Both the position numbers and the translations under genes were made by a program. Positions 1 through 64,000 of a stretch of 64,000 nt of DNA are shown piece by piece. Numbering within the stretch: the first letter of the stretch is position 1; each line of letters begins with the position of its first letter. The stretch covers positions 869 through 64,868 of the forward strand of contig CAUQBS010000004.1 of NCBI GenBank assembly GCA_963516485.1, in the 5' to 3' direction. The notes under the pieces are model-generated. The model did no database searches. It was not told where the DNA came from and saw only the letters and a list, made by a program, of their open reading frames with translations. Origin of the DNA: an uncultured bacterium. GTDB lineage: Bacteria > Patescibacteriota > Gracilibacteria > Absconditabacterales > Absconditicoccaceae.

Positions 1-426
1 TGCTTGAGTGGTAGTTGGCTGAGTTGTAGTTTCAGGATTTACAACAGTTACGCTTTGCAAAAATGCGATTACTTGGCTAAGATTGTTTTCCAAGATTACA
101 ACTCTATTTTGAAGACTAGCTACTTCAGCTTGTAGTGAAGGAGATTCCTCATCAGCAGAAAGGTTCCCCGTTCCTGTGTTTACGCTACTACCAGTAGTTA
201 CAAGGTTAGAATTCTGATCTTGTGTGGTTTGGACAGTGTTTACTTGATCTTCTACAAGATTTCCCTTGTGGTACTCACTTACAAAGCTTTCTTTAGTCGC
301 AGCTGGCAAAACAGCGTTTAAAAATTGGGCTGCATGTTTTGGATAGAAAAAACTTGCAATCCATAGCCCTAATACAACGAGCATCCAAAATAGGGTAGTG
401 AAGAAAAGTGTTTTAAAGATTTTCAT
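1..426 (-). CDS. hypothetical membrane-anchored protein (C-terminus runs off the window)
   Basis: ATG at 426 on the minus strand. N-terminus MKIFKTLFFTTLFWMLVVLGLWIASFF looks like a TM anchor, followed by a Thr/Gln/Asn-rich tail. Frame stays open to position 1. Confidence 0.5.
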   Translation of the reverse strand, partial: MKIFKTLFFTTLFWMLVVLGLWIASFFYPKHAAQFLNAVLPAATKESFVSEYHKGNLVEDQVNTVQTTQDQNSNLVTTGSSVNTGTGNLSADEESPSLQAEVASLQNRVVILENNLSQVIAFLQSVTVVNPETTTQPTTTQA

Positions 427-449
427 GATATTTTTTTTAAGGATAAAAA

Positions 450-1433
450 CTAGTTCAGCGCTTCAAAATCTAATGGTTCAGGCGCCTCAAAGCTGAGCAT
501 CTTCCCATCCAAATCTTGAAACTGATACTTCCAACAGTGTAATAATTGTCTTTGAATATGCAACTGTTTATTTAAGATTCTATTGATTACTGGCTTCCCA
601 TAAATGAGATCTCACAAAACAGGATAATTCTCGCTAGAGAGGTGTATTCTGATCTGATGCATTCTACCACTATAGAGTTTTACTTTAACAAGTGATATCT
701 CTCATAAAAGAGGGTGCTTTTTGCTCTTTACTAGCCAACATTCAGTTTGTGAATCAAGACCATCACTCTCGTTGAGCTGCATCTGAGCCCTTGCAAATTT
801 AGAATTATATGTTTTTTCAATAGCCTTATCAATCATCAAATGTTTTGGAAATTTCCCTGCCACATAGGTCAAATAGTTTTTACTAATTGCTCTTTCTCTA
901 ATGATACGATTGATATATTGCAGCGCTTCATAATTCTTAGCAGCGATCAAGACTCCGGACGTATCTTTATCAAGTCTATATCCAAAAGAAGGCTTAAAAA
1001 CCTGATTTTTGTTGGTATATCATTGCTTTTCACAGTATCGCTCAAGATAGTCATTCATACAAAGATCATTCCAGTGTTTATTGCTCGGATGAAGCACAAT
1101 CCCAGCTGGTTTATTGAATACGAGCCAATTTTCATCTTCATACAAAATCCAGGTATGAAGCTCGTCAATATCAATTTTCTTGAGTTTTCTTTCTTTTTGG
1201 CTTAGCATTAGATTTTTATCTTTCTTTCCCAAGAGTTCCTCTGAAAATTCCAAAATATCTCAGAGAGAAAGTCTGGTTTCTTCTTTAACTCTTTTCCCAT
1301 TTAATCTGACTTCTCCTTTACGAATTCGAGAATAAATATCGGAAAGTCTTACTTGTGGATAGGGTTTACAGTATTTTCTCAAAAATCTATCACATCTTTG
1401 ATTTGCTTGATTTTCGTTGATAATGATTTGCAT
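450..1433 (-). CDS. RluA-family pseudouridine synthase with N-terminal S4-like domain (RluC/RluD-like)
   Basis: Joining the track ORFs 702-950 and 1020-1253 through in-frame TGA gives 327 aa. Motifs: ILYEDENWLVFNKPAGIVLHP, GYRLDKDTSGVLIAAK, GRMHQIRIHL. Confidence 0.8.
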
Positions 1434-1633
1434 TGCCTTTATTGCGACTAAAACACCTCATAGTCTATGGAAAATCCCCTTTACTTCAAGCGAAAGTAAA
1501 AAATATAACCACGGCAAAATAAAAACTTGATTTGTCAAGAGATAATCCTATAAAAGACAAAAAAAATCTGACTTTTATCTTTTTTTAACTATACTTATTC
1601 TAAAGACTTTTTATCTTGTTGTAGCGTTTCAAC

Positions 1634-4600
1634 ATGGCAAGACCTAACGGAAACAGAACGCCTCGCTCTCCACACGAATCTGCATACAAATCTCCAGAGA
1701 ATAGAGCTCTACTTTGAGCGAATCTTTTGCCAGTAGTTCAAGATCTCTTTAATATCCTTAGATCTCCAGATCCAACACAAAATATTGATGCGTTTACTAG
1801 TGATCTAGAAAATAAAATTGATGTGAATGCTGATAGAGGAATTCTTACCCAGATTTCTGCTACAAATTCTATTAATTTTTCATTTCTCTCTACCGAGGTG
1901 ATTCACTTAGATGAAATTAAAACGAGTGATCTTACAAATATCCCTGGTCTTCAGGATCCAAATCTACCCCGTACTTTTGAAACAGCATTAGTTAAGCTTA
2001 TCAAAAATAAGCTCTGATCTGCTGTGCCAGGAGCGGTAAAAAGGCCTTTTAACCAAGCAATCAGCTATCATACTACTTTGATCCCACTGATCAATGCTAT
2101 TGAGCAGTTCGCAGATACTTTCAACAAAGAATCAGAGAAAAATGAATATAAAAAGCTGATTTCAGATTTTAAGTTTACCTACGAAGATATCAGGCAATCA
2201 CTAGCATCAGAGGGATTTGATACTTCAGCTTTGCAAACTGCAAACTTTCAGTCACGAACTCCAGACCAAAAGAAACTTTTTGATACAATGTTGAGTAGAA
2301 CTGTAGTCAAAAGACTCCAAAATCGTGTGAACCTCATGGATAGACTTATCACTGATACGAAAGATGTTTTCAATAATGTTTTGCCTCCATTTCATGTGAT
2401 TTTTAATCAGTATCCTTTTGATAGAGAGCAGTTAAAAGTCAAGTATCCAACCGAATTTCAGGATATTGAGCAGATGGAAACTCAACTCTCTACAGAAGAA
2501 TCAGAAGAAGGTCGTAAGCTCTTAAGTGCACAAATTGAGCAAAAATTTCGAGAAATATATCTTCATGACTTGCAGATATCGAAACCAATATTAGCTAATA
2601 CTCTACAAAAACTTTATACTCATCAGTTTGATTTCTCTACACTAACTCCAACTGAATCTTCAGAACTCTTTTCTGAACTCGCAAAAATGAGACTTGAGCA
2701 AATGCTTTCTGAGACTCAAATCAGAGAGATATTTGACCTTAATGTTGCAAATTTTGAACACTTTTTTATGAATCTTTTTGATTTGAATAGTTCAAATTTG
2801 CAAATTGGAGGATATAGCTTCCCGATACAAAAAACTGTTCTTGGTGGAGCGAGATGATCTCTCACTTCTCCGTGGGATATGCTCAGCGAGAAAGACCTCC
2901 CTCTTGAATTCAAAATTTCAGGTCTGAATAGTGATCAAATCAGTCTAGAAAACCGTCAAATGATTCAAAAACTTTTTAAAAACCAGATTTCTGATGATTT
3001 AGATTCTGTAGTTTTAAAGGGGAAAGAAATTTGAAAACTGATATACCTCTATTTGATGGGGAAGTGAGATATTTTGGATATTTATAATCCAAGAAATGCC
3101 AAGCCGCTTCTTGATACATTTACGGGAAAAACCGATGTAGACCCAAATAAACCAGCAATTTATAAGCCAACTAGAGAAGAACCTCCAAATCCAGAGAATC
3201 CAGAAGAGTCAGAAGGAACTCCTTTAGGAAAAATATTCTCAGCCCGAGATGCTATGGCAGGAGAAACATCTGAAGATCCAGATCATGGACTTAGACCTTG
3301 AGCTATTATTTATTTCTCGAAAAAGGACAGTTTTTTGCCGCCATATGGGGATCCAAGTAAGGAATGGGTTAGAGCTGAGATTACAAGTGTTGATCTCAAT
3401 GAGGTGGATCCAAAAATTATAGTAAAGTTTTATGGAACTGAAATGTCACTTTGAGTAGAAGAGGGAAAGGAGCTTACTTTTAGTCAAAAAGATTTTAAAA
3501 ATTTAACCTCCAAGGGATGAGGGGGGCAGCTTTCTACAGATTCTATTAGACTGCTTGGTCCCAAAAGAACTTTTAAAGAGGCACAAGAAGCTTTCTCTCA
3601 AGCAGGTATCAAACCACAGATTCTTGAACAGATGCAGTTTGAAAACGGAAAATTTGTTATGGATGTAAGTGATGAAAATTGAAAAGTGAGTAAGCAAGAG
3701 GTAAGTTATCTGGTAACTACTGATGAAGTTCCAGACCCAAACGGTTCTGCAATGAAAAAAAATCTTGTAATCTATAAAATCAAGCCGAATGCTGATGGAA
3801 CAGTGATGGTCGAGTCAAACTTGCTGGATATGGAGTGAGAAGAGAAGAGATATGAGAGGAAGATGTCGTATTCAGATTTTCTCCTTTTCCTCAATGAAAA
3901 AAATCTCACACCAAAAACCGAAAAACAGGTTAAAGCTGATCAAAAAGCATTTGAGGACATTCCATCCACTACCAAGAGAAACTGGAAGCGAGTTAGTGTG
4001 CAGTCTATGATCTATAGTATCAAAAATGTCTGGAAAAATTTGACCTCAAAGATTGATGAATATTATAAGGAACAGGACGAAGCTTGTCTTGATTGGTTAG
4101 TATCAAGTGTTGGAATTTATAAAATGGTAGGTAATAGCCTCTCTTGGATTCCATCGGTAAAATCTGCTGCAGATAAACTCCATTATGACCAACTTTCAAA
4201 AGCTGAAAAAAATACGCGAAAGTCTATTGAAGATTGGATTTGAAAGTTTAAGGGAATGCAGGATTTCTCTGCTTTATTTGAGACTGGAGTTGATCATCCA
4301 AGTGGAATGACCATTGATAGTGCTATTGGAAAAGGTAATACGCTCAAAAAAATCCTTCTCAGTGGGAAAAGTGTGGTTGAGGATGGAAGTTTGAGACCAA
4401 TTATGGCTGCAGCAATGATAGCTAATATTAGACAAGGAAAGGGGCTTTATCGTTGACTTTCAAATTATGATAACCAGGGACTTTGGGTGAAATGTCTTCT
4501 TGGAGATCAGCATCATCAAAGATATATGAAGATGAGGCAAGATGTACTTGATAGGATTAAGAAGCCAGGGACTCCAGACGCTGATCAGCTTCAAGATAGA

Positions 4601-6208
4601 CTCAAAAAATCTGAAATTGACTATATTGTAAATAATATCAATAATGCCAATGGAGGTCAGGATTTTGGATCTGTAAATGATGGGAATAAGCAAGTTCTCA
4701 AACAGCTGTATTCATCAAATTTTGCATGAGAACTTAATAATGCAGCAGATGAAGCCTTTTGAAAGAGAGCTATTGATGGTGCATATGGTAAAATTACTCA
4801 CAATAACTTTAATCTCGCGGCCTGAGATTTTAAAAGATTTATTAAATCCAGTAGAATTGAATCAGCCCTTGCAAATCTCAAAAAAATGGGAGATCTTGCA
4901 AAAAGTGAGCAACATAAGGATCAGCTCAAAATGGCACTTTCCTATATCACTTTGAGTGGTATAATGAACAGGTACGGAGATAAGAGTGTGAGAAAGTGGT
5001 TCGATGCACTCGCAAGAACTTATATGGTTCCGACTGCATTTTTTGCAAAAAAACGAGAAAATCAGCATAATGCATGGCATCTTTTAGATAAAGTGAATGC
5101 TGTTCCTCCCTTTAGAGAAGCTATGAAATCTAAGGAAGCGATAACTGAAAATTGACCAGCTCAAAAGAGCCTTCAGGAATCAGATTTTTCAATGAATGCT
5201 CAATCAGTTGAATACTGAGCTCTCTTGGATAAGCTTCGAGCTTGGTGGGGAAAAAATTCAGGAGAAATTGATAAATATTTTCTTGGTCTCAAGAGTCAAG
5301 GATCTTCTACAGATCCTATTGAGAGAAAGGTGCAAGATCAATATCGAGAGTCAAATAGAGATAATATCGATAATGATTGGGCCCAAAATTCTGCTATTAC
5401 AGGAAATTATGCACTTCTGGCTTCGCCAGCAGTGATTGAACAAAATAAGAGCTATGATAGAGATGGGTTTCGCGGTCAGAGTATTGATGAAAAAAATGAT
5501 AAAGCAGACTTTCGAAATAAGATTCGCTCTTCCCTTGAGTGTGCAGAGAGTATGGGGCCAGAATTCTTCCTTAGGCAGTTTCTGGTCTGGTTTAAGGACG
5601 ATGGTTTTTCCCCAACAAATTATCCAGAGATTGTTTCTTGGATATATACTGCAAAGGCGGTCGCAGAAAAAAAAGGCTGAGATTTGTCGTTTGGGATGCC
5701 TGGAAAAAAATGAGACATAGTAAAAATCAAATGAGGTTATCGTGACAGTGATGTGAGAGATATTCTGTATTATCTTTTTAAATGAAATGTGTTGAATGCT
5801 AGAGGATATCCGCCTCCAACTGAATTTGAAAAAGTGCTAGACTTCTTTGTTAGGTATTTTACTGATAATCTGAATAAAATTAACGATAACGTACTAGCCT
5901 CAGTTTTTTCTGAGAGCGATCTTAAAGCATGAGAAGCCAAAAAATATTCACTCGTTCCTCGGGATGAATATAATGCAAAAGTTGATAAAAATTCGCTTGA
6001 GAATTTTTGAAATACAGATAAAAAAATATCTGATGAGGATAAGCGAAAGGCGAGGTTTTATAAAGATGAAAATCTTTTCCTTAATTCAAAACTCGTTAGA
6101 CTTGAAAAGGCACTGCTTGGAAAAAGAATCAATCCTCCAGTGCTTTCATGAGCTGATCAAAATATCTCAGCTGCTATCTTTAGTGATATGTATGGTGGAA
6201 ATAGATAA
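1634..6208 (+). CDS. giant hypothetical protein (1524 aa), no recognisable domain
   Basis: A single frame (start mod 3 = 2) links track ORFs 1727, 2024, 3074, 3863, 4256, 4487, 4886 and 5225. It is interrupted only by TGA codons. The first TAA is at 6206-6208. Confidence 0.7.
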
Positions 6209-6363
6209 AAACAAAAAAAACTGAAAAAAGAATCTTCTCTTTCCTTTGAAGGTTCTTTTTCTTTCTTTATTTAATCAGACTTCTCTAACCTTTCACTTGC
6301 ATTCTGCTAGCAAATAACTATACTCGAAATTAGCTTATTTTTTTATTGCTTATATGTTAAGAA

Positions 6364-6738
6364 ATGCTAGATTTTATCTATGATAGTCTTGATACTGTCA
6401 AAAAATTAAAGTTCCCTACATTCAAGCAAATTACGAGATTGACCCTTGGGATTTTTGCACTTGTGATTATTGCTGGGCTTTATCTTATCTTAGTGGATAC
6501 GATTTTCTCTGATGGGTACAAGGGGTTTTATGCTTTGATGACAAACCAATCTCTAGACTCTCAGCAAACTAATGGAGGACTGATCTCAGGAAATACTAAT
6601 ACTTTCTCTGGAATTGATCTCTCAAATATTCAGGCGGCAGTAGTATCATGAACTGCAGAAACTTGAGTTCAGGAAGCTTGAGTCGCTCAAGTAGCTGAGT
6701 CTACAGGGGCTGTTCAAACTACAGGAACTCAAAACTAG
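6364..6738 (+). CDS. secE: preprotein translocase subunit SecE with extended C-terminal tail
   Basis: SLDTVKKLKFPTFKQITRLTLGIFALVIIAGLYLILVD matches the SecE pattern (KV-WP plus one TM). Lies immediately upstream of nusG. Three in-frame TGA, TAG stop at 6736. Confidence 0.65.
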
Positions 6739-6780
6739 TACTATTAACGCTAAATAAAATCAGTTTTATCTATTCTTTTT

Positions 6781-7368
6781 ATGCTTATGCAAAAAGAGGT
6801 AAATACCAATGAAATAAAAAAACAAATTGAGGACAATACGTATAGATGGTATGTACTCAGTGTAACTTCTGGTCAAGAAGCACTTGTAATTGAAAATCTT
6901 CAGGAAAGAGTAAACAAGCAAGGGCTATCAGAGGATGTTGTTGATTACCTTAGCCCACTTGTGAGTGAGGTTGTGATGAAGAAATGAGAAAAGGTAGTCA
7001 GACAAAAAAAGCTCTACCCTGGATATGTCTTCTTTAAGTCAAAGATGAATGATAAAATCTGGTATGTTGTGAGAAATACACCAGGTGTGAGACTTATTGT
7101 AGGAGCTGAGACAAAGCCGATTCCTTTGACAGATGAAGAATTTGCTCAAATGCAAAGCCAAATCCAGCAAGCTCAGGAAAGATCAGAGTTGACAATCCCT
7201 TATAAGGTTGGTGATGTAGTACTTTTAAAACATTGAGATTTTAAAGGTATGAAATGAAATATTAAAGAAATTGATGCAGAAAAGTGAGTAATTGTGGTAA
7301 ATGTTGAGATGCTTGGTAGACTCACTCCTGTGGCAATTGATGCCGATAAGGTAGAACTCACCAATTAG
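6781..7368 (+). CDS. nusG: transcription termination/antitermination factor NusG
   Basis: WYVLSVTSGQE, KK[TGA]EKVVRQKKLYPGYVFF (TGA falls at the conserved Gly), WYVVRNTPGV, and a KOW-like C-terminus. Conserved secE-nusG-rplK context. Confidence 0.85.
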
Positions 7369-7390
7369 TTATTTATCTCCTTGATAACCT

Positions 7391-8107
7391 ATGGAGAGAG
7401 AAAAAAAACTTGTATCACTTTGTTTGTGTATCTTGTTTATAGCGTTTATTGTGGTGTATTCATTGCTGTATCAGGTAAAGGGGCAAGAACTCTTGGCTAA
7501 GATGCAGGCAGATTTGGAAAAAAAGACGATACAAACCTGAACAACACAAATATCTACAGGAGAAACTCAGATTTTCTCTTTGGAGCTTGACAAAGTGAAT
7601 ACTGGCAGTAGTACTGCCGAATTAACTTCGTGAGTGAATAACTCAAATATTGTGACTACTGGAGCTGATGCAAAGCCAGTAGTTGAGGAGCAAAATCAGA
7701 ATGCTTCAACTGATGATGCTTCAAATCCTCAGGAACAAGAATTCCTTATGCTTTCAGGGACTGACCTTTACTTTTGAGTAGTGGATAGTTTTGAAAAGTT
7801 GGGACTTAATCCTGAATATATTCTGAAAGATCGTAGAGAAATCTATTATGCTTTCTTTGATAAAGAGCCTACAGATCTCAAAAAAACAGTCCAAAAGCTG
7901 GGTGGAAACATCTATGTGATGGCTACTGAATCTGAGATCCTGAAAAATGAGCTCTTTTGAAATAAGATTAGCTATATCAATCTTCCAGAATATAAAACCA
8001 AGCTTGTTGTACTGCTTTTGGAAGTGGATCAGAAGTATCGATTGCTTCAGATACCATATTCAAAGTATCATACAAGTAAATCGTACTTAAAAACTTTATT
8101 TATCTAA
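7391..8107 (+). CDS. hypothetical membrane-anchored protein inserted between nusG and rplK
   Basis: MEREKKLVSLCLCILFIAFIVVYSLLY TM anchor. 238 codons with 4 in-frame TGA, TAA at 8105. Absent from the ORF track because every TGA-bounded fragment is under 60 aa. Confidence 0.5.
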
Positions 8108-8120
8108 TGTAAACAACATT

Positions 8121-8561
8121 ATGGCAAAAGTACAGAAAATTCTTAATATCGAAGTTCCAGCTGGAAAGGCTACTCCAACTCCACCGCTTGGACCTATGCT
8201 TGGAGCAAACGGAGTAAATATCGGACAATTTACAAAGGAATTTAACGAAAAGACTGCTGATTTGATGAAACAATTTGGTGGAATTGAAGTTAAGATCAAG
8301 GTAAAGTTGACGGTATTCGTAGATAGAACTTTTACAATGGAAATTGGTGCGCCAATTACCTCAGGTCTTATTAAATGGAGAATAAGTCAAAACCTTGGTT
8401 CAGGAGAGCCAAACAAGAAAAAGGTTGGAAAGCTGACTCTAGCTGATCTAGAAGCTATCTATGAACTTAAAAAATCAGATCTTAATGCTAATGACAAAGA
8501 AGCAGCATTCAAGATTATCGCTGGAACAGCAAGAAATATGGGAGTTGATGTTGAAATGTAA
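8121..8561 (+). CDS. rplK: 50S ribosomal protein L11
   Basis: IEVPAGKATPTPPLGPMLGANGVNIGQFTKEFNEKT is the L11 signature. No TGA codon. Confidence 0.95.
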   Translation: MAKVQKILNIEVPAGKATPTPPLGPMLGANGVNIGQFTKEFNEKTADLMKQFGGIEVKIKVKLTVFVDRTFTMEIGAPITSGLIKWRISQNLGSGEPNKKKVGKLTLADLEAIYELKKSDLNANDKEAAFKIIAGTARNMGVDVEM

Positions 8562-8605
8562 TCAGCATTTTATGCCTTTTGACTAATTACTATTTACTAT
8601 TTACT

Positions 8606-8797
8606 ATGGAGACACTTAAAAAGTATCTTCCCTACATTATCTCAATACTGATGATGGTGGTTGGGGGAATTGTGAAATGGCAATATAAACAGTCAAAACA
8701 TGACTCATTTCGAGAACATCAAGATCAGAGTATGAGCAATCTCAAGGAATCATTAAGAAACCTTGGGTCTTGAAATACTACCGTGAGAGCAAAGTAG
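8606..8797 (+). CDS. possible small single-TM protein in the rplK-rplA spacer
   Basis: METLKKYLPYIISILMMVVGGIVKW..., one in-frame TGA, TAG at 8795. It could instead be a non-coding L1 leader. Confidence 0.3.
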
Positions 8798-8861
8798 CAC
8801 TCGCTAACCGGGAGATACCTCGTATCGTTTGAACCGATTTTATTCTTATTCAATTATAATC

Positions 8862-9539
8862 ATGAAACACGGAAAAAAGTATGTAGAAGTGAAAAAGCTT
8901 GTAGAAAAGACAAAAATGTATCCTTTGACTGAGGCTGTTGAGCTTCTTAAAAAGGTGAATTATGCTAAGTTTGATGCAGGAATCGAAATTGCTGTAAAGA
9001 CTAACGCTAATCCAAAGTACAACGATCAAATGCTTAGAGCTACTACAATCCTTCCTCACGGAACTGGAAAAACTAAGAAGGTAGCTGTATTCATTACAGA
9101 AGACAAGGTTGATGAAGCGAAGAAGGCTGGTGCTGATATCGCTGGGCATGATGCTCTTCTTAAGGATATTAAAGAAGGGAAGACTGACTTTGATGTTTTG
9201 ATTACAACTCCAGAATTGATCAGAGATTTGGCTCCAGTAGCTAAACAACTCGGACCAAAGGGACTTATGCCATCTCCAAAGGCTGGTACTGTAACAATGA
9301 ATATTGCTCAGGCAGTTGAGGAAACTAAGAAAGGTAAGATTGAATTCAGACTTGATAAGACTGGAAACATTCACGCTCTTGTTGGAAAACTTTCGTTTGA
9401 TAATGCAAAACTTATCGAAAATATTGAATCTTTGATGAAAGCTATTGAAGAAAATAAGCCAACTGGAGTTAAAGGAAAGCTTGTAAAGAAAGTAGTTATC
9501 GCTACTACAATGAGTCCAGGTGTACAGGTTGAATACTAA
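8862..9539 (+). CDS. rplA: 50S ribosomal protein L1
   Basis: MKHGKKYVEV..., TILPHGTGKTKKVAVF, GPKGLMPSPKAGTVT. The ATG at 8862 is preferred over the TTG at 8829 used by the track. No TGA codon. Confidence 0.95.
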   Translation: MKHGKKYVEVKKLVEKTKMYPLTEAVELLKKVNYAKFDAGIEIAVKTNANPKYNDQMLRATTILPHGTGKTKKVAVFITEDKVDEAKKAGADIAGHDALLKDIKEGKTDFDVLITTPELIRDLAPVAKQLGPKGLMPSPKAGTVTMNIAQAVEETKKGKIEFRLDKTGNIHALVGKLSFDNAKLIENIESLMKAIEENKPTGVKGKLVKKVVIATTMSPGVQVEY

Positions 9540-9759
9540 TAATTGAGAATATAAAAAGAGGAGAAATCAGATTTCTCTTCTTTTTTGTTTGCTTATCGTA
9601 AGTTGTTCTAAAAGATTCTTATCGCGAGGCTCACTTTGTAAACTTTGCCTCGTTAATATGCATGCTCCCGCAATGATAGTCTGTTTTTCAACAACGATTT
9701 TTTTGACAAATAAAAGAATCTGGCTATACTTAAGCAACCTTTTATTCATTCAAAAAATA

Positions 9760-11358
9760 ATGAAACAAAAAACAGGATTAAAATCTACAAAAACAATTAA
9801 AACAACAAAAAAACAAACAAAAAAATCAGATTTTTCTTCTCTTTCTCAAAATAGAGAGAGTTTCTTTCAAGCGAAAGCTAATATTCTTGATATTAGAGAT
9901 GGAGAGAGACTTATCGTTCTCCTAAACCTAGAACAAGCAACAGCTTTTGGGATCAATCTTCACGATAAAGTAACACTCAAAAGACAAAATGGAGAGAGTA
10001 TTGTAGCAGATGTAGCCATTTCAGATACTGTTCCAGCTGGAGAAATTGGAATCTATCTTGATATTCTTGATAAGATAAAATTTACCTCAAATGAGGTAAT
10101 CTCTGTAGCGTTGGCTGAAAGCTCAACTGCTTCGTATGACGCTATTAGAAAGAAGATGAGAGGAGAAAAAATCTCCTATGAAGAAATGTATTCCATTATT
10201 AAAGATATTTCAGAAAATAAGCTTGATGATACAATGATGACGTATTATGTTGCATCAAGTTTCTTCTACCCAACTACTGATGAAGAGATGTATCTGACAG
10301 CAAAGGCGATGGCTGAATGTGGGGTAACCTTTAAATATCCAAAAGGAGAGATTATCGCAGATAAGCACTGTATTGGTGGAGTGCCAGGAAATGAAACAAC
10401 GATGGTCCTGATCCCACTTATTGCGAGTCTTGGAATTAAAATTCCAAAAAACTTCTCTAAATCAATCACCTCTCCTGCTGCAACTGGTGAATGTGTAAAT
10501 GTGCTGATGGATATCAACTTTGATAAGAAAGGAATTGAGAAGCTAGTGAAGGAAGAAGATTGTTGTTTAGTGTGGGGAGGATCATTAGATCTTGCACCTG
10601 CTGATGACAAGCTCATTAAGGTGCAGTATCCACTTTCTATGCAATCTAGAGCCAAGGTGGTGAGCTCAATTATGGCAAAAAAATATGCAATGGGAATTAC
10701 TCATTCACTTATTGATATTCCAGTTGGGCCAACTGCAAAAGTTACGACGATGGAGGAGGCGAAAGACTGGAAAAAGAAGTTTGAATATGTAGGTAAAAAA
10801 CTCTGAATGAAGATGTCTGTCGCAATTACCAAGGCTGATGAGGTGATTGGAAATGGAGTAGGAGCTGTTCTTCAGGTAAGAGAAGTACTTAGAATTCTCC
10901 AGCAACATCCAGAGAGAGCAAAAGATCTTGAAGATAAGGTACTTTACCTTGCTTCAAAAATTATTCAAGATGTAGGTCTTGCAAAAGGTAAAAAGGCTCT
11001 TGAGTTAGCAAAAACTCAGCTTACTTCTGGAAAAGCTTGGCAAAAGATGCAATCTATTATCAAGGCTCAGCACGGAGACCCAAAAATTACTTCAGAGACA
11101 TTGAAACTCTGAACTCATACTTACGATATTCTCGCAACCAAGGACGGTCAGATGAAGGTGATTAACCTTCATGATGTCAATGCAATCTGTAGAAAGCTTG
11201 GATGTCCAGTAATCAATGAAGCAGGAATGTATCTTTACAAAAAGCTCGGTGATAAGGTGAAAAAATGAGAAAAGATCGCAACGCTTTATGCGCTTGATGA
11301 TACGAAACTTGATCTTGGAATCGAAAGATTCAAGGAGAGAAGTCCATTTGAATATTAA
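9760..11358 (+). CDS. AMP phosphorylase (archaeal-type thymidine phosphorylase family, DeoA-like)
   Basis: 532 aa after joining ORFs 9589, 10807 and following pieces through TGA. N-terminal extra domain (ILDIRDGERLIVLLN...). Motifs HCIGGVPGNETTMVLIPLIASLG, CLVWGGSLDLAPADDKLIK and SSIMAKKYAMG closely resemble Thermococcus AMP phosphorylase. Confidence 0.85.
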
Positions 11359-11381
11359 GATAGACACAATAATAAAAAAAG

Positions 11382-11410
11382 AAAGCCTGAATCAGTTCAG
11401 GTTTTTCTTT
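11382..11410. terminator. bidirectional intrinsic terminator between the AMP phosphorylase gene and the lepA N-terminal gene
   Basis: AAAGCCTGAA-TCAG-TTCAGGTTTT hairpin flanked by A and T runs. Confidence 0.6.
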
Positions 11411-11472
11411 TTACTTTTCTTCTCAGCCAACAAAAAAAGAGAAAAATACTCCCTTTTTTTATGTTTATCATA

Positions 11473-12045
11473 TTATAGTCAGAATTTTTTTGGATTTTTG
11501 AGCTTAAATTCCCTTGGTGAGAGGAATCTCTCAATAATTGCATCGAGGACCTTATCTACATTCTCTCCTGTTTTCCCAGATACACAGATCACTTCGTCTT
11601 TTGAGAGTCCAATCATATTTTCAATTTCTCCAGCAACTCTATCTGGATTCGCAGCGGGGAGATCAATCTTGTTCAAGACTGGGATAATATCTAGCCCCTG
11701 ATCAATTGCTTGATACAGTGTTGAAAGCGTTTGAGCCTGAATTCCCTGAGAGGCATCAACCAACAAAATCGCCCCTTCAACCGCAGCTAGTGAACGAGAC
11801 ACTTCGTACTGAAAATCAACGTGTCCCGGAGTATCAATAAGATTAAGTTCGTAGCCCTTCCATTGCATTCTAGCTGGCGTAAGCTTGATCGTAATTCCTC
11901 TTTCCTGTTCTATATCCATACGATCCAAAACCTGAGAATGATTGAGTTTTCTCACAGTCCCAGTGATTTCAAGCATTCTATCTGCTAGTGTAGATTTCCC
12001 ATGATCAATATGCGCGATAATACAAAAATTCCTAATCTTGTCCAT
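11473..12045 (-). CDS. lepA: elongation factor 4 (LepA), N-terminal GTPase domain only (190 aa)
   Basis: [44 protein letters not shown] Shine-Dalgarno sits upstream. The protein ends ...[21 protein letters not shown](TGA)-L-TAA, exactly at the G-domain/domain II boundary. Confidence 0.9.
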
Positions 12046-12190
12046 CTTTTCCCTCAGGTGCAAAAAAATTAAAAATCTGATTTTCCTTCCCTTTTTGTCT
12101 CTATAATCTATCGTTTTCCTAGATAAAAACAAGTGTTTTTACTCCACGCAAAAGAGACCTGAGACTTTCTCTTCTTCGTTAAAATTAATC

Positions 12191-12916
12191 TTATGCTTCG
12201 CTTTTGTCCTCCATTTCCTCAAAAAGCTCCTGTATCAGCTTGATCGCCTCTTTCTGATCTAAAAAGAACGGAGAAGTGGCAATAGTTACCATTTTTGCTC
12301 AAGAGATCAGCTTTCTTGTCTGCTCAAAGGTTCACTCTTTATCTTCAATTCCCATCATCTTCTCCCAAAAATCCATATCAATATCCAAAATATAGTCCTC
12401 ATCAGGTTTATGATAGTGGAGGAGTCAGTATTCGCTCCTGAGTTGGTCTATAGATCCGAGTAATCCACTTCCTAATGCTGGAACAATAAAGTTCCCAACA
12501 TTACACTTCTCTTGGACAAATCAAAAGATTAAATCCAGATTTTTTTCATCTATTTTTCCCTCGTTAGGTTTCATATCCGAGTGCTGATCTATATGAATGA
12601 GCTTTACCCCTTTCGAAAAGCGATTTTGAAAATATTCCTTATACCAGAAATATAAAGCATGATTGTGATTGTCAAAAATATAGATCGGCACTCCTCAAAC
12701 CTCGAAGGTCAAAAATTCCTTTAATCCATAAAAATACTCTAAAGTCCCATTTGTTCATTTTTCACAAAAAACTGGCTCTTCTCAGAGTTCTAGCTCAGAG
12801 ATTCCCTTTTTTACAAGTGGTGCAATCCAAAGTTTTACAGGTTTTCACTCTTCTTGTGATCAAAAAAAACAGTTCCCGTTTACTCATTCAAGCCAAAAAC
12901 CTTTATAATTCTCCAT
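12191..12916 (-). CDS. hypothetical protein, UPF0489-like
   Basis: 241 aa with about 10 in-frame TGA, so invisible in the ORF track. Motif VPIYIFDNHNHALYFWY ... IHIDQHSDM recalls the UPF0489 family. Confidence 0.45.
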
Positions 12917-13115
12917 CTCTCGATCAAAAATAAAAAAAATCAGATTTTTTATCTTATTGGTTCTACTTAACTTAATCCCTATTTCAACCTCTTTTCGATT
13001 TCTTTCCCTCAATCACAAAAAATTAGGACACTCAGTAGCTGAAAGCAGAGATTTTTTCTCTTTATATTGCTAAGCAAAAAACTATACTAAAAAACAGTTT
13101 AGTTTTGCGAAACGA

Positions 13116-14687
13116 ATGTCCGGACATAAACTCGTGATAAAAGATGCTCTCTGGCAGCTAGCCGGGAGAGTGATCAGCGCATTATTTTGATTTGTAATCA
13201 CCAAAATTATTGCCTCATATCTTTGACCGTTAAGATACGGAGATTATGGGACAATTTTCAGATTTTTCGCTTGGTGGACTGCACTGGTAGACTTCTGAAT
13301 CTATGTCCTTGCAATCAAGCAGCTCTGAACTCTAAAAAAACAAATACACTGAGATAAAGAAATAGAAGCTGACTTAAATCCAGCTTCTCCTTTGGCACAA
13401 GACTACTGAAAATTTGTTGGAACGAGAGTTTTCCTCATAGGAATTGTCTATAGTTTGGCAATCGCTATTGCCTACTTGATACCTGCCTATACAGAAAATC
13501 CCTATATCATCCGAGGACTTCCTCTGGCAATGTGCTATTCTGCAAGTAATATGTATGCAGGTATTCAGCAGATACCGCTCCAACTCTTTCGAAAGATGAA
13601 AAGACTGACATGGTCTTTGATTATTGCAAGACTTTCGCAGCTGCTAGTGCTTTTGCCGGTAGTGTATCTGTTCTTTACTAATGTTGACTTCCAGTCTGCT
13701 CAAACACCAAACCTTGTGCTGATTTCAGCTTTTTGTCTAGTGATCTTCTCGGTAGTTGCGAGTTCCCTTGGACAAAATGTGGAAATGCATCTCAGAACCA
13801 AAGATATTCTCCCTCTCAAGATCAGATTTGACTTCTCTTTTATCAAAAAGATTTTAAGTCAGAATTGGAGATTTGGTTTCTCTTACTTTTTTAGTAGCTT
13901 TCATACCTTATTGGTATTGATTTTCCTAGGATGGTTTTTCCCAACAGCTCAAAACTTTGATCATGCGGGGAAGCGAGCTCTGGCTTTGTCTTTGATAGAG
14001 ATTTTACTAATCATCCCATCCTCATTAGGAAATTCACTTCTTCACAAGATCCCAAACTACAGCAAAACACAAAAACAAAAATCCCTCTGAAATCTGATGA
14101 CAATGGTTGTCCGAATTGGAGCCTTGATTGCACTTAACTTCTGGATTTTCGCAGATGATATTATTCTGCTTGTCTCCTCAAGTAAATTCCTTTGAAACCG
14201 AACCAATACTATTGACCGATGAGCCAATCAAGTACTTCCTTTCTTGGGGATTGTACTTGTGCTCAGCTTCATCAAGCAGGTCTATAACTATATCTTCGTA
14301 GCTATGGAGCAACAAAATAGACTTTTCTTGATCAATCTTATCGGAGTAGTACTCGGTGCACTTGTTGGGATCTACCTTATCCCAAGATATGGACTTCTTG
14401 GATGAGTATTAACGCAGCTTTTGATTGAGTGACTTTTCACTGGAGGAGCAATCCGAGTTGCTGCCAGAAATCATCTTACCCCCCACTTTGATACAAAAAA
14501 AGTTATAATTCTGATTTCTTTATTGGTTGGAGTTGGACTCCTCGGTGCTGGACTCCATTATCAAACAGGAGGAACCTCGCTTTGACTCTGGAAGTTTTTC
14601 CTCATCGCTGCGCTAATAAATATCCCGGTTCTACTCCTAGCTATCAAGCCAATGAAAACCGTTGCAAAAGGACTTACACAAGAATAA
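13116..14687 (+). CDS. multi-pass membrane protein, MOP-superfamily flippase-like (Wzx/MurJ type)
   Basis: 523 aa, about 12-14 hydrophobic segments. N-terminus KDALWQLAGRVISALFGFV is typical of polysaccharide/lipid II flippases. Many in-frame TGA. Confidence 0.55.
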
Positions 14688-14710
14688 TTTTTTTATCTCT
14701 CTAAGGGAGT

Positions 14711-15580
14711 ATGTTTAGACAAATTCTATCAGATTCAGTCACTGTCCTCTTTCAAAATCCTAAACTCATTAGGCTCTCTTTTTTGACGCTTGTGTTTTAT
14801 TCAATAGTTCGTATCTACTTTATCGTTTATTATTTCAATACTTTCCTTCTCTATAAATATGAAAGCTGAGTTCAGCTCTCTGATGCCTTTATCTATGTTC
14901 TTGATAAGCTCAATAACCAGTGAATTCTCCGAGCAGTGATCTGAGTTATTATCGTACTGATCTGATATCTTCGGTTCCATCCGATAGGAGAGGCATCAGT
15001 TGTTTCAGCGTTGGATAATCCTCAGCAGTCAGCCTTCAGATCTTTTGTCAGAGGAAGTGGAAAGTTCTTTCCAATGCTGGAGTATAGCTGACTTTCAATT
15101 CCTTTCTGAGTATTTACCTTCTGTACGGTAATGCTGAGGCTCTATCTGATGGATATTTTTGATAATATATTTATTACAATTATCGTGGGAATCCGATGAT
15201 TCCTCGTGCTCTTTGCCAGTGTTTGTTGGTCGTATGCTAGGATTATTATTGCTCTAGAGGGCTGTCAGGTTTTTGATGCGATCAAAAAGAGTACAAGTCT
15301 CGCGATGAATAATCTCGGTCTCTCAGTTAAACTAATGTTTGTTGAGCTCCTCTTGATGCTCAGATTTATTGTTATTGGTCTTCTTATCGTTGGAATCCCG
15401 GTACTTTTGATCTATATTGCAGTGTGGTTGGATGTAATCCAAAATTCCTTTGTAGAGACCACGATCCGAGTAGTTGCAGCAAGTTTGCTTCTAGTAATCG
15501 CATATCTCAACTGTATTGTTGAAGCATTCTTCCTCACCTATTGGTATCAAGCTTATAGAAAAATCTCACCAAAAACATAG
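14711..15580 (+). CDS. hypothetical multi-pass membrane protein
   Basis: 289 aa in one frame shared with track ORF 15206-15580. Several TM segments. Confidence 0.5.
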
Positions 15581-15622
15581 AAAAACCTGAAATCAGACTT
15601 TTTATCTTTCTGTCTCTTTCTG

Positions 15623-15931
15623 ATGGACAGACAAGCCATCTATGAATATTTAACGAAAATACCTTACGGCAAGGTCACAACCTACAAGCATATCGCTCAA
15701 AAATTCTGAATTCATCCAAGGGTAGTCGGAATGATTATGAAAACCAATGATCATCCTGATAAATATCCCTGCTGCAAGGTAGTCTGAGCAGATGGAAAGT
15801 TGACAGGCTATGCTCTCGGACTTGAGGAAAAGATCCGTAGGCTTGCTACTGAGGGAATCCCAGTTCAAAATAATAGAGTTCCTCTTGAATATCTTTGGAC
15901 TTGAGTAGAGGAAAAGAAGATCAGATTTTAA
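15623..15931 (+). CDS. MGMT-family DNA-binding domain protein (methylated-DNA-protein-cysteine methyltransferase C-terminal domain-like)
   Basis: [16 protein letters not shown][TGA][13 protein letters not shown]...YPCCKVV[TGA]ADGKLTGY matches the YGxVxTY...PCHRV pattern, with PCCK in place of PCHR. Confidence 0.6.
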
Positions 15932-15948
15932 ACTTTGTGATATGCAGT

Positions 15949-18618
15949 ATGAACCTAGAGAATCTTACTCCAGCGATGAAACAATATCTTCAGATGAAAC
16001 AACAGAATCCTGATTGTATTCTGCTTTTTAGAATTGGTGATTTCTATGAAGTGTTTTTTGAGGATGCAAAGATTTGTGCTAGCGTGCTTGACCTCATCAT
16101 CACTTCAAAAAATAAAAACTCAGAAAATCCTATTCCTATGGCGGGTATCCCTCATCATAGTATAGAAAAATACATTCCGAGGCTGATTGCAAAGGGCTAT
16201 AAAGTCGCAATTGCTGAGCAGATGACAGATCCTGTTCCTTGAAAGATTGTTGAGAGAAGTATCAAATCAATTATTACGCCAGGAACGTATATTCAAGAAA
16301 ATCAGCGTGAACTCAGTACTCTCTTAGCTATTACAAGGTCTTCTGAGAAGAGTGGAACAAACTATCATCTTGCATGGTGAGATTTTACGATCGGAAACTA
16401 TCAAACCAAAACACTTTCAAACTTAGAACAGGCTCAAAAGCTGATTCTATCATTGCGTCCGACAGAGATTATTCTCGACTCAGACCTAACCAACAAAGAG
16501 GAAATCATCGGTCCCATTCAGAGTTATTTGAACTGTCTAGTCTCTGTATATGGAGTTCCCTTTGATCCTGAGCATACGATTTTGACCGTTTGCAAGGTAC
16601 AGCAGTTAGCTAGCTTTGGAAAGGCATTGACAGAATGAAGAGCTTCCGCTTTAGCTCTGCTTTTTGCCTATATTCAGCATACACAGCAGCAAGTCCTCAA
16701 AAATGTTAATACGATCAGCTACCATGCTGCTGATGGACTCGTTCTGATGGATGAAACTACAGTCAAAAACCTAGAAATATTCAGTTCAAGTTATGAAAAT
16801 TCTAGTAAATATACCTTATTTGAAATTCTTAATACTACGAAAACTGCGTGAGGAGCTAGACTTTTGAGGGATATTCTCTCAAATCCAACAAACAATAAAA
16901 CTGAGCTCAACTGGAGACTTTCTCATCTTGAGAGACTCTTTGATGATACAAAAACCAGTGCCATTCATCAGTTTTTTTCTGCTTTTTTTGATATCCCAAA
17001 GCTTTTAAGCCTTATCCTCTATAGAAAACTCAATTATATCCCGTTTATAAAGTTGAGAACCACACTTTGACTTGCATTAGAGGGACTAGATGGAGAAATA
17101 CTAACTCAGCTGAAGACTATCGGACTTGAGCAATCAGAAGTAGAGGAGTTAAGAGAGATTTACAACTATTTGCTTGCGTTACTCAAGGCTGATGATCAGC
17201 TTATCGGTGATAGTGACTATATTGCTGACTGAAGAGATCCACAAATTGATGAACTCAGAAAGCTTGCTTATCATAGTGATGATCTGCTCCTGAGTTATCA
17301 GCAAAAGCTCGTTGCAAGCTCTGGAATCACCAACATTAAACTCAAGTTTATCACTAATCAGTGATATTTCTTAGAGTTGACGAGCAAAGATAGTGAGCTT
17401 TTTGATCAGTGGATTAGCGAAAAACTCAGCTCAAGTCTCTCAGAACAGGAAAAGAATGAATTCTGAATTCTCCGCAGGCAGACCTTAAAGTGAAATCAGA
17501 GATATTCTAGTCCGCTCCTAGAAAATCTCCAGTGAGAGATTATCTCATCAAGGGAACAGCTTAGAGCTAAGGAACAAGCTCTCCTCCAAGAGGCAAAGTC
17601 TTTCCTTGAAAAAAAAGTTCATGTTCTTGCTGTTGTTGCTGAGAAAATTGCTTGGGTTGATCTGTTGACGTCTTATGCGTTACTTGCAAAGGAGCAACAC
17701 TATACTAGGCCACAGCTTTTAGACCAAGAGATAATTGCTATCCAATGAGGTCGTCATCCAGTGATTGAGGCTTTTCTTCCAAAAGATCAGCCTTTTATTC
17801 CTAATGACCTCAAGATCGGAAAACAGCCAAACCTTCCAAGTGATGATGGTATAATCCATATCATTACCTGACCAAATATGGGAGGAAAATCAACCTATCT
17901 CAGGCAGTCCGCTTTGATTGTACTTTTAGCGCATTGTGGACTCTTTGTCCCTGCTCAAAAGGCTGAAATCTGACTTGTTGATGGAATTTTTGCTAGAGTT
18001 GGAAGCTGAGATATTATCGCTAAAAACCAATCTACTTTTATGACTGAGATGATCGAGGTTGCGAATATTCTCAATAATGCAACAAAAAAAAGTTTTATTA
18101 TCTTTGATGAACTTGGTCGTGGAACCTCTACGTATGATGGACTAGCACTTACCAAGGCAATTTTGCACTATATTCTCCAGACACTACAAGCGAAAACACT
18201 TATTGCTACGCATTATCACGAATTGATTGCTCTAGAGCAGGAATCTCCACTCATCAAAAATTTCTCAGTTAGTGTGTATGAGACAGACAAACAGGTGATT
18301 TTTATGAAAAAAATTACTCATGGCTGAGCAAATAAAAGCTATGGAATCGATGTTGCAAAATTGGCAGGTATCCCTTCCTCAATTTTGGCTGAGGCGCGTG
18401 AGAATTTAGCTGCCCTCGAAAAGGATCAAAAAGATCAAGAAAATCAGACTTCTTCTTTTGCTTCTTCAGTACAGGGATTATTCTCGCTTCCTAAGGAGAA
18501 ATTTCTTGATAAAGCTCAATACGAAAAAATAAAATCAATGCTCAACGGCATTGATCTTAATAATATTACTCCGCTTCAGGCACTCCAGCTCCTCGTGAAA
18601 ATTAAAGAGGAACTCTAG
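15949..18618 (+). CDS. mutS: DNA mismatch repair protein MutS
   Basis: 889 aa after read-through. Motifs [28 protein letters not shown][TGA][12 protein letters not shown] (Walker A), [27 protein letters not shown]. Confidence 0.95.
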
Positions 18619-18619
18619 T

Positions 18620-19546
18620 TTATTGTCCGGCATACATGCGGTCAATACTTGAAGATTTATTCGCAAGATAATCGCTTGCAGTTTTTCAAAAACTAAAGCT
18701 TTTCCCATTTTTCTCATCAAGATAGGTAATTATTCCTTTTGACTTATCATACACGATCGGCTTTTGAGCAAAGGCATGATCAATAATAATAGGTTCCTCA
18801 GATGCATTGATTGCTCAGATAGAGAGTGATTTATTTGGTGTCTTATCTAAAATATCTTTGATCTGTTCGTAGGTTTCCATGTCTAATATCCCGTGTACAT
18901 CAGGATGTGGGGTATTATTCGGAGTTGAAAGCACGTGATCATCATATTTAAATTGACCGGTTTTCGCATCTTTTGACATGAACTTTCCAGCTATCGCTTT
19001 GGCAGCTAGAGAAGGAAGTCAGATATTGAATTTCTTATCAGTCGTTTTCATAAAGTCTGAAATTATTGCGAGATTGTTCTTATCATTACGTGAGGTAATT
19101 GAGGGGAAAACAAGCATTGGACCCTGGGATGGATCTCCAGACTCTTTTGCTATTCCTTGTAGAAGAGTAATAATGTCCTCTGGTCTCATATCATGAAAAT
19201 GAAGCTCTGTTCAGTCCTTTTTCATCTTATTATAAATCTTTGGGAGATTGATAGAGAGATCGGTTTGATTGATATTTTCTCCCCAACGCTCACTTGCGCT
19301 ATTTCCCAGTCCATAGCACTCCTTCAGAATGTCTTTGGGATTTGTCCCATTTCTCAATTTCTCAACAACGACACTATTTCTACGGCTAGGATCATTGTAG
19401 GGGTGTTCTTTAGCAAGATTGAGATTCTTTTTTGAAGTATCTGCTCCTTTCTCTACATTTACCTGTTTTACGTTGCTTTCTTTCCCTTTAGCGAGAGGTT
19501 TAATCTCTTTTATTTCATCTCTGTTTCCCATATTTTCCATACTCAT
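18620..19546 (-). CDS. hypothetical protein (308 aa)
   Basis: Track ORF 19211-19546 continues through 4 in-frame TGA to a TAA at 18620-18622. No family recognised. Confidence 0.5.
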
Positions 19547-19679
19547 ATTGCTAGAATATAAAGATTATATTCAAGTATACCCTTTTCTCTAAAAAAGTCA
19601 AAAAAGCCAGATTTTTCTATAAGTTTAAAAAAAGCTTCTTCCTGTAAATCAGGGAAAAGCTTTTTAATTAGACGTAGGT

Positions 19680-20015
19680 CTAGATAATAGTTTCTGCCTC
19701 GTAATTGAGAATCTTGTCCTTAAGTTTTAATTCTCTAAGGATCTCTCGAGAGTGATTCGTAGCCTCTTCCAAGGCCTCATATGCTCTTTGTAGTTCTGTC
19801 AATTCTTTACCAACAACACCTTTATCATTTATCGCTTCTAGATACCTTTTTCGAAGTTCTTTTGCTTTATCAAAAGAGCTTTTAAATTCCTTATCTAAGC
19901 GCGCGAGCTGTTCTCTCAAGAAAAGAAAATATCTTTCTCGATAGGTTTCATCAGAAACTTTCTGATAGTTAGGGGATCTTTCCATGACATTTATTTTTTT
20001 TATATTAGACACCAA
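19680..20015 (-). CDS. small coiled-coil hypothetical protein
   Basis: Intact ORF with Lys/Glu/Leu-rich heptad-like sequence. The real start may be the internal ATG at 19985 (MERSPNYQK). Confidence 0.45.
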   Translation of the reverse strand: MVSNIKKINVMERSPNYQKVSDETYRERYFLFLREQLARLDKEFKSSFDKAKELRKRYLEAINDKGVVGKELTELQRAYEALEEATNHSREILRELKLKDKILNYEAETII

Positions 20016-20066
20016 CTATACATATAATATATACAAAAGTCAATACTTTTTTGAAAAAAATACAAT

Positions 20067-20105
20067 AAAAAAAACTGACTCCATTGAGCTGAAGTCAGAT
20101 TTTTA
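20067..20105 (-). terminator. intrinsic terminator after the 20118-20531 gene
   Basis: Minus sense: TCTGACT-loop-AGTCAG followed by a T run. Confidence 0.5.
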
Positions 20106-20117
20106 TTATTTGTAGTC

Positions 20118-20531
20118 TTAAAGAGCAGAAGTCCTAGGAGTGAGATCGTTATAGTACAAATCTCCATTATACTGATTCTGAACCTGAGAATCTTTAATAA
20201 AATTTCCAAGTTTTCAAAGATGTCCAAGGATTTTTCCCATATAAGTAAAAATCTGTCTCGGAGTATAGTTTTCTGCTCCCTGGAGGTGCATAAATTTCAA
20301 TAGTGATGGAGAAACAAAGATCAACATTACTGTCAAAAACATACCCAAAATCATGTATCTAATGCTATCCCAAGCAGCTTTGATCTGCTTTTCATCTCCT
20401 TTTGAAAAGATAAAAAAGAAGATTGCTCTAAAAAACGCATAAATACATCCTCAACAAATGACCAAAACAAGTCCTCCTAATCCATAGAGCACTACTTCCT
20501 GAAATCCTCAAACATTATCTAATCCGATCAT
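20118..20531 (-). CDS. small two-TM membrane protein (possibly TrbC/VirB2-like pilin family)
   Basis: 137 aa with 4 in-frame TGA. Two hydrophobic helices flank the loop FSKGDEKQIKAAWDSIRYMILG, a layout seen in CPR T4SS-pilin-like proteins. The function is a weak guess. Confidence 0.35.
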
Positions 20532-20599
20532 TGATCATCAAATCAAAAATTAAAGGTAAAGAAAAAACCCTCAAGGGATTTTTCAGTACTATAGCAGAA

Positions 20600-20896
20600 T
20601 TACTTGTCTGCATTCTTTGGAAGGCTCTTTCTTTCTCTCATTTCAAAGAATTTTTGGAAAAGAGCATCATTTGTTTCTTTATAAAGAAGTTTTGCAACTC
20701 TTTCAGACATCTGAGATCCTTTAGCTACCCAAGCCTTGATAGTTTCAACATCAGCCTGAAGGATATGATGAAGAGGATCATAAGAACCCAAAACTTCCTT
20801 GTATCCAAACTTTGCTGGCTTAGTATGTTCAGTCAATACGATTCTATAAAAAGGTCTTTTGGTTCTACCGTGTCTAGATAATCTAATAGTCAACAT
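20600..20896 (-). CDS. rpsP: 30S ribosomal protein S16
   Basis: MLTIRLSRHGRTKRPFYRIVL is the S16 signature. No TGA codon. Confidence 0.95.
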   Translation of the reverse strand: MLTIRLSRHGRTKRPFYRIVLTEHTKPAKFGYKEVLGSYDPLHHILQADVETIKAWVAKGSQMSERVAKLLYKETNDALFQKFFEMRERKSLPKNADK

Positions 20897-20936
20897 TCTA
20901 GAATGTACAATAAAAATCTAAAAAAAATCTGAATTC

Positions 20937-21113
20937 TTACTTAAGTTTTTCCTTTGAAGTGTGTTCAGTATGCTTTCTACAGTGCTTGCAGTATTTGTTT
21001 TGAGCAAGCTTTGGAGTAACAGCCTTGTTGATATTTGTAAAATAATTTGTAGCTTTACATTCACTACATACCATTGCAACCTTTACAACTCCTCCTTTCT
21101 TTTTTGCGGCCAT
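20937..21113 (-). CDS. rpmG: 50S ribosomal protein L33
   Basis: MAAKKKGGVVKVAMVCSECKATNYFTNINKAVTPKLAQNKYCKHCRKHTEHTSKEKLK has the CxxC...CxxC L33 pattern. At 58 aa it is below the track cutoff. Confidence 0.85.
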   Translation of the reverse strand: MAAKKKGGVVKVAMVCSECKATNYFTNINKAVTPKLAQNKYCKHCRKHTEHTSKEKLK

Positions 21114-21172
21114 AATACCTTAAAACAAACAAAATAAAATATGAATGACTTTTGAGATGATCTTTAGATAAT

Positions 21173-21246
21173 TGGCACTAGGTAGACTCGAACCACCGAC
21201 CTCGCCCTTATGAGAGGCGCGCTCTAACCTGCTGAGCTATAGTGCC
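21173..21246 (-). tRNA. tRNA with CAU anticodon (elongator Met, or Ile2 if lysidine-modified)
   Basis: Hand-folded cloverleaf: acceptor GGCACTA/TAGTGCC, anticodon loop CTCATAA, T-loop GGTTCGAGTC. The G1-C72 pair argues against an initiator. No encoded CCA. Confidence 0.85.
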
Positions 21247-21276
21247 ATAACAGTCCATCAATTTCTCAAATGAGGT

Positions 21277-21363
21277 ATGCAAAATCGGTGAGGGAGGGAT
21301 TCGAACCCTCGAGACGATTTCTCGTCTGACTCGTTAGCAGTGAGTTGATTTCAGCCTCTCATC
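21277..21363 (-). tRNA. tRNA-Ser (GCU)
   Basis: Acceptor GGTGAGG/CCCTCACC, anticodon loop CTGCTAA, long variable arm CAGACGAGAAATCGTCTCG, T-loop GGTTCGAATCC. Confidence 0.85.
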
Positions 21364-21465
21364 CACCTCACCAAAATTACAATAGTCATTGTATAGTGAA
21401 TTGGGTTTGAATTTCAAGGCAAAAACAATAAATTAAACTCTGAATTTTTATCTTTTTTCACCAGA

Positions 21466-22059
21466 ATGGCAGAAATAATAGGCGGAATAGATGATTTTTG
21501 AACCCCGAGAAGCAATATTGATCAGGTGAGTGAGGAAGCCGTCCAAAAAGCCCAAGAGGAAAATAGAAAAGCCAAACAAGTGGCTCAGCAAATCCAAGCT
21601 GACAAAAATCTCAATCAGCATTTTGCAGCCTTTCTCTCTATGCTCTTGAAAAAAATCAGCCATGAGGAACTGATAAAAGCGATTTATGATACTTTTTTCA
21701 AGACTATCAATCCTCAGAATAATATCACCTATCTGAGAAAAGATGGAAATACCAAGGTAATTGCCTGATTTTTTGTACCTTTTTTTATCAAAGAGGCTCA
21801 AGAATACAAGATTTTCCCTTTCTATGAAAAGCTTAGTCCTGAGGAATCTTGATATTCTATCAGGAGATATGTCAATTATCTAGAGCAGCTCTCAGCAACT
21901 TATCATGATAATATCCCGATCAATCAGTCAGCATTTGTTGAGCTTGTGGTACTGATTATCCAGTATTTTATCCTCACTGAAAAGGGAAAAACTACCGAAA
22001 AATATACTCCAGAAGAACTCAAGGCAACCGTTCTCAACTATCTCTATTACTCAAAATAA
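21466..22059 (+). CDS. hypothetical protein
   Basis: 197 aa. Track ORF 21526-21768 extends upstream to the ATG at 21466 and downstream through TGA to a TAA at 22057. Confidence 0.5.
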
Positions 22060-22088
22060 AGTATTTTACTCTACCAAAATGATTGCAA

Positions 22089-22607
22089 ATGAAAATAAAA
22101 AATCTGATTTTAGTCTTTTTTGCTCTCTTAATTATCACTGGATGTGCAAAATCAAGACCAGAACTCACTGCTCAGGAATATAATAATAAAATCATCTCAT
22201 TTCAGATTCAGGCTGTAGATGCAGTAAATGAGTATTTCACAACTTTAGAAAAAAAATATGACGGACAAAATCTAGCAGAGCTTTATATCTGACTCAGAGA
22301 TCAGCTGAGATCCCTCCAGGATAAAGCTAGTCTGCAAGAGGGGCGACGCCGTGAAACAATACTCAAAGATGCCGTTGTTGATTACATTTCTGGACTTCAG
22401 GTAGCACTAGATAACTATGAAAGACCAGTAGTTGAGCTGATTTGAGCGTATTCGGGATCTGCTAGTGAGTTTTATCGTAGAGATACTCAGATTTTTTTAA
22501 ACTATACCACTCAGTTTTCTCAGTCTCTCGCCAAGCTCGACGCTCAGATGGAGACAGCACAATCTCAATTCTCCAAAAAATACAAGTTTGAAGTAGAAAA
22601 AAAATAA
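22089..22607 (+). CDS. lipoprotein, hypothetical
   Basis: MKIKNLILVFFALLIITGC is a lipobox signal peptide. Helical mature part, TAA at 22605. Confidence 0.6.
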
Positions 22608-22745
22608 AAAGCTGATTGCGGTGATTGTATCACTCGGAAAATCAGTAGAAATTGATTAGAAATCAGATAGATTTGCTTTTCTTTCTCTTGAAAAGGGGGA
22701 AAGAATAGCTAGAGTACATTCAGTATTTACCTTAAAATTCTTGAT

Positions 22746-23576
22746 ATGCAAAACATAAATTGAGAACTCAGTAAGAAAAAAACTCTTGGTGGGTTTACTC
22801 TGATAGAAGTGCTTGTTGTAGTATTTGTACTCTCAATGGGAGTTATAGTAATTATGCAAGGAATCAATAAGACTACGACCTATATTTCAGAAACAGCACA
22901 AAGGACCATCGCTCTCAGTCTTGCAAAAGAGGGACTCGAAGCAATATACAATATTAGGAATAGTAACTGGAGAAGGTGGTCCGATAGTAAGAATATGTGT
23001 CGGCTCAAAGCAGATCCGATGGTTGATTCAGGTAATGACTGATGTGCCAATGATGAATGGATTCGTTATGTTAGAGGGTATATTTCAACTAAAGAGATCG
23101 AGGGAAATCAGTATTATGTATATATACCCGCAGTAAATGGTATTAGAAATCCTATTGTCTGACCAAGTTGTTGATGGTTTGAACATCTTCAGAGAAAGGC
23201 AAACTTCCCATTTTGGATAAAAACATTTTTCTTACCTTGAATAGCTCGTAAGGATTGACATCGTAATTTTTTACTTCATTTTGTAAATGGAGAATGGATT
23301 GATGAATTTACATATCAGAGAAAATATTGATCTCCTCTAAATCCTACGAAGCCTGATACTTCAATGGGGGGATATGGTAGATATATTCAGGTAGAATGAT
23401 TATATGATAAGGGAGAAAATGATCCGTATGCCTGTTTAGATTGTGTTGCTGGAGTTGATCAGCAATGTTGAGATGATAGACCAAAGGAACTTAGGTTTTG
23501 TAGTTTGGTTTTTTACTATCAACCATACATGGGGTATGTTGAGGTCTGTTCAATCATGACTAACTTCCTAAAATAA
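22746..23576 (+). CDS. type IV pilin / pseudopilin-like protein
   Basis: N-terminal prepilin motif KKTLGGFTLIEVLVVVFVLSMGV. 276 aa with many Cys and many in-frame TGA. Confidence 0.7.
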
Positions 23577-23662
23577 AAAATCTGAATCCTTTCTGCTCTT
23601 GTAGTCTAGAGGAAAATCATTACAATCCCTATCAGAATTTTACCCTTTTTTCAATCAATCAC

Positions 23663-24013
23663 ATGACAAAAGTAACTCTAGAAATCAGTCAAGAAAATCA
23701 TGATGCTTTCGTAAAACTAAAAACTATGATTGAGCAAATGTCAGGTCAAAGCGTATCTGATGATGAAGTGTTAGACTTTGTACTTAGAGCCGTAACTGGA
23801 TCTCTTGAAATGCCAGAGGAGGAGTGTGAAGGCGGATGTTGCTGCTGTGGGCATGATCACGGAGATGATCAGCATGAGGGCTATGAAAATTATGAAAATA
23901 CCTTCCATCAGCACGAACACCATCACCATGGGCACCATCATCATGAACACCATCACGGACATAGTTGTTCTTGTCATGACGATGATACTCAGTGCCAGTG
24001 CAAGCACGATTAA
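23663..24013 (+). CDS. His/Cys-rich small protein (putative metal-binding)
   Basis: C-terminal half is ECEGGCCCCGHDHGDDQHEGYENYENTFHQHEHHHHGHHHHEHHHGHSCSCHDDDTQCQCKHD. No TGA codon. Confidence 0.7.
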   Translation: MTKVTLEISQENHDAFVKLKTMIEQMSGQSVSDDEVLDFVLRAVTGSLEMPEEECEGGCCCCGHDHGDDQHEGYENYENTFHQHEHHHHGHHHHEHHHGHSCSCHDDDTQCQCKHD

Positions 24014-24114
24014 TGATATCAAACTTTTTTTTGACAAAAGAGTATTGGCTTATTTTGACTTGATTTTTGTGGGAAGAAAAATATGGTAAGTCTGATTTAT
24101 CATATTTTTTTCTA

Positions 24115-25665
24115 ATGACAACGCATATCAAAACATTCACTACCATTGGACTTTTGGGCTATGAGATTCTTGTAGAGGCTGATAGTAATAGGGCTTTGCC
24201 AAATATTGAGATTATTGGGCTACCCGATGCGAGTATTAAGGAAGCTAAAGAGAGGATTAGAGGATGTTTTAGAAATGTTGGGATAGATCTTCCAAAGAGG
24301 AAATTTGTGCTGAATCTTTCCCCTAGTCATCTCAAAAAAGTCTGAACAAGTTTTGATCTCCCAATGGCGGTTGCCTTGCTCGGATTGATCTATGATGGAA
24401 AGCTCAATCATTATGAGAGGATGAGTGAGTTTCTCTTTTTTTGAGAGCTTGGATTAGATGGAAGGATCAAGAGAGTAAATGGGCTCCTGCCTAGTGTAAT
24501 CTCTGCAAAACAGCAAGGCTATCAAACTTTTTTTGTGCCGAGAGAAAATCTTTATGAACTAGAGTATATTTCAGATATTACGATTATTCCGCTTTCGCAT
24601 TTTTCTGAGCTCTTAAATTTTTTCCTCAAAGGAGAAAAACTTGCCTATGCTCGCAATACCAAAGCACTCGGAGAATTAAAAGATGAAAATACTGATGATA
24701 GCTATGATTTTAAGTATATCAAAGGTCATCTTTTTGCAAAAAGAGCCCTGAGTATTGCGGCGGCTGGACTGCACAATGTGCTGATGGTTTGAGCTCCCGG
24801 TAGCGGAAAAACCATGCTGAGCAAAGCTTTGACAACCATTTTGCCTCCCTTATCATCAGATGAAATCCTCGAGGTGAGTCAGATTTATTCTGTAGTCTGA
24901 AAGCTCAGTAAGGATCAGCCACTGATTGTTAAAAGGCCTTTTAGACAGGTCCATCATACTGCTTCCAAGGTTGCAATTATCTGATGAGGGAGTAATCTTA
25001 CCCCAGGAGAAGTATCTCTAGCTCACAAATGAGTTCTCTTTTTTGATGAATTAACCGAGTTTCCAAGAGAGGTTCTAGAAGTTCTCAGACAGCCACTGGA
25101 AGATAGAGTAATCAATATCTCTAGAGCTCATGGTAGCGTGAAATATCCAGCAAATCTGATGTTTGTAGCTTCAATGAACCCTTGTAAATGTTGATATTAT
25201 AAAGATCCAGAAAGACAATGTACTTGCGGAATTTGAGAAGTAAAAAGGTATCAGAGTAAGATTTCAGGTCCCCTTTTGGATAGAATTGATATGATCCTTG
25301 AAATTCCTAGAGAAAATATTTCTACTATTCTTGAAAAAACTCAAAATCAATCTTCAGTAGATTTGCTCAAGGATATTCAAACAGCTCGAGCCTTTCAGCA
25401 GGAGCGTTTTAAGGGAACTGCCATTCAAAATAATGCCTCTATGCAGGCAAAGGATATCGAGCAGTTTATCAAACTTGATAGCGCGAGTAAGGATTTTCTT
25501 GCTCAAGCGACTGAGAAGTTTACCCTTTCAGGGAGAGTAGTGCATAGGCTTCTCAAACTTGCGAGGACAATCGCAGATATGCAGGCTAGAGAACACCTTA
25601 CGCTCTCAGATGTGATGGAAGCACTCCACTACCGCAGTAGGACAATGTTCGTTGAAACGAGTTAA
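24115..25665 (+). CDS. comM: YifB/ComM family Mg-chelatase-like ATPase
   Basis: MV[TGA]APGSGKTM (Walker A), AII[TGA][TGA][13 protein letters not shown] (the conserved GGG...PGE motif), [17 protein letters not shown]. Confidence 0.9.
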
Positions 25666-25753
25666 TACAAGAGAAATCAGATTTTTTCTTCTCATATTTT
25701 ATAAAACGCAAAAGCTCAACAGGGACTCCTATTGAGCTTTTTTGAGAAACAAG

Positions 25754-26251
25754 CTAATCAGGATAGTATTCCTGATACTGATTTGGAAGGTGCTCTTTGA
25801 GTTCCTCTTTTGAGAACCAGACCTTGATTTCCTCTTTTGCTTCCTCAAGGGTCGCAGAAGAGTGGACAACATTGCGGATCGGACCCTTTGGATCTATTTC
25901 TCCAAAGTCTGCACGAATCGTTCCTTTCTTCGCTTCCCAAGGCTTGGTTTCACCGTTGAGTTCTCGTACCTTTTTGACGGCATCCTCACCAACGATAATC
26001 GCCTTTAAGATAGGACCTGACATCATATATTTCACTGTCTCGTTAAAGATTTCCTCTCCTTTACGAGTGAGCAGTTGTCCGATCTCTTCATAGTGCTTAT
26101 AGAGCTGATCTCCAGTTGCAGTAATTTCATCACTGCAATTGATAACTTGAAGAAATGCTCTACGATAGCGAGCAAAGACGTCTTTGTGAACTCCCTTTGC
26201 AACTCCGTCAGGTTTAATCAGCACAAGTGTGCATTCAATGTTCTTTTTCAT
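25754..26251 (-). CDS. ndk: nucleoside diphosphate kinase (divergent)
   Basis: ECTLVLIKPDGV, SGPILKAIIVGEDAV, GTIRADFG, NVVHSS. No TGA codon. Confidence 0.75.
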   Translation of the reverse strand: MKKNIECTLVLIKPDGVAKGVHKDVFARYRRAFLQVINCSDEITATGDQLYKHYEEIGQLLTRKGEEIFNETVKYMMSGPILKAIIVGEDAVKKVRELNGETKPWEAKKGTIRADFGEIDPKGPIRNVVHSSATLEEAKEEIKVWFSKEELKEHLPNQYQEYYPD

Positions 26252-26611
26252 GCGTTTTACTTTTTGTATTTGTGAAGATATATACTATACATTTCTTGTT
26301 TAATGTCAAGTGAATATAAGAAGCTATGTCTGGAGAACATACTATGAAATAAAAAGTAAAAGTCTGATTTCTTTTTGAAGTCACTGATTGCTAGCAAAGT
26401 TGAACGTTTTGAGTCAAAGTTTTCCGAGTCAGAGCTTGGAGAACACTAAAAGACTAGTTTGCTTCTCTAGAATTCTTTCAATTAAATTACAACAAAAAAT
26501 CATCTCCCTCACTTGTCAAGGACAACAAGAAATCTGATATCAGATTTTTTTGTTTTTTCTTATTTTTCAACTATACTTAAGCTAAGAAATTTACTCTTAA
26601 ATAACTAGCTC

Positions 26612-27289
26612 ATGCAAATAGCAGATAAAACTAATATTCCACTCATTAATATCAAAGATCTTACTTGGGGATATCCTGAGAGCAAAAGACAGCTTTTCAA
26701 AAAGTTCAATCTTCAGCTTCAAAAGGGGGATTTTCTCGTTATTACAGGGAAGTCTGGAAGTGGAAAATCAACATTAGTAAAGTTTTTGATTGGACAGCTT
26801 AGACCTCATAAAAATACTGTTTTTTACAAAATGGAAGATCTTGCAATACTTGGTGAGAGTGAGATTCAGAGATATAGAAGAAAAATCTGAATTATTTTTC
26901 AAGATTATCAGTTGATTCAGAGTCTCTCTCCTCAGGAAAATATTATTTACCCATTGCTCCTTCAGGAAGCTCCACTTGCAGTGATCAAGAAAAAGTATGA
27001 AGCGGTAAAAGATCTCCTTGATCTCTCAAGTATTGAAATTAAAGATATCAAAAAACTCAGCTGAGGAGAAAAACAAAAGGTCGCAATGGCAAGAGCGATT
27101 ATCCATTCACCAGACTTTATCATTGCTGATGAACCTACAGGAAATCTTGATCCAGAGAGTACATTTCAGATGGCTGATATTCTTATCAAGGCTAATCAAA
27201 TTGGAAATACTATTGTTTTGGTTACTCATGATGAGGCATTATTGCAGTACCTCAAGCTTAATACTCAGCTTAAAATGCTCTCACTCTAG
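26612..27289 (+). CDS. ftsE: ABC transporter ATP-binding protein, FtsE-like
   Basis: GKSGSGKSTL (Walker A), LS[TGA]GEKQKVAMARA (signature), IIADEPTGNLD (Walker B), VTHD. No FtsX-like permease follows. Confidence 0.65.
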
Positions 27290-27338
27290 AGCAAAAACAA
27301 ATTTCTCAATTTTTACCTAGACATTAGCAAAGATACCA

Positions 27339-27803
27339 ATGACCAAAACAGAGGAATTGCTCGAGAGCCTAACGCAAGAGATCAACGAGCTTTCGATCGC
27401 CTGATATATCAAGGAAGAAGCTATCTCTTCTCTAAAATATCTTCATCGATACAAACTAAAAAATATAGAAAAAAATCTGAATTCTTTTCGCGAGTACCTT
27501 GTTTTTCTCAATACCCAAAATACTGAAAAAATCAATAAACTCTGTCCGCTAGAAGACAAAAAATCTGCAAAAGATCTCCTTTCAGATTTATATTATTTTT
27601 TCTCACCTCAGAAGAAACTCACTAAACAAGCTGAAAAATCCACTCTTCAAAAAATCAGCAATCATAAGTATGAATTGCTGACTTTAGTGCAGGGGATAAA
27701 GGGTATTCTCGTGCTGAGTATTGATGAGTTTTGTAATGCTTCAGCGACGAGAATGAGCATTCATCAGATGCTTATGAAAACGACATGATGAACTTGCCTT
27801 TAG
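27339..27803 (+). CDS. hypothetical helical protein
   Basis: 154 aa, 3 in-frame TGA. Converges on the L,D-transpeptidase gene and overlaps it by 4 nt. Confidence 0.4.
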
Positions 27804-28672
27804 TTATAGAGTTTATCAAGGATAATGCGGGTAGACTGAACCTCTCAGGTTTCGTCTGCTTTTTTTGATCTTGGAAGATGCTCATAGAGCCATTTTTGAT
27901 AAAGTCCAGGAACTCTGATACAACCATGCGATCTAGGTTTTCCATCACTTCGTCCTTGGTGGAGAAAGAAACCTCAGGTGATATGTAGAGCATAGGGCAT
28001 TGGTGCATTATCATATTTTCTCGATCTGCGGAAAATCATATCATGCTGAAGATCAAAAGCTCCGCTTACAGTTTTACGGTAAGGGAGTCCAATAGATACA
28101 TAAGTTGCAAGTTTGAGCACTCAATCCTCATAGTAGGCAAGCGCATGTTTTCAGTCCTCAACTTTTGTGACCACTAGCATATGATCAGCATTCTCATCTT
28201 TATATTTCAAAAAATCCTCATTTTCAAGAAACTCTTTCCACTGAGCTGGAAAGACCTCTTTTAAGTCTGGATAAATCAATGGGAAACTGAGCGTTTCCAG
28301 ATCATCATATTTTTGTATTGCCTGAAATTGCATTGGACTTGGATAGTTATTTCGCTCTCTCATAATTTTCTCAGCCTGTCCATATCCGAGCACATTTCCA
28401 AGATTTGATCCAATCATTTTCCCTCTTCCTTTTACCGCAAAAGGTGTATTTTGAAACTTTGTAATCGAATCCGTATGAATGAGCACCTCATCAGCTATTC
28501 CTTCTTTGCCTTTAGCTGTTGATTCAGCTGTAGGATCAACTTGTTCAGGAGTATTTAAAGTATCAAAGAGCCTGGCTCTTTGCTCTTCAAGATATCAAGA
28601 ATGCTCATCTGGACCACTGGAAACAGAGATCCCTAGCGCTCAAATCAAAAGTCCTGTTTGTAATTTATTCAT
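27800..28672 (-). CDS. L,D-transpeptidase (YkuD domain) with signal peptide
   Basis: Re-translation gives ...PMPYALHIT[TGA]GFFLHQGRSDGKPRSHGCIRVPGL, which contains the YkuD catalytic SHGC motif. Track ORF 27772-28014 is in the wrong frame. N-terminus MNKLQTGLLI[TGA]ALGISVSS. Confidence 0.75.
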
Positions 28673-28817
28673 ATTCCAAAAGATCTGAAAGATAAATAGC
28701 AAAATATTTTGAATCAATACTATAAGTATTAAACGATGAATGTCAATAGAAAAGACGGGAAAATAAAAAACAACCAGTTTTTTGTTTGCTGATTGTTTTT
28801 CTGTCTAGTAGTGCTTA

Positions 28818-29369
28818 TTAGCTTTGAAAATAGAGTTCTGCATATGGAATAAACACTAACGCAATTCTAATAAAAATCGCCAATATTACCAAGAAGCTCA
28901 AGATATTCAGCTTTCATTTTTTATAATTAATTGCTTGAGAGCCTAGGAATAAGACTACGAGAACTCCTAATCCAAGCGCTGCTGCTTGGCTAACTGCAAA
29001 TTGTAGGTGATAACTATACTGGAGAATATCATTTCACAGTCTTTCAGCATCTCAGGTTGAAAGTGTTTTTCCAACCGCTGACAAAAGGCTGAGAAGATAT
29101 TCAGTATTCGCTCTAAAAGCACCCTGCACAATATGAAATACAGCAAAGTATCCAAGTGCTAGCCCAACAGAGATAATATTCCATTTGGAAAGGAGTTTTA
29201 GAAGTGATTCAGTCATCCATTTTCCCTGTTCTGGGAAAATAAAATCATGTGTCTCTGCTGTTTTTGCCTTTGCTGGGGGTACCTCTTTTACTTTCTTTAC
29301 CGATTTAGAAAGCTGTGATGGTCGCTGGCTTTTTTTTGTTTTTACTTCAGATTTTGTTGCTACTTTCAT
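28818..29369 (-). CDS. hypothetical membrane protein with Lys-rich N-terminus
   Basis: Track ORF 29052-29369 extends through 3 TGA to a TAA at 28818. Three hydrophobic segments. Confidence 0.5.
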
Positions 29370-29514
29370 ACTAGTCTCCTATTGAAAACTAAAAAGATAC
29401 CTAAGTATACCTTCTTTCTCACCCAAAAGCAAAAAAATCTGAAATTTCCCCTTATTTTCTCTTTACATTTTGATTATTCTATTTTATGTATAATCTTCTT
29501 AGTTTTGCAATTTT

Positions 29515-32500
29515 CTATTTTCAAAAATGTTCCCTTAGCATCTGAAGTCCATAATCATTGACTAGTCTCTCCTTCCCCATGATCATTACAAGAATATCCC
29601 CTGGCTGATTTTTTAGAATATCAGCCAAAAGCTGGATGCTTTCGAGATTATCTGGTAAATTCGAGATACAGAATGGTTCTTGATCAGGTGTTGTAGGTCA
29701 AAGAGGCTCAGAATTCTGATCTTCATCATTTTCCTCACCTATTTCAAGCATTTCATCGTCTTCTTGATCAAGTTGTTCTAGGTTTTCCTCTTCCTCAGTC
29801 TCATTATCAGCAAAAATTTCCCCTGGATTCATCTCTTCTGAGCTAAATTCCTCCTCAATTCTCTCCTCGTCATCTTCATGAGAATGTCTGCTCGGTTTTT
29901 GCTCCTGGATTGCACTATCAGCACTCTCTGACTTGATTTTCTCAATCTGTTTGCTCTTTTCTTCACCGTATCTCTCTTTTTTCGCTCTTACAACGGTCCA
30001 TTCAGGATCGTATCTGCTTCCTGCGAGTTTGATTAGCGTCTCATAGTCAGTTTTAATAATCTTATCCAGATATACTCTACCATTACTCTTGCTTCCATAA
30101 ATGATCACAAGGTCAAATTTCTTGAAATCTAGAGCATCTCTAGTAAAAAACTCCCAATCTCCAGAAATATCCTCAATCTTAATGAAAAATCATTTCTTCT
30201 TTGCTCTTTGAATTTCTTTGATATATCCGTGAATGATAAATTTTGGATAATCGTTTTTTTCTAAGACTTGATTGAGGAAAGATCCTTTCTTGATATATTG
30301 GTAGAGTCCATCCAGTGGATTTCCAGAGATAAATGCCTTAAAGGTTTCCTGTTCCATCATGAGCCTCTCCAAGAGGTTAGAAGGCTGAGCTGGTCTCATT
30401 TGGATTTTTGTATCGACCTGAAGCCCACCAAAGAGTCCAAAATCCGCTGTTGCAATATTCTTTGTCCAGTCAATTAAATTCTGAACATTTTCTAGTAATA
30501 CATTTCTATCTCCAAAGGCATCTAAGGCACCAGCCTTGATCAGGTTTTCTAGAGATTTTTTATTGATAATACTTGCGCATCTCTTCAGAAAGTCTTCTAG
30601 AGAAGTAAATTTCCCACCTTTTTGTCTTTCTTGCTGAATAGTTTCTCACACATCTTCACCAATCCCTTTTGTAGAAAAAAATCAAAGTCTGATGACATCT
30701 CAGATCGCAGCTACATGATTGAATGATTCATTGACATCAGGTCCGAGTACAGAGATTCCCTTGTTCTGAATTTCTGAGATATAAAAGCTCTGAGTATCCG
30801 TGTCTTCCTCAACTGAGCGAATCAATGCCGCAGAAAATTCAAGTGGAAAATGTGCCTTGAGATACGCAGTCTGATAGGCAATCATCGCATAACATACCGA
30901 GTGCGACTTATTAAACGAATAAGAAGCCGCAGGCTCAATCATCTTCTCATAGATATTAGTTGTTGTCTCAGGTTTATATTGTTTATAGGTCTCTCCTCTT
31001 GTTACAAATTCTTTTTTGAGTTTTTCGATTACCTCTTTTTTCTTCTTACCAACTCATCTTCTGAGCATATCTGCCTCACCTAGTGAAAACCCTGCCATTG
31101 CCTGTACCAAAAACATCAACTGCTCCTGATATACCGCAATTCCATAGGTCAAACTCATAATAGGAGAGAGATCTTCAATCAGTTTTCTATTTTCTTCTTC
31201 TGCAACTTCAGCTCCATACTTTTTTGTGAGTTCAGTTCTTAGTTCTGCACTCATATAGGAAATTTCCTCCCTACCATGCTTTCTCTCAATATATCTTGGG
31301 ATAAACTCCATTGGACCTGGACGATAAAGCGCATTCATAGCCACGAGATCATTGATTGAGTTTGGCTCAAGCTGGATCAAAAACTTTCTCATTCCTTGAG
31401 ATTCAAACTGGAAAATTCAGGTCGTATCTCACTCCTTAAATACACTCTCATAGGTGAAAGTATCGTTGATATCTGGCTGAAACGAGGTAGTTTCCAAGAA
31501 ATGTTCAAAAATCGGATCTAGAGTTTTGTTTTCTTGTTCGTGTCTGGCTTTTATGATTTTGATACAAGTTTTGATGATTGAGAGGTTTCTAAGTCAGAGA
31601 AAATCCATCTTCAAAAGTCAGATTTGTTCTAGTGTTGGTCCATCATATTGACTCACAATAGTGTGATCATTTTCCTTGACATATTGAGCTGCAGTATAGG
31701 TAGAAACAGGCTCTGGAGCGATGATGATTCCACAGGCATGAACTCCAAGCTGTCTGAGGTTCCCCTCAATCCCACAGGCAAGGTCAAAGGCCTTCTTCAC
31801 ATTATCTTCAGTATTATAGATATTTTGCACTTCTTCAAACTCTGGCAAGGGATCATTAATCAGGCTTCTGAGCCCAACTTTATCAGGGATCATATTAGAA
31901 ATCTGATTAGCCCTCTCAAAAGGTACTCCAACCGCTCTAGCAGAATCCTTGAATGCCGCTTTTGTTGCAATCTTCATAAAGGTCCCAATCGAGCAAACCT
32001 TTTCCTGTCCATATTTTTGTGAACAATAGTCAATTACTCTCTGTCTCTGCGTATCCTCAAAGTCGATATCAAAGTCGGGCATTGATATTCTCGCTGGATT
32101 CAAAAATCTCTCAAAAAGGAGATCAAATGGAAGCGGATCAATATCTGTAATTTCAATCGCTCGAGCAAGGAGAGACCCGGCACCAGAACCTCTTCCTGGA
32201 CCTACTACGATCATTTGTTTTTTTGCTCGCCTCACATAGTCTGATACGATCAAAAAGTAGGAATTAAATCCCATTTCTTTGATCACTTTAAGTTCGTATT
32301 CAAGTCTATCAATATACTCAGCTAGACTATACTTAGAGGTTGCAAGGGGGTAAAAATCTGTATATTTTGCGATAAATTCTTTTTTGAACTGTGTATAGCT
32401 CTCATGCGTAAATCTTTTTAGGTCCTCAGGGGAAGTCTCCGGTACTGACTTTTCAAGGACTCCTTTATTTGATATTTGGCTGAGTGCTATGAGCGTATCA

Positions 32501-32586
32501 TTATCCCAATCTAGTCTAAACCTCGTCTTAAGCCCTCTATATGATAGAAAGCGAAGTTCAAACTCATATTTATTCATAGTAGGCAT
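29515..32586 (-). CDS. dnaE: DNA polymerase III alpha subunit lacking the N-terminal PHP domain; acidic low-complexity C-terminal insert
   Basis: 1023 aa. Motifs MGFNSYFLIVSDYV, VGPGRGSGAGSLLA, LLFERFLNPARISMPDFDIDF, FQFESQGMRKF, ALYRPGPM, GEADMLRR, SYSFNKSHSVCYA. The first residues align to about residue 285 of E. coli DnaE, and no HxH/PHP motifs are present. Confidence 0.9.
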
Positions 32587-32671
32587 TGCAGATAGTCTTG
32601 ATTGAGAATAAAGTCAAATAGTCAGTTTTGAGTGTAGTGTTTTCTTCTCCAAAATCAATTTGAAAACAACC

Positions 32672-32702
32672 AAAAAACTGACTCCTAATATAGAAGTCAG
32701 CT
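32672..32702 (-). terminator. intrinsic terminator between the lipoprotein gene and dnaE
   Basis: Minus sense: CTGACT-loop-AGTCAG followed by TTTTTT. Confidence 0.5.
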
Positions 32703-32722
32703 TTCTCTGCCAAGTATTACGA

Positions 32723-33109
32723 CTAAAACGTCATTCTCCTCCATTTCCCATTGATACGAACTTCTCCATGGAGATAGCGAACGCTTGCTCGTTGATATTC
32801 TCCAACTTGCAAGGGGACAGTATATATGCCCTCTAGCTTCCTATCTTCATTTGCCCAGATAAAATCTGACTCTTTAAGATTTAAGGTATAGGTTTTATCT
32901 CGGGTAGATATGGTCCACTCACTTTCAAATCTTACGAGCTCAATGAGCTCAGATGAGTGAGCGAATGTGATCATCAATGAGGATTGCTTTGTGATTTGGC
33001 TCGTGAAGATCCCAGTTTTCCAAGAAATAGGTTCTTGATAGCTATCTTCACTCTTTGAACATGCAAATAAAAGCATGCTCAAAACTACGAATACTACGAT
33101 TTTTTTCAT
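32723..33109 (-). CDS. small lipoprotein, hypothetical
   Basis: MKKIVVFVVLSMLLFACS is a lipobox. Intact ORF. Confidence 0.6.
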   Translation of the reverse strand: MKKIVVFVVLSMLLFACSKSEDSYQEPISWKTGIFTSQITKQSSLMITFAHSSELIELVRFESEWTISTRDKTYTLNLKESDFIWANEDRKLEGIYTVPLQVGEYQRASVRYLHGEVRINGKWRRMTF

Positions 33110-33299
33110 TTTCTAAATGTTTTTTTATGTTTGATACTCTCACTATAATGATTCCCTCCCTAAAATCAATTCAAAATATTGACAAAATAAATAAATATAA
33201 AAAAATATATAAAAAACTTGTAAAAAATAAAGAAGATGATTAATAAAAATATAGTTTAAAACTAGTATTTTAATGATTCTCAAAAATCTTTTCAAAAAA

Positions 33300-33327
33300 T
33301 TGACATTTTTAAAAAAAGATATATAAT
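33300..33327 (+). promoter_or_regulatory. sigma70-like promoter (TTGACA-16-TATAAT)
   Basis: TTGACA at 33300-33305 and TATAAT at 33322-33327, in a roughly 430-nt AT-rich spacer. It would give a leader of about 210 nt for the SLH-protein gene. Confidence 0.5.
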
Positions 33328-33541
33328 ATTGTTGTCGCAAGAATGATAGTAATCTTGTGATAGGAAAAATCCACTTCCTTTGGAGAATAAAGTTTTAGAT
33401 AGTACCTTTGAAATAAGCCATAAAAATCAGATTTTTTCTGATGAGTTTTTCAGAGTGTGAACAGTATTCTTCACAAATTGTCTTTGTAAACGAATAAAAA
33501 GGTTCTACACACAAGCCGTTTTATTCATAAAAAAAGACAAG

Positions 33542-34972
33542 ATGAAACAACCTTCAAGAACTCATTTTGGAGGGATGTGGAAAGTTTTAGCAGTGATTGT
33601 GATCTTTTGATACACTGTTTCTAGTGTGCTTGCCTCAAATATTACAAGTATCAAGAATACAGAATCAAACGCAATTACTCCAGCTTCTAGCCTCCAAAAG
33701 GAAATTGAGACTGATGTTGCCTTGAGTGCTAAAAAGGTATGGAACAACTTGGTAAATTTTATGCAAGATGGTATGGATGGTGCTTCAACTGGGACCGAAA
33801 AATCTCAGAAAGAAAAACCTGATTCAGCTTCTGATATAAAATATCCAATCGTTCGTAGCGTTTTACCTCAGACAGAATCAGCGCTCTTGCCTGCTTTTTG
33901 AGATATCAGTACTGATCCTCATAAAGCAAGTATTGAAGCTCTCGCTAGTATTTGAGTTATTCAATGATGAGCAAGTGGAAAATATTATCCACATAACTTT
34001 GTTCGTACCAGTGACTTTATCAGAGTTGTACTAGATATTTATAGATACAAACTTGGATATTCACTAGAATCAACTAACGGTCTTTCTGATCAGAGTTTTT
34101 TCAAGCAAGGTTATGGAAATGCACTTCTTCTCAAAAAACTCAATACCGCAAAAGCTTTATGATTTCTTGATCATCTAGGGACAATTGAGCTTGATGCTCT
34201 AATTACTCCTGTTCAAGCGATGCAGATCCTTAACACTATTTTAGATCTCAATCCATATATCGGTCAAAAAGAGAAGGTAAATCTGATTTCTTCTTCTGAT
34301 ACTCAGTTTACTAAATCACAGATGGCCTGATATTTGGCAGATATTTTCCAGTTGGAAAAAAGTATCATATCACCGGTATTTAATGATATTAGTAATCATA
34401 GATATCATGCGGCAATTACCAAATTAGCACAGCTCGGGGTAGTAGCTGGTAAGAATGGTAATTTCTATCCAGATAATGATGTCCTTCGTGCGGACTGAAT
34501 AGTTATGCTCGCCAATAGTTTACTGGCTCAGCAGTGAAAAGCACTTGTTATTACTAATTTTACTCATTTACCAAAAATCAATGATACAACCTATTTTGCA
34601 GCCTTTGCTCCCCATTTGGAATATTTGCTTACAAATGAGATATGAGATTTTCTACTTCGTAATGAACAGTCAGGATATCTGTTTTTACCTCATGCTCAGC
34701 TTACTAAGTGAGAGGCTTATCAGCTTGTTTCCCAAGCTACTAGAGCTAAGTTGCTCAACATGGATCAGTGAGAGACCTCCAAACCGATCACGAGAGGAGA
34801 GCTAGCGGATCTAATCGTTCAGGCTTTTGATTTTGCTCCTAAAGAGTCTACAACTTCAGCCTATCAACCTACTTCTGAACCTCAAAGTGCTAATACTAAA
34901 AACCAAGCACTCAGAGAGGAGAAGAAATGATTTCTCGCTACTTTACTCAAAGATATGATGGATACACTCTAG
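33542..34972 (+). CDS. secreted protein with S-layer-homology (SLH)-like repeats
   Basis: Signal anchor MWKVLAVIVIF. Three repeats of the pattern F.DI..H...A I..L...GV..G......P....R.. (for example FNDISNHRYHAAITKLAQLGVVAGKNGNFYPDNDVLRAD). About 16 in-frame TGA. Confidence 0.55.
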
Positions 34973-35082
34973 TTGATACCAGTACTTGGAAAAAATAAAC
35001 AAGGTTAAACCTCACAAAAAAATCAGACTTTTTTGATCTTTTGCTTAGTATTTAAGCATTTTATACTTAATCATATAATACC

Positions 35083-35373
35083 ATGAAAAAAACAGACACA
35101 ATTAGATATAATAGTTATGAAAAGGATATTGTTCAAGGACTTGAACCAAATGAAGCTTTATACCTTCAGAAGCAGTCTGCGAGAATGAGAAAAAATACGC
35201 AGCAAGCAGATATTTTGAGATCTCAGGAAGCTGAAATCAATGAATATATTTCTCATACTTCAAATGCGCTTTCTAGCACATTGAATCTTAGCGATAGCTT
35301 CTCTTCTCAGATGAGAAATCAGGTTTTGAACACCAAACATGACTTGCATCATCTCTTTTCTCTTGAACATTAA
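35083..35373 (+). CDS. small hypothetical protein
   Basis: Intact 96-aa ORF followed by a strong terminator. Confidence 0.45.
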   Translation: MKKTDTIRYNSYEKDIVQGLEPNEALYLQKQSARMRKNTQQADILRSQEAEINEYISHTSNALSSTLNLSDSFSSQMRNQVLNTKHDLHHLFSLEH

Positions 35374-35398
35374 AAGTTCTAGATGACAAGCGAGAAAT

Positions 35399-35424
35399 CT
35401 CCACATTTTTGTGGAGGTTTTTTT
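35399..35424 (+). terminator. intrinsic terminator
   Basis: CTCCAC-ATTTTT-GTGGAG followed by a T run. Confidence 0.7.
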
Positions 35425-35767
35425 GTTATCAAAAGGTGAAAAATCTGATGAGAAATCGCTGTTAGTATATGAGTAATCCTTTGGTTTTGAACGAAACAAA
35501 GCCTCCTTATACCATCTCTCCAATCTCACAAAAAAGGTGAAAATAGAGGTTAAGATTAGTTTTTCTAGTTGTTGTTCTTGGAGTGGGTTTTTGAGGTGAA
35601 TTCCCTTTCTTCTTAGAATAAAACACAAGTCAGTCAAATTTTCTTTAGAATTTGAGCAATGAGTGCTAGGGAGGCTTAAATAGTTCGGAATTTCTTCTTG
35701 ATAATAGAAACAATATCGGTAGATTTACCATGATCAATAAGTATGTCGTAAGTCTACCGTCACATAG

Positions 35768-36763
35768 ATGACTATAGGTAGATACTTGGCGGTGGAGCCT
35801 ATAGTTTTTTATGTTTTTGGGGGAAATATGTGCCAGACTGTGCCGGGGCTAAAAAATGATATAAAGCAAAGATTGCTTATATATCGGCAGTATGTTCTAC
35901 TAAATAATAAGGAGGGGAAAACAGATATCAATAGAGATACTCAGGATTTTTTTGTTGAATTAGGAAACGAATTATTTTGATTTAATCTAAAAAATGCAGA
36001 CTATAAAAATAAGAATCAAGACTCTTTTGACCTAGAGAACTGTGATAAACTGTTTGTTGTTCAGGTTACCTCTACAACTACTGCAGCTAAAATCAAGTCT
36101 GGACTAGAAATATTTAGGGATAAATATAAAGCTGAATTTTCCCGTTTTAAAATGCGGTTTATATGACGTAGAGGGAAAAATAGAAGAGATTTTAGTGAAC
36201 ATAGTGAGTACTTTGACACAAGAACAGATATTATTGACATAGATACTGTATCAAATGAAATTAATAAAATTCTTGATGAGGGCAGACTTTTTAAAATATT
36301 AAATATTATTGAAAGATATCAAAGCCTCTCTAGATTGGATTATCAGAAGATTAAGAATATTCTAAAATATATAAAAAAATATTTACAAAATAAGAATGTT
36401 TATAAAGAATTATATCAATTACAAATAGACAAAGAAAGAACGAAAAGGTTTGATTATATGGAGGAAAAGAATAAACTTAATAAAGTTGATAAGGTCATTT
36501 ATCAAGAGTCTATTATATTTAATCAAAGTATAGAAATGCTATTAAAAATGGATGATAATACAAGAGCTTTATATAATTCAATAGCTAAATCAATAAATAA
36601 GCTTTTACATGCTTGAGACAATGTTTTAGTTGATACCATCAAAGAAATTGTTGATAGCATGCCACTTGATGAAAGGATAGATAGGCATTATGAAACGCTT
36701 ATGATAGTTCTATGTAATATGTATTTTAATTGTGATATCGGGGAAAATCCAAAATGCTTCTAG
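35768..36763 (+). CDS. SMEK-like domain protein, first gene of an ABC-3C-like three-gene operon
   Basis: 331 aa; the start may instead be the ATG at 35828. The motif DINRDTQDFFVELGNELF[TGA]FNLKNADYKNKNQDSFDLENCDKLFVVQVTSTTTAAKIKSGLEIF matches my memory of the SMEK domain pattern (DIN..AE.F...LLN...G..L.N.N....IDL....IAIQVTS....KI). Helical C-terminal region. Three in-frame TGA. Confidence 0.55.
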
Positions 36764-37029
36764 TTGATAAACATGAAAATATAGATACTTCATTACTTGT
36801 GCTTAGTATGAGGATTTTTAATGAGATAAGAAAGCAGAGGTATATTTCTTATAGTAAGTTATTAGCTAAAATGAGATTTATAGAAAAAAATAAAAAGATT
36901 AAAAAGCAACATATTAGTGTAGAAAAATTTATTTGAGCCTTGATGTTTCTATATGCTTGCAAAAAAATTATTTATCATAAAGATATAGACATTTTTACAT
37001 TAAATCATTGTTTAAATGAAACTCAGTAG
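36754..37029 (+). CDS. small helical protein, candidate ABC-3C middle component
   Basis: 91 aa. Overlaps the upstream gene by 10 nt and the downstream gene by 14 nt. One in-frame TGA. Size, position and the ...KFI[TGA]ALMFLYACKKIIY motif resemble MC proteins. Confidence 0.45.
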
Positions 37030-38781
37030 ACTATATACAAATAATTCTGATTTTCAAACAATAGACTTTAATCCATGATTTAATGTTATTTTTTGAGATC
37101 ATGAAAAAAAAGATAAGCCATGAGAAAATGGAGTAGGGAAAACAAAGCTTTTACAACTGATAGATTTTATGCTCTGATGATCTCATTCCAGTTTCAATAA
37201 ACAAATAAAAACGAATTTGGATTGATGGGTCTTTTTTTTGGAGCTCGAAGTTAAGCAAGACCATTATATAACTATTTCTAGATTTCGAAATAGTGCCAAG
37301 ATCTCTATAAAAAAACATAGTATCAATAAACAAGATTACAGCGATATTTTGGATGTAGAGCAAGAATGGAATGTGTGGAAATGTGCAGAAAAACAAGGCG
37401 TAGAGATAATAAATTCATACTTAAATTTTAGTACATCATTCCCCTATAGGACTCTTATACATTATCTATTAAGAGAACAAGATGACTATGTAAGTCCTTT
37501 TACTACATCAAAATATATGAAGCATAGAGATTGGAAACCTTATTTGTATGAATTACTTTGATTTAATGGTATAATATTAAAGAGAAAATATTTATTGGAG
37601 GATGAACAGGAACAACTAAAAAAACAAATTGAAAATTTAAGAAAAGATGTTTCAGAATCTATTAATGAAATTTATGTTCAAAAGACAGAATTAGAGCAAC
37701 GTGTCCAAAAATTAAGGCAGTCTTCAGATATCTCCCCCTTTAAATCACAGGATTTTGATGATACTACTATTAGAGAGCTTGTTCAATGAATAGAAAGCGA
37801 AATTTATCGTCTTAATCGTGATCAGTATAGAATATCTACAGAACTTGAATTGATTAATGAATCTTTAGAAGAGACAACAATAACAGAATTTCAAGAAAGA
37901 CAATTTAAGGATTTTTTTTGCCAATTAGAGGGCGTACTTTCTGAAGAGGGAGACAACCTGAAACAAAGACTGATTGATGTGAAAAAGTTCCAAGAGACTC
38001 TTACTTTAGAGAGAAATAAATATCTGGAGGAAAGAAAGGTATTATTAGAATCAGATTTAGATGCAATAGCTAAAAAATATAAATCATTGGATGGTAAAAA
38101 AGAACAGTATTTACGTAGACTTCAAGAATCAGATTTGTTTAAAAAATACCAATCACAACAAAGAGAAATCGCTGAAAATCTAGAGAGGATAAATCAATTA
38201 GAAAGACAATTAGCGATCCATCACTTAATAGAAGAATATTCGAAAAAAGAAATAAAATTGACGAAGAAATTAAAGAGCTTATTTCCGAAATAAAGTTGCA
38301 AAATTCTTATACAAATTATCCGGAGTTATTCACTAAAATTAGTAACTTACTAAAAGATACTTATTCCAAAGTATATGATCAAACAGAAAAAGCCTTGATT
38401 TACCTCAATACTAATCATTCTTGAAATCCTGATTTTGAAAATAAAATAACAGATCAAAAAGATAATCCTTTGGCAACTGATGATGGATATACTGCCAAAA
38501 GAATCCTATGTGCCTTATTTATACTATCCATAATGGCTATTTATTCTGAAGAAGGTTTTAATTTTTTTAAGTTTGCGTATTATGATTGAGTTTTAGAATC
38601 TGCCTGAGAAGGAGTGAAAAGGAATTTTATCCGCGAGACTAAGGAACTCTGTAGTAAGTATAATATCCAATATCTTATTAGCGTCATAAGAACCGATTTG
38701 CCAACAGACAAAAGTATTACAAATCAAGATATTATAATTACTCTGAGTAAAAATAAAAAGTTATTTTGAAAAAATTTTTAA
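37016..38781 (+). CDS. coiled-coil ABC/SMC-like ATPase (DUF2326 / ABC-3C ATPase-like), interrupted by a 1-nt frameshift at 38243-38249
   Basis: N-terminus MKLSRLYTNNSDFQTIDFNP[TGA]FNVIF[TGA]DHEKKDKP[TGA]ENGVGKTKLLQLIDFML (Walker A), then about 250 aa of coiled coil. The frame switches from mod-3=2 to mod-3=1 at TCGAAAAAAG. C-terminus ...ILCALFILSIMAI...FNFFKFAYYD[TGA]VLESA (Walker B-like)...QYLISVIRTDLP. Confidence 0.6.
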
Positions 38782-38799
38782 CCGCTATGTTTTCAAAAA

Positions 38800-39155
38800 A
38801 TGTCTGAATCTACTAAAAAATGCCCATTTTGTGAGTCTGAGGTGTCTGAAACAGCGGTAAAATGTAAATATTGTTGAGAGTTTATAGATGGTACAAAAAA
38901 ACAGATAAACTTATTTATAGAGACGCATTCCAAATATCAGATCCAAAAATTTTTTGTCCTCAGTGCTGATATGAGGGGAAAAACTCGAAAATAGAAAGAA
39001 AAGGAAGCTCTTCAGTGTGATGCCTTTTATTTTTGTTCTTTTTTATACCAGGAATGATTTATAATGCACGAAGAGGGAGACCATATTTTGTATGTCCAGA
39101 ATGTGGTTATAAGCATATTAAGAAGTTAGAAAAAAATAATGATAACAGAAATTAA
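38800..39155 (+). CDS. double zinc-ribbon small membrane protein, interrupted by a 1-nt frameshift in A7 run 38895-38901
   Basis: Frame A gives MSESTKKCPFCESEVSETAVKCKYC[TGA]EFIDGTKK. Frame B gives ...IFCPQC[TGA]YEGKNSKIERKGSSSVGCLLFLFFFIPGMIYNARRGRPYFVCPECGYKH. Together these make three CxxC...CxxC knuckle pairs around one TM segment. Confidence 0.45.
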
Positions 39156-39185
39156 AATCTGACCATACTATGGTCAGATTTTTTT
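39154..39185 (+). terminator. intrinsic terminator closing the island operon
   Basis: AAAATCTGACCA-TACTA-TGGTCAGATTTT followed by a T run (12-bp stem). Confidence 0.8.
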
Positions 39186-39227
39186 ATTTTCTGAAAAAAG
39201 AAATCATGAGCGATACAGATTACAAAC

Positions 39228-39401
39228 CTAAAGTCAGACTGGAGGTTGAAAATGCCATAGATAGGAATAAAGTCTAATAAGAGCTAGAGGCAATCCTATA
39301 AGAGCAAAAGTAGTAGGATTAAAGTAAAACCAGTATCCTAAGAATACTAGAGAACAAATAAGTCCTAAAATTTTTGATACTAAGAAAATTGTCTTCAGCA
39401 T
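39228..39401 (-). CDS. possible small two-TM protein
   Basis: MLKTIFLVSKILGLICSLVFLGYWFYFNPTTFALIGLPLALIRLYSYLW... 57 aa with one in-frame TGA. Confidence 0.3.
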
Positions 39402-39469
39402 TTTTGCTTATTGCTATAAATTAAAGAAGACCAATACCGACCTATATTTATATAAAGTTTTTCCTAATT

Positions 39470-39765
39470 CTTTGCTCGAACTACTGCGAGAGAGAAATAT
39501 AGGAAAGCGGGTGAGTTAAATTCTTGGGTAAGAATAAAAAACAACCTACAGTATATAATCCCCGACCTTGGCTAGAATGCCTTAGCTGTGGCTGGGTAGA
39601 CCAAAGCGGGGATTTTATAGTGTAAGTTATTTATAGCTAATTATTCTAGTTTCACTACCCCGTGTATTGGCTAGTTAATTGATGTTTCAATAGGCACGGC
39701 CAATACTCAGTAGGACATACAGAAAAAGCCTATTATCATCACGGATAATAAGCTCTACAAGTGGT
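39470..39765 (+). ncRNA. rnpB: candidate RNase P RNA (reduced bacterial type)
   Basis: AGGAAAGCGGGTGAG (39501-39515) resembles the P4 5' consensus GAGGAAAGUCCGGGC. ACAGAAAAAGCCTAT (39719-39733) resembles ACAGAAnnnGGCUUA. CTACTG (39481) pairs with CAGTAG (39708), like P2. Internal helices CCCCG/CGGGG and GTATTGGC/GCCAATAC. The ends are approximate. Confidence 0.5.
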
Positions 39766-39784
39766 AAAAACTAACGTTTCATAA

Positions 39785-39856
39785 TGCCCCAGCCCGGAGT
39801 CGAACCGGGATTCCAGTCTTCGCAGGACTGTGTCCTATCCATTGAACGACTGGAGC
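39785..39856 (-). tRNA. tRNA-Arg (GCG anticodon)
   Basis: Hand-folded: acceptor GCTCCAG/CTGGGGC, anticodon stem CAGTC/GACTG with loop CTGCGAA, T-arm CCCGG-TTCGACT-CCGGG. No encoded CCA. Confidence 0.8.
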
Positions 39857-39992
39857 ATTGCTCCATGCAGTATATGAAACTCTTCTCAAAAAACAAGCTT
39901 TTTCTTGCAATCTGCAATCATTTTCATATAGTATACCAAGCAAATAACCAAAAGAAACTCCTGTTCCTTTTGTTAAAAAAGCCACTTTTACC

Positions 39993-40454
39993 TTGAAAAA
40001 GGATCGCGTGAATACGAAAATAAAAACCGAGCTCGCAAAACACATCAATCTCGCCTCAAAGACTGGAGTATTTTTCTCAGCCTTTGACTCAGCGGGACAA
40101 CTTTTGGCTGCAAATGGGGTGATCAAGACAGATAGAGCAGTGGAGTTGCTCGTAGATAGCTTCTGCACTGGAATTCTTAATAAATACTGAGAAAAAATTA
40201 AAAGGCTGATTTTTGATCTTGTGACTGAAATTAGAATCCAAAACGACCCAAATGAACTCATCAAAGTGCCAATGCATGAGCGAGGAGTATTCCTTGTGCA
40301 GTGAGAGGATCACAAGAGCTGAGTTCTTCTGCCAAATACTAAGTGAATAGATACCATCCAGCAGGCACTCTCCGCTATCAAGCAAAAATATGGCCTCTCA
40401 TCACAGGTCTCTGTCTATCTTTTCAAGACTATTAGAGTTGAAATTCCACTATAG
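39993..40454 (+). CDS. AMMECR1-like domain protein (short)
   Basis: ERGVFLVQ[TGA]EDHKSGVLLPNTK[TGA]IDTIQQALSAIKQKYGL resembles the AMMECR1 C-terminal pattern (hG..i....g..LLP.V..e.....e.l.....KaG). The start codon is uncertain (TTG at 39993). Confidence 0.45.
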
Positions 40455-40481
40455 ATCAACTATTTGACATAAAAAAAATAA

Positions 40482-40510
40482 AAAAACCTGAAGCATGACT
40501 TCAGATTTTT
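40482..40510. terminator. bidirectional terminator between the AMMECR1-like gene and the lepA C-terminal gene
   Basis: CTGAAG-CATGA-CTTCAG flanked by A and T runs. Confidence 0.55.
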
Positions 40511-40540
40511 CTTTATATTTTCTGAGATATTAGATATTAA

Positions 40541-41995
40541 CTATTCTCTCGTAATCATTTTAACAAAAGTTTCAGTAGGTACCTCGACACTTCCGATCGC
40601 CTTCATTCTTTTCTTACCTTCTTTCTGCTTTTGGAGGAGCTTTCTTTTTCTACTTACATCTCCTCAGTAACATTTAGCAAGAACGTCCTTTTTGATAGCA
40701 GAGATCGTCTCACGGGCAATGATTTTATTTCCAAGTCCTGCTTGGAGTGGAATCGCGAACAGATGCTTTGGAATCAGTGTTTTTAATTTTTCTACTGCTT
40801 CACGACCAAGGTAATATGCTTTATCATAATGCACAACCCAAGTTAATGCCTCAACCTTCTCGTTATTGATAAAGATATCGAGTTTCACTAGATTATCAGG
40901 TGTATATCACTTAAATTCATAGTTCATGGTCGCATATCCTTTGGTCGCAGACTTGAGACGATCATAGAAGTCAACGATAATCTCTCCCATTGGCAACTCA
41001 TAATGCCAAACAACTCTGGTTGCATCAATATATTCCATATTTTTGAGTTTTCATCTATATTCCTGAGAGAGCGCCATGATATTTCCCGCATATTCTTCTG
41101 GTCCTACAACCTCAACATTCGCAATCGGTTCCAGAATCATTTCAATCATCCCTTGGTCAATCATATCAGATCCTGATTTTACTACGATCCAAGGATTCAA
41201 AATCTCAGCCAGCTTTTTAAACTTTGGATTTTCAAGCATAGTTCCAAAAATTCATTCTGAATGTTCTAGATGTTCGATCTCGCTTGTGGTCAGTTCAAAC
41301 TTCTCCATTTTCAGGATTTCGCGATAGAGTCCTGTTTGAACGAGTCATTTGATATTCATTCAGGTTTTGATCAGAGGAATTGAGAGGTTTTTAGATTTGA
41401 CAAGATACATTACAGTTGGTATCGTGAAAATGGTATCAAGCCCATACTCACGGAAAAGTCTCTCCTTGATAATATCCATATGGAGCATTCCCAAAAATCC
41501 ACAGCGGAATCCAAGTCCCAAAGCCTTACTATCTTCCATTTCGTAGGCAACGGCACTATCATTGAGTGAGAGTTTTTCTAGACTATCCTTGAGTTTGTCG
41601 TATTCAGTTGAATCAATGGGGTACACTCCAGCATATACATAGGGAGTAACCTTTCTAAAACCAGGAATCAAAAACTGATGATACTCATCTTTTGTCTCGT
41701 TTTTTCAGACCTTTGCTTTGATGATGGTATCTCAGATCTGCACATCTCTCACTGATTTTTGCCCAGTCACAATATATCAGATTTGTCCTTCATTAAGTGA
41801 TTTATCTGGTGTATATTCTGGCGTGAAATATCCCACTTCAGTTGGGAAAAAGCTTTTGTCCGAGTGGATCAAATATACTTCATCTCCGGCAGAAAAAGAG
41901 CCATCTACTACCTTTACATAGGCGAGAACTCATTTATAAGGATCAAATACTGAATCAAAAATCAATGCTCTTGAAACTTCCTGCATACTGCTCAT
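40541..41995 (-). CDS. lepA: elongation factor 4 (LepA), domains II-V plus C-terminal domain only (484 aa)
   Basis: Starts [21 protein letters not shown][TGA]VLAYVKV, the first motif after the G domain. Also [62 protein letters not shown][TGA][21 protein letters not shown]. Has its own GAGG about 15 nt upstream of the ATG. Carries a roughly 60-aa insertion relative to E. coli. Confidence 0.9.
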
Positions 41996-42131
41996 CAATG
42001 ATAAAATTTACCTCAAAAGGTACGAAAATCCTCAATCTTTTCAAGTCAATCTCTCGCTCTTGCTTGGAAGTGGAGTTCTCATCTAGAAAAAATGAAAAAC
42101 TGACTTCATGCACTGAAATCAGTTTTTTGAT

Positions 42132-42353
42132 TTACTTCTCAGTCTCAACTCAGAGATCTGCTGCTTCTAAATAAAATACCTCTTCAATACTGCGTTCAAA
42201 CCTCCTTGCGATCAGAAATGCAAGTTTTAGTGAGGGATTGTATTTCCCTAGCTCGAGAAATACGATCGTTTCTCTTCTTACTCCGACCTCATTTGCGAGG
42301 TCTTGTTGGGTTAAATTATACTGAGCTCTCAGCTCTTTGATACGATTCTTCAT
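42132..42353 (-). CDS. XRE-family helix-turn-helix transcriptional regulator (short, YozG-like)
   Basis: [48 protein letters not shown]. Confidence 0.8.
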
Positions 42354-42369
42354 TTGTTTACAAATAAGA

Positions 42370-42801
42370 TTAAAGTCAGATTTTATCTGGATTTTTTGAA
42401 AAATATCGTGAATTTAACCCTAGTAATACAAGTCACAATATCCATACTATCCTTAATATATCATTAGCACTGAATGTTTCTAAGAAATGAAAATGTCCTT
42501 CTAGTAGAGATACTAAGAGAATGATTCACATTAGGAGCTGAAACGATGCTGCAAGTGAGGTATAGCCGATTCTCTTAAACATCTCATCAGTTTCAACGGA
42601 TCATGTCTGCTTTTTTATCTTCTCCGCATGATAGAGCGTGAGTATTGCTCAACCTATTAGGAGAACTACAAAGAGTAGTAAAAGTCAATGTGATGGCGTT
42701 AAAGGGTTGAAAGGAATTTGGCTTAGAAGGTTGATGAGAGATCAGAATCCCCAAGCCGCAAGGATGATACCGATAATCCTTAAAGTTCTTGCTTTTCCCA
42801 T
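42370..42801 (-). CDS. membrane protein co-transcribed with the XRE regulator (DUF2178-like arrangement)
   Basis: 143 aa, 4 TM segments, about 7 in-frame TGA. Invisible in the ORF track. Confidence 0.5.
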
Positions 42802-42833
42802 TACAATCAGAAAAAAGATAAAAAAGTTATAAA

Positions 42834-42854
42834 TATATAACAATATGTTATATA
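42834..42854. promoter_or_regulatory. perfect 9-bp inverted repeat, candidate operator of the membrane-protein/XRE operon
   Basis: TATATAACA-ATA-TGTTATATA, 33 nt upstream of the ATG at 42801 (minus strand). Confidence 0.45.
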
Positions 42855-43022
42855 AACATAACATATCAAAAATCAAGAGAAAGTTAGAAAAAAATAACAA
42901 GTCTGAAAATATTCAGCTGGAAACTATAATTTTATATATAGGATTTTCCTTGTAAAGTGCTAGAATATCTGTATGATAAAAATATAAAGGTAGGTTGTTT
43001 TTAATATATGTATTGATTTCAA

Positions 43023-43460
43023 ATGACTGATTCAAATACTTCAAAAACCTCAGCTTCTGAATCCTCAAAAAAAACTCATGCTGAACAAAATAATGTTTCT
43101 CTTTGGACTTCTCTCTGAGTAGTTCTATTTTGTGGTATCCTTATGCCTTTGTGGATACTGCATTCTCGTCCCGCTAAACTTTCGAGTCCTGAGGTAGAAA
43201 CAGGAGAAAATCAGATTTCTTCCGCTACTTGAATCCAAAGTGCTATAGCCGTAACTTCAAATGCTGAGCGAGAAATCCTAAAACCACTTTTGCTAGACTG
43301 ACAAATTGATCAAATTATAAATGACGGATCCTCAAGTTATACCTTTATTTCAAAGACTGAGCAGATTTATCAGGTTAAAAATCTTCCATCAGAACAGCTA
43401 GGTGAAGCACTTGAGAAATGTTCTACAAAGTGCGAGCATATCCTAATTTCCGATCTCTAA
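43023..43460 (+). CDS. hypothetical membrane-anchored protein
   Basis: 145 aa, one TM segment (VVLFCGILMPLWIL), 4 in-frame TGA. Confidence 0.45.
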
Positions 43461-43574
43461 AAATATACGAGCTTGCTTTCTACTTGACAAGAGGATTTTT
43501 TCCTACTTGCATTTCTAAAGTAAATCCATATAGTTGCCAGCAGATTATTCTTTATTTTTTCTAGTAGAAATAGT

Positions 43575-43805
43575 ATGAAAACCCTACTCCTTATCGGACT
43601 TATCCTTGATGGGATTATCTTTATCGCGAGTGTTTTGCTCCAGTCTCCAAAAGGAGGTGGACTTGGTCTCGGATTAGGAGGAGCTTCTGCAGGAGGAAAC
43701 GAATATGGAAGCAAAAAAACAATGGAATGAAAATTACAAAAAATAGCTATTATTACAGGTATCATTTTCGTAATAATCTGCCTGTTTTTACCTTATGTTA
43801 AATAA
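43575..43805 (+). CDS. secG: preprotein translocase subunit SecG
   Basis: MKTLLLIGLILDGIIFIASVLLQSPKGGGLGLGLGGASAGG...IAIITGIIFVIICLF: two TM segments around a Gly-rich loop. Confidence 0.7.
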
Positions 43806-45979
43806 TGCGATATCGTTATTACGAGATTAATTCCACAAAAAAAACACTGACCTATTTTCTTTATGTGATTGTAGTGCTCTGGTTTTTTGCTACTGTGGCT
43901 CTTGGTTATCAGTTTCTTGTAAAAAACTCGAAATCAACTTCTAAAAAATGATGAACTTTTGTGGAAGCAATTTTTGATCAGGTTTCTTACCTGCCTTACC
44001 TAAAAAATGACTGACAGAGTATGTTTTATCAGTCTTTTTTGTTTGATGCGTGTGTGGGATATGCTACCCTTAACTCCGAAGGTCTTAAAGGGGAAACTTG
44101 TAAAATTACAACTCAGGACTATCAAACCTACTATGTAAACCTTGCGACAGGTGGAAAAGTATGGAGTGATGGTGTTCCGATGACGCTTGATGATGTGTTC
44201 TTCACTTATGATCATATTATTCGTCAAAATGCTTGGGATATTAAAACACTCAAGACCTACCAAGAGATACAAATCTCTCAGGAAAATGATAAGCTCAAGA
44301 TTGTTTTCCCAACAAGTACAACTGATAATAATTACTTTTTCAGCTTCTATATTTTGCCAAAGCATGTCCTAGAACATGCAAATAGTGATATGTATAAGAA
44401 GATTTTCGCTGCAAATCCAGTGACGAGTGGTTGTGGAAAAATTGCTCCAAAATCAAGCGATAGTCAAAGTCTTGTCTTTGATCTCACAAAGTGTGAAGAT
44501 ACTAACCTCGCTTTCTATCAGATCAAAAACTATAACGGATTTGATACGCTCGCAAAGTCGGTTTTAGAGGAGAAAAATACCCTTGTAGATACCTATGCAA
44601 ATCAGGTGACTCTTGAGGGATATCAGAAGCTCAATATCATCAAAAGTCAGATTTTGACTCTTTTCTTCAATACAAAGTCTGAAAGAATGAAGGTAAGACT
44701 TAGAAGAGCGCTCTGATGATTGATCAATGCTAATTTCTATACTGGAGATTATAAGCAATATCTCAAAAAATACAATGATCCACTGCTTACACTCTTTTAC
44801 TCAGATGGAAGCAATATCAAGGAGTTTATCAATCGTCTCTCAACAGCTGATGAATGAGAAGAGGCAGTTCAACAAAAAGATCTTCAAGATAGTGGAGTTC
44901 AGCCACTCAAGAAATCAATTTCTATCAATGGAGTAGAGAGAAAGTTCCTTTTCTACCTTCAAAAGCCAGAAAAGACCTTCAATCTTGATATTAAATTCTC
45001 AAATCAGTTTGAGATAATCAAGGTAAAAGATGCTTCAGGAAATACTTTCAGTCCAAAAAACTATAAAAAAACTGACAAAAAGATCACCTATCCACTTGAA
45101 CTTGGAAAGAATCTAAAAGATGGACTCAATCAATATACTATTGAGTGAACTATCAAAGGTAAAACCTATACTATCGCAAATATTGATCTCTATCTTTTGA
45201 CGACAACTGCACCAAAAGTTGAGCAAAATACAGATGCATCAAAGATTTCTGTTGTATATTACAATAATCTTGAGTCAAATTTTGCAATCAAGCAGCTAAG
45301 AGAACTCCTTACCAGAGCTGGTATCTTAGAATATTTCCTCTTTGAGCAGGTGAGTAGTCCAGAGGAGCTTGAAGCAAAGCTCGTTATGGGAAATTATGAT
45401 ATTCTGCTTAATACGATCAATATTGGACTTAAAAAGGATATCTTAAAAATCCTGACAACAAGCGATGCGCTAGTAAATCCATCAAAATATACCAATCCAA
45501 AACTAACAAATCTCTTCAAACAGTATACAAAAAGTCCGCAAAAAACTGAACTTTCAACTGAGATTAGTAAGATATTCGCTCAAGATATGCCTTTTGTAGT
45601 CTTGTGATATCCGTTTGACTTTGTAAATGTGAAGTCAAATTTGCTAGAAAATGGCTTTGCTTATACTGGAGATTTGTATGAATACAACTGGAGAAACCAT
45701 CTCTATCATACCGCAACTCTCGTGCAAAATACAGTTCTCGATTTCTCAAAGCTCAAGGATATCTCTGGTTTTATTAAACATATCCAGCAATTAACAAATC
45801 CTAACCTCTCTTGAAATCTCAAGACTGAACCTGTAGTTTCTGGTAGTTGAGAAAACCTCTCAGGTGCACTTCAAACAATAACAGAAACCTGAAATCAGAA
45901 TTCATCTCTTGAAACTTCGGATCAGAGACCTCAGATCAATACGGATAATCCATTTGAAGGACTTGTTAAACCTGCCTAA
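43805..45979 (+). CDS. membrane-anchored solute-binding protein, family 5 (peptide/nickel)-like
   Basis: 724 aa. Its ATG overlaps the secG stop (TAATG). Motif KVWSDGVPMTLDDVFFTYDHI is typical of SBP_bac_5. N-terminal TM anchor. Confidence 0.55.
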
Positions 45980-46007
45980 TACTTATATTTATTCTCTTGT
46001 TCGCTGT

Positions 46008-46661
46008 ATGGTACCGATTTATTCGTATATCCAGATTGGAATTATCTTTATCGTATCGGTGAGTTTGCATGAATTTGCGCATGCCTATGCCTCATATAAA
46101 CTCGGTGATCCGACACCAAAAATCCAATGAAGACTGACTCCAAACCCAATAAAACATATTGATCCTATCTGATTTATCCTTATTTTCTTGATCGGATTTG
46201 GTCGAGGGAGACCTGTACAAATTGATCCTAGCTACTACAAAAAGCCCTATAGAGATGAACTGATTGTTGCCCTAGCTGGACCGCTGACCAATGTGATTTT
46301 GGGAATCCTAGCGATCATTATTATGATGGTGTATATGAAAACATTTGCACTGGGACTCAATGCACTATCTACGCAGGCAGATCTTGTAATTCAATTTTGG
46401 ATAACATTTGCAGTGACGAATTTTGCACTCGCAGCATTCAATATGATCCCTTTGCCACCACTAGATGGATATAGACTGATAAAAGTCTTTAATCATAACG
46501 CTGGAGCGTTTCTGGAAAAAAATGTCTGAATTATCTCAATTCTTTTCCTTGCTCTAGTGATCTTTTGACCATTTAAGGGAATACTGTGAGAATATATCAG
46601 CCGAGTTGCATATGGCTTATTTAGAATGCTTGTTTTCCCTTTCTCTCAGCTATTTTTTTAG
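46008..46661 (+). CDS. site-2 protease family (M50) membrane metalloprotease
   Basis: HEFAHAYASYKLGDPTP (HExxH) and NMIPLPPLDGYRL. Confidence 0.8.
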
Positions 46662-46725
46662 GTTTAGAAGTTATATAAGAGCTCTACTTTATAACTGCCT
46701 TTATCTTTATTAGTACAAACAGGGG

Positions 46726-47064
46726 ATGAAAATATATCTGAAACGTGTGTATGAGGAGAGAAGTCATGAAGATGGTTTTAGAGTGCTTGCAGACCGTCTT
46801 TGGCCTCGTGGCATTAAAAAAGAAAATCTTGGTTTAGATCTATGGGCAAAAGAGATTACTCCTAGTACCGAGTTGCGCAAACGTTATCATCAAGATGGTA
46901 ATTTTGAGGCTTTTAGCCAGGATTATATAGAGGAACTCAATCACAATAGTTCCTTCCCTGCTTTTTGCGAGATGCTGAAAGATCATAAGGTAATCACTTT
47001 ACTTACCGCGAGTAAAAATATTGAAAAAAGTGCTTTACCTATATTATCATCTCAGATAACCTAA
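46726..47064 (+). CDS. yeaO: DUF488 family protein (YeaO-like)
   Basis: KRVYEERSHEDGFRVLADRLWPRGIKKENLGLDLWAKEITPSTELRKRYH closely parallels E. coli YeaO. No TGA codon. Confidence 0.8.
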   Translation: MKIYLKRVYEERSHEDGFRVLADRLWPRGIKKENLGLDLWAKEITPSTELRKRYHQDGNFEAFSQDYIEELNHNSSFPAFCEMLKDHKVITLLTASKNIEKSALPILSSQIT

Positions 47065-47441
47065 AATTTATTTCTCCGGAAACATTCAGTTCCCGTCTAC
47101 ATTCGGAAATGTATACAGAATTTTTGCTTTCTCTATCTCAAAATTTTATACGAAAAAAACTCCCTCTAGAGGGTGTTTTTTCTTATTCTGAATATTTTCA
47201 GCTACTAGCTGAAATACTCATTTCTCTACTAATCCCAGCTTTCCAGAGCTTTCCCCTTACGCTGACGGAAAGCTGAGTGTCGGCAGTATACATATCTACC
47301 TTAAATTTAGCTTAAAAGACCAAAAGGTCACTTCTCTACCTATTCTTGCTTGTATTACGAAAAGATAAAAATCTGATTTCTTCTTGCTTTCTACTGATGA
47401 ATCCTTATACGAATAAGAACTTTACCCCATAGCTATAAACG

Positions 47442-48479
47442 ATGCAAGTAAAAGCCTTTTGAGCCCAAGCTCTCAATGAGCCCATGAAACCCTTGGAGAT
47501 TACTCGTAGGGCACTTAGACCTCAGGATCTCGCATTTGAAGTGCTCTACTGTGGAATCTGCCACTCTGATCTTCATGCTATCAAAAATGATCGGTGAACC
47601 GCAGTATTCCCACTCGTTCCAGGTCATGAAATTCTCGGGAGAGTGACTGCTATTTGAGATCAGGTTTCTGCTTTTAAGGTTGGGGACTTGGTTGGAGTTG
47701 GATGCATTGTAGAATCCTGTCAGCACTGCCAATATTGCGCAGAAGGGGAGGAGCAGTTTTGCGAAAAAGGAGCAACCTTTTCATTTAATAGTCCAGACAA
47801 AGTCTCTGGAGGGATGACCTACGGAGGCTTCTCAAAGACCTATGTCTGCGAAGAAAAATACGTGCTCCATATGCCACCTTTTCAGAATCTCGCAATGGCA
47901 GCTCCACTCCTATGTGCTGGGATTACCGTTTATTCTCCGCTCAAGCACTGGCAAGTAGGACCAGGAAAAAAAGTCTGAATCCTTTGAATTGGTGGACTAG
48001 GACATCTCGCTATCAAAATCGCAAAAGCTATGGGTGCAACCGTGACCGTCTTTACGACCTCTCCAGAAAAGCTTGCGGATGCCCAAAGACTCTGAGCAGA
48101 TGCTGCAGTCTTAACGACTGATCATGCAGCCCTCAGATCTGCACCCAAGCAAGACTTTATCCTCGATACCATATCAGCAACTCATAATATCAATCAATAC
48201 CTCTCATTACTCACTCCAGATGGTTCGCTCGTGATGGTTGGATTGCCAGTCGAACACTTGAAGGTTTCAGTCTTTAACCTCGTGCATGGTCGTAGAAGCT
48301 TCGCTGGTTCAAATATTGGAGGCATTAGAGAGACGCAGGAGATGTTAGATTTCTGCTACCAGCACAATATTTTAGCAGAAGGGGAGGTATTGCCAATCAC
48401 TCAAGCAAATGAAGCTTTTGAGAGGCTAGAGAAGTGAGATATTCACTATCGCTTTGTCCTTGATATGCAGGACCTCTAA
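47442..48479 (+). CDS. Zn-dependent NAD(P) alcohol dehydrogenase (cinnamyl-alcohol/YahK-like)
   Basis: GICHSDLH, VPGHEILG, CQHCQYCAEGEEQFC, and KV[TGA]IL[TGA]IGGLGH (the GxGxxG motif with both leading Gly encoded by TGA). Confidence 0.85.
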
Positions 48480-48496
48480 GTATTCCAAATAAAAGA

Positions 48497-48533
48497 AAAG
48501 TCTGATTTCCGTTGCTGAAAATCAGATTTTTTT
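48497..48533 (+). terminator. intrinsic terminator
   Basis: TCTGATTT-loop-AAATCAGA followed by T7. Confidence 0.7.
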
Positions 48534-48607
48534 GTAAATAAGCTTGTATTTTCAGCGTATTTTCATATAATCATTCAGTGAAGTTTTTATTTTTTATCGT
48601 AGGAGAG

Positions 48608-49219
48608 ATGATTCAGCTTTTTCTTTGTTCTTCATTTGCAGATGTAGCAAAATTTCTCCCAGACTGCGTAAAAAATCTGCAAGGTATGAAAGTTGCCTTT
48701 ATCCCGACAGCAGCAGAGGTAGAGAAAGTGAAGTTTTATGTAAAAAAGGGGTGGGAAGCTCTAGAAGATCTAGGAATGCAAATAACAGAGCTTAATATCA
48801 ACACAACAGAAGCTCCTAAAATAAAGGAAATTATCGAAAACGCTGATTGTATCTACATCTCAGGAGGAAATACCTTTTATCTACTTCAAGAACTCAGAAA
48901 GACTGGTGTAGATGAACTAATTAAACAGCATATCCTTGCGGGAAAACTTTATATTGGCGAGTCTGCTGGTGCAGTGATTACAGCGCCCAATATTGAGTAT
49001 GTTTGTTTGATGGATGATCCAAATGAGGGAAAGGAACTGACAAATTTTGAAGCTCTGAATGTGGTGGATTTTTCAACAGTTCCTCACCTCTGATGCTTCC
49101 CATTTGCAAAAGCAACCAAAGAAGTTATCTCGCGTTACGAAGAATCTTTGACTCTTAAAGCGATTTCCAATACTCAAGCGTTACGAGTTGATGGAGAAGG
49201 CGTTAAGATCCTTGAATAA
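48608..49219 (+). CDS. peptidase S51 (dipeptidase E-like)
   Basis: AGGAGA Shine-Dalgarno upstream. Motifs AFIPTAA, IYISGGNTFYLL, IGESAGAVI. Confidence 0.75.
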
Positions 49220-49225
49220 AAAAAG

Positions 49226-49254
49226 AAACCTGACGGCAAAAGTCAGGTTTTTTT
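49226..49254 (+). terminator. intrinsic terminator
   Basis: AACCTGAC-GGCAAAA-GTCAGGTT followed by T7. Confidence 0.8.
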
Positions 49255-49328
49255 AATGAAAGTTACCTAATTTGACTATAGAGAGTATCACCGACGGTGA
49301 CTTTTTTATCTATCTTCTACTCAATATA

Positions 49329-49757
49329 ATGTTCAAACTTTTCAAAAACCGTAAAAAGCTGAAAAAAATCCTTCTTTGAATTTTAGGATATTTACTACTT
49401 AATTTTGTACTAATAGTTGTATTTTTAACCATGTTTACAATCGAAGAATGAGGTCACGGTTGTATTGGTTCAGGTTTTTCTCTTTATCTCTGTGCAACTC
49501 GAAAGGTAATTGCTACAAATATACTTTGATATTTTGGCGGATTTCCCATAAATATTCTAGCAGTACTTATGGCATTTGGCTTTATTTTTATTTTCCTTAC
49601 AGAGAATATATTTGGTCGGTCAGTAAGTAGTCTTGATGATGAAATATATCTTGTGTCTTTAGTGGGGATATGATTTGTTCTCCTCATAACTGGAATCATT
49701 TTCTGAATAAGATACCTTCTAAGAAAGCGAAAACAAAAACAAAAAAAATCTGACTAA
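49329..49757 (+). CDS. hypothetical four-TM membrane protein
   Basis: 142 aa with about 7 in-frame TGA. Hydrophobic segments throughout. Confidence 0.45.
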
Positions 49758-49877
49758 ATCCGCTCAAAATACCAGAATCAGCAAAATCCCTTGAAACAAA
49801 AAGGCTTTTCCTTATAAATTATCTCAATTCAAAACAAGGAAAATCTGATTTTTTATTCCTTTCAAATCCCTTTGCTG

Positions 49878-50957
49878 ATGCTTGAAAAACTCAATACGAT
49901 CATCTCAAAATATGAACATCTCAGAGAACAATCTCTCCAACCTGAGATTTTTGAAGATATGGAAAAAGCCAAGAAGGTTAATAAGGAACTTTCAGCTATG
50001 GAAGAGACCTATAATCTGGCTTGCGCCTACAAAAAAGCCCTTGAAACTCAGGCAAATGCTCAGGAAATGCTTGCTTCAGAAACTGATCCTGATATGGTAG
50101 AAATGGCACAAGAAGAGCTAGATACAGCCAAAGAGCAGATCGAAACTCTCGATCATGATCTCAAGATAGCACTGCTTCCAAAAGATCCAAACGATGAGAA
50201 AAATATTTTTCTAGAAATCAGGCCTGCAGCCTGAGGAGATGAAGCTGGACTATTTGCATCGGAACTACTAAAAATGTATCTCAGCTATGCTCAGAGAAAA
50301 GGTCGAAAACCCGAAATCGTGGAGGAACAACTTTCAGATATTGGAGGAGTAAAGTTTGTGATGGTCAAGATTGCTGGAAATAATGTGTATTCACTGATGA
50401 AATTTGAGTCTGGAGTGCACAGAGTTCAGAGAATCCCTGATACTGAGTCTAATGGTAGAGTGCATACTTCGACCGTTACCGTTGCGATTATGCCGGAGGC
50501 TGAGGATGTAGATATTCAGATTGATCCAAAAGATATTAGTATGGATACGTATGCGGCTTCTTCTTCTGGTGGACAAAATGCAAATAAAAACCAGACTGGA
50601 GTGAGACTTCATCATCTCCCAACCTGACTCATTGTAAATATTTGAGATAGTAAATCACAAATGCAAAACAAGGAAAAAGCCTTTGCTGTCCTTAAATCAA
50701 GACTTTATCAAATTGAACTAGAAAAAAAACAAGCTGAGGAAAAGTCTCTTAGAGGAAATCAGATTGGAACTGGGGATAGATCAGAAAAGATCAGAACCTA
50801 CAACTTCCCTCAGGATAGAGTGACTGACCATAGAATTCACGAATCTTGGTCAAATCTCCCAAATATTATGCTCGGGAATATCGATGATATTATCGGGAAG
50901 ATGGTGCTTGAAAATCAGACAATGTTGCTCAATCAGCAAATGAATTCAGCCCAATAA
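49878..50957 (+). CDS. prfA: peptide chain release factor 1
   Basis: RPAA[TGA][23 protein letters not shown] (RF1-type PxT tripeptide region, not the RF2 SPF), [16 protein letters not shown] (GGQ). Confidence 0.85.
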
Positions 50958-50967
50958 AAAAAGTAGA

Positions 50968-51008
50968 AATCTGACCAAACTCATTTCTAAAAGGTCAGTT
51001 TTCTTTTC
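50968..51008 (+). terminator. intrinsic terminator
   Basis: CTGACC-loop-GGTCAG followed by a T run. Confidence 0.55.
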
Positions 51009-51035
51009 TCTTTAGTTAAATAGAGTAATAACTAC

Positions 51036-52403
51036 ATGCATAGACCAATGATCGTGGCTCCTGGAGGATCCCACAATAAAGCAATTACCGCTGCAAGATT
51101 CGGAGCAGAGGAGGTATATATGGGGGTGCCTTTTACCTCACTCAGAATGAGATCAAACAAGCTCTGAGATTTTTCAAAACTCAAAAAAACCGTAGATGCA
51201 GTTCATGAGCTCGGAAGTAAAGTCTTTTTGACGATGAATATTTTCCCAAGAAATGTAGATATCAAGATCTTTGAGGCGGTAGTAGAAAAGGTCTCTGATA
51301 TGGGAGCTGATGCGATTATCTTCTCAGATCCAGGAACCTTTCATGTTCTCAAAAAGTATATGCCAAATACTCACCTCCATCTCAGTACTCAGACCACAAC
51401 AATGAACTATTCTGCTGTTCAGTTCTGGTATGATATGGGAGTTAAGAGAGTAGTCCTTGCTCGTGAACTTCATATTGATGAGATTAGAGAGATCAAAGAA
51501 AAAGTCCCAGGTGTTGAACTCGAAGTTTTCGTTCAAGGAGCGATGTGTATGACATATTCAGGAAGATGCTTGCTCGGAGACTATATGGGAGGAAGACCAG
51601 GAAATAAGGGGGAATGCAACCATGCTTGTAGATTCAACTACAATGTTTATCTAGAAGAGCCGAGAAGACCTGGAAAATTTTTCCAACTGGAGCAGGGAGA
51701 GGATTGAGGAAGCTTTATTATGTCTTCAAAAGATCTCTCAGTGATCAATAGACTCGCTGAGGTGCTTCCTTATGTTGATGCACTCAAAATTGAATGAAGA
51801 AGTAAATCAGAATTTTATGTTTGATGAATGGTAAAAGCCTATAAACACGTGAGAGATGCAATCATAGATGGGACTCCAATTGATCCAGAGATCCAAAATC
51901 TTGTAAATGTAATTCCTCATAGAGAGTATTGGGATGGTTTCCTTTTCAATAAGCTTAAGGATTATCCAGATAGAGAGGAAGAACTGGCAACGGATATTCC
52001 AGTAGAGATGAAGCCTGTATCTGAGCGATGAAATAATGAACCGACAGCAACAACAGAAAATACTGATCTTCCTCAGCTCGTTCAAGATGGCACAACTACA
52101 CAAGCTACGCCTTGACCATTATTTGCGAGAAACTATTATGGATTTGTATCAGAGGAAACTCTTGAATATAATGGAAAAAAATACTTCAAGACCTCTCCAA
52201 AAGAGACAATTAGACCAGGAATTCAACTCCGTTATCTGACACCAGATAGCTATGGAAAGCTTACAATTACTGGCATCTTGGATGAAAAAGGTAGAGAATT
52301 AGAAAAAGCTGACTGTAATACTCCAAATGTATACATTACGACAGATTATCCTCTAGTCTGAGGAGAGATCCTTTATGTGAATCCATCAGAAGCGGTACAA
52401 TAA
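51036..52403 (+). CDS. peptidase U32 family protein
   Basis: GADAIIFSDPG, HLSTQ, ELEVFVQGAMCMTYSGRCLL, DALKIE[TGA]RSKS. Confidence 0.8.
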
Positions 52404-52419
52404 TCTCTTAATAAAAAAA

Positions 52420-52454
52420 GAAATCTGATCTCAGTAATTGAGTTCAGATTTTTG
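52420..52454 (+). terminator. intrinsic terminator
   Basis: AATCTGA-loop-TCAGATT followed by a T run. Confidence 0.6.
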
Positions 52455-52541
52455 CTTAATGAGCAACTTATTTTTTCGCATTTCTCAAAAGTAAGTATGA
52501 GAAAATATAATTTTACCGGGATAAGATCACTATTATAGAGC

Positions 52542-53264
52542 CTACTGAATCTTATACACATAAAAAAGCTGATCTTCTGAGGTATATACACATTTAGTAT
52601 CTTCTGGTGTCGCGATTTTTAGTGTCGTTCATTTTTCAATTTCTGTACAAAGTGTATTTACAACTTTATTGTCACATCATGATGCTGAGTCTGGTCAGGA
52701 ACATCAAACCCAAATAGTATTTTCAGTTGTAATTCCAGCATCTGCCACAAAATTTGCAAGATCTGGAGTTTCCATTTGAGCAATAACTACTCATTTGAAT
52801 AGAGTTTTAGTTTTATAACTCCTAATCGCCTGATAATAATATTCTCAGTTTTCAAAAACATCAGCAACGGGTCTTCAAAATGCACTACAATCCCTAAAAT
52901 TACGCCTATTATTCTTAGCGCAAGATTCATGTAGAACTTTTACACTCATATTTTTGTTAGATTCTGTAGGCCAATCTGATACGAAACGGGAGAGTGGAGC
53001 TTTCAGTCAGCTAGCTGGTCACACATATTGCCAAGGTACTCCGTATACTCATCCAACGACTCATTCCCTTTTAGGAAATTCTCAGTGCATATCTTTATAC
53101 ATCTGGATCGCTGTTCAAATAGTTCTGAGATCAGCAATTCTTTTCGTATCCCTACTTCTCGCCATTGCACCAGTGAGCCTTGGTACTATCGCAGCTGCTA
53201 GAATCCCAATAATAATCACGACAATAAGCATTTCTACAAGAGTGAAACCAGATTTTTTTCTCAT
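52542..53264 (-). CDS. type IV pilin / GspG-like pseudopilin
   Basis: MRKKSGFTLVEMLIVVIIIGILAAAIVPRL...RDTKRIADLRTI. About 16 in-frame TGA hide it from the track. Track ORF 52954-53322 (+) is antisense to it. Confidence 0.8.
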
Positions 53265-53468
53265 TTTATTTTTCTATAAATATTTTAAAATATGCAATAA
53301 AGCTAATCTCTATCAATTTTAAAAGATAGCCTACTATTTCAATTTGTATACTATTTATGAAGCAATAAATATGTATCAATTTACCTTAAAAAAGCAAGTA
53401 TAAAACTGGCTTTCTCATTCTTGTTTTCTTTTTTTTGTAATAAAACAATAAAAAAACTGACGATTTTT

Positions 53469-53497
53469 TTGCATTTTTTTTATTTTTGTAGTATAAT
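53469..53497 (+). promoter_or_regulatory. near-consensus promoter TTGCAT-17-TATAAT
   Basis: TTGCAT at 53469-53474 and TATAAT at 53492-53497, preceded by an A/T-rich tract containing the AAACTGACGATTTTTTT motif. Confidence 0.55.
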
Positions 53498-53533
53498 TGA
53501 GTATACAGTTTTATATGTATATGTTGTTAGACA

Positions 53534-54559
53534 ATGAAAAAACAGATTTCTTTAGCAGGACTTGCAGTCATCGGATTGACTACATTCACCTATGCTGCTA
53601 CACCATTGCTCAATCTTGATAAGGTATTCTCAGCTAATCCTGATAAGGATTTTGATTTCGGATATACTGAAAATCAAAATATCACAGTTCAAGGATTTAA
53701 ATCAGTACAAGAAGGAACAGAAAATACTAATAAAAACTTCCTAATCACTTCTCCTTTTCTAAAGGATGCGGTAGATTCTGACGCTGAGACATATACTGTC
53801 CTCCTTGGAAAGAATATGATGAAGGCGTATCTCACTGGAGATAGGTCAGACCTCTCAGAAGTGAACTTCACTCCAAAGGATGAAGATAAAGCGCTAGGAC
53901 AGCTTACCATGAAGCTTGAAACTAAAGATCTTGAAAAGAATGCTTATTATCATGGAATTGTTGTTCCAGTAGATGATAATGTTCAAGAAGGTAGACCATC
54001 AAAGGAATTCTGTTTCAATATTGAAAAAGAAGCTTTCGCTGAAGGACTTGCTTGTGAAACTTTTGGAGTATCAGCTGCTCAAGCTGTAGCCGAACCTGTT
54101 GATGCTGCAGATGCTACAAGTGAAAACGATGAAGAACATTCAGCAGCTGGAGCTGATATGAAGCTTGCAGATATCTCTCATACCATTGAAGGTAATAAGA
54201 TTTATCTCTCTTGGACAGCACTTCCTCAGTCATCAAATGTAGAAATTAAACTCTTTAATAAGGAACTTAATGATTTCAGATCTCTAGGAACTGTTCCTAT
54301 GACTCAGCAAAAGTTTGAGTATATCATGGAAGACCCTAATGCTACAGATCCATATATCTTTGCCTTTATCCCAAGAGATAGTAAAGGAAGAGAAATCAGA
54401 TATCCAGTTAATGTTAGACATGAAACAGACGTAGTTCCAGATCTAAAACCTGTAAAAGAGATCAAAGTTGGTCCTGTAGAAGATATGATGCTTATCCTTG
54501 GAGTAACACTCTTGCTCTATGGTGGATATAGAGTATATGCTTCTAGAAAGGCAGAATAA
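53534..54559 (+). CDS. secreted, C-terminally anchored surface protein (hypothetical)
   Basis: Signal peptide MKKQISLAGLAVIGLTTFTYA and C-terminal TM plus basic tail MMLILGVTLLLYGGYRVYASRKAE. 341 codons with no TGA at all. Strong promoter and terminator. Confidence 0.65.
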   Translation: MKKQISLAGLAVIGLTTFTYAATPLLNLDKVFSANPDKDFDFGYTENQNITVQGFKSVQEGTENTNKNFLITSPFLKDAVDSDAETYTVLLGKNMMKAYLTGDRSDLSEVNFTPKDEDKALGQLTMKLETKDLEKNAYYHGIVVPVDDNVQEGRPSKEFCFNIEKEAFAEGLACETFGVSAAQAVAEPVDAADATSENDEEHSAAGADMKLADISHTIEGNKIYLSWTALPQSSNVEIKLFNKELNDFRSLGTVPMTQQKFEYIMEDPNATDPYIFAFIPRDSKGREIRYPVNVRHETDVVPDLKPVKEIKVGPVEDMMLILGVTLLLYGGYRVYASRKAE

Positions 54560-54580
54560 AGACTAACTTTCAATAGCTAA

Positions 54581-54606
54581 AAATCCCCAATCTTGGGGAT
54601 TTTTTC
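54581..54606. terminator. bidirectional intrinsic terminator
   Basis: ATCCCCA-ATCT-TGGGGAT flanked by A4 and T5. Confidence 0.8.
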
Positions 54607-54655
54607 TTATTTGAAATTTTAAACATGAGGGTAATCAGAAGAGGAAATCAGATTT

Positions 54656-57085
54656 TTATCTTTGCAATAGAGATGGTTCTCTTTTCTCAAGTTTTTCTAG
54701 CTTACCTCCTCGCTCCAGCATATCAAAATCACTTCCTCTCTCAAACCTCCTCAAAAGAAGATTATCATTAGCATCTGGATAGTTTTTATTGAAACTTACA
54801 TGATGAGTAGGAGTATATTGGTGTGCTTCCATAAAGACTCTAAAACTTTTCTCTGGCTGGTGAGTAAAGTGAAGCCTTGCATAAGGCTCAAATTCTTCAT
54901 CAAACTTGAAGCTAATACCATACACATATCCTTTTTCAAACTCTGGTAGCCAGTACTCCAAAAAGTCAGCTTTTTCTTTTGTATTAAAATTCATCTTATT
55001 AAGCTTATTATTGAGGAAGAATTCAATATCTTCTGCTGCGACAGACCATCAGCGTGTATTATTTTGATAGTTAGGTCGCAAAGTAGAGTAGTACAAATAA
55101 GGGAAAATCTGACCATCTACAGAGATACTGCTTTGTTCATCAGTTGTGAACTTCCAAGTCCTGCTCTGATCCTCAAAGTCAGGAATCACTTTAGTAAAGC
55201 GGCTCTTCTCTGGGAGTGTTACTGTGAGCGAGTTCTCCCTTTTTAGTTTATCATAGGTATATACTACAGGTTTGCAGCCAGCTCCACCGTTAGAAAAGGT
55301 CTGTCCCTTTGCTGGATAGAGATAGTAATATCCCTTCATAGGGGCTTGCTTAATACTAAACAGTGGAAGAATTTTTTTATTGAACTTAAAGTCTGTACTA
55401 TAGTGTCATTCTTTGATAATCGTATCTAGCTTTTTCTCTTTATCCTCATCAAAGAAGACCATACCATGAAGCATTTTCCTTGGGCTCCACCAATCTGGTT
55501 TTTCTCAACAGATATCTTCGAGTTCTATTCCTAGATGGATTTGTCCGAGTTGAGTACAGATAATTTCTCTTGTCTGTTCAAGATCTATGAGGTTGCCAGC
55601 TTTATCGAGCTTGAGATTTCATGAAAAAGGGAAGATATTTTCAGGATTTTCTTGTTTGTTTTTTCTCCAGTTTTGATTTGTATATTGGATATAGAGCTGC
55701 GGAATATCCTTGAAATGAACTAAATAGGTAGCATAGATAACTCATGATTCCCTGATTTCCTTTGTAATATATTCAATCATTTCATTTTCGCTTTGAAAGG
55801 GTGCAGGTATATACACAATAGCTCAGTACTCATTTGATATTTCGTATCCAAATGCTGTATAGTGATTCAGAGGCATCAGCGTGTAGGTTTCTCCGAAGAT
55901 AGTTAGAGCTTTAGAAAGCTGAAATCATGTCGCTCACTCAATATGTTGATAAACAGTATTCGTCAAACACCCTTTATTAAGTGACTGCTGAATTGTCCCT
56001 ATTGATGAGTGAATAACAATATCAATATCCATCGCCATTAAACCATTATTAATAGTAACAGCGGTCCCAGAGTCTTGATGTTGAAGAATTGTGAAATCTG
56101 ATTCTTCTTCTGGATTTTCAAACTTTTGGAGGATCCATCACTTGTATTCGTATGCTGGATATCTTGGATCTAAACAAACACTACCAATGCATTGCTCCTC
56201 TGTATAACCAAAATGGTCATACTGAAGTTCATCAAAACTTATTGTTGCAATAGGAATGAGTTCTTCCTTTCAATTTTCTTCATTGATTACAGATATTCCT
56301 AGTTTGAACTTCGAATCCTTACCTATACCTCTCATAAAAAACTGCTGTTTTTTTATCATATCATATGCTGCACCTTGTGCGTCTGTAGACCAAATATCAT
56401 AGTGTTCGTTTGTTCCTTCATTCTCAAAGCGATAATACCTCGATCCATCGAAATTAAAATCTTTGAGCACAAGACCATGATCTCGCACTAGAGTTCATTC
56501 TTTTTCCCCTTTAACTCGTTCTATAGTGAATTGTGGTGGTTTTGCCTTATTTGCTAGAGGAGTTTGAGTTCAGATTTTTTTAAGATTTCCAGTCCCTAAG
56601 GCAAACATTTCAATAATTGTATTTTGCTGCTTCTTCTCTAGGGGAAGATTTTTCAAGAGAGTATTGACCAATGAATTCGTATTTTGGTCAGGATGATATT
56701 GAGGATCTTCTGGGATAGTTTCTTTATCAGTGCTATGATAGCTGATTCCATCTCGGTAACAGTACGTCCAAGGAATCTCAGATCCAGAAGTCGGTGGTTG
56801 AACTCCTCGTTTTCCATCTGGAGACAAGGGACGATTATTGTTTTTCTCAACACATTCCTTGAAATTCAATGGTCGAGAAACGAGGTTTCTATCTAGACCT
56901 TCTCAAATTTGATTAGCATCTTTCTGATTTCAAAAAAAATCTGACGAATTCACGGCTCCAGTCTCTGATCAGATTGTTTGCTTCTCTGTATCAGATGAGG
57001 ATAATTTTCAGCAGGCAGTCAAAAACACTATCGCCAAGAGACAAAAAGAAAGAAAAATCAGATTTTTTATTCAGCTTTTTTTCAT
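54656..57085 (-). CDS. large lipoprotein (809 aa), hypothetical
   Basis: MKKS[TGA]IKNLIFLSFCLLAIVFLTAC is a lipobox. One frame joins track ORFs 54656, 55049, 56270 and 56570 through about 17 TGA. Confidence 0.65.
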
Positions 57086-57145
57086 AATCTTCTTGAGAAA
57101 AAAATAAAGATATTCGCTATCTTACCCTTTCTCAATAAGAAAGCA

Positions 57146-57173
57146 ATCAAAAAAGACAGTTAAATAACTGTCT
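57146..57173 (-). terminator. intrinsic terminator overlapping the NlpC/P60 stop codon
   Basis: Minus sense: GACAGTTA-TTT-AACTGTC followed by TTTTTT. Confidence 0.6.
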
Positions 57174-58182
57174 CATTTGTAGTTGTTTCGCTATCTATCT
57201 TTGCGATAGTATTCTCAGATTTTTTCGCGTTTTCTGCGAGCTGATGATAGTAGCTTGGTCTTCAGAATTTACGATAGGGAGTGATTTCTCTGATCCTGTA
57301 TCATACTCCAGCCTTCCCAATTTTGTTTCCATCCGCATCCATTGCATCCCTTCCTTTTGCTGAACCGATTGTTTTGACATACCATTTCCCGTTTTCCTGA
57401 TATGGCTCTCAGAGTGTCATCTCGATATGGTAAATATCGCTATGCTTGTTTGCTCACGGTTTACTCTTCCAAAACATAAAATCTCCAGCCTTAACTGCCT
57501 CTTTATCAATTTTTTGATTGGAGTCAAAAAAGGTTTTTGCACTAGGACGATAATCAAATTTGATACCTTGCTTTTTAAATGCATACATCCAGAGACCAGA
57601 ACAGTCAAAGCCTCATCTTTCAGCACTACCTCATCGTCTATATGGTTTTCCGATCTGGCTTTTTACAGTATCAAGAACTGAGGTAATGTAGGGGGCCTCA
57701 ATCTGATTTTTTTCTTCTTGAATGGAAATAAGCTCCTGAGTAAACTGTAGATTCTGTGATTTAAATGTTTTTAACGCTTCTGCTGTTTCCTTTCCCCATT
57801 TCCCATCAATCTTTTTCTCACTCACTTTCCCATTTGCATCAGGTTGATAGGCTCCTTTCAAAAAGAGAAAAAGCTGAAGCATCGCCACGTTCTCAGGCGT
57901 TCTTCTTTGAGAAGATTGCTCAATCCCTGTAAAATCAATTTCAGATTTTAGCCTTGTAAGCATCTGTTCAGTATGGGCATAGAGAGGTTCCTGAGCGAGC
58001 TGGTTTTTTAAGATATCAAGAGTGGTGCCTTGCTGACTTTTATGCTCAGGAGAAAAATCCTTCTCCAGCTTGGTCTCCATAGTTTTTAGTGAGTAAGCTA
58101 GTGATTGAAGTTCAGCTTTTTCTCTCTGTTCTAGCGAGGTATTTCTGTCTTCTATAATATCTTCTGGCTTTGTAAATACCAT
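57160..58182 (-). CDS. cell-wall hydrolase: peptidoglycan-binding domain plus NlpC/P60 endopeptidase domain
   Basis: PENVAMLQLFLFLKGAYQPDANGKVSEKKIDGKWGKETAEALKTF (PG_binding_1-like), then RR[TGA]GSAER[TGA]GFDCSGLWMYAFKKQGI...AGDFMFW...HSDIYHIEM (NlpC/P60 Cys/His). Confidence 0.8.
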
Positions 58183-58215
58183 CTTCTAGGTAAATAAAAA
58201 AGTAAAAATCTGATT

Positions 58216-59316
58216 TTATGCTGCTTTTGATTCAGAGGTGTCTTGAGATTGAGTAGTCGGCCTTTTATAGTTTAAGACATCAAGCTGTTTCGGTTTTGGA
58301 GCATTAGGAGCTGAATTAGCAATGATTTTGTTGATATAAGTTCAGATTGTCGCATTCTTACCGATCTTGAAATCGTAATCTTTCCTCTTATAGGCTTTCT
58401 TGCCCGCATATCCTCCTAGATTAAATGCTGCTGCTTCTCAAATATCATTGTTGCAAAATTTCAACAGTGAATGCTCATATTCAGTAGTCACATGTGTTGC
58501 AAACTCATAATCAGTTAGAATTCTCTTGACGAAGCGTTGAAATGATGCAAAGTCCTTCTTATATTCTGTCCCAGTCTCGTCAATCCATTTAGGGAGTTCT
58601 TTCCCTAGTCTTTCCTGCTTAAAAAATCAATACAGTGCCCCAGAGTCCTTCTCACCTCTGACTACCCATCCATAAATACCGAAGGTCCCTCTGATATCTT
58701 CTGGCTTAACATCGGTATAATCAAGAGGACCTCATTTTTGATGTCTTCTCATACTGAACTCTCCCCCAAGCTCTGCCTCAGCAAATCCTGTCGAGTCAGG
58801 GTTATTTTTTTTAACTTCATTGATAAACTTTTGTTCTCAAGGAGATCTCTTGAGGATCTCAGCTTTATAACAGGCATCCTCCGTTTTTTTACCTCGTTTC
58901 CCATCGATATTTCTGGAACTTTCCACATCCACTTTCGTTCACTCAGCATAGGCTCCTTTCAAAAAGAGAAAAAGCTGAAGCATTGCCACGTTCTCAGGAG
59001 TTCTTTTTGCCGGATTTTTTGCGATCTCCTCCAAATTAAATTGACTTTTGATGCTTTCAATTGTTCTTTGCTTATAAGATTCCCAGTTGGATTGGCTTAC
59101 TTGGGATTTTAGCTGAGGTAAAGGTCAGATCTTTTTCTCTGAGTCAGGCATTCAGTTCTTTTTTTCTTGTGAATTGAGATTTTTGTTAAGATAGATCTTA
59201 ACCTTGTCTCATATCTGATTAAGCTGTTTAGCAAAACTTTGGAGCTGTGACTTCTCCTTTTTGTTGAGTGTGTTATCTTTATCCTGAAGGATATTTTCTG
59301 GAGTTAAAAACGGCAT
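58216..59316 (-). CDS. peptidoglycan-binding-domain protein with unknown C-terminal domain
   Basis: 366 aa. TPENVAMLQLFLFLKGAYAE[TGA]TKVDVESSRNIDGKRGKKTEDA is a paralogue of the PG-binding module of the downstream gene. The DNA at 58950-59005 is nearly identical to 57850-57905. Confidence 0.55.
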
Positions 59317-59327
59317 TTTCTCAATCT

Positions 59328-59660
59328 TTATTTTACTAAAAGTTGTTCTTCCAAAAGCTTGTCTGCGTCAGCTTTTTCCTGTTTTTCGATAGCTTGAATT
59401 TGCTCTAAATACTGCTTAAACCTTGATATCTTTGAATTACTTTCCTCAACTGCAAGCTGATAGTAGTCTTTAATCATTCAAAAAAGCATTGATTTTAGTT
59501 GAGATCTCTCACTTCCCGCACAGGAGCTTCGCGTCTGAGCAAGTGCTAAAAAATGAGGATTGCTTTCTGAAATATGATCTAAAAGTAAGGTCATCTCTTG
59601 ATCTGTAAGCGGTATCTCCTTTTGAATACTTGCTGTTTGTGATATCATGATCAGGATCAT
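59328..59660 (-). CDS. small hypothetical protein, first gene of the cell-wall hydrolase operon
   Basis: 110 aa, one in-frame TGA. Ends 11 nt before the next start codon. Confidence 0.4.
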
Positions 59661-59810
59661 AAATATAAAGTCCTACCTTAAGTATATTCAAAATTTAAAA
59701 AAGAGCAAAAAAAATCTGATTTTTTTTGTAGAATATAGAGGAGTACTCTTTATTTCAAAAAAATAAAAAAAAGTCCTCAGTCTGAGAACTTTTTTTATTT
59801 ATCATAACAT

Positions 59811-61886
59811 TTAATCATCATAGCCTTCAAGATCTACCTCGGTAATAATACCTCTTTTGAGCTCTACCTTTACCCTTCCGAGTACAAAATCTCTTGCAGG
59901 CGGCATATCGATATCATCTTGTTCAGTAACACGGATGGTTTCACCTCTTTGTCTCGCAAGAGATTGAGCCTCAGCAAGAGTTTTCCCAAGATATGCCCTT
60001 TCAGCAGCATATTCTCTAGCTTTAGGAGAAAGATTTTGAGTATTTTGAACTGCTGGAGTAGTATTTTGTGAAGCTGTTGTTGTATTAGATTTTTGGCGAG
60101 GAGTTTGCGCTACTGTGTTAACAGCAGGAGCAGTAGCTCTTGCTTGTTGAGCAGCAGCTTGATTGAATTGCTTTTCTCCCTCAATATCAACATCAATAAT
60201 TACTTCATTTCTCAGTTCAGCCTTAATTCTTCCAAGAACGAAATCAGTTGCAGGTGGCATATCGATGCCATCTTGTTCAGTTACACGAATAGTCTCACCT
60301 CTTTGTTTAGCAAGAGCTTGAGCAGCAGCAAGTGTTTTTCCAATATAGACTCTTTCAGCTTCCCTTTCTTTCGCATCAGCATAGTCGTAGAATCCTTCAT
60401 CATAGTTTGGATCAAAAGTCTGAATTGCTTGAGCTGTAGATTGCTGGTCAGAGGCTCATGAGGGTAGACTCTGAATATTTTGAGCTTGGTCATCAGTCGT
60501 AATTTGGTCTTCTGAAGAAGGATATTGTGGTTCAACTACCCTAGGAATTGTATCTTTGCATACTCGTCTATTAGAGTTTGTCTCAAAAAAGAGAACATCC
60601 TTATTTAAACATTCATACCATCCAGAGTCCTTCATATCAATGGAATATCTTGAGGAAATGTTATCAGATAGTCCAAGTGTAGAATTTTTATAGTTGATTA
60701 TCATATCTTTTGGAACTGAGATTACAACATGTCTCTGAGCACCAACAAATGGAACAAGAGATGAGAATATCTGTGGGGGAAAATGAATAGATAATTCTGA
60801 ATTCTCTTTATCGAATTTAGACTGAACTGGAGAGAGTTTTGAAACTATTGTTTCAGGATTTTCATTGATAGGGAGGAACTCGGTCTCTACCCATGCACTA
60901 ATGGTATCATTTTCTGATGCAATGAATTGAATATGCTCAGCTCGTCAAAACCTTCCTTCTATCCCAAAAAACCAACCTCCATAGGTCCCAAGTGGAGAAA
61001 GATATCTCTTTACATCAGAATCAACAGTGATCTTCAGATTTTTTCAATCTATTTTTTCATTAGATAGAAGTTGGGTTTTATGTTCTATGTGGTTAGTCCC
61101 TAAAATCTGGAATCATTGATTTGCCCCAAGAATTCCTCCAATCACTCAGCTAAGTAAAAGGGTAACAAGAGCTGTTAAAATAATTCATTTCCTAAACCAC
61201 TGCTGTTTAAAGAGTGCTCCTAGCGAAGCAATAAGCAAAATACTCAATGCTGCCATACCGACTCAAGCAACTGGATAGAATCGAGGAAGAACCCATTGTA
61301 CTACCTGACCACTAATTGTTGGGAAGCTCGAAAATAGGGTTATAGCCATTACTCCTCAAAGAAAAAGCCCTCCGAGAGTAAACAAAATCATCAACCAAAG
61401 TCCAATTCTAACTAGCTCAAAAAACAGATTTCAGTTTTTTCATGTTGTTTGTCCTTTATCTTTGAATGGTACAAACAGTGCTAAAACTGGATATACCCAG
61501 ACAGATAGCCCCCAGAAAGGAATAGCAATAAGAAAGAATAGACGAACCCACATCACAGGGATATTTAATGATTTTGAAATCCAATAGCAAACTCCCCAAA
61601 TCTGAGGTCTATTTACACCAAACCATCTCTGAAAAAGGTTGGAAGGCTCAGAGTTTTCTCCCATTTCACTCATATCTCTTCAGTCAAAGATAGCCTCAGG
61701 TTCTCAAATGTTCTCCGCAAGATTCATTACAAATGCTTCTTTGATTGGTGTTGGACTAGTGTAGAGCTTCTCAATAATGTTATATTTGATATCTTCAAGA
61801 ATATCTTTGCTAATCTCTTGTTCCTTTGCATAGGTATCAATACGATTCACATAGCTTTCTAGAAAAGAATAAGCACGATCTTCCAT
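59811..61886 (-). CDS. membrane sensor-like protein: HAAS/DUF1700-like N-terminus, PspC domain, multi-TM region, beta-rich ectodomain, two I78-inhibitor-like repeats
   Basis: 691 codons in one frame, checked codon by codon from 61440 to 60702, with no TAA or TAG. N-terminus ...LAENI[TGA]EPEAIFD (the HAAS LGxPeeia pattern). PspC domain WGVCYWISKSLNIPVMWVRLFFLIAIPFWG. C-terminal tandem repeats GKTLA.AQ.LA.QRGETIRVTEQD.IDMPPA.DFVLGR.K.EL. Confidence 0.6.
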
Positions 61887-61953
61887 TTGGAAAATATGTC
61901 AAAGTAGTTTATAGGTTTTCATCTGTCTTTTTTCAAGAAATAAAAGTAAATAC

Positions 61954-62274
61954 TTAATGATCTACACTTTTTACTGTGTCTGCAAGTCCTTTCCGAGTAT
62001 TCCTCATAATTTCAAGTGCTCATTCTCCTTTCTGACTTAGACGATAATATTTTCTAGGTGGTCATTGAGGAGACTCTACTCGAGAATAACTCAGAAGCTC
62101 TTCAGTCTTTAGTCTGGAGAGAAGGGGATACAAGGTGCCTTCAACAAGGAGGAGATTATGCTCCTTGAGCGTCGTAATGATATCGGACGCATAGACCTCT
62201 CACTTTGCAATGATAGCGAGAATAATATACTCTAGTACCCCCTTTTTCATCTGTGTGGTAATTTTATCTTCCAT
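61954..62274 (-). CDS. PadR-family transcriptional regulator
   Basis: MKKGVLEYIILAIIAK[TGA]EVYASDIITTL...VEGTLYPLLSRLKTEELL...PQ[TGA]PPRKYYRLSQKGE. Confidence 0.8.
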
Positions 62275-62304
62275 TACATAACAAAGAAGTATATAAAAAA
62301 TGGT

Positions 62305-62321
62305 ACTATGTATCACATAGT
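62305..62321. promoter_or_regulatory. inverted repeat ACTATGT-ATC-ACATAGT, candidate PadR operator
   Basis: Perfect 7-bp arms containing ATGT/ACAT half-sites, 31-47 nt upstream of the padR ATG at 62274 (minus strand). Confidence 0.4.
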
Positions 62322-62474
62322 AGTGTATAAAAAAAACAAGCAAAAGCAAGAGATTTTTTACATCAAAAATCAGGCTTTAAAACTACTATTTCTTTCAGAG
62401 AAGAAAAATCATGCTATAAAATGATAATAAAAAAAAAGAGAAAAATCAGACTTTTCTCTTGTTACTCGATCTCA

Positions 62475-62497
62475 GAAAAACTCCTCAAAAGAGGGGT
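62475..62497 (-). terminator. intrinsic terminator after the aminopeptidase gene
   Basis: Minus sense: CCCCTC-TTTT-GAGGAG followed by TTTTT. Confidence 0.65.
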
Positions 62498-62503
62498 TAA
62501 ATG

Positions 62504-63742
62504 CTATTGAATATTCCACTTCCCATATTCAAAAAATCTGACTTCTTCTCAATTCTCTCTGATTCCAGTAATGCTCAGTTTCTCATTCCCAACCATAAAA
62601 TCTACATGAATCAAGCTCTCGTTCATTCCAGCTTGATCTCTTTGATCTGCGTTCATAGCTTCTCCATTTGCAATCGTGTCAGGATATGAACTTCCCAAAG
62701 CAAAGTGGCAACTCGCATTTTCATCAAAGAGGGTATTAGAATAGATCAATTTTGATTCATATATAGGAGAGTTGATAGGTACAATCGCTACTTCTCAAAG
62801 TCTTTTGGCTCACTCATCAGTCTCTAAAAGTGCTTTTAAACTTTCGTATCCTTCTTCAGCTCAAAAATCAATAACCTTCCCTTTCTCAAATTTGAGCCAA
62901 AATTTATCAATCATCTTTCCATTATGTTCGAGAGGAAGTGTTGATGAAATGATCCCATCTACCTCATATTTATGCGGTGCAGAAAAGACCTCTTCAGTTG
63001 GTAAATTAGGACAAAAGCTGATTCCATCACGAGTAGTCGTATTCCCAGCACATATCCAGCGATGTCCTTTGGGTAATCCAACCATTAAATCAGTATTTTC
63101 TCCTTGATAATGGAGTGTTGTAAACTGTTGTGAGTTGAGATATTCGGCATATTGATTGAGGTTTTTGATATGATTTTCCCAGGCTCAGAGTGGATCTTCT
63201 TGGTCGACTCTCACAAGATGAAAAATCTGATTTCGGAGTTTTTGTATATTTTCTTCGGTATTCTCTGACTCATAAATATGATTTGCTCGACCAACAGTCG
63301 GAATCGCTGCAATCGTCCAGTTGGTCCAGTTTTCAGAGATAAGCTTACGATATTCGTATTTGGATTTTGCTTGTGCCTGCATGAGGCGAGAAACCTTTTT
63401 GGGATCAACCTCCTTCAAGAGTTCAGGATCCTGCATGTAGAGACTCAGCTGTGCACAGTTATTTTTTAGCTCATGGACATAGCCATCTTCTATCCACTGA
63501 GGCACAGTATCAAAAACCTCCTCAGGAGCATACTGGTATTTAATAAGGTCTAGTTCTTCATTTCCCCGCCTATAAAAAATCTCTTTTGCTCAAGCCTGAT
63601 ATGCAGCCTTGGCAATGAGCTTCACAAATTCGACTGCCTCCATTGGCGCCTTGATCAAAAGGTTTTGCCCCTTTTGGAGGTTAAGTCAAAATCATACAAT
63701 AAGTTCAGCATATTCTTTTTGCATTTGTTCAAAAGTTTTCAT
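62504..63742 (-). CDS. aminopeptidase, M29 (AmpS/PepS) family
   Basis: 412 aa after read-through. Motifs FDENASCHFALGSSYP and GMNESLIHVDFMVG are M29 signatures. Confidence 0.8.
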
Positions 63743-63766
63743 TTCTTTTTTCATACAATATAAATA

Positions 63767-64000
63767 CTATTTTCTTCCAAAGTCAGCAGGAATTTCTCAC
63801 CATTCTTCAGTTTTTCGCTTGAGGATTTGAGTCTCATAACTATTCTCTGAAAGCCACTGCTCAGCTCTTTTTATAAGCTCAAAAAGTTTCTCAGTTTCTG
63901 CCGTATGTAGAAGATTTGTTTTGCATTTTCCCTCGTGTACCCAATTTATGGCAATTTTTGAGTCAGAGTACAGGTTATAATCAGATTTTTTCTCTTTTAG
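63767..64000 (-). CDS. C-terminal part of an RNase H-like protein (N-terminus outside the window)
   Basis: ...SDSKIAINWVHEGKCKTNL...ILKRKTEEW[TGA]EIPADFGRK-TAG. The WGEIPADFGRK tail recalls bacterial RNase H1-domain proteins. Confidence 0.45.

Follow-up and report, generated by a model that had tools for sequence, protein, structure and literature searches.

The lepA genes and their surroundings

The window, that is, the whole 64,000-nucleotide stretch analysed here, belongs to an SR1/Absconditabacteria genome in which UGA is recoded to glycine (code 25). EF4/LepA is not a single polypeptide in this genome, being encoded by two open reading frames with separate stop codons, as it is throughout the clade. 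Both genes lie on the minus strand, 28,495 bp apart, and the one for the C-terminal piece (lepA-C) is transcriptionally upstream of the one for the N-terminal piece (lepA-N). A clean split of lepA in permuted order had been proposed in a sequence-only reading of this DNA, and it was confirmed by translation under code 25, Pfam searches and alignment to the E. coli protein. Open reading frame calling with table 11 broke up lepA-C, and re-translation under code 25 restored its single frame.

Translated under code 25, lepA-N (11473..12045, minus strand) yields 190 amino acids, an EF4 G domain on its own, and ends at a TAA. Its G1 to G5 motifs, SGK among them, can be read intact in the sequence, and the only Pfam match is GTP_EFTU (E=1.5e-57), the translational-GTPase G domain expected of an EF4/LepA member. 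Among PDB entries it matches EF4 chains best (E=8e-62), and residues 1-178 align to residues 1-183 of E. coli EF4. The C-terminus consists of the linker motif FKLKNPKKF followed by GL, in which the glycine (residue 189) is specified by the only in-frame TGA; this tail motif is kept in 87 of the 120 homologue clusters. A GAGGG lies 5 nt ahead of the ATG. In the intergenic region upstream (12046..12190, minus strand), which was read directly and aligned between strains, a CACTTGTTTTTATCTAGGAAAACGATAGATTATAGAG block recurs in the different strains and in a relative at 96% identity (alignment of the window with L093, L104 and L086), and it could be the promoter of lepA-N. Directly downstream of the gene, the terminator scan found a bidirectional terminator-like hairpin with a T-run (11381..11406, both strands), which also follows a convergent thymidine-phosphorylase-like gene.

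The remaining EF4 domains, II, III, V and the LepA C-terminal domain, are encoded by lepA-C (40541..41995, minus strand; 484 amino acids under code 25 from the ATG at 41995), which contains 10 in-frame TGA glycine codons and ends in KMITRE followed by TAG. Pfam matches were GTP_EFTU_D2, EFG_III (weak, below the curated cut-off), EFG_C and LepA_C (residues 376-481, E=5.9e-45), with no match to EFG_IV; the protein has EF-G-type domains II, III and V without domain IV, and the C-terminal domain specific to LepA. It aligns along the solved EF4 structures (E=3e-123) and, from residue 9 onward, to E. coli EF4 from residue 192 to the C-terminus. Since the first ATG is ATA in a sister strain, the real start is probably the conserved second ATG at 41986, which would give a protein of 481 amino acids. 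The Shine-Dalgarno-like GAGG is badly spaced, 15 nt before the first ATG. Of the earlier claim that each piece has its own Shine-Dalgarno-like sequence, start and stop, the start and stop codons held, whereas for lepA-C the spacing of the GAGG, the probable start and the identity of the stop (TAG) had to be corrected.

A terminator-like hairpin (42095..42127, minus strand) belongs to the XRE-family gene upstream (42150-42353, minus strand) and separates it from lepA-C, so that transcription of lepA-C probably depends on a separate promoter within 41996-42094, a stretch almost identical in sister strains. Another terminator-like hairpin with a T-run (40480..40512, minus strand) lies directly downstream of lepA-C. 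A scan with the sigma-70 consensus found nothing above shuffled background and no clear promoter upstream of either lepA gene.

Because lepA-N aligns to E. coli residues 1-183 and lepA-C from residue 192, these alignments place the break in the linker that joins the G domain to domain II (the G/II linker); no sequence is duplicated or missing, as had been claimed. A tblastn search of the window with an intact relative as query found two pieces only, covering query residues 3-187 and 200-654. The 11-residue tail of the N piece and the short leader of the C piece (about 8 residues) had been taken for extra sequence; they are instead the two halves of a lineage-specific linker present in intact relatives. 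The flanks of the junctions in the window are intergenic stretches of 115 bp and 154 bp with terminators. An AlphaFold2 model of one intact relative, of low confidence overall (mean pLDDT 62), showed a mild dip in confidence at the linker.

Independent assemblies, selection and relatives

Mis-assembly had been raised as a concern, and both junctions are reproduced in independent assemblies. In two scaffolds assembled independently, 532 kb and 284 kb long, lepA-C lies upstream of lepA-N on one strand, 30-36 kb apart, with flanking genes as in the window: ERZ28634972 scaffold_3 (lepA-C at 376,170-377,624, lepA-N at about 413.3-413.8 kb) and ERZ28634862 scaffold_11 (lepA-C at 238,808-240,253, lepA-N at 270,280-270,852). 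The strains of both scaffolds differ from the window by a dS of about 0.25. The dN/dS ratio against a sister strain was 0.018 for lepA-N and 0.015 for lepA-C, and it ranged from 0.04 to 0.11 across the split clade and from 0.04 to 0.08 among intact relatives. Both frames are open under code 25, and neither gene presents the frameshifts, internal stops or relaxed selection of a pseudogene. A second, intact lepA, which would have cast doubt on the pieces, was not seen in the contigs and scaffolds examined. At every longer locus where both pieces were sought (the window, L083/84/85, L001, L112, L013, L017 and the two ENA scaffolds) they were found together.

The fission is common to related code-25 genomes, as the sequence-only reading had suggested checking. 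Hundreds of independent contigs bear these pieces; G-domain-only proteins of about 190 amino acids form more than 100 clusters with 78-99% identity, and C pieces of about 480 amino acids form about 50. In the trees, which were built by neighbour-joining only, the clade of the window (bootstrap 100%) comprises 35 leaves, every one of them split; several of the split states are based on gene calls alone, and one such call (L111) proved to be a frameshift. Among relatives in the Absconditabacterales, the linker of intact lepA is short in L010, L011 and L014 and long in L006-L009 and P0151, and in P0162 and L111 it contains an in-frame insertion of 155 amino acids with a DUF559 domain. Splits in situ with inserts of about 0.5 kb are seen in L001 and L112, and an inversion with its breakpoint at the lepA junction in L013 and L017. 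On a deep branch of the window's own clade, in two samples, N and C are collinear and 6 kb apart. Neither Pfam nor PHROGs gave a match for orf105 (the insert of L001), orf124 (the insert of L112) or the neighbours of the pieces in L083. The arrangement of DUF559 plus C piece in P0156 and P0230 was considered as a fission intermediate and rejected, since the DUF559 of L111 is in frame with the end of the G domain and a frameshift farther upstream accounts for the break there. At 86-90% identity of the C piece, the gene order around both pieces is already lost.

Origin of the split and of the permuted order

The interval between the two pieces (12046..40540, 28.5 kb) was analysed by gene map, tRNAs, Pfam and composition, and consists of core chromosome and a defence island. 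Its core genes include UPF0489, Polysacc_synt, MGMT-like, MutS and S16 genes, tRNA-Met and tRNA-Ser, as well as ComM/Mg-chelatase-like, NDK, FtsE-like ABC, YkuD and DnaE genes and one for an SLH protein. The low-GC ABC-3C defence island (approximately 35.1-39.7 kb) adjoins a tRNA-Arg. There was no integrase or transposase among the interval genes searched, and no repeats were noticed at the interval borders. This 28.5-kb interval is not a mobile element.

According to these data, it is likely that lepA underwent a genuine and ancient fission in the G/II linker, followed by ordinary rearrangements, giving rise to a two-chain EF4. In Absconditabacterales the linker would have expanded to a form such as FKKSHPKKF-RPVGQDQAQITG and become tolerant to insertions. 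A DNA insertion or breakpoint inside it would then have left an N gene that stops just past PKKF and a C gene whose start lies a few codons ahead of SRALIFDS. Finally, the frequent rearrangements of these small genomes may have drawn the halves apart, to 28-36 kb in the species of the window, with C upstream of N. As relatives show the fission in situ, collinear at 6 kb or inverted, the pieces probably separated in place first and were moved later by ordinary rearrangements, and the permuted appearance is most easily explained as a result of these moves. From the sequences available, the fissions at this same linker in several lineages were apparently independent.

The sequence-only reading had favoured another origin, in which excision and reintegration of a circle, or block transposition of 11473-41995, through a site in an intact lepA both split the gene and permuted its halves in a single event. 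Joining the ends of this segment would formally reunite N and C, and the tRNA-Arg adjoining lepA-C is an integration hotspot. However, a core-chromosome interval in which no integrase, transposase or border repeats were noticed does not fit such an event, and the collinear arrangement on a deep branch of the all-split clade indicates that the fission is older than the permuted order. Moreover, the ancestral sigma70/HHH_5/DUF1294 neighbourhood was kept by neither piece, which implies several moves, and flanks are rearranged even among near-identical strains, as in L086 and L087, which have an identical N protein. We thus regard this origin as improbable. The related argument that a simple insertion cannot explain the arrangement is true of the present layout, but not of the origin of the split.

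A probable two-chain EF4, related systems and significance

Because the split is real and old and related lineages have splits at the same linker, EF4 probably works as two protein chains in this lineage. The idea of a two-subunit EF4, already put forward in the sequence-only reading, is strongly backed by the clade-wide retention of both pieces and the purifying selection estimated for them. We infer that the N and C chains assemble into one EF4. They would associate without covalent linkage, either free in solution or when ribosome-bound, via the interface that the G domain normally forms with domain II. Binding to the ribosome and to tRNA would fall to the C chain, with its domains II, III and V and its C-terminal domain, and the ribosome-activated GTPase function to the N chain, whose conserved KNPKKF tail perhaps helps in docking. 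For the stronger proposition, that EF4 in a large SR1/Absconditabacteria clade is an obligate two-chain GTPase with a G domain that diffuses freely as a subunit of its own, we see about even chances.

EF4 is dispensable in model bacteria, so the strong constraint on the halves could also reflect separate new roles, with N as a free-standing small GTPase and C as a ribosome- or tRNA-binding factor lacking a GTPase. Purifying selection would fit this equally well; the pieces are separate transcription units, each followed by a terminator, and the layout of unlinked and permuted pieces imposes no co-regulation. Nevertheless, the pieces are retained together wherever both were sought, their dN/dS is like that of intact lepA without sign of a relaxed or accelerated phase, and the linker halves, including KNPKKF, are still conserved on the separated pieces. 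As the fission seems to recur at one inter-domain point, a break preserving the original assembly fits better than repeated neofunctionalisation, and we consider separate roles unlikely. Far less credible is that a dead lepA is decaying into fragments here, or that the assembly is chimeric: lepA is generally known to be non-essential in model bacteria and the sequence comes from a metagenome-type assembly, but this explanation is effectively already refuted by a dN/dS of 0.015-0.018 at a dS of about 0.25 with no internal stops under code 25, by the same pieces on hundreds of independent contigs, and by two long scaffolds that reproduce both junctions and the order. Rejoining of the halves after expression, by a split intein or by RNA trans-splicing, appears just as improbable. 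Split-intein 'fractured genes' with unlinked halves do occur in microbial metagenomes, according to PMC2677866; in lepA, however, the extra residues (11 in N and about 8 in C) are few and correspond by homology to the linker that intact relatives normally have, which leaves no room for intein halves, a point on which the sequence-only reading was right. No N- or C-terminal intein fragment is found at the break, and Rfam, run over the window, returned three tRNAs only and no intron-like RNA.

Compared with canonical EF4/LepA (E. coli PDB 3CB4/3DEG, Aquifex 2YWE, Thermus 5IMQ), the same full domain set is present here but spread over two unlinked genes, with the break in the G/II linker, decoding of UGA as glycine, a lineage-specific expanded linker and an insertion of about 68 amino acids between domains III and V. 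Unlinked split housekeeping genes are a feature of Nanoarchaeum equitans, where they are broken at domain boundaries, presumably form heterodimers and belong to a small, highly rearranged genome; to our knowledge, no translational GTPase is among the cases described. That organism belongs to a different domain of life and its split genes are different ones, whereas the splits described here affect one and the same linker in several lineages, apparently independently.

In Aeromonas phage Aeh1, nrdA is split by mobE, a free-standing homing endonuclease gene, and the products are thought to reassemble non-covalently (PMC3045599). The lepA of this genome resembles it in being an essential-type enzyme gene in two open reading frames for which non-covalent reassembly is proposed, and nuclease-type modules (DUF559, PDDEXK_3) are found within the lepA of relatives, including exactly at the split site. 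It differs in that the window has no endonuclease gene between or beside the pieces, which are 28 kb apart and permuted, and in that the DUF559 modules of relatives are in-frame domain insertions and not separate genes; the inserts at the linker in relatives are either this domain or small open reading frames without family matches. The 'fractured genes' of PMC2677866 likewise have halves at separate loci; the lepA pieces have no intein sequences, so that no splicing chemistry is possible.

A literature search found no published description of a split lepA/EF4. In these genomes the pieces are annotated as 'hypothetical protein' or as fragments of a 'GTP-binding protein', and such annotation can distort marker-gene completeness estimates and LepA phylogenies. 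The series of intermediate layouts described above is pieced together from different lineages and does not follow one lineage through time.

Models of how GTPases are activated on the ribosome give a central place to the communication of the G domain with domain II, and we know of no translational GTPase (EF-Tu, EF-G, IF2, RF3, EF4 or BipA) that is other than a single chain with the G domain fused to domain II. An EF4 with a naturally separate G domain, under selection and apparently arisen more than once, offers a ready-made test of the need for covalent linkage. If EF4 here is an obligate two-chain factor, the apparently independent fissions would mean that ribosome-activated GTP hydrolysis does not need the G domain to be covalently joined to domain II. 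Separation might even be of benefit, for instance if it let the two chains be dosed independently or the assembly of the factor be regulated.

Two lepA genes read with genetic code 25

The distal gene (lepA-C, the C piece) is fragmented by table-11 ORF calling. When TGA is read as sense, the residues lying in ORFs of 100 aa or more triple across the window, from 12.7k to 38.4k. The C piece contains 10 in-frame TGA codons, and glycine stands opposite all six that are alignable to Thermus EF4 (contexts such as DPYK-G-V, GQI-G-Y, VQI-G-D, YR-G-K, FK-G-Y and KCY-G-GD), indicating that the window uses code 25 (UGA = Gly), the code of SR1/Absconditabacteria and Gracilibacteria. Candidate division SR1 or Absconditabacteria is the label on the database proteins nearest to both pieces.

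The N piece (lepA-N, 11473-12045, minus strand) encodes 190 aa matching only the Pfam G domain GTP_EFTU (E = 1.5e-57), with its G1-G5 motifs unbroken. The C piece (40541-41995, minus strand) encodes 484 aa matching GTP_EFTU_D2, EFG_III (weakly), EFG_C and LepA_C. E. coli EF4 residues 1-183 are aligned by residues 1-178 of the N piece, and those from 192 onward by the C piece from its residue 9; tblastn with an intact relative as query gave only two matches in the window, via query residues 3-187 and 200-654. These domain, alignment and tblastn results bear out the sequence-only reading, according to which lepA is cleanly broken between the G domain and domain II with none of it duplicated, and they put the break in the linker; its arrangement of the C piece upstream of the N piece was also confirmed under code 25, the distance between them being 28,495 bp. 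Between domains III and V the C piece has ~68 aa (residues ~204-271; window 41180-41385) that are inserted relative to all solved EF4 structures and are also found in intact Absconditabacterales LepA proteins.

Mis-assembly, a concern raised along with that reading, was addressed on three independent assemblies, a 532-kb ENA scaffold and two contigs, one from JGI and one from ENA, whose C pieces match exactly or nearly so. The neighbours upstream of the C piece (XRE, membrane protein, SecG, SBP_bac_5, Peptidase_M50, DUF488, ADH, RF-1 and Peptidase_U32) are shared by all three. On the 532-kb scaffold (ERZ28634972 scaffold_3) the downstream SLH, 128-aa and DnaE genes matched as well, and the N piece is flanked as in the window by UPF0489 and Polysacc_synt on one side and by thymidine-phosphorylase-like, L1, L11, NusG and SecE genes on the other. 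The C and N pieces lie there at 376,170-377,624 and about 413.3-413.8 kb, and on the 284-kb ERZ28634862 scaffold_11 at 238,808-240,253 and 270,280-270,852, in each case both on the plus strand. C and N thus stand in the permuted order, 30-36 kb apart, in strains at dS ~0.25 from the window. As junction flanks and permuted order are reproduced on independent scaffolds, an assembly artefact is ruled out.

Apparently repeated fission in an expanded linker

Searching with the N piece gave more than 100 clusters of free-standing G domains of 170-200 aa, at 78-99% identity, some of them present on hundreds of contigs (the longest 0.92 Mb). With the C piece, about 50 clusters of free-standing C pieces of 460-510 aa came up and, beyond them, intact proteins of ~656 aa. 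Neighbour-joining on the C part placed the window in an Absconditabacterales clade whose 35 leaves are all split. The fission described in the window is thus shared by related code-25 genomes.

A reduced tree of 39 sequences, of which 17 came from DNA and 22 were gene calls in databases, was bootstrapped, and support for the window's split clade is 100%. Among relatives, designated by locus (L) or protein cluster (P), intact P0216/P0231 is the sister of split L013/L017 (95%) in another major clade (98-99%), intact P0154 pairs with split L001 (89%), intact L008 with split P0165 (=L112; 99%) and intact P0185 with split P0222 (100%). From these pairings and the lineage-specific stop positions of the N piece we conclude that at least three independent fissions, verified in DNA, took place (the window's clade, L013/L017 and the L001/L112 group), all trees being neighbour-joining and some split or intact states coming from gene calls alone; further independent fissions probably occurred. 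P0230/L111 was rejected as a fission, the gene call having been misleading: the DNA of L111 (3289-5707) shows that the G domain is frameshifted at ...VSGK. Intact lepA of L008 (9356-11428) has an unusually long linker (...FKKENPQKYRPAGSHSERSEEYNKANDILHKSSGGHDGISRALIFDC), and with its 99%-supported split sister L112 (3893-6437) it could mark the exact end-points of one fission, or be a re-fusion.

An expanded linker is carried by intact Absconditabacterales LepA of ~656 aa (P0151, P0161, L006-L009), and the deeper relatives L010, L011, L014 and L021 have the usual short one. The window's C piece starts with M(SSM) followed by linker residues. What the sequence-only reading called an N-piece tail and a C-piece leader is homologous to the linker of intact relatives: the cut falls within the expanded linker, and tail and leader are the two halves of the ancestral one. 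In the window's clade N pieces stop right after PKKF; those of L001, L112, L013 and L017 stop at IPxPK. Of the 120 closest protein clusters, 87 keep the motif [FH]KxKNPKKF at the extreme C-terminus of the N piece; the motif is selected and is not read-through junk.

Some intact genes (P0162, L111) carry a ~155-aa DUF559 module of Vsr-like nuclease fold (Pfam E = 1e-32), in frame exactly in the linker. This Vsr/PD-(D/E)XK-like module is present at the same position in P0156, whose lepA is otherwise continuous. P0210, P0233 and L017 (6808-7325) have a PDDEXK_3 module (PF13366), also in frame, in a loop where domain II ends, L017 being both split and module-bearing. In this order, in-frame insertions of nuclease domains seem to hit lepA recurrently.

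Rearrangement of the separated genes

The ancestral neighbourhood, sigma70(-), HHH_5(+), lepA(+), DUF1294 and HhH-GPD, is common to intact L006, L008, L009 and L010 and to L001 and L112, which are split in situ, with 0.5 kb containing a small unrelated opposite-strand ORF between N and C. In L013 and L017 the block sigma70-HHH_5-N is inverted relative to C, a single inversion with its breakpoint at the N/C junction. Between these pieces L013 has two ORFs (12092-13361), missing from the otherwise identical L017, that by eye resemble an AbiEi/AbiEii-type toxin-antitoxin pair. In the window's clade, two independent samples retain N and C collinear with 6 kb (SufBD, T2SSE, RuvB) between them, and the window's species has C, 28-36 kb, then N.

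None of the ancestral neighbours is kept beside either piece in the window's clade, and flanks are rearranged even between strains with an identical N protein (L086 and L087, cluster P0011). There, the lepA-N flank blocks (DnaE..S16 and PS_pyruv_trans..RNase HII) are inverted and swapped, which indicates very frequent rearrangement with one breakpoint directly beside the N piece. The sequence-only reading had pointed to a block transposition or an excision-reintegration type of rearrangement, since circularising the segment would rejoin lepA. Excision and reintegration in one step is unsupported, given that N and C are still collinear on a deep branch of the all-split clade. Moreover, the 28-kb interval belongs to the core chromosome (MutS, S16, tRNA-Met, tRNA-Ser, ComM-like, NDK, FtsE-like, YkuD, DnaE), and its searched genes include no integrase or transposase. 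The simplest history would be fission within a linker that tolerates insertions, after which ordinary rearrangements moved the two independent genes; under fission then rearrangement, the rejoining of lepA by a circle is incidental.

Within the interval, a low-GC island (35100-39860; GC 0.28-0.30 against about 0.36) adjoins tRNA-Arg (39784-39857, minus) and encodes an ABC-3C-type defence system with an SMEK_N effector, an MC6 middle component and an AAA_23 ATPase, the ORF of the latter (37016-38293) being apparently frameshifted and going on in another frame to 38781. As cargo at this site differs between sister strains (a HATPase_c_4 gene set in L090, a prophage-like block with YopX in L091, SNase and ThsB-TIR in L092), it looks like a hypervariable integration hotspot.

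Constraint, expression signals and a possible two-chain EF4

Between the window and a sister strain, dN/dS (Nei-Gojobori, code 25) is 0.018 for the N piece (dS 0.27) and 0.015 for the C piece (dS 0.24). Across the split clade it is 0.04-0.11, and 0.04-0.08 between intact relatives over matching regions. Decay is ruled out by these low values and the unbroken G1-G5 motifs.

Hairpin and T-run terminators follow the N piece (11386-11401) and the C piece (40480-40512), and that of the upstream XRE gene (42095-42127) precedes the C piece. Of the Shine-Dalgarno-like sites claimed for both pieces, that of N is well placed, with GAGGG 5 nt ahead of its ATG, and C has just a distant GAGG. Since the first ATG of C reads ATA in a sister strain, the conserved start is probably 41986. 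The regions upstream of both pieces are conserved between strains, and no sigma-70 consensus promoter stands out there. From the selection on them we infer that both pieces are expressed. Convergent with lepA-C is a ~150-aa unannotated ORF without Pfam match (39993-40455, plus); public pipelines disagree on the coding strand here, and a longer minus-strand ORF (39755-40357) overlapping tRNA-Arg is probably spurious.

The two genes, each complete and constrained, jointly span all EF4 domains. Their products would pair at the usual interface between the G domain and domain II, with possible help from the conserved KNPKKF tail or the ribosome, and work as a two-chain EF4. The main rival, that the halves have gained separate functions, is less consistent with the retention of N and C together at every locus where both could be sought, and with the unchanged constraint on both.

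Precedents exist for split genes and for "genes in pieces" made by endonucleases (PMC3045599, PMC2677866). In the journals covered by the search, no report of a split lepA/EF4 or comparable two-chain translational GTPase was found. Gene fission is known as a kind, but in this protein class it is unexpected. AlphaFold gave a poor model of an intact relative (mean pLDDT 62), with linker blocks at 58-67 against 79-83 for the flanks. As the linker tolerates a 155-aa in-frame domain, and fissions apparently repeat at the same point, these genes argue that tight covalent coupling at the G/II linker may be dispensable.

Follow-up and report, generated by a model that had tools for sequence, protein, structure and literature searches.

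Organisation of the locus

The window, by which we mean the whole 64,000-nt stretch of DNA analysed, is part of the chromosome of a bacterium that has recoded TGA to glycine and is related to MAGs labelled Absconditabacteria/SR1. The use of TGA as a sense codon was evident from the open reading frames of at least 100 aa, which total 30.5k aa under translation table 25 and 8.3k aa under table 11. Between 36 and 39 kb the GC content was found to be 0.26–0.29, compared with approximately 0.36 in the rest of the window. This AT-rich island carries, on the forward strand, the predicted genes of an LmuA-like effector (gene 1, 35828–36763, 311 aa), an LmuC-like middle component (gene 2, 36754–37029, 91 aa) and an LmuB/YydD-like ATPase (gene 3, present as a 5′ fragment at 37016–38293 and a 3′ part in the −1 frame at 38249–38781), followed by the pseudogene of a zinc-ribbon/LITAF-like small membrane protein (38800–39155).

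Gene 2 overlaps gene 1 by 10 nt (36754–36763) and gene 3 by 14 nt (37016–37029), as an earlier sequence-only reading of this DNA had described; its accounts of a visibly AT-rich stretch and of in-frame TGA (glycine) codons in all three genes were likewise confirmed. These codons are located at 35978, 36164 and 36614 in gene 1, at a single position given for gene 2 (36934) and at 8 + 4 positions in the two fragments of gene 3. The strong terminators that had been proposed as boundaries (35399–35424 and 39154–39185) were supported by fold energy, z score and stem: the left limit of the island is the intrinsic terminator of the upstream gene (35399–35424, forward strand; −17.8 kcal/mol, z = −6.3, followed by a U tract), and the operon is closed by a bidirectional intrinsic terminator (39154–39182, forward strand) consisting of a 13-bp stem and a T run. 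Gene 1 is preceded by a non-coding leader/promoter region (35645–35827, forward strand), where the DNA common to the phage-borne copy described below has its left edge; the blastn match to that phage locus (L001) starts at 35645. Promoter-like sites at 35591–35619 and 35698–35725 are consensus matches only, and the source scaffold contains an N10 gap at ~35688.

The tRNA-Arg adjoining the module (anticodon gcg, 39784–39857, reverse strand) was recovered by both ARAGORN and Rfam. The candidate rnpB, which had been placed next to the module, had to be dropped, as no Rfam match to rnpB was obtained around the island at gathering score or E ≤ 1–10 and no RNase P core motif was present anywhere in the window.

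Gene 1 encodes a predicted SMEK nuclease

A start of gene 1 at 35768, giving 331 aa, had been assumed previously. Because an extra A at 35827 in four related copies (L108–L111) interrupts this longer frame, the start was reassigned to the ATG at 35828. The SMEK_N profile starts only at residue 32 of the 331-aa version, and a GGGGGA sequence is found 4 nt 5′ of the reassigned ATG. At the opposite end of the gene, a lineage-specific extra A at ~36751 changes the last 3–5 residues.

Profile searches gave 86.9 bits for Pfam SMEK_N (PF21941; cut-off 27) and 60.7 bits for NCBIfam NF033859 (cut-off 30), in agreement with the proposed SMEK domain at the N-terminus, and the helical nature suggested for the region behind it was reflected by a C-terminal helical bundle in the AF2 model of P0045 (94% identical to gene 1; pLDDT 80). 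All AF2 predictions used homologs of 94–95% identity, in which Trp occupied the TGA positions, in place of the window proteins. On the DNA, the SMEK_N (Mrr-like nuclease) domain corresponds to ~35861–36265, the CTD12-type helical docking domain to ~36326–36754. D68, Q79 and K88 do not vary among 71 sequences compared, T81 is almost invariant, and these residues align to the Mrr domain of Kordia jejudonensis Mrr-APAZ (PDB 26bh), a short-pAgo partner that was matched by the gene 1 sequence with E = 2.8e-5 and shares the D...QxTS...K block. The PADLOC profile Aga_REase-PNTD matched the N-terminal domain with E = 5e-18. SMEK-APAZ/pAgo complexes are known to cleave DNA; in gene 1, however, the SMEK domain is fused to CTD12 and not to APAZ, and the regulator would be an SMC-like ATPase in place of an Argonaute.

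For the C-terminal domain, Pfam CTD12 gave only 10.7 bits with the isolated C-terminal half of gene 1. Comparison by hhalign with the corresponding domains of CTD12-bearing homologs yielded a probability of 99% (E = 2.4e-18), a SMEK_N+CTD12 protein could be aligned to the whole of gene 1 (E = 2e-13), and an NMYFNCDIG motif was found to be invariant. A Foldseek search with the whole gene 1 model returned nothing significant, the weak matches being to REase, Shedu and Cap4 proteins at E ≥ 0.23; the nuclease fold is therefore assigned from the sequence profiles. These data point to a gene 1 product in which a SMEK_N nuclease is joined to a C-terminal domain of the CTD12 type.

Genes 2 and 3 encode a putative middle component and an SMC-like ATPase

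Taken alone, gene 2 scored 21.1 bits with Pfam MC6, under the cut-off of 27.2, and 17.3 bits with MC8. When the family was searched, MC8/MC6 were matched by all 13 members (best E = 5e-23), and BLASTP against the middle gene of a standard-code system gave E = 6e-11. The gene is intact in 13 of 13 copies compared. Its earlier description as the 91-aa small protein of an ABC-3C-like operon is thereby supported, and we consider it a probable ABC-3C middle component of the MC6/MC8 family.

Family tests of gene 3 were done with the frame-corrected sequence or with an intact, 95%-identical sequence. In the frame-corrected protein, AAA_23 was located at residues 14–235 and DUF2326 at residues 452–587 (41.1 bits), so that the DUF2326-type region, which had been attributed to the N-terminus, belongs to the C-terminus. 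The top PADLOC match was PDC-M68B (7e-44, residues 3–459), and LmuB was matched at 3e-15 (3.4e-15). Walker A is canonical (GENGVGKT), and the C-terminal head half contains a signature-like motif, a conserved Q552 and a deviant Walker B, FAYYDG (FAYYD-G), for which the family consensus is RFvYHDg. For the intact 95%-identical homolog, AF2 gave a model (pLDDT 83) with a head and with helices across residues ~185–453. With Foldseek, its top structural match was Bacillus subtilis YydD (5e-23, TM 0.58), and the LmuB chains 9uxh, 9hqx and 9hqu were matched at about 1e-12 to 1e-14 (2e-14 to 3.5e-12), with a sequence identity between gene 3 and the solved LmuB chains of only 13–14%; Rad50/SbcC/SMC heads were matched as well. 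The PADLOC LmuB profile and the LmuB chains thus bear out a coiled-coil ABC ATPase, and by sequence and model gene 3 appears to be an SMC-like ABC ATPase of the YydD/DUF2326 type that resembles solved Lamassu LmuB.

Disruption of gene 3 and of the zinc-ribbon gene

Gene 3, which had been read as one open reading frame, turned out to be split into 425 + 161 codons. A TAA at 38291–38293 closes the first frame behind codon 425, and the −1 frame carries the coding sequence on as far as 38781. The site of the change is an A6 run at 38243–38248 (forward strand), from which one nucleotide has been deleted; the run is A7 in nine related copies and A9 in a sister lineage. In the 5′ fragment, residues 1–410 are authentic and comprise the N-terminal head half, Walker A and most of the coiled coil, after which 15 out-of-frame codons precede the TAA. 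The 3′ part encodes the remainder of the coiled coil together with the C-terminal half of the head, which includes DUF2326, and starts as an open reading frame only at TTG 38296. The A6 allele was restricted to the window and its source scaffold, whereas the other 12 copies compared encode an intact protein of 588 aa.

Pfam matched the zinc-ribbon gene with Zn_ribbon_3, and zf-LITAF-like was just under the cut-off. The gene, which had been noted downstream of the module, is thus present, but as a pseudogene frameshifted by a 4-nt deletion near 38888–38900. The deletion is common to the window and three related copies (L007–L009), was seen in four samples and is fixed in this strain group; intact versions of 119 aa occur in L003–L005 and L108–L111. 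On the chromosome the zinc-ribbon gene is co-transcribed with the cassette, and the phage-borne cassette lacks it.

With frameshifts in gene 3 and in the zinc-ribbon gene, the operon of the window is disrupted. Only two of the three Lamassu components are intact in the window, which does not affect family membership; intact alleles of the cassette exist elsewhere (e.g., L007 and L110). In Lamassu, every component was required wherever this has been tested. We conclude that the cassette in this window is most likely defunct, the 1-nt loss in the A7 run having removed the C-terminal half of the ATPase. Most of the coiled coil survives in the truncated ATPase; sequestration of the nuclease may therefore persist, and the inactivation would then be harmless. 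In another copy (L111), gene 1 carries an independent 31-nt deletion.

Relation to known defence systems

The assignment to an ABC-3C-like three-gene conflict operon was borne out by the SMEK_N, MC8/MC6 and LmuB profiles and by the LmuB Foldseek matches. The accompanying statement that such systems have no experimental characterisation is out of date, since ABC-3C corresponds to type II Lamassu/DdmABC, for which defence against phages and plasmids has been documented, structures have been solved by cryo-EM and the mechanism of activation has been demonstrated. Features of Lamassu found at the locus are the SMC-like ATPase, the middle component, the effector with its C-terminal domain, the A-C-B gene order and the deviant Walker B, variant forms of which have been described for LmuB. 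Gene order and overlaps are like those of type II ‘short’ Lamassu (LmuA-LmuC-LmuB; V. cholerae DdmABC and Salmonella enterica LmuACB), as are the ATPase (~590 aa, short coiled coil, deviant Walker B), the small middle protein, and an effector with a nuclease at the N-terminus and a helical docking domain at the C-terminus. The differences from these systems are that the predicted nuclease is SMEK (Mrr-like) and not Cap4, that docking is of the CTD12 type and not CTD7, that the middle protein is of the MC6/8 type and not MC3, that Walker B of gene 3 has D-G and not the reported E-to-Q variant, and that the ATPase gene of the window is frameshifted. No experimental validation of the SMEK/CTD12/YydD subtype was found in the literature searched.

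Bacillus subtilis YydD (PDB 9a6c) is in the same Pfam family (DUF2326) as gene 3, and JGI names gene 3 homologs ‘YydD (DUF2326 family)’. The entry is an integrative model based on cross-linking and deep learning, and the partner of YydD in it is not a SMEK protein but YydB, which we take to be a phosphoesterase-type protein. PDC-M68, the PADLOC system that supplied the top profile match to gene 3, was matched through its B component; no PDC-M68A match was obtained for gene 1 or gene 2 at E ≤ 1, and gene 1 matched no PDC-M68 component. PADLOC PDC systems are candidates without validation, and no literature description of PDC-M68 was found.

Similar in layout are Mrr_cat+CTD12/MC8/DUF2326 triads of IMG/VR viral contigs and of defence islands in standard-code bacteria, which agree with the cassette in gene sizes, order, overlaps and the CTD12, MC8/MC6 and DUF2326 families; they carry a classical Mrr_cat in place of SMEK_N and use the standard code, and their ATPases are only 26–30% identical to gene 3. 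The A-C-B order and overlapping junctions were present in 12 of 13 IMG/VR contigs and are kept in two standard-code loci (L010 and L012), beside a resolvase or a type III R-M system and UvrD. The suggestion that the module is confined to table-25 hosts therefore holds for this allele cluster only; the architecture as such is common in standard-code bacteria and viral contigs.

A near-identical cassette in a phage and probable mobility of the module

Phage-borne copies are 97.3–98.3% identical to the window cassette and are flanked by genes for the large terminase, portal, minor head, SU10 capsid and tape-measure proteins. They belong to an uncharacterised tailed phage or prophage that is itself TGA-recoded; the cassette is placed there between the genes for head and tail, and it likewise forms an AT-rich island. 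In the nearest species the cassette is absent downstream of LepA, and the sister lineage shows 96% identity in the flank but only 87% in the cassette. The occurrence of a near-identical 3.1-kb cassette in a tailed phage of the same code implies traffic between phage and host, and the cassette may be regarded as a probable phage moron moving between the two. The common genetic code and the close match between the cassettes suggest that the phage may infect this host.

In two sibling strains (L108 and L109), homology ends at window position 39818, within the tRNA-Arg, and is followed by an integrase and a prophage; the tRNA-Arg serves as a prophage attachment site in these strains. The earlier observation that no integrase accompanies the module was upheld among the 10 flanking ORFs scanned (27.8–46.7 kb). 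A tRNA-targeted integrative island or prophage remnant received no support as a reading of the module: besides the missing integrase in these ORFs, no att-type flanking repeats were found, and the 3′ half of the tRNA occurs only once in the window.

Interpretation

With a probability of roughly 0.7, we interpret the locus as a phage-shared abortive-infection cassette of the Lamassu family (ABC-3C type II ‘short’), of a SMEK/CTD12/MC6-8/YydD(DUF2326) subtype, which occupies a variable island and is most likely defunct here. The solved Lamassu complexes, in which a monomeric effector is sequestered by an A1B2C1 assembly until DNA ends are sensed, its release leading to abortive infection, provide the model for its action. 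By analogy, an intact allele would form a gene 3 ATPase dimer that, together with the gene 2 protein, holds one gene 1 effector monomer inactive via contact with the helical C-terminal domain of the effector. Contact of the complex with DNA ends or replication structures that belong to an invading phage or plasmid would free the effector, which would oligomerise via its C-terminal domain; its Mrr-like SMEK nuclease would then degrade DNA indiscriminately and kill the infected cell.

As the family is already understood mechanistically, the cassette opens no new category; it is a decaying copy of an already studied kind of system, and its value lies in its context. It places a Lamassu-type cassette in a CPR-type lineage with TGA recoded to Gly, in which few defence systems have been studied so far, and the 97–98% identical cassettes make it a clear case of phage-host defence-gene traffic inside an alternative genetic code. 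The independent inactivations, of gene 3 here and of gene 1 in L111, are as expected if a suicide system is costly.

It is rather unlikely that the cassette is functional in this strain, which would require the A6 run to be a consensus or sequencing error, a −1 ribosomal or transcriptional slippage, or reinitiation at TTG 38296, by which the ATPase would be made in two pieces. Both gene 1 and gene 2 are intact, the frame-corrected gene 3 protein is an exact match to a database protein (P0030) and thus identical to intact alleles bar one missing A, the shift needed is −1 on an A run, the TTG is located only 2 nt 3′ of the TAA, and the run could indeed be a consensus error or a minority variant. 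The truncated protein is, however, recorded in NCBI, ENA and Logan, on two contigs that are possibly from the same reads, and 115 A/T runs of at least 6 nt in long intact ORFs elsewhere in the window showed no homopolymer breaks, from which the assembly is judged not to be error-prone. Slippage is disfavoured by the 0-frame G_AAA_AAA, which is not the canonical X_XXY_YYZ, and by A6 being short for transcriptional slippage; all 12 other copies encode the protein without a shift and so give no hint of a conserved recoding signal. If the protein were split at residue 410, ~16 coiled-coil residues would also be lost. Run lengths of A7 or A9 in relatives, and ON and OFF alleles that differ in run length only on an otherwise identical background, would suit a phase-variable switch (A7 ON, A6 OFF) that hedges the cost of abortive infection against autoimmunity, Lamassu systems being toxic upon mis-activation. 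We regard this as quite improbable, as the OFF allele was seen in only 1 of 13 copies compared, A7 is short for efficient slippage, and the inactivation in L111 is not a run-length change, so that random decay fits better. The elaborated form, in which the switch is reversible, the OFF product (residues 1–410 with the effector-docking coiled coil) keeps the nuclease harmless so that the OFF state is safe, and the phage copy is the reservoir from which intact alleles are reseeded in the recoded CPR-type host, is considered just as doubtful.

A role outside defence, either as an addiction or stabilisation module of the island or a prophage, or as a DNA-repair complex derived from SbcCD/Rad50, is very unlikely. 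In its favour, LmuB-type proteins derive from SbcC/Rad50, the gene 3 model also matched Rad50/SbcC/SMC heads, and the module travels on a phage. The top structural and profile matches are nevertheless to YydD and LmuB and not to Rad50, and in the place of an Mre11/SbcD phosphoesterase the module has a predicted SMEK nuclease that bears an ABC-3C docking domain. A housekeeping repair role is also ill-suited to the patchy distribution of the module, its AT-richness, its recurrent inactivation and its neighbourhood of R-M, UvrD and resolvase genes.

Layout and recoding of the island

The three-gene cassette of the window was found to be a mobile accessory element that is common to the chromosome and a recoded phage and that is decaying in this genome. 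It occupies an AT-rich island (GC 0.26-0.29 at 36-39 kb vs about 0.36 in the remaining window), with a hairpin or terminator to its left (35399-35424; fold -17.8 kcal/mol, z -6.3) and a terminator with a 13-bp stem to its right (39154-39182). The flanking genes are ordinary chromosomal ones, encoding DnaE, an SLH-domain protein, the C-terminal part of LepA, a solute-binding protein and an M50 peptidase, and a tRNA-Arg gene is located at 39784-39857 on the minus strand. The sequence-only reading had placed a candidate rnpB beside the island; this gene was found neither by Rfam at any threshold nor by core-motif search. The reported lack of an integrase held for the flanking ORFs scanned between 27.8 and 46.7 kb, and flanking repeats and att remnants of the island were likewise not found in the window.

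With TGA read as sense, ORFs of at least 100 aa in the window amounted to 30.5k aa in total, vs 8.3k aa under table 11. Reading with table 25 yielded three genes overlapping at 36754-36763 and 37016-37029, exactly as claimed before. The start of gene 1, previously set at 35768, was moved to 35828 (311 aa), because an extra A at 35827 in four related copies destroys the longer frame. Further upstream, in the leader of gene 1 at about 35688 (about 4655 in the 77.8-kb source scaffold), the scaffold carries 10 N and an 8-nt duplication; in the window and in three other assemblies, the sequence runs through this point uninterrupted.

The assignment of TGA to Gly in the module genes was confirmed from 26 standard-code homologs of gene 3, which at the 12 TGA sites show Gly in 122 and Trp in none of 311 cells, and at the TGG sites Trp in 51 and Gly in none of 104 cells. 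Conserved glycines of gene 3 are encoded by TGA, among them the Gly that follows the Asp of Walker B, and reading of the gene with the standard code leads to a stop at codon 21; thus, the allele cluster requires a TGA-sense host. Confinement to table-25 hosts, as proposed from the sequence, therefore applies to this allele cluster but not to the family as a whole.

Relationship of the components to type II Lamassu

Gene 1 matched SMEK_N with 86.9 bits (cut-off 27) and NF033859 with 60.7 bits (cut-off 30), which bears out its recognition as a SMEK protein, and was assigned to Aga_REase-PNTD in PADLOC (5e-18). At the sequence level, it also matched (E 2.8e-5) the Mrr domain solved for a short-pAgo Mrr-APAZ protein (26bh). 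SMEK is among the nuclease domains listed for short-pAgo partners, and DNA cleavage by a SMEK-APAZ/pAgo complex has been described.

Searched alone against Pfam CTD12, the C-terminal half of gene 1 scored 10.7 bits, which is below threshold and not significant. Gene 1 as a whole, however, could be aligned over its entire length to SMEK_N+CTD12 proteins (E 2e-13), and a profile search returned about 75 proteins of this type of about 325 aa each, with members from Gracilibacteria, Parcubacteria and Paceibacterota and with some of them named 'SMEK domain-containing protein' or 'ABC-three component system protein' at NCBI. Comparison of the C-terminal halves of gene 1 and of CTD12-bearing homologs by hhalign gave 99% probability (E 2.4e-18), and the motif NMYFNCDIG was found to be invariant in this half of the gene 1 family. 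The predicted C-terminal domain is of the CTD12 type, a point settled by the profile-profile comparison. In an AF2 model of a 94%-identical homolog (pLDDT 80), the N-terminal domain is mixed alpha/beta and the C-terminal part a bundle of helices; Foldseek of this model returned nothing significant, with only weak matches to restriction endonucleases, Shedu and Cap4.

Gene 2 itself scored 21.1 bits with MC6 (cut-off 27.2) and 17.3 bits with MC8, and shares 28% identity (E 6e-11) with the gene at the middle position of a standard-code system. Its interpretation as the small middle protein of an ABC-3C operon was substantiated by the gene 2 alignment, all 13 members of which matched MC8 and MC6 (best E 5e-23).

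For gene 3, the DUF2326 profile fell on the C-terminus and AAA_23 on the N-terminus, which reverses the earlier placement of DUF2326 at the N-terminus. PADLOC assigned the protein to PDC-M68B (7e-44) and LmuB (3e-15); no description of PDC-M68 was found in the text of the PADLOC 'embedded' preprint. Sequence comparison with the PDB produced chance coiled-coil matches only. The AF2 model of an intact, 95%-identical homolog (pLDDT 83) comprises a bipartite head and about 270 coiled-coil residues, and Foldseek ranked B. subtilis YydD highest (9a6c; 5e-23), followed by the LmuB chains of solved type II Lamassu complexes (9uxh, 9hqx and 9hqu; 2e-14 to 3.5e-12) and by SMC, Rad50 and JetC. Together, the two profiles and the LmuB-like, coiled-coil-bearing model uphold the classification of gene 3 as a coiled-coil ABC ATPase, with a canonical Walker A (GENGVGKT) and a deviant Walker B motif (FAYYD-G).

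Type II Lamassu, DdmABC and ABC-3C are one family under three names, for which structures and a mechanism have been published, so that the earlier statement that ABC-3C systems lack experimental characterisation is out of date. Short LmuB proteins have a mean length of about 600 aa and variant Walker B motifs; gene 3 (588 aa when frame-corrected) resembles them in length, in fold and in its deviant Walker B. C-terminal domains of short LmuA are predicted to be bundles of 5-6 helices, and LmuC is small and HTH-like. Judged by homology, the cassette is a genuine Lamassu/ABC-3C member of an already annotated subtype. Searching the literature on DUF2326, SMEK and YydD, we found no functional study of the SMEK/CTD12/MC6-8/YydD subtype.

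Phage-borne copies and mobility of the cassette

On contigs encoding the intact 95%-identical gene 3 homolog (P0001), the cassette is preceded by genes for a large terminase, a portal, a minor head protein and an SU10 capsid, and followed by a bPH-domain gene and a tape-measure gene. These phage genes contain numerous in-frame TGA codons, the tape-measure gene alone having 32. DNA homology between phage contig and window is restricted to 35645-38781 and ends at the stop codon of gene 3. In the phage, too, the cassette forms an AT-rich island (GC 0.28 vs 0.36-0.37 in the flanks). Some of the contigs with the cassette in phage context are 150 and 444 kb long, and the phage is therefore probably integrated in some genomes. 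The phage-context locus L001 (1-21767), like L112-L114, represents an uncharacterised tailed phage or prophage using TGA as sense. The large terminase of L001 shows at most 27% identity to any deposited phage, and no gene 3 relatives were found in deposited phage genomes. Among 13 IMG/VR viral contigs, 12 carry the complete triad, and the six effectors typed were all Mrr_cat/CTD12.

Identity of the phage copies was 97.3-97.6% with the window group and 98.2-98.3% with a second chromosomal group (the L108 group), vs 96.8% between the two chromosomal groups. For the sister lineage L003, identity to the window was 96% in the upstream flank (L003 1-1129) vs 87% in the cassette (L003 1167-4733) and 82% in gene 1. 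This much stronger divergence of the cassette suggests its replacement by recombination or transfer. In the nearest species-level genomes (LepA identity 82-90%), no module genes were present within 10 kb downstream of LepA; in a survey of GTDB species anchored on LepA, no site could be recognised as cleanly empty, since synteny with the nearest species is lost beyond the LepA stop codon. Related triads that use the standard code were located beside a resolvase in one case and within a type III R-M and UvrD cluster in another.

Frameshifts

The window does not contain gene 3 as one ORF, as had been assumed; a TAA at 38291-38293 terminates it after 425 codons, and the remainder, up to 38781, lies in the -1 frame. 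Addition of one A to the A6 run at 38243-38248 restores a protein of 588 aa that matches the database protein P0030 exactly. The source scaffold of the window (L006) also has A6. Three further samples from the window's strain group (L007, L008 and L009), at least 98.5% identical across the locus, have A7 and an intact gene 3. The gene is likewise intact in L108-L111, in the four phage-context copies compared (L001, L112-L114) and in L003, the runs being A7 or, in the sister lineage, A9; overall, 12 of the 13 copies compared encode the 588-aa form. The truncated 425-aa product is recorded in NCBI, ENA and Logan on two contigs, and 115 A/T runs of at least 6 within long intact ORFs elsewhere in the window show no break. 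Based on these records, on the unbroken runs and on the intact gene in sibling samples, the frameshift was treated as a real, recent and strain-specific loss.

The zinc-ribbon gene of the window is likewise read in two frames. Alignment to intact 119-aa relatives revealed a 4-nt deletion at about 38888-38900 and ruled out an A5T6 run near 38945 as the frameshift site. The deletion is missing from L108-L111 and L003-L005; judging from its presence in four samples, it is certainly real. Within this pseudogene, the 0-frame codons ACA AAA AAA CAG contain an A_AAA_AAA heptamer at 38893-38899, in phase for a -1 shift by which the full 118-aa protein would be regained. The heptamer may be a coincidence, given that the gene differs from its intact relatives by a 4-nt deletion.

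In L111, from another sample, an independent 31-nt deletion (about 7200, equal to window 36370-36400) frameshifts gene 1 and leaves genes 2 and 3 intact. Gene 2 is intact in every copy compared; a 55-aa call in L108 proved to be a gene-caller artefact. Three short cluster members were also rejected as frameshift alleles, those of 107 and 191 aa being table-11 call fragments ending at TGA, and that of 310 aa having an internal Met start without a frameshift.

Proposed mechanism

Beyond the observed anatomy, homology, recoding, frameshifts and phage-chromosome sharing, a mode of action can be proposed from homologous solved systems. The Lamassu complex is A1B2C1, in which monomeric LmuA is kept inactive at the apex of the coiled coil; its release is triggered by DNA ends and results in an active LmuA tetramer. 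By analogy, the SMEK nuclease would be sequestered by the SMC-like dimer and the middle component, would be released when foreign DNA ends are sensed, and would then cause cell suicide. Every Lamassu component has been required wherever tested, and chromosomal expression of free LmuA in the absence of LmuB and LmuC had limited toxicity. A phase-variable 'safe-off' switch in gene 3 is unlikely, and we prefer to read the A6 allele as a loss.

tRNA-Arg and LepA region

In the sibling assemblies L108 and L109 (about 12800-21767), homology to the window ends at 39818, inside the tRNA-Arg gene, and an integrase and an HK97-type prophage follow; the tRNA gene is therefore an active attachment site. 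This HK97-capsid prophage differs from the cassette-bearing phage. The adjoining 680 nt or so between tRNA-Arg and the LepA C-terminal gene (39858-40540) contain no Pfam-recognisable ORF and no Rfam match and are about 96% conserved in L110; a minus-strand ORF call of 200-208 aa in this interval, overlapping the tRNA, is probably spurious.

LepA/EF4 is encoded in two pieces, by minus-strand genes separated by 28 kb. The G-domain gene (11473-12132) encodes a stand-alone GTP_EFTU domain (194.7 bits) in which the motifs AHIDHGK and DTPGH are present, and the C-terminal gene (40541-41998; 485 aa) starts from domain II and contains EFG_C and LepA_C. As the C-terminal gene is called alike (481-485 aa) in five related assemblies, the split is a feature of the lineage and not an assembly error. 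Directly upstream of this gene, a small XRE-type HTH gene was observed at about 42150-42370 on the minus strand; in L007, L008, L110 and L111, its gene call is a 73-aa HTH_3/HTH_19 protein.
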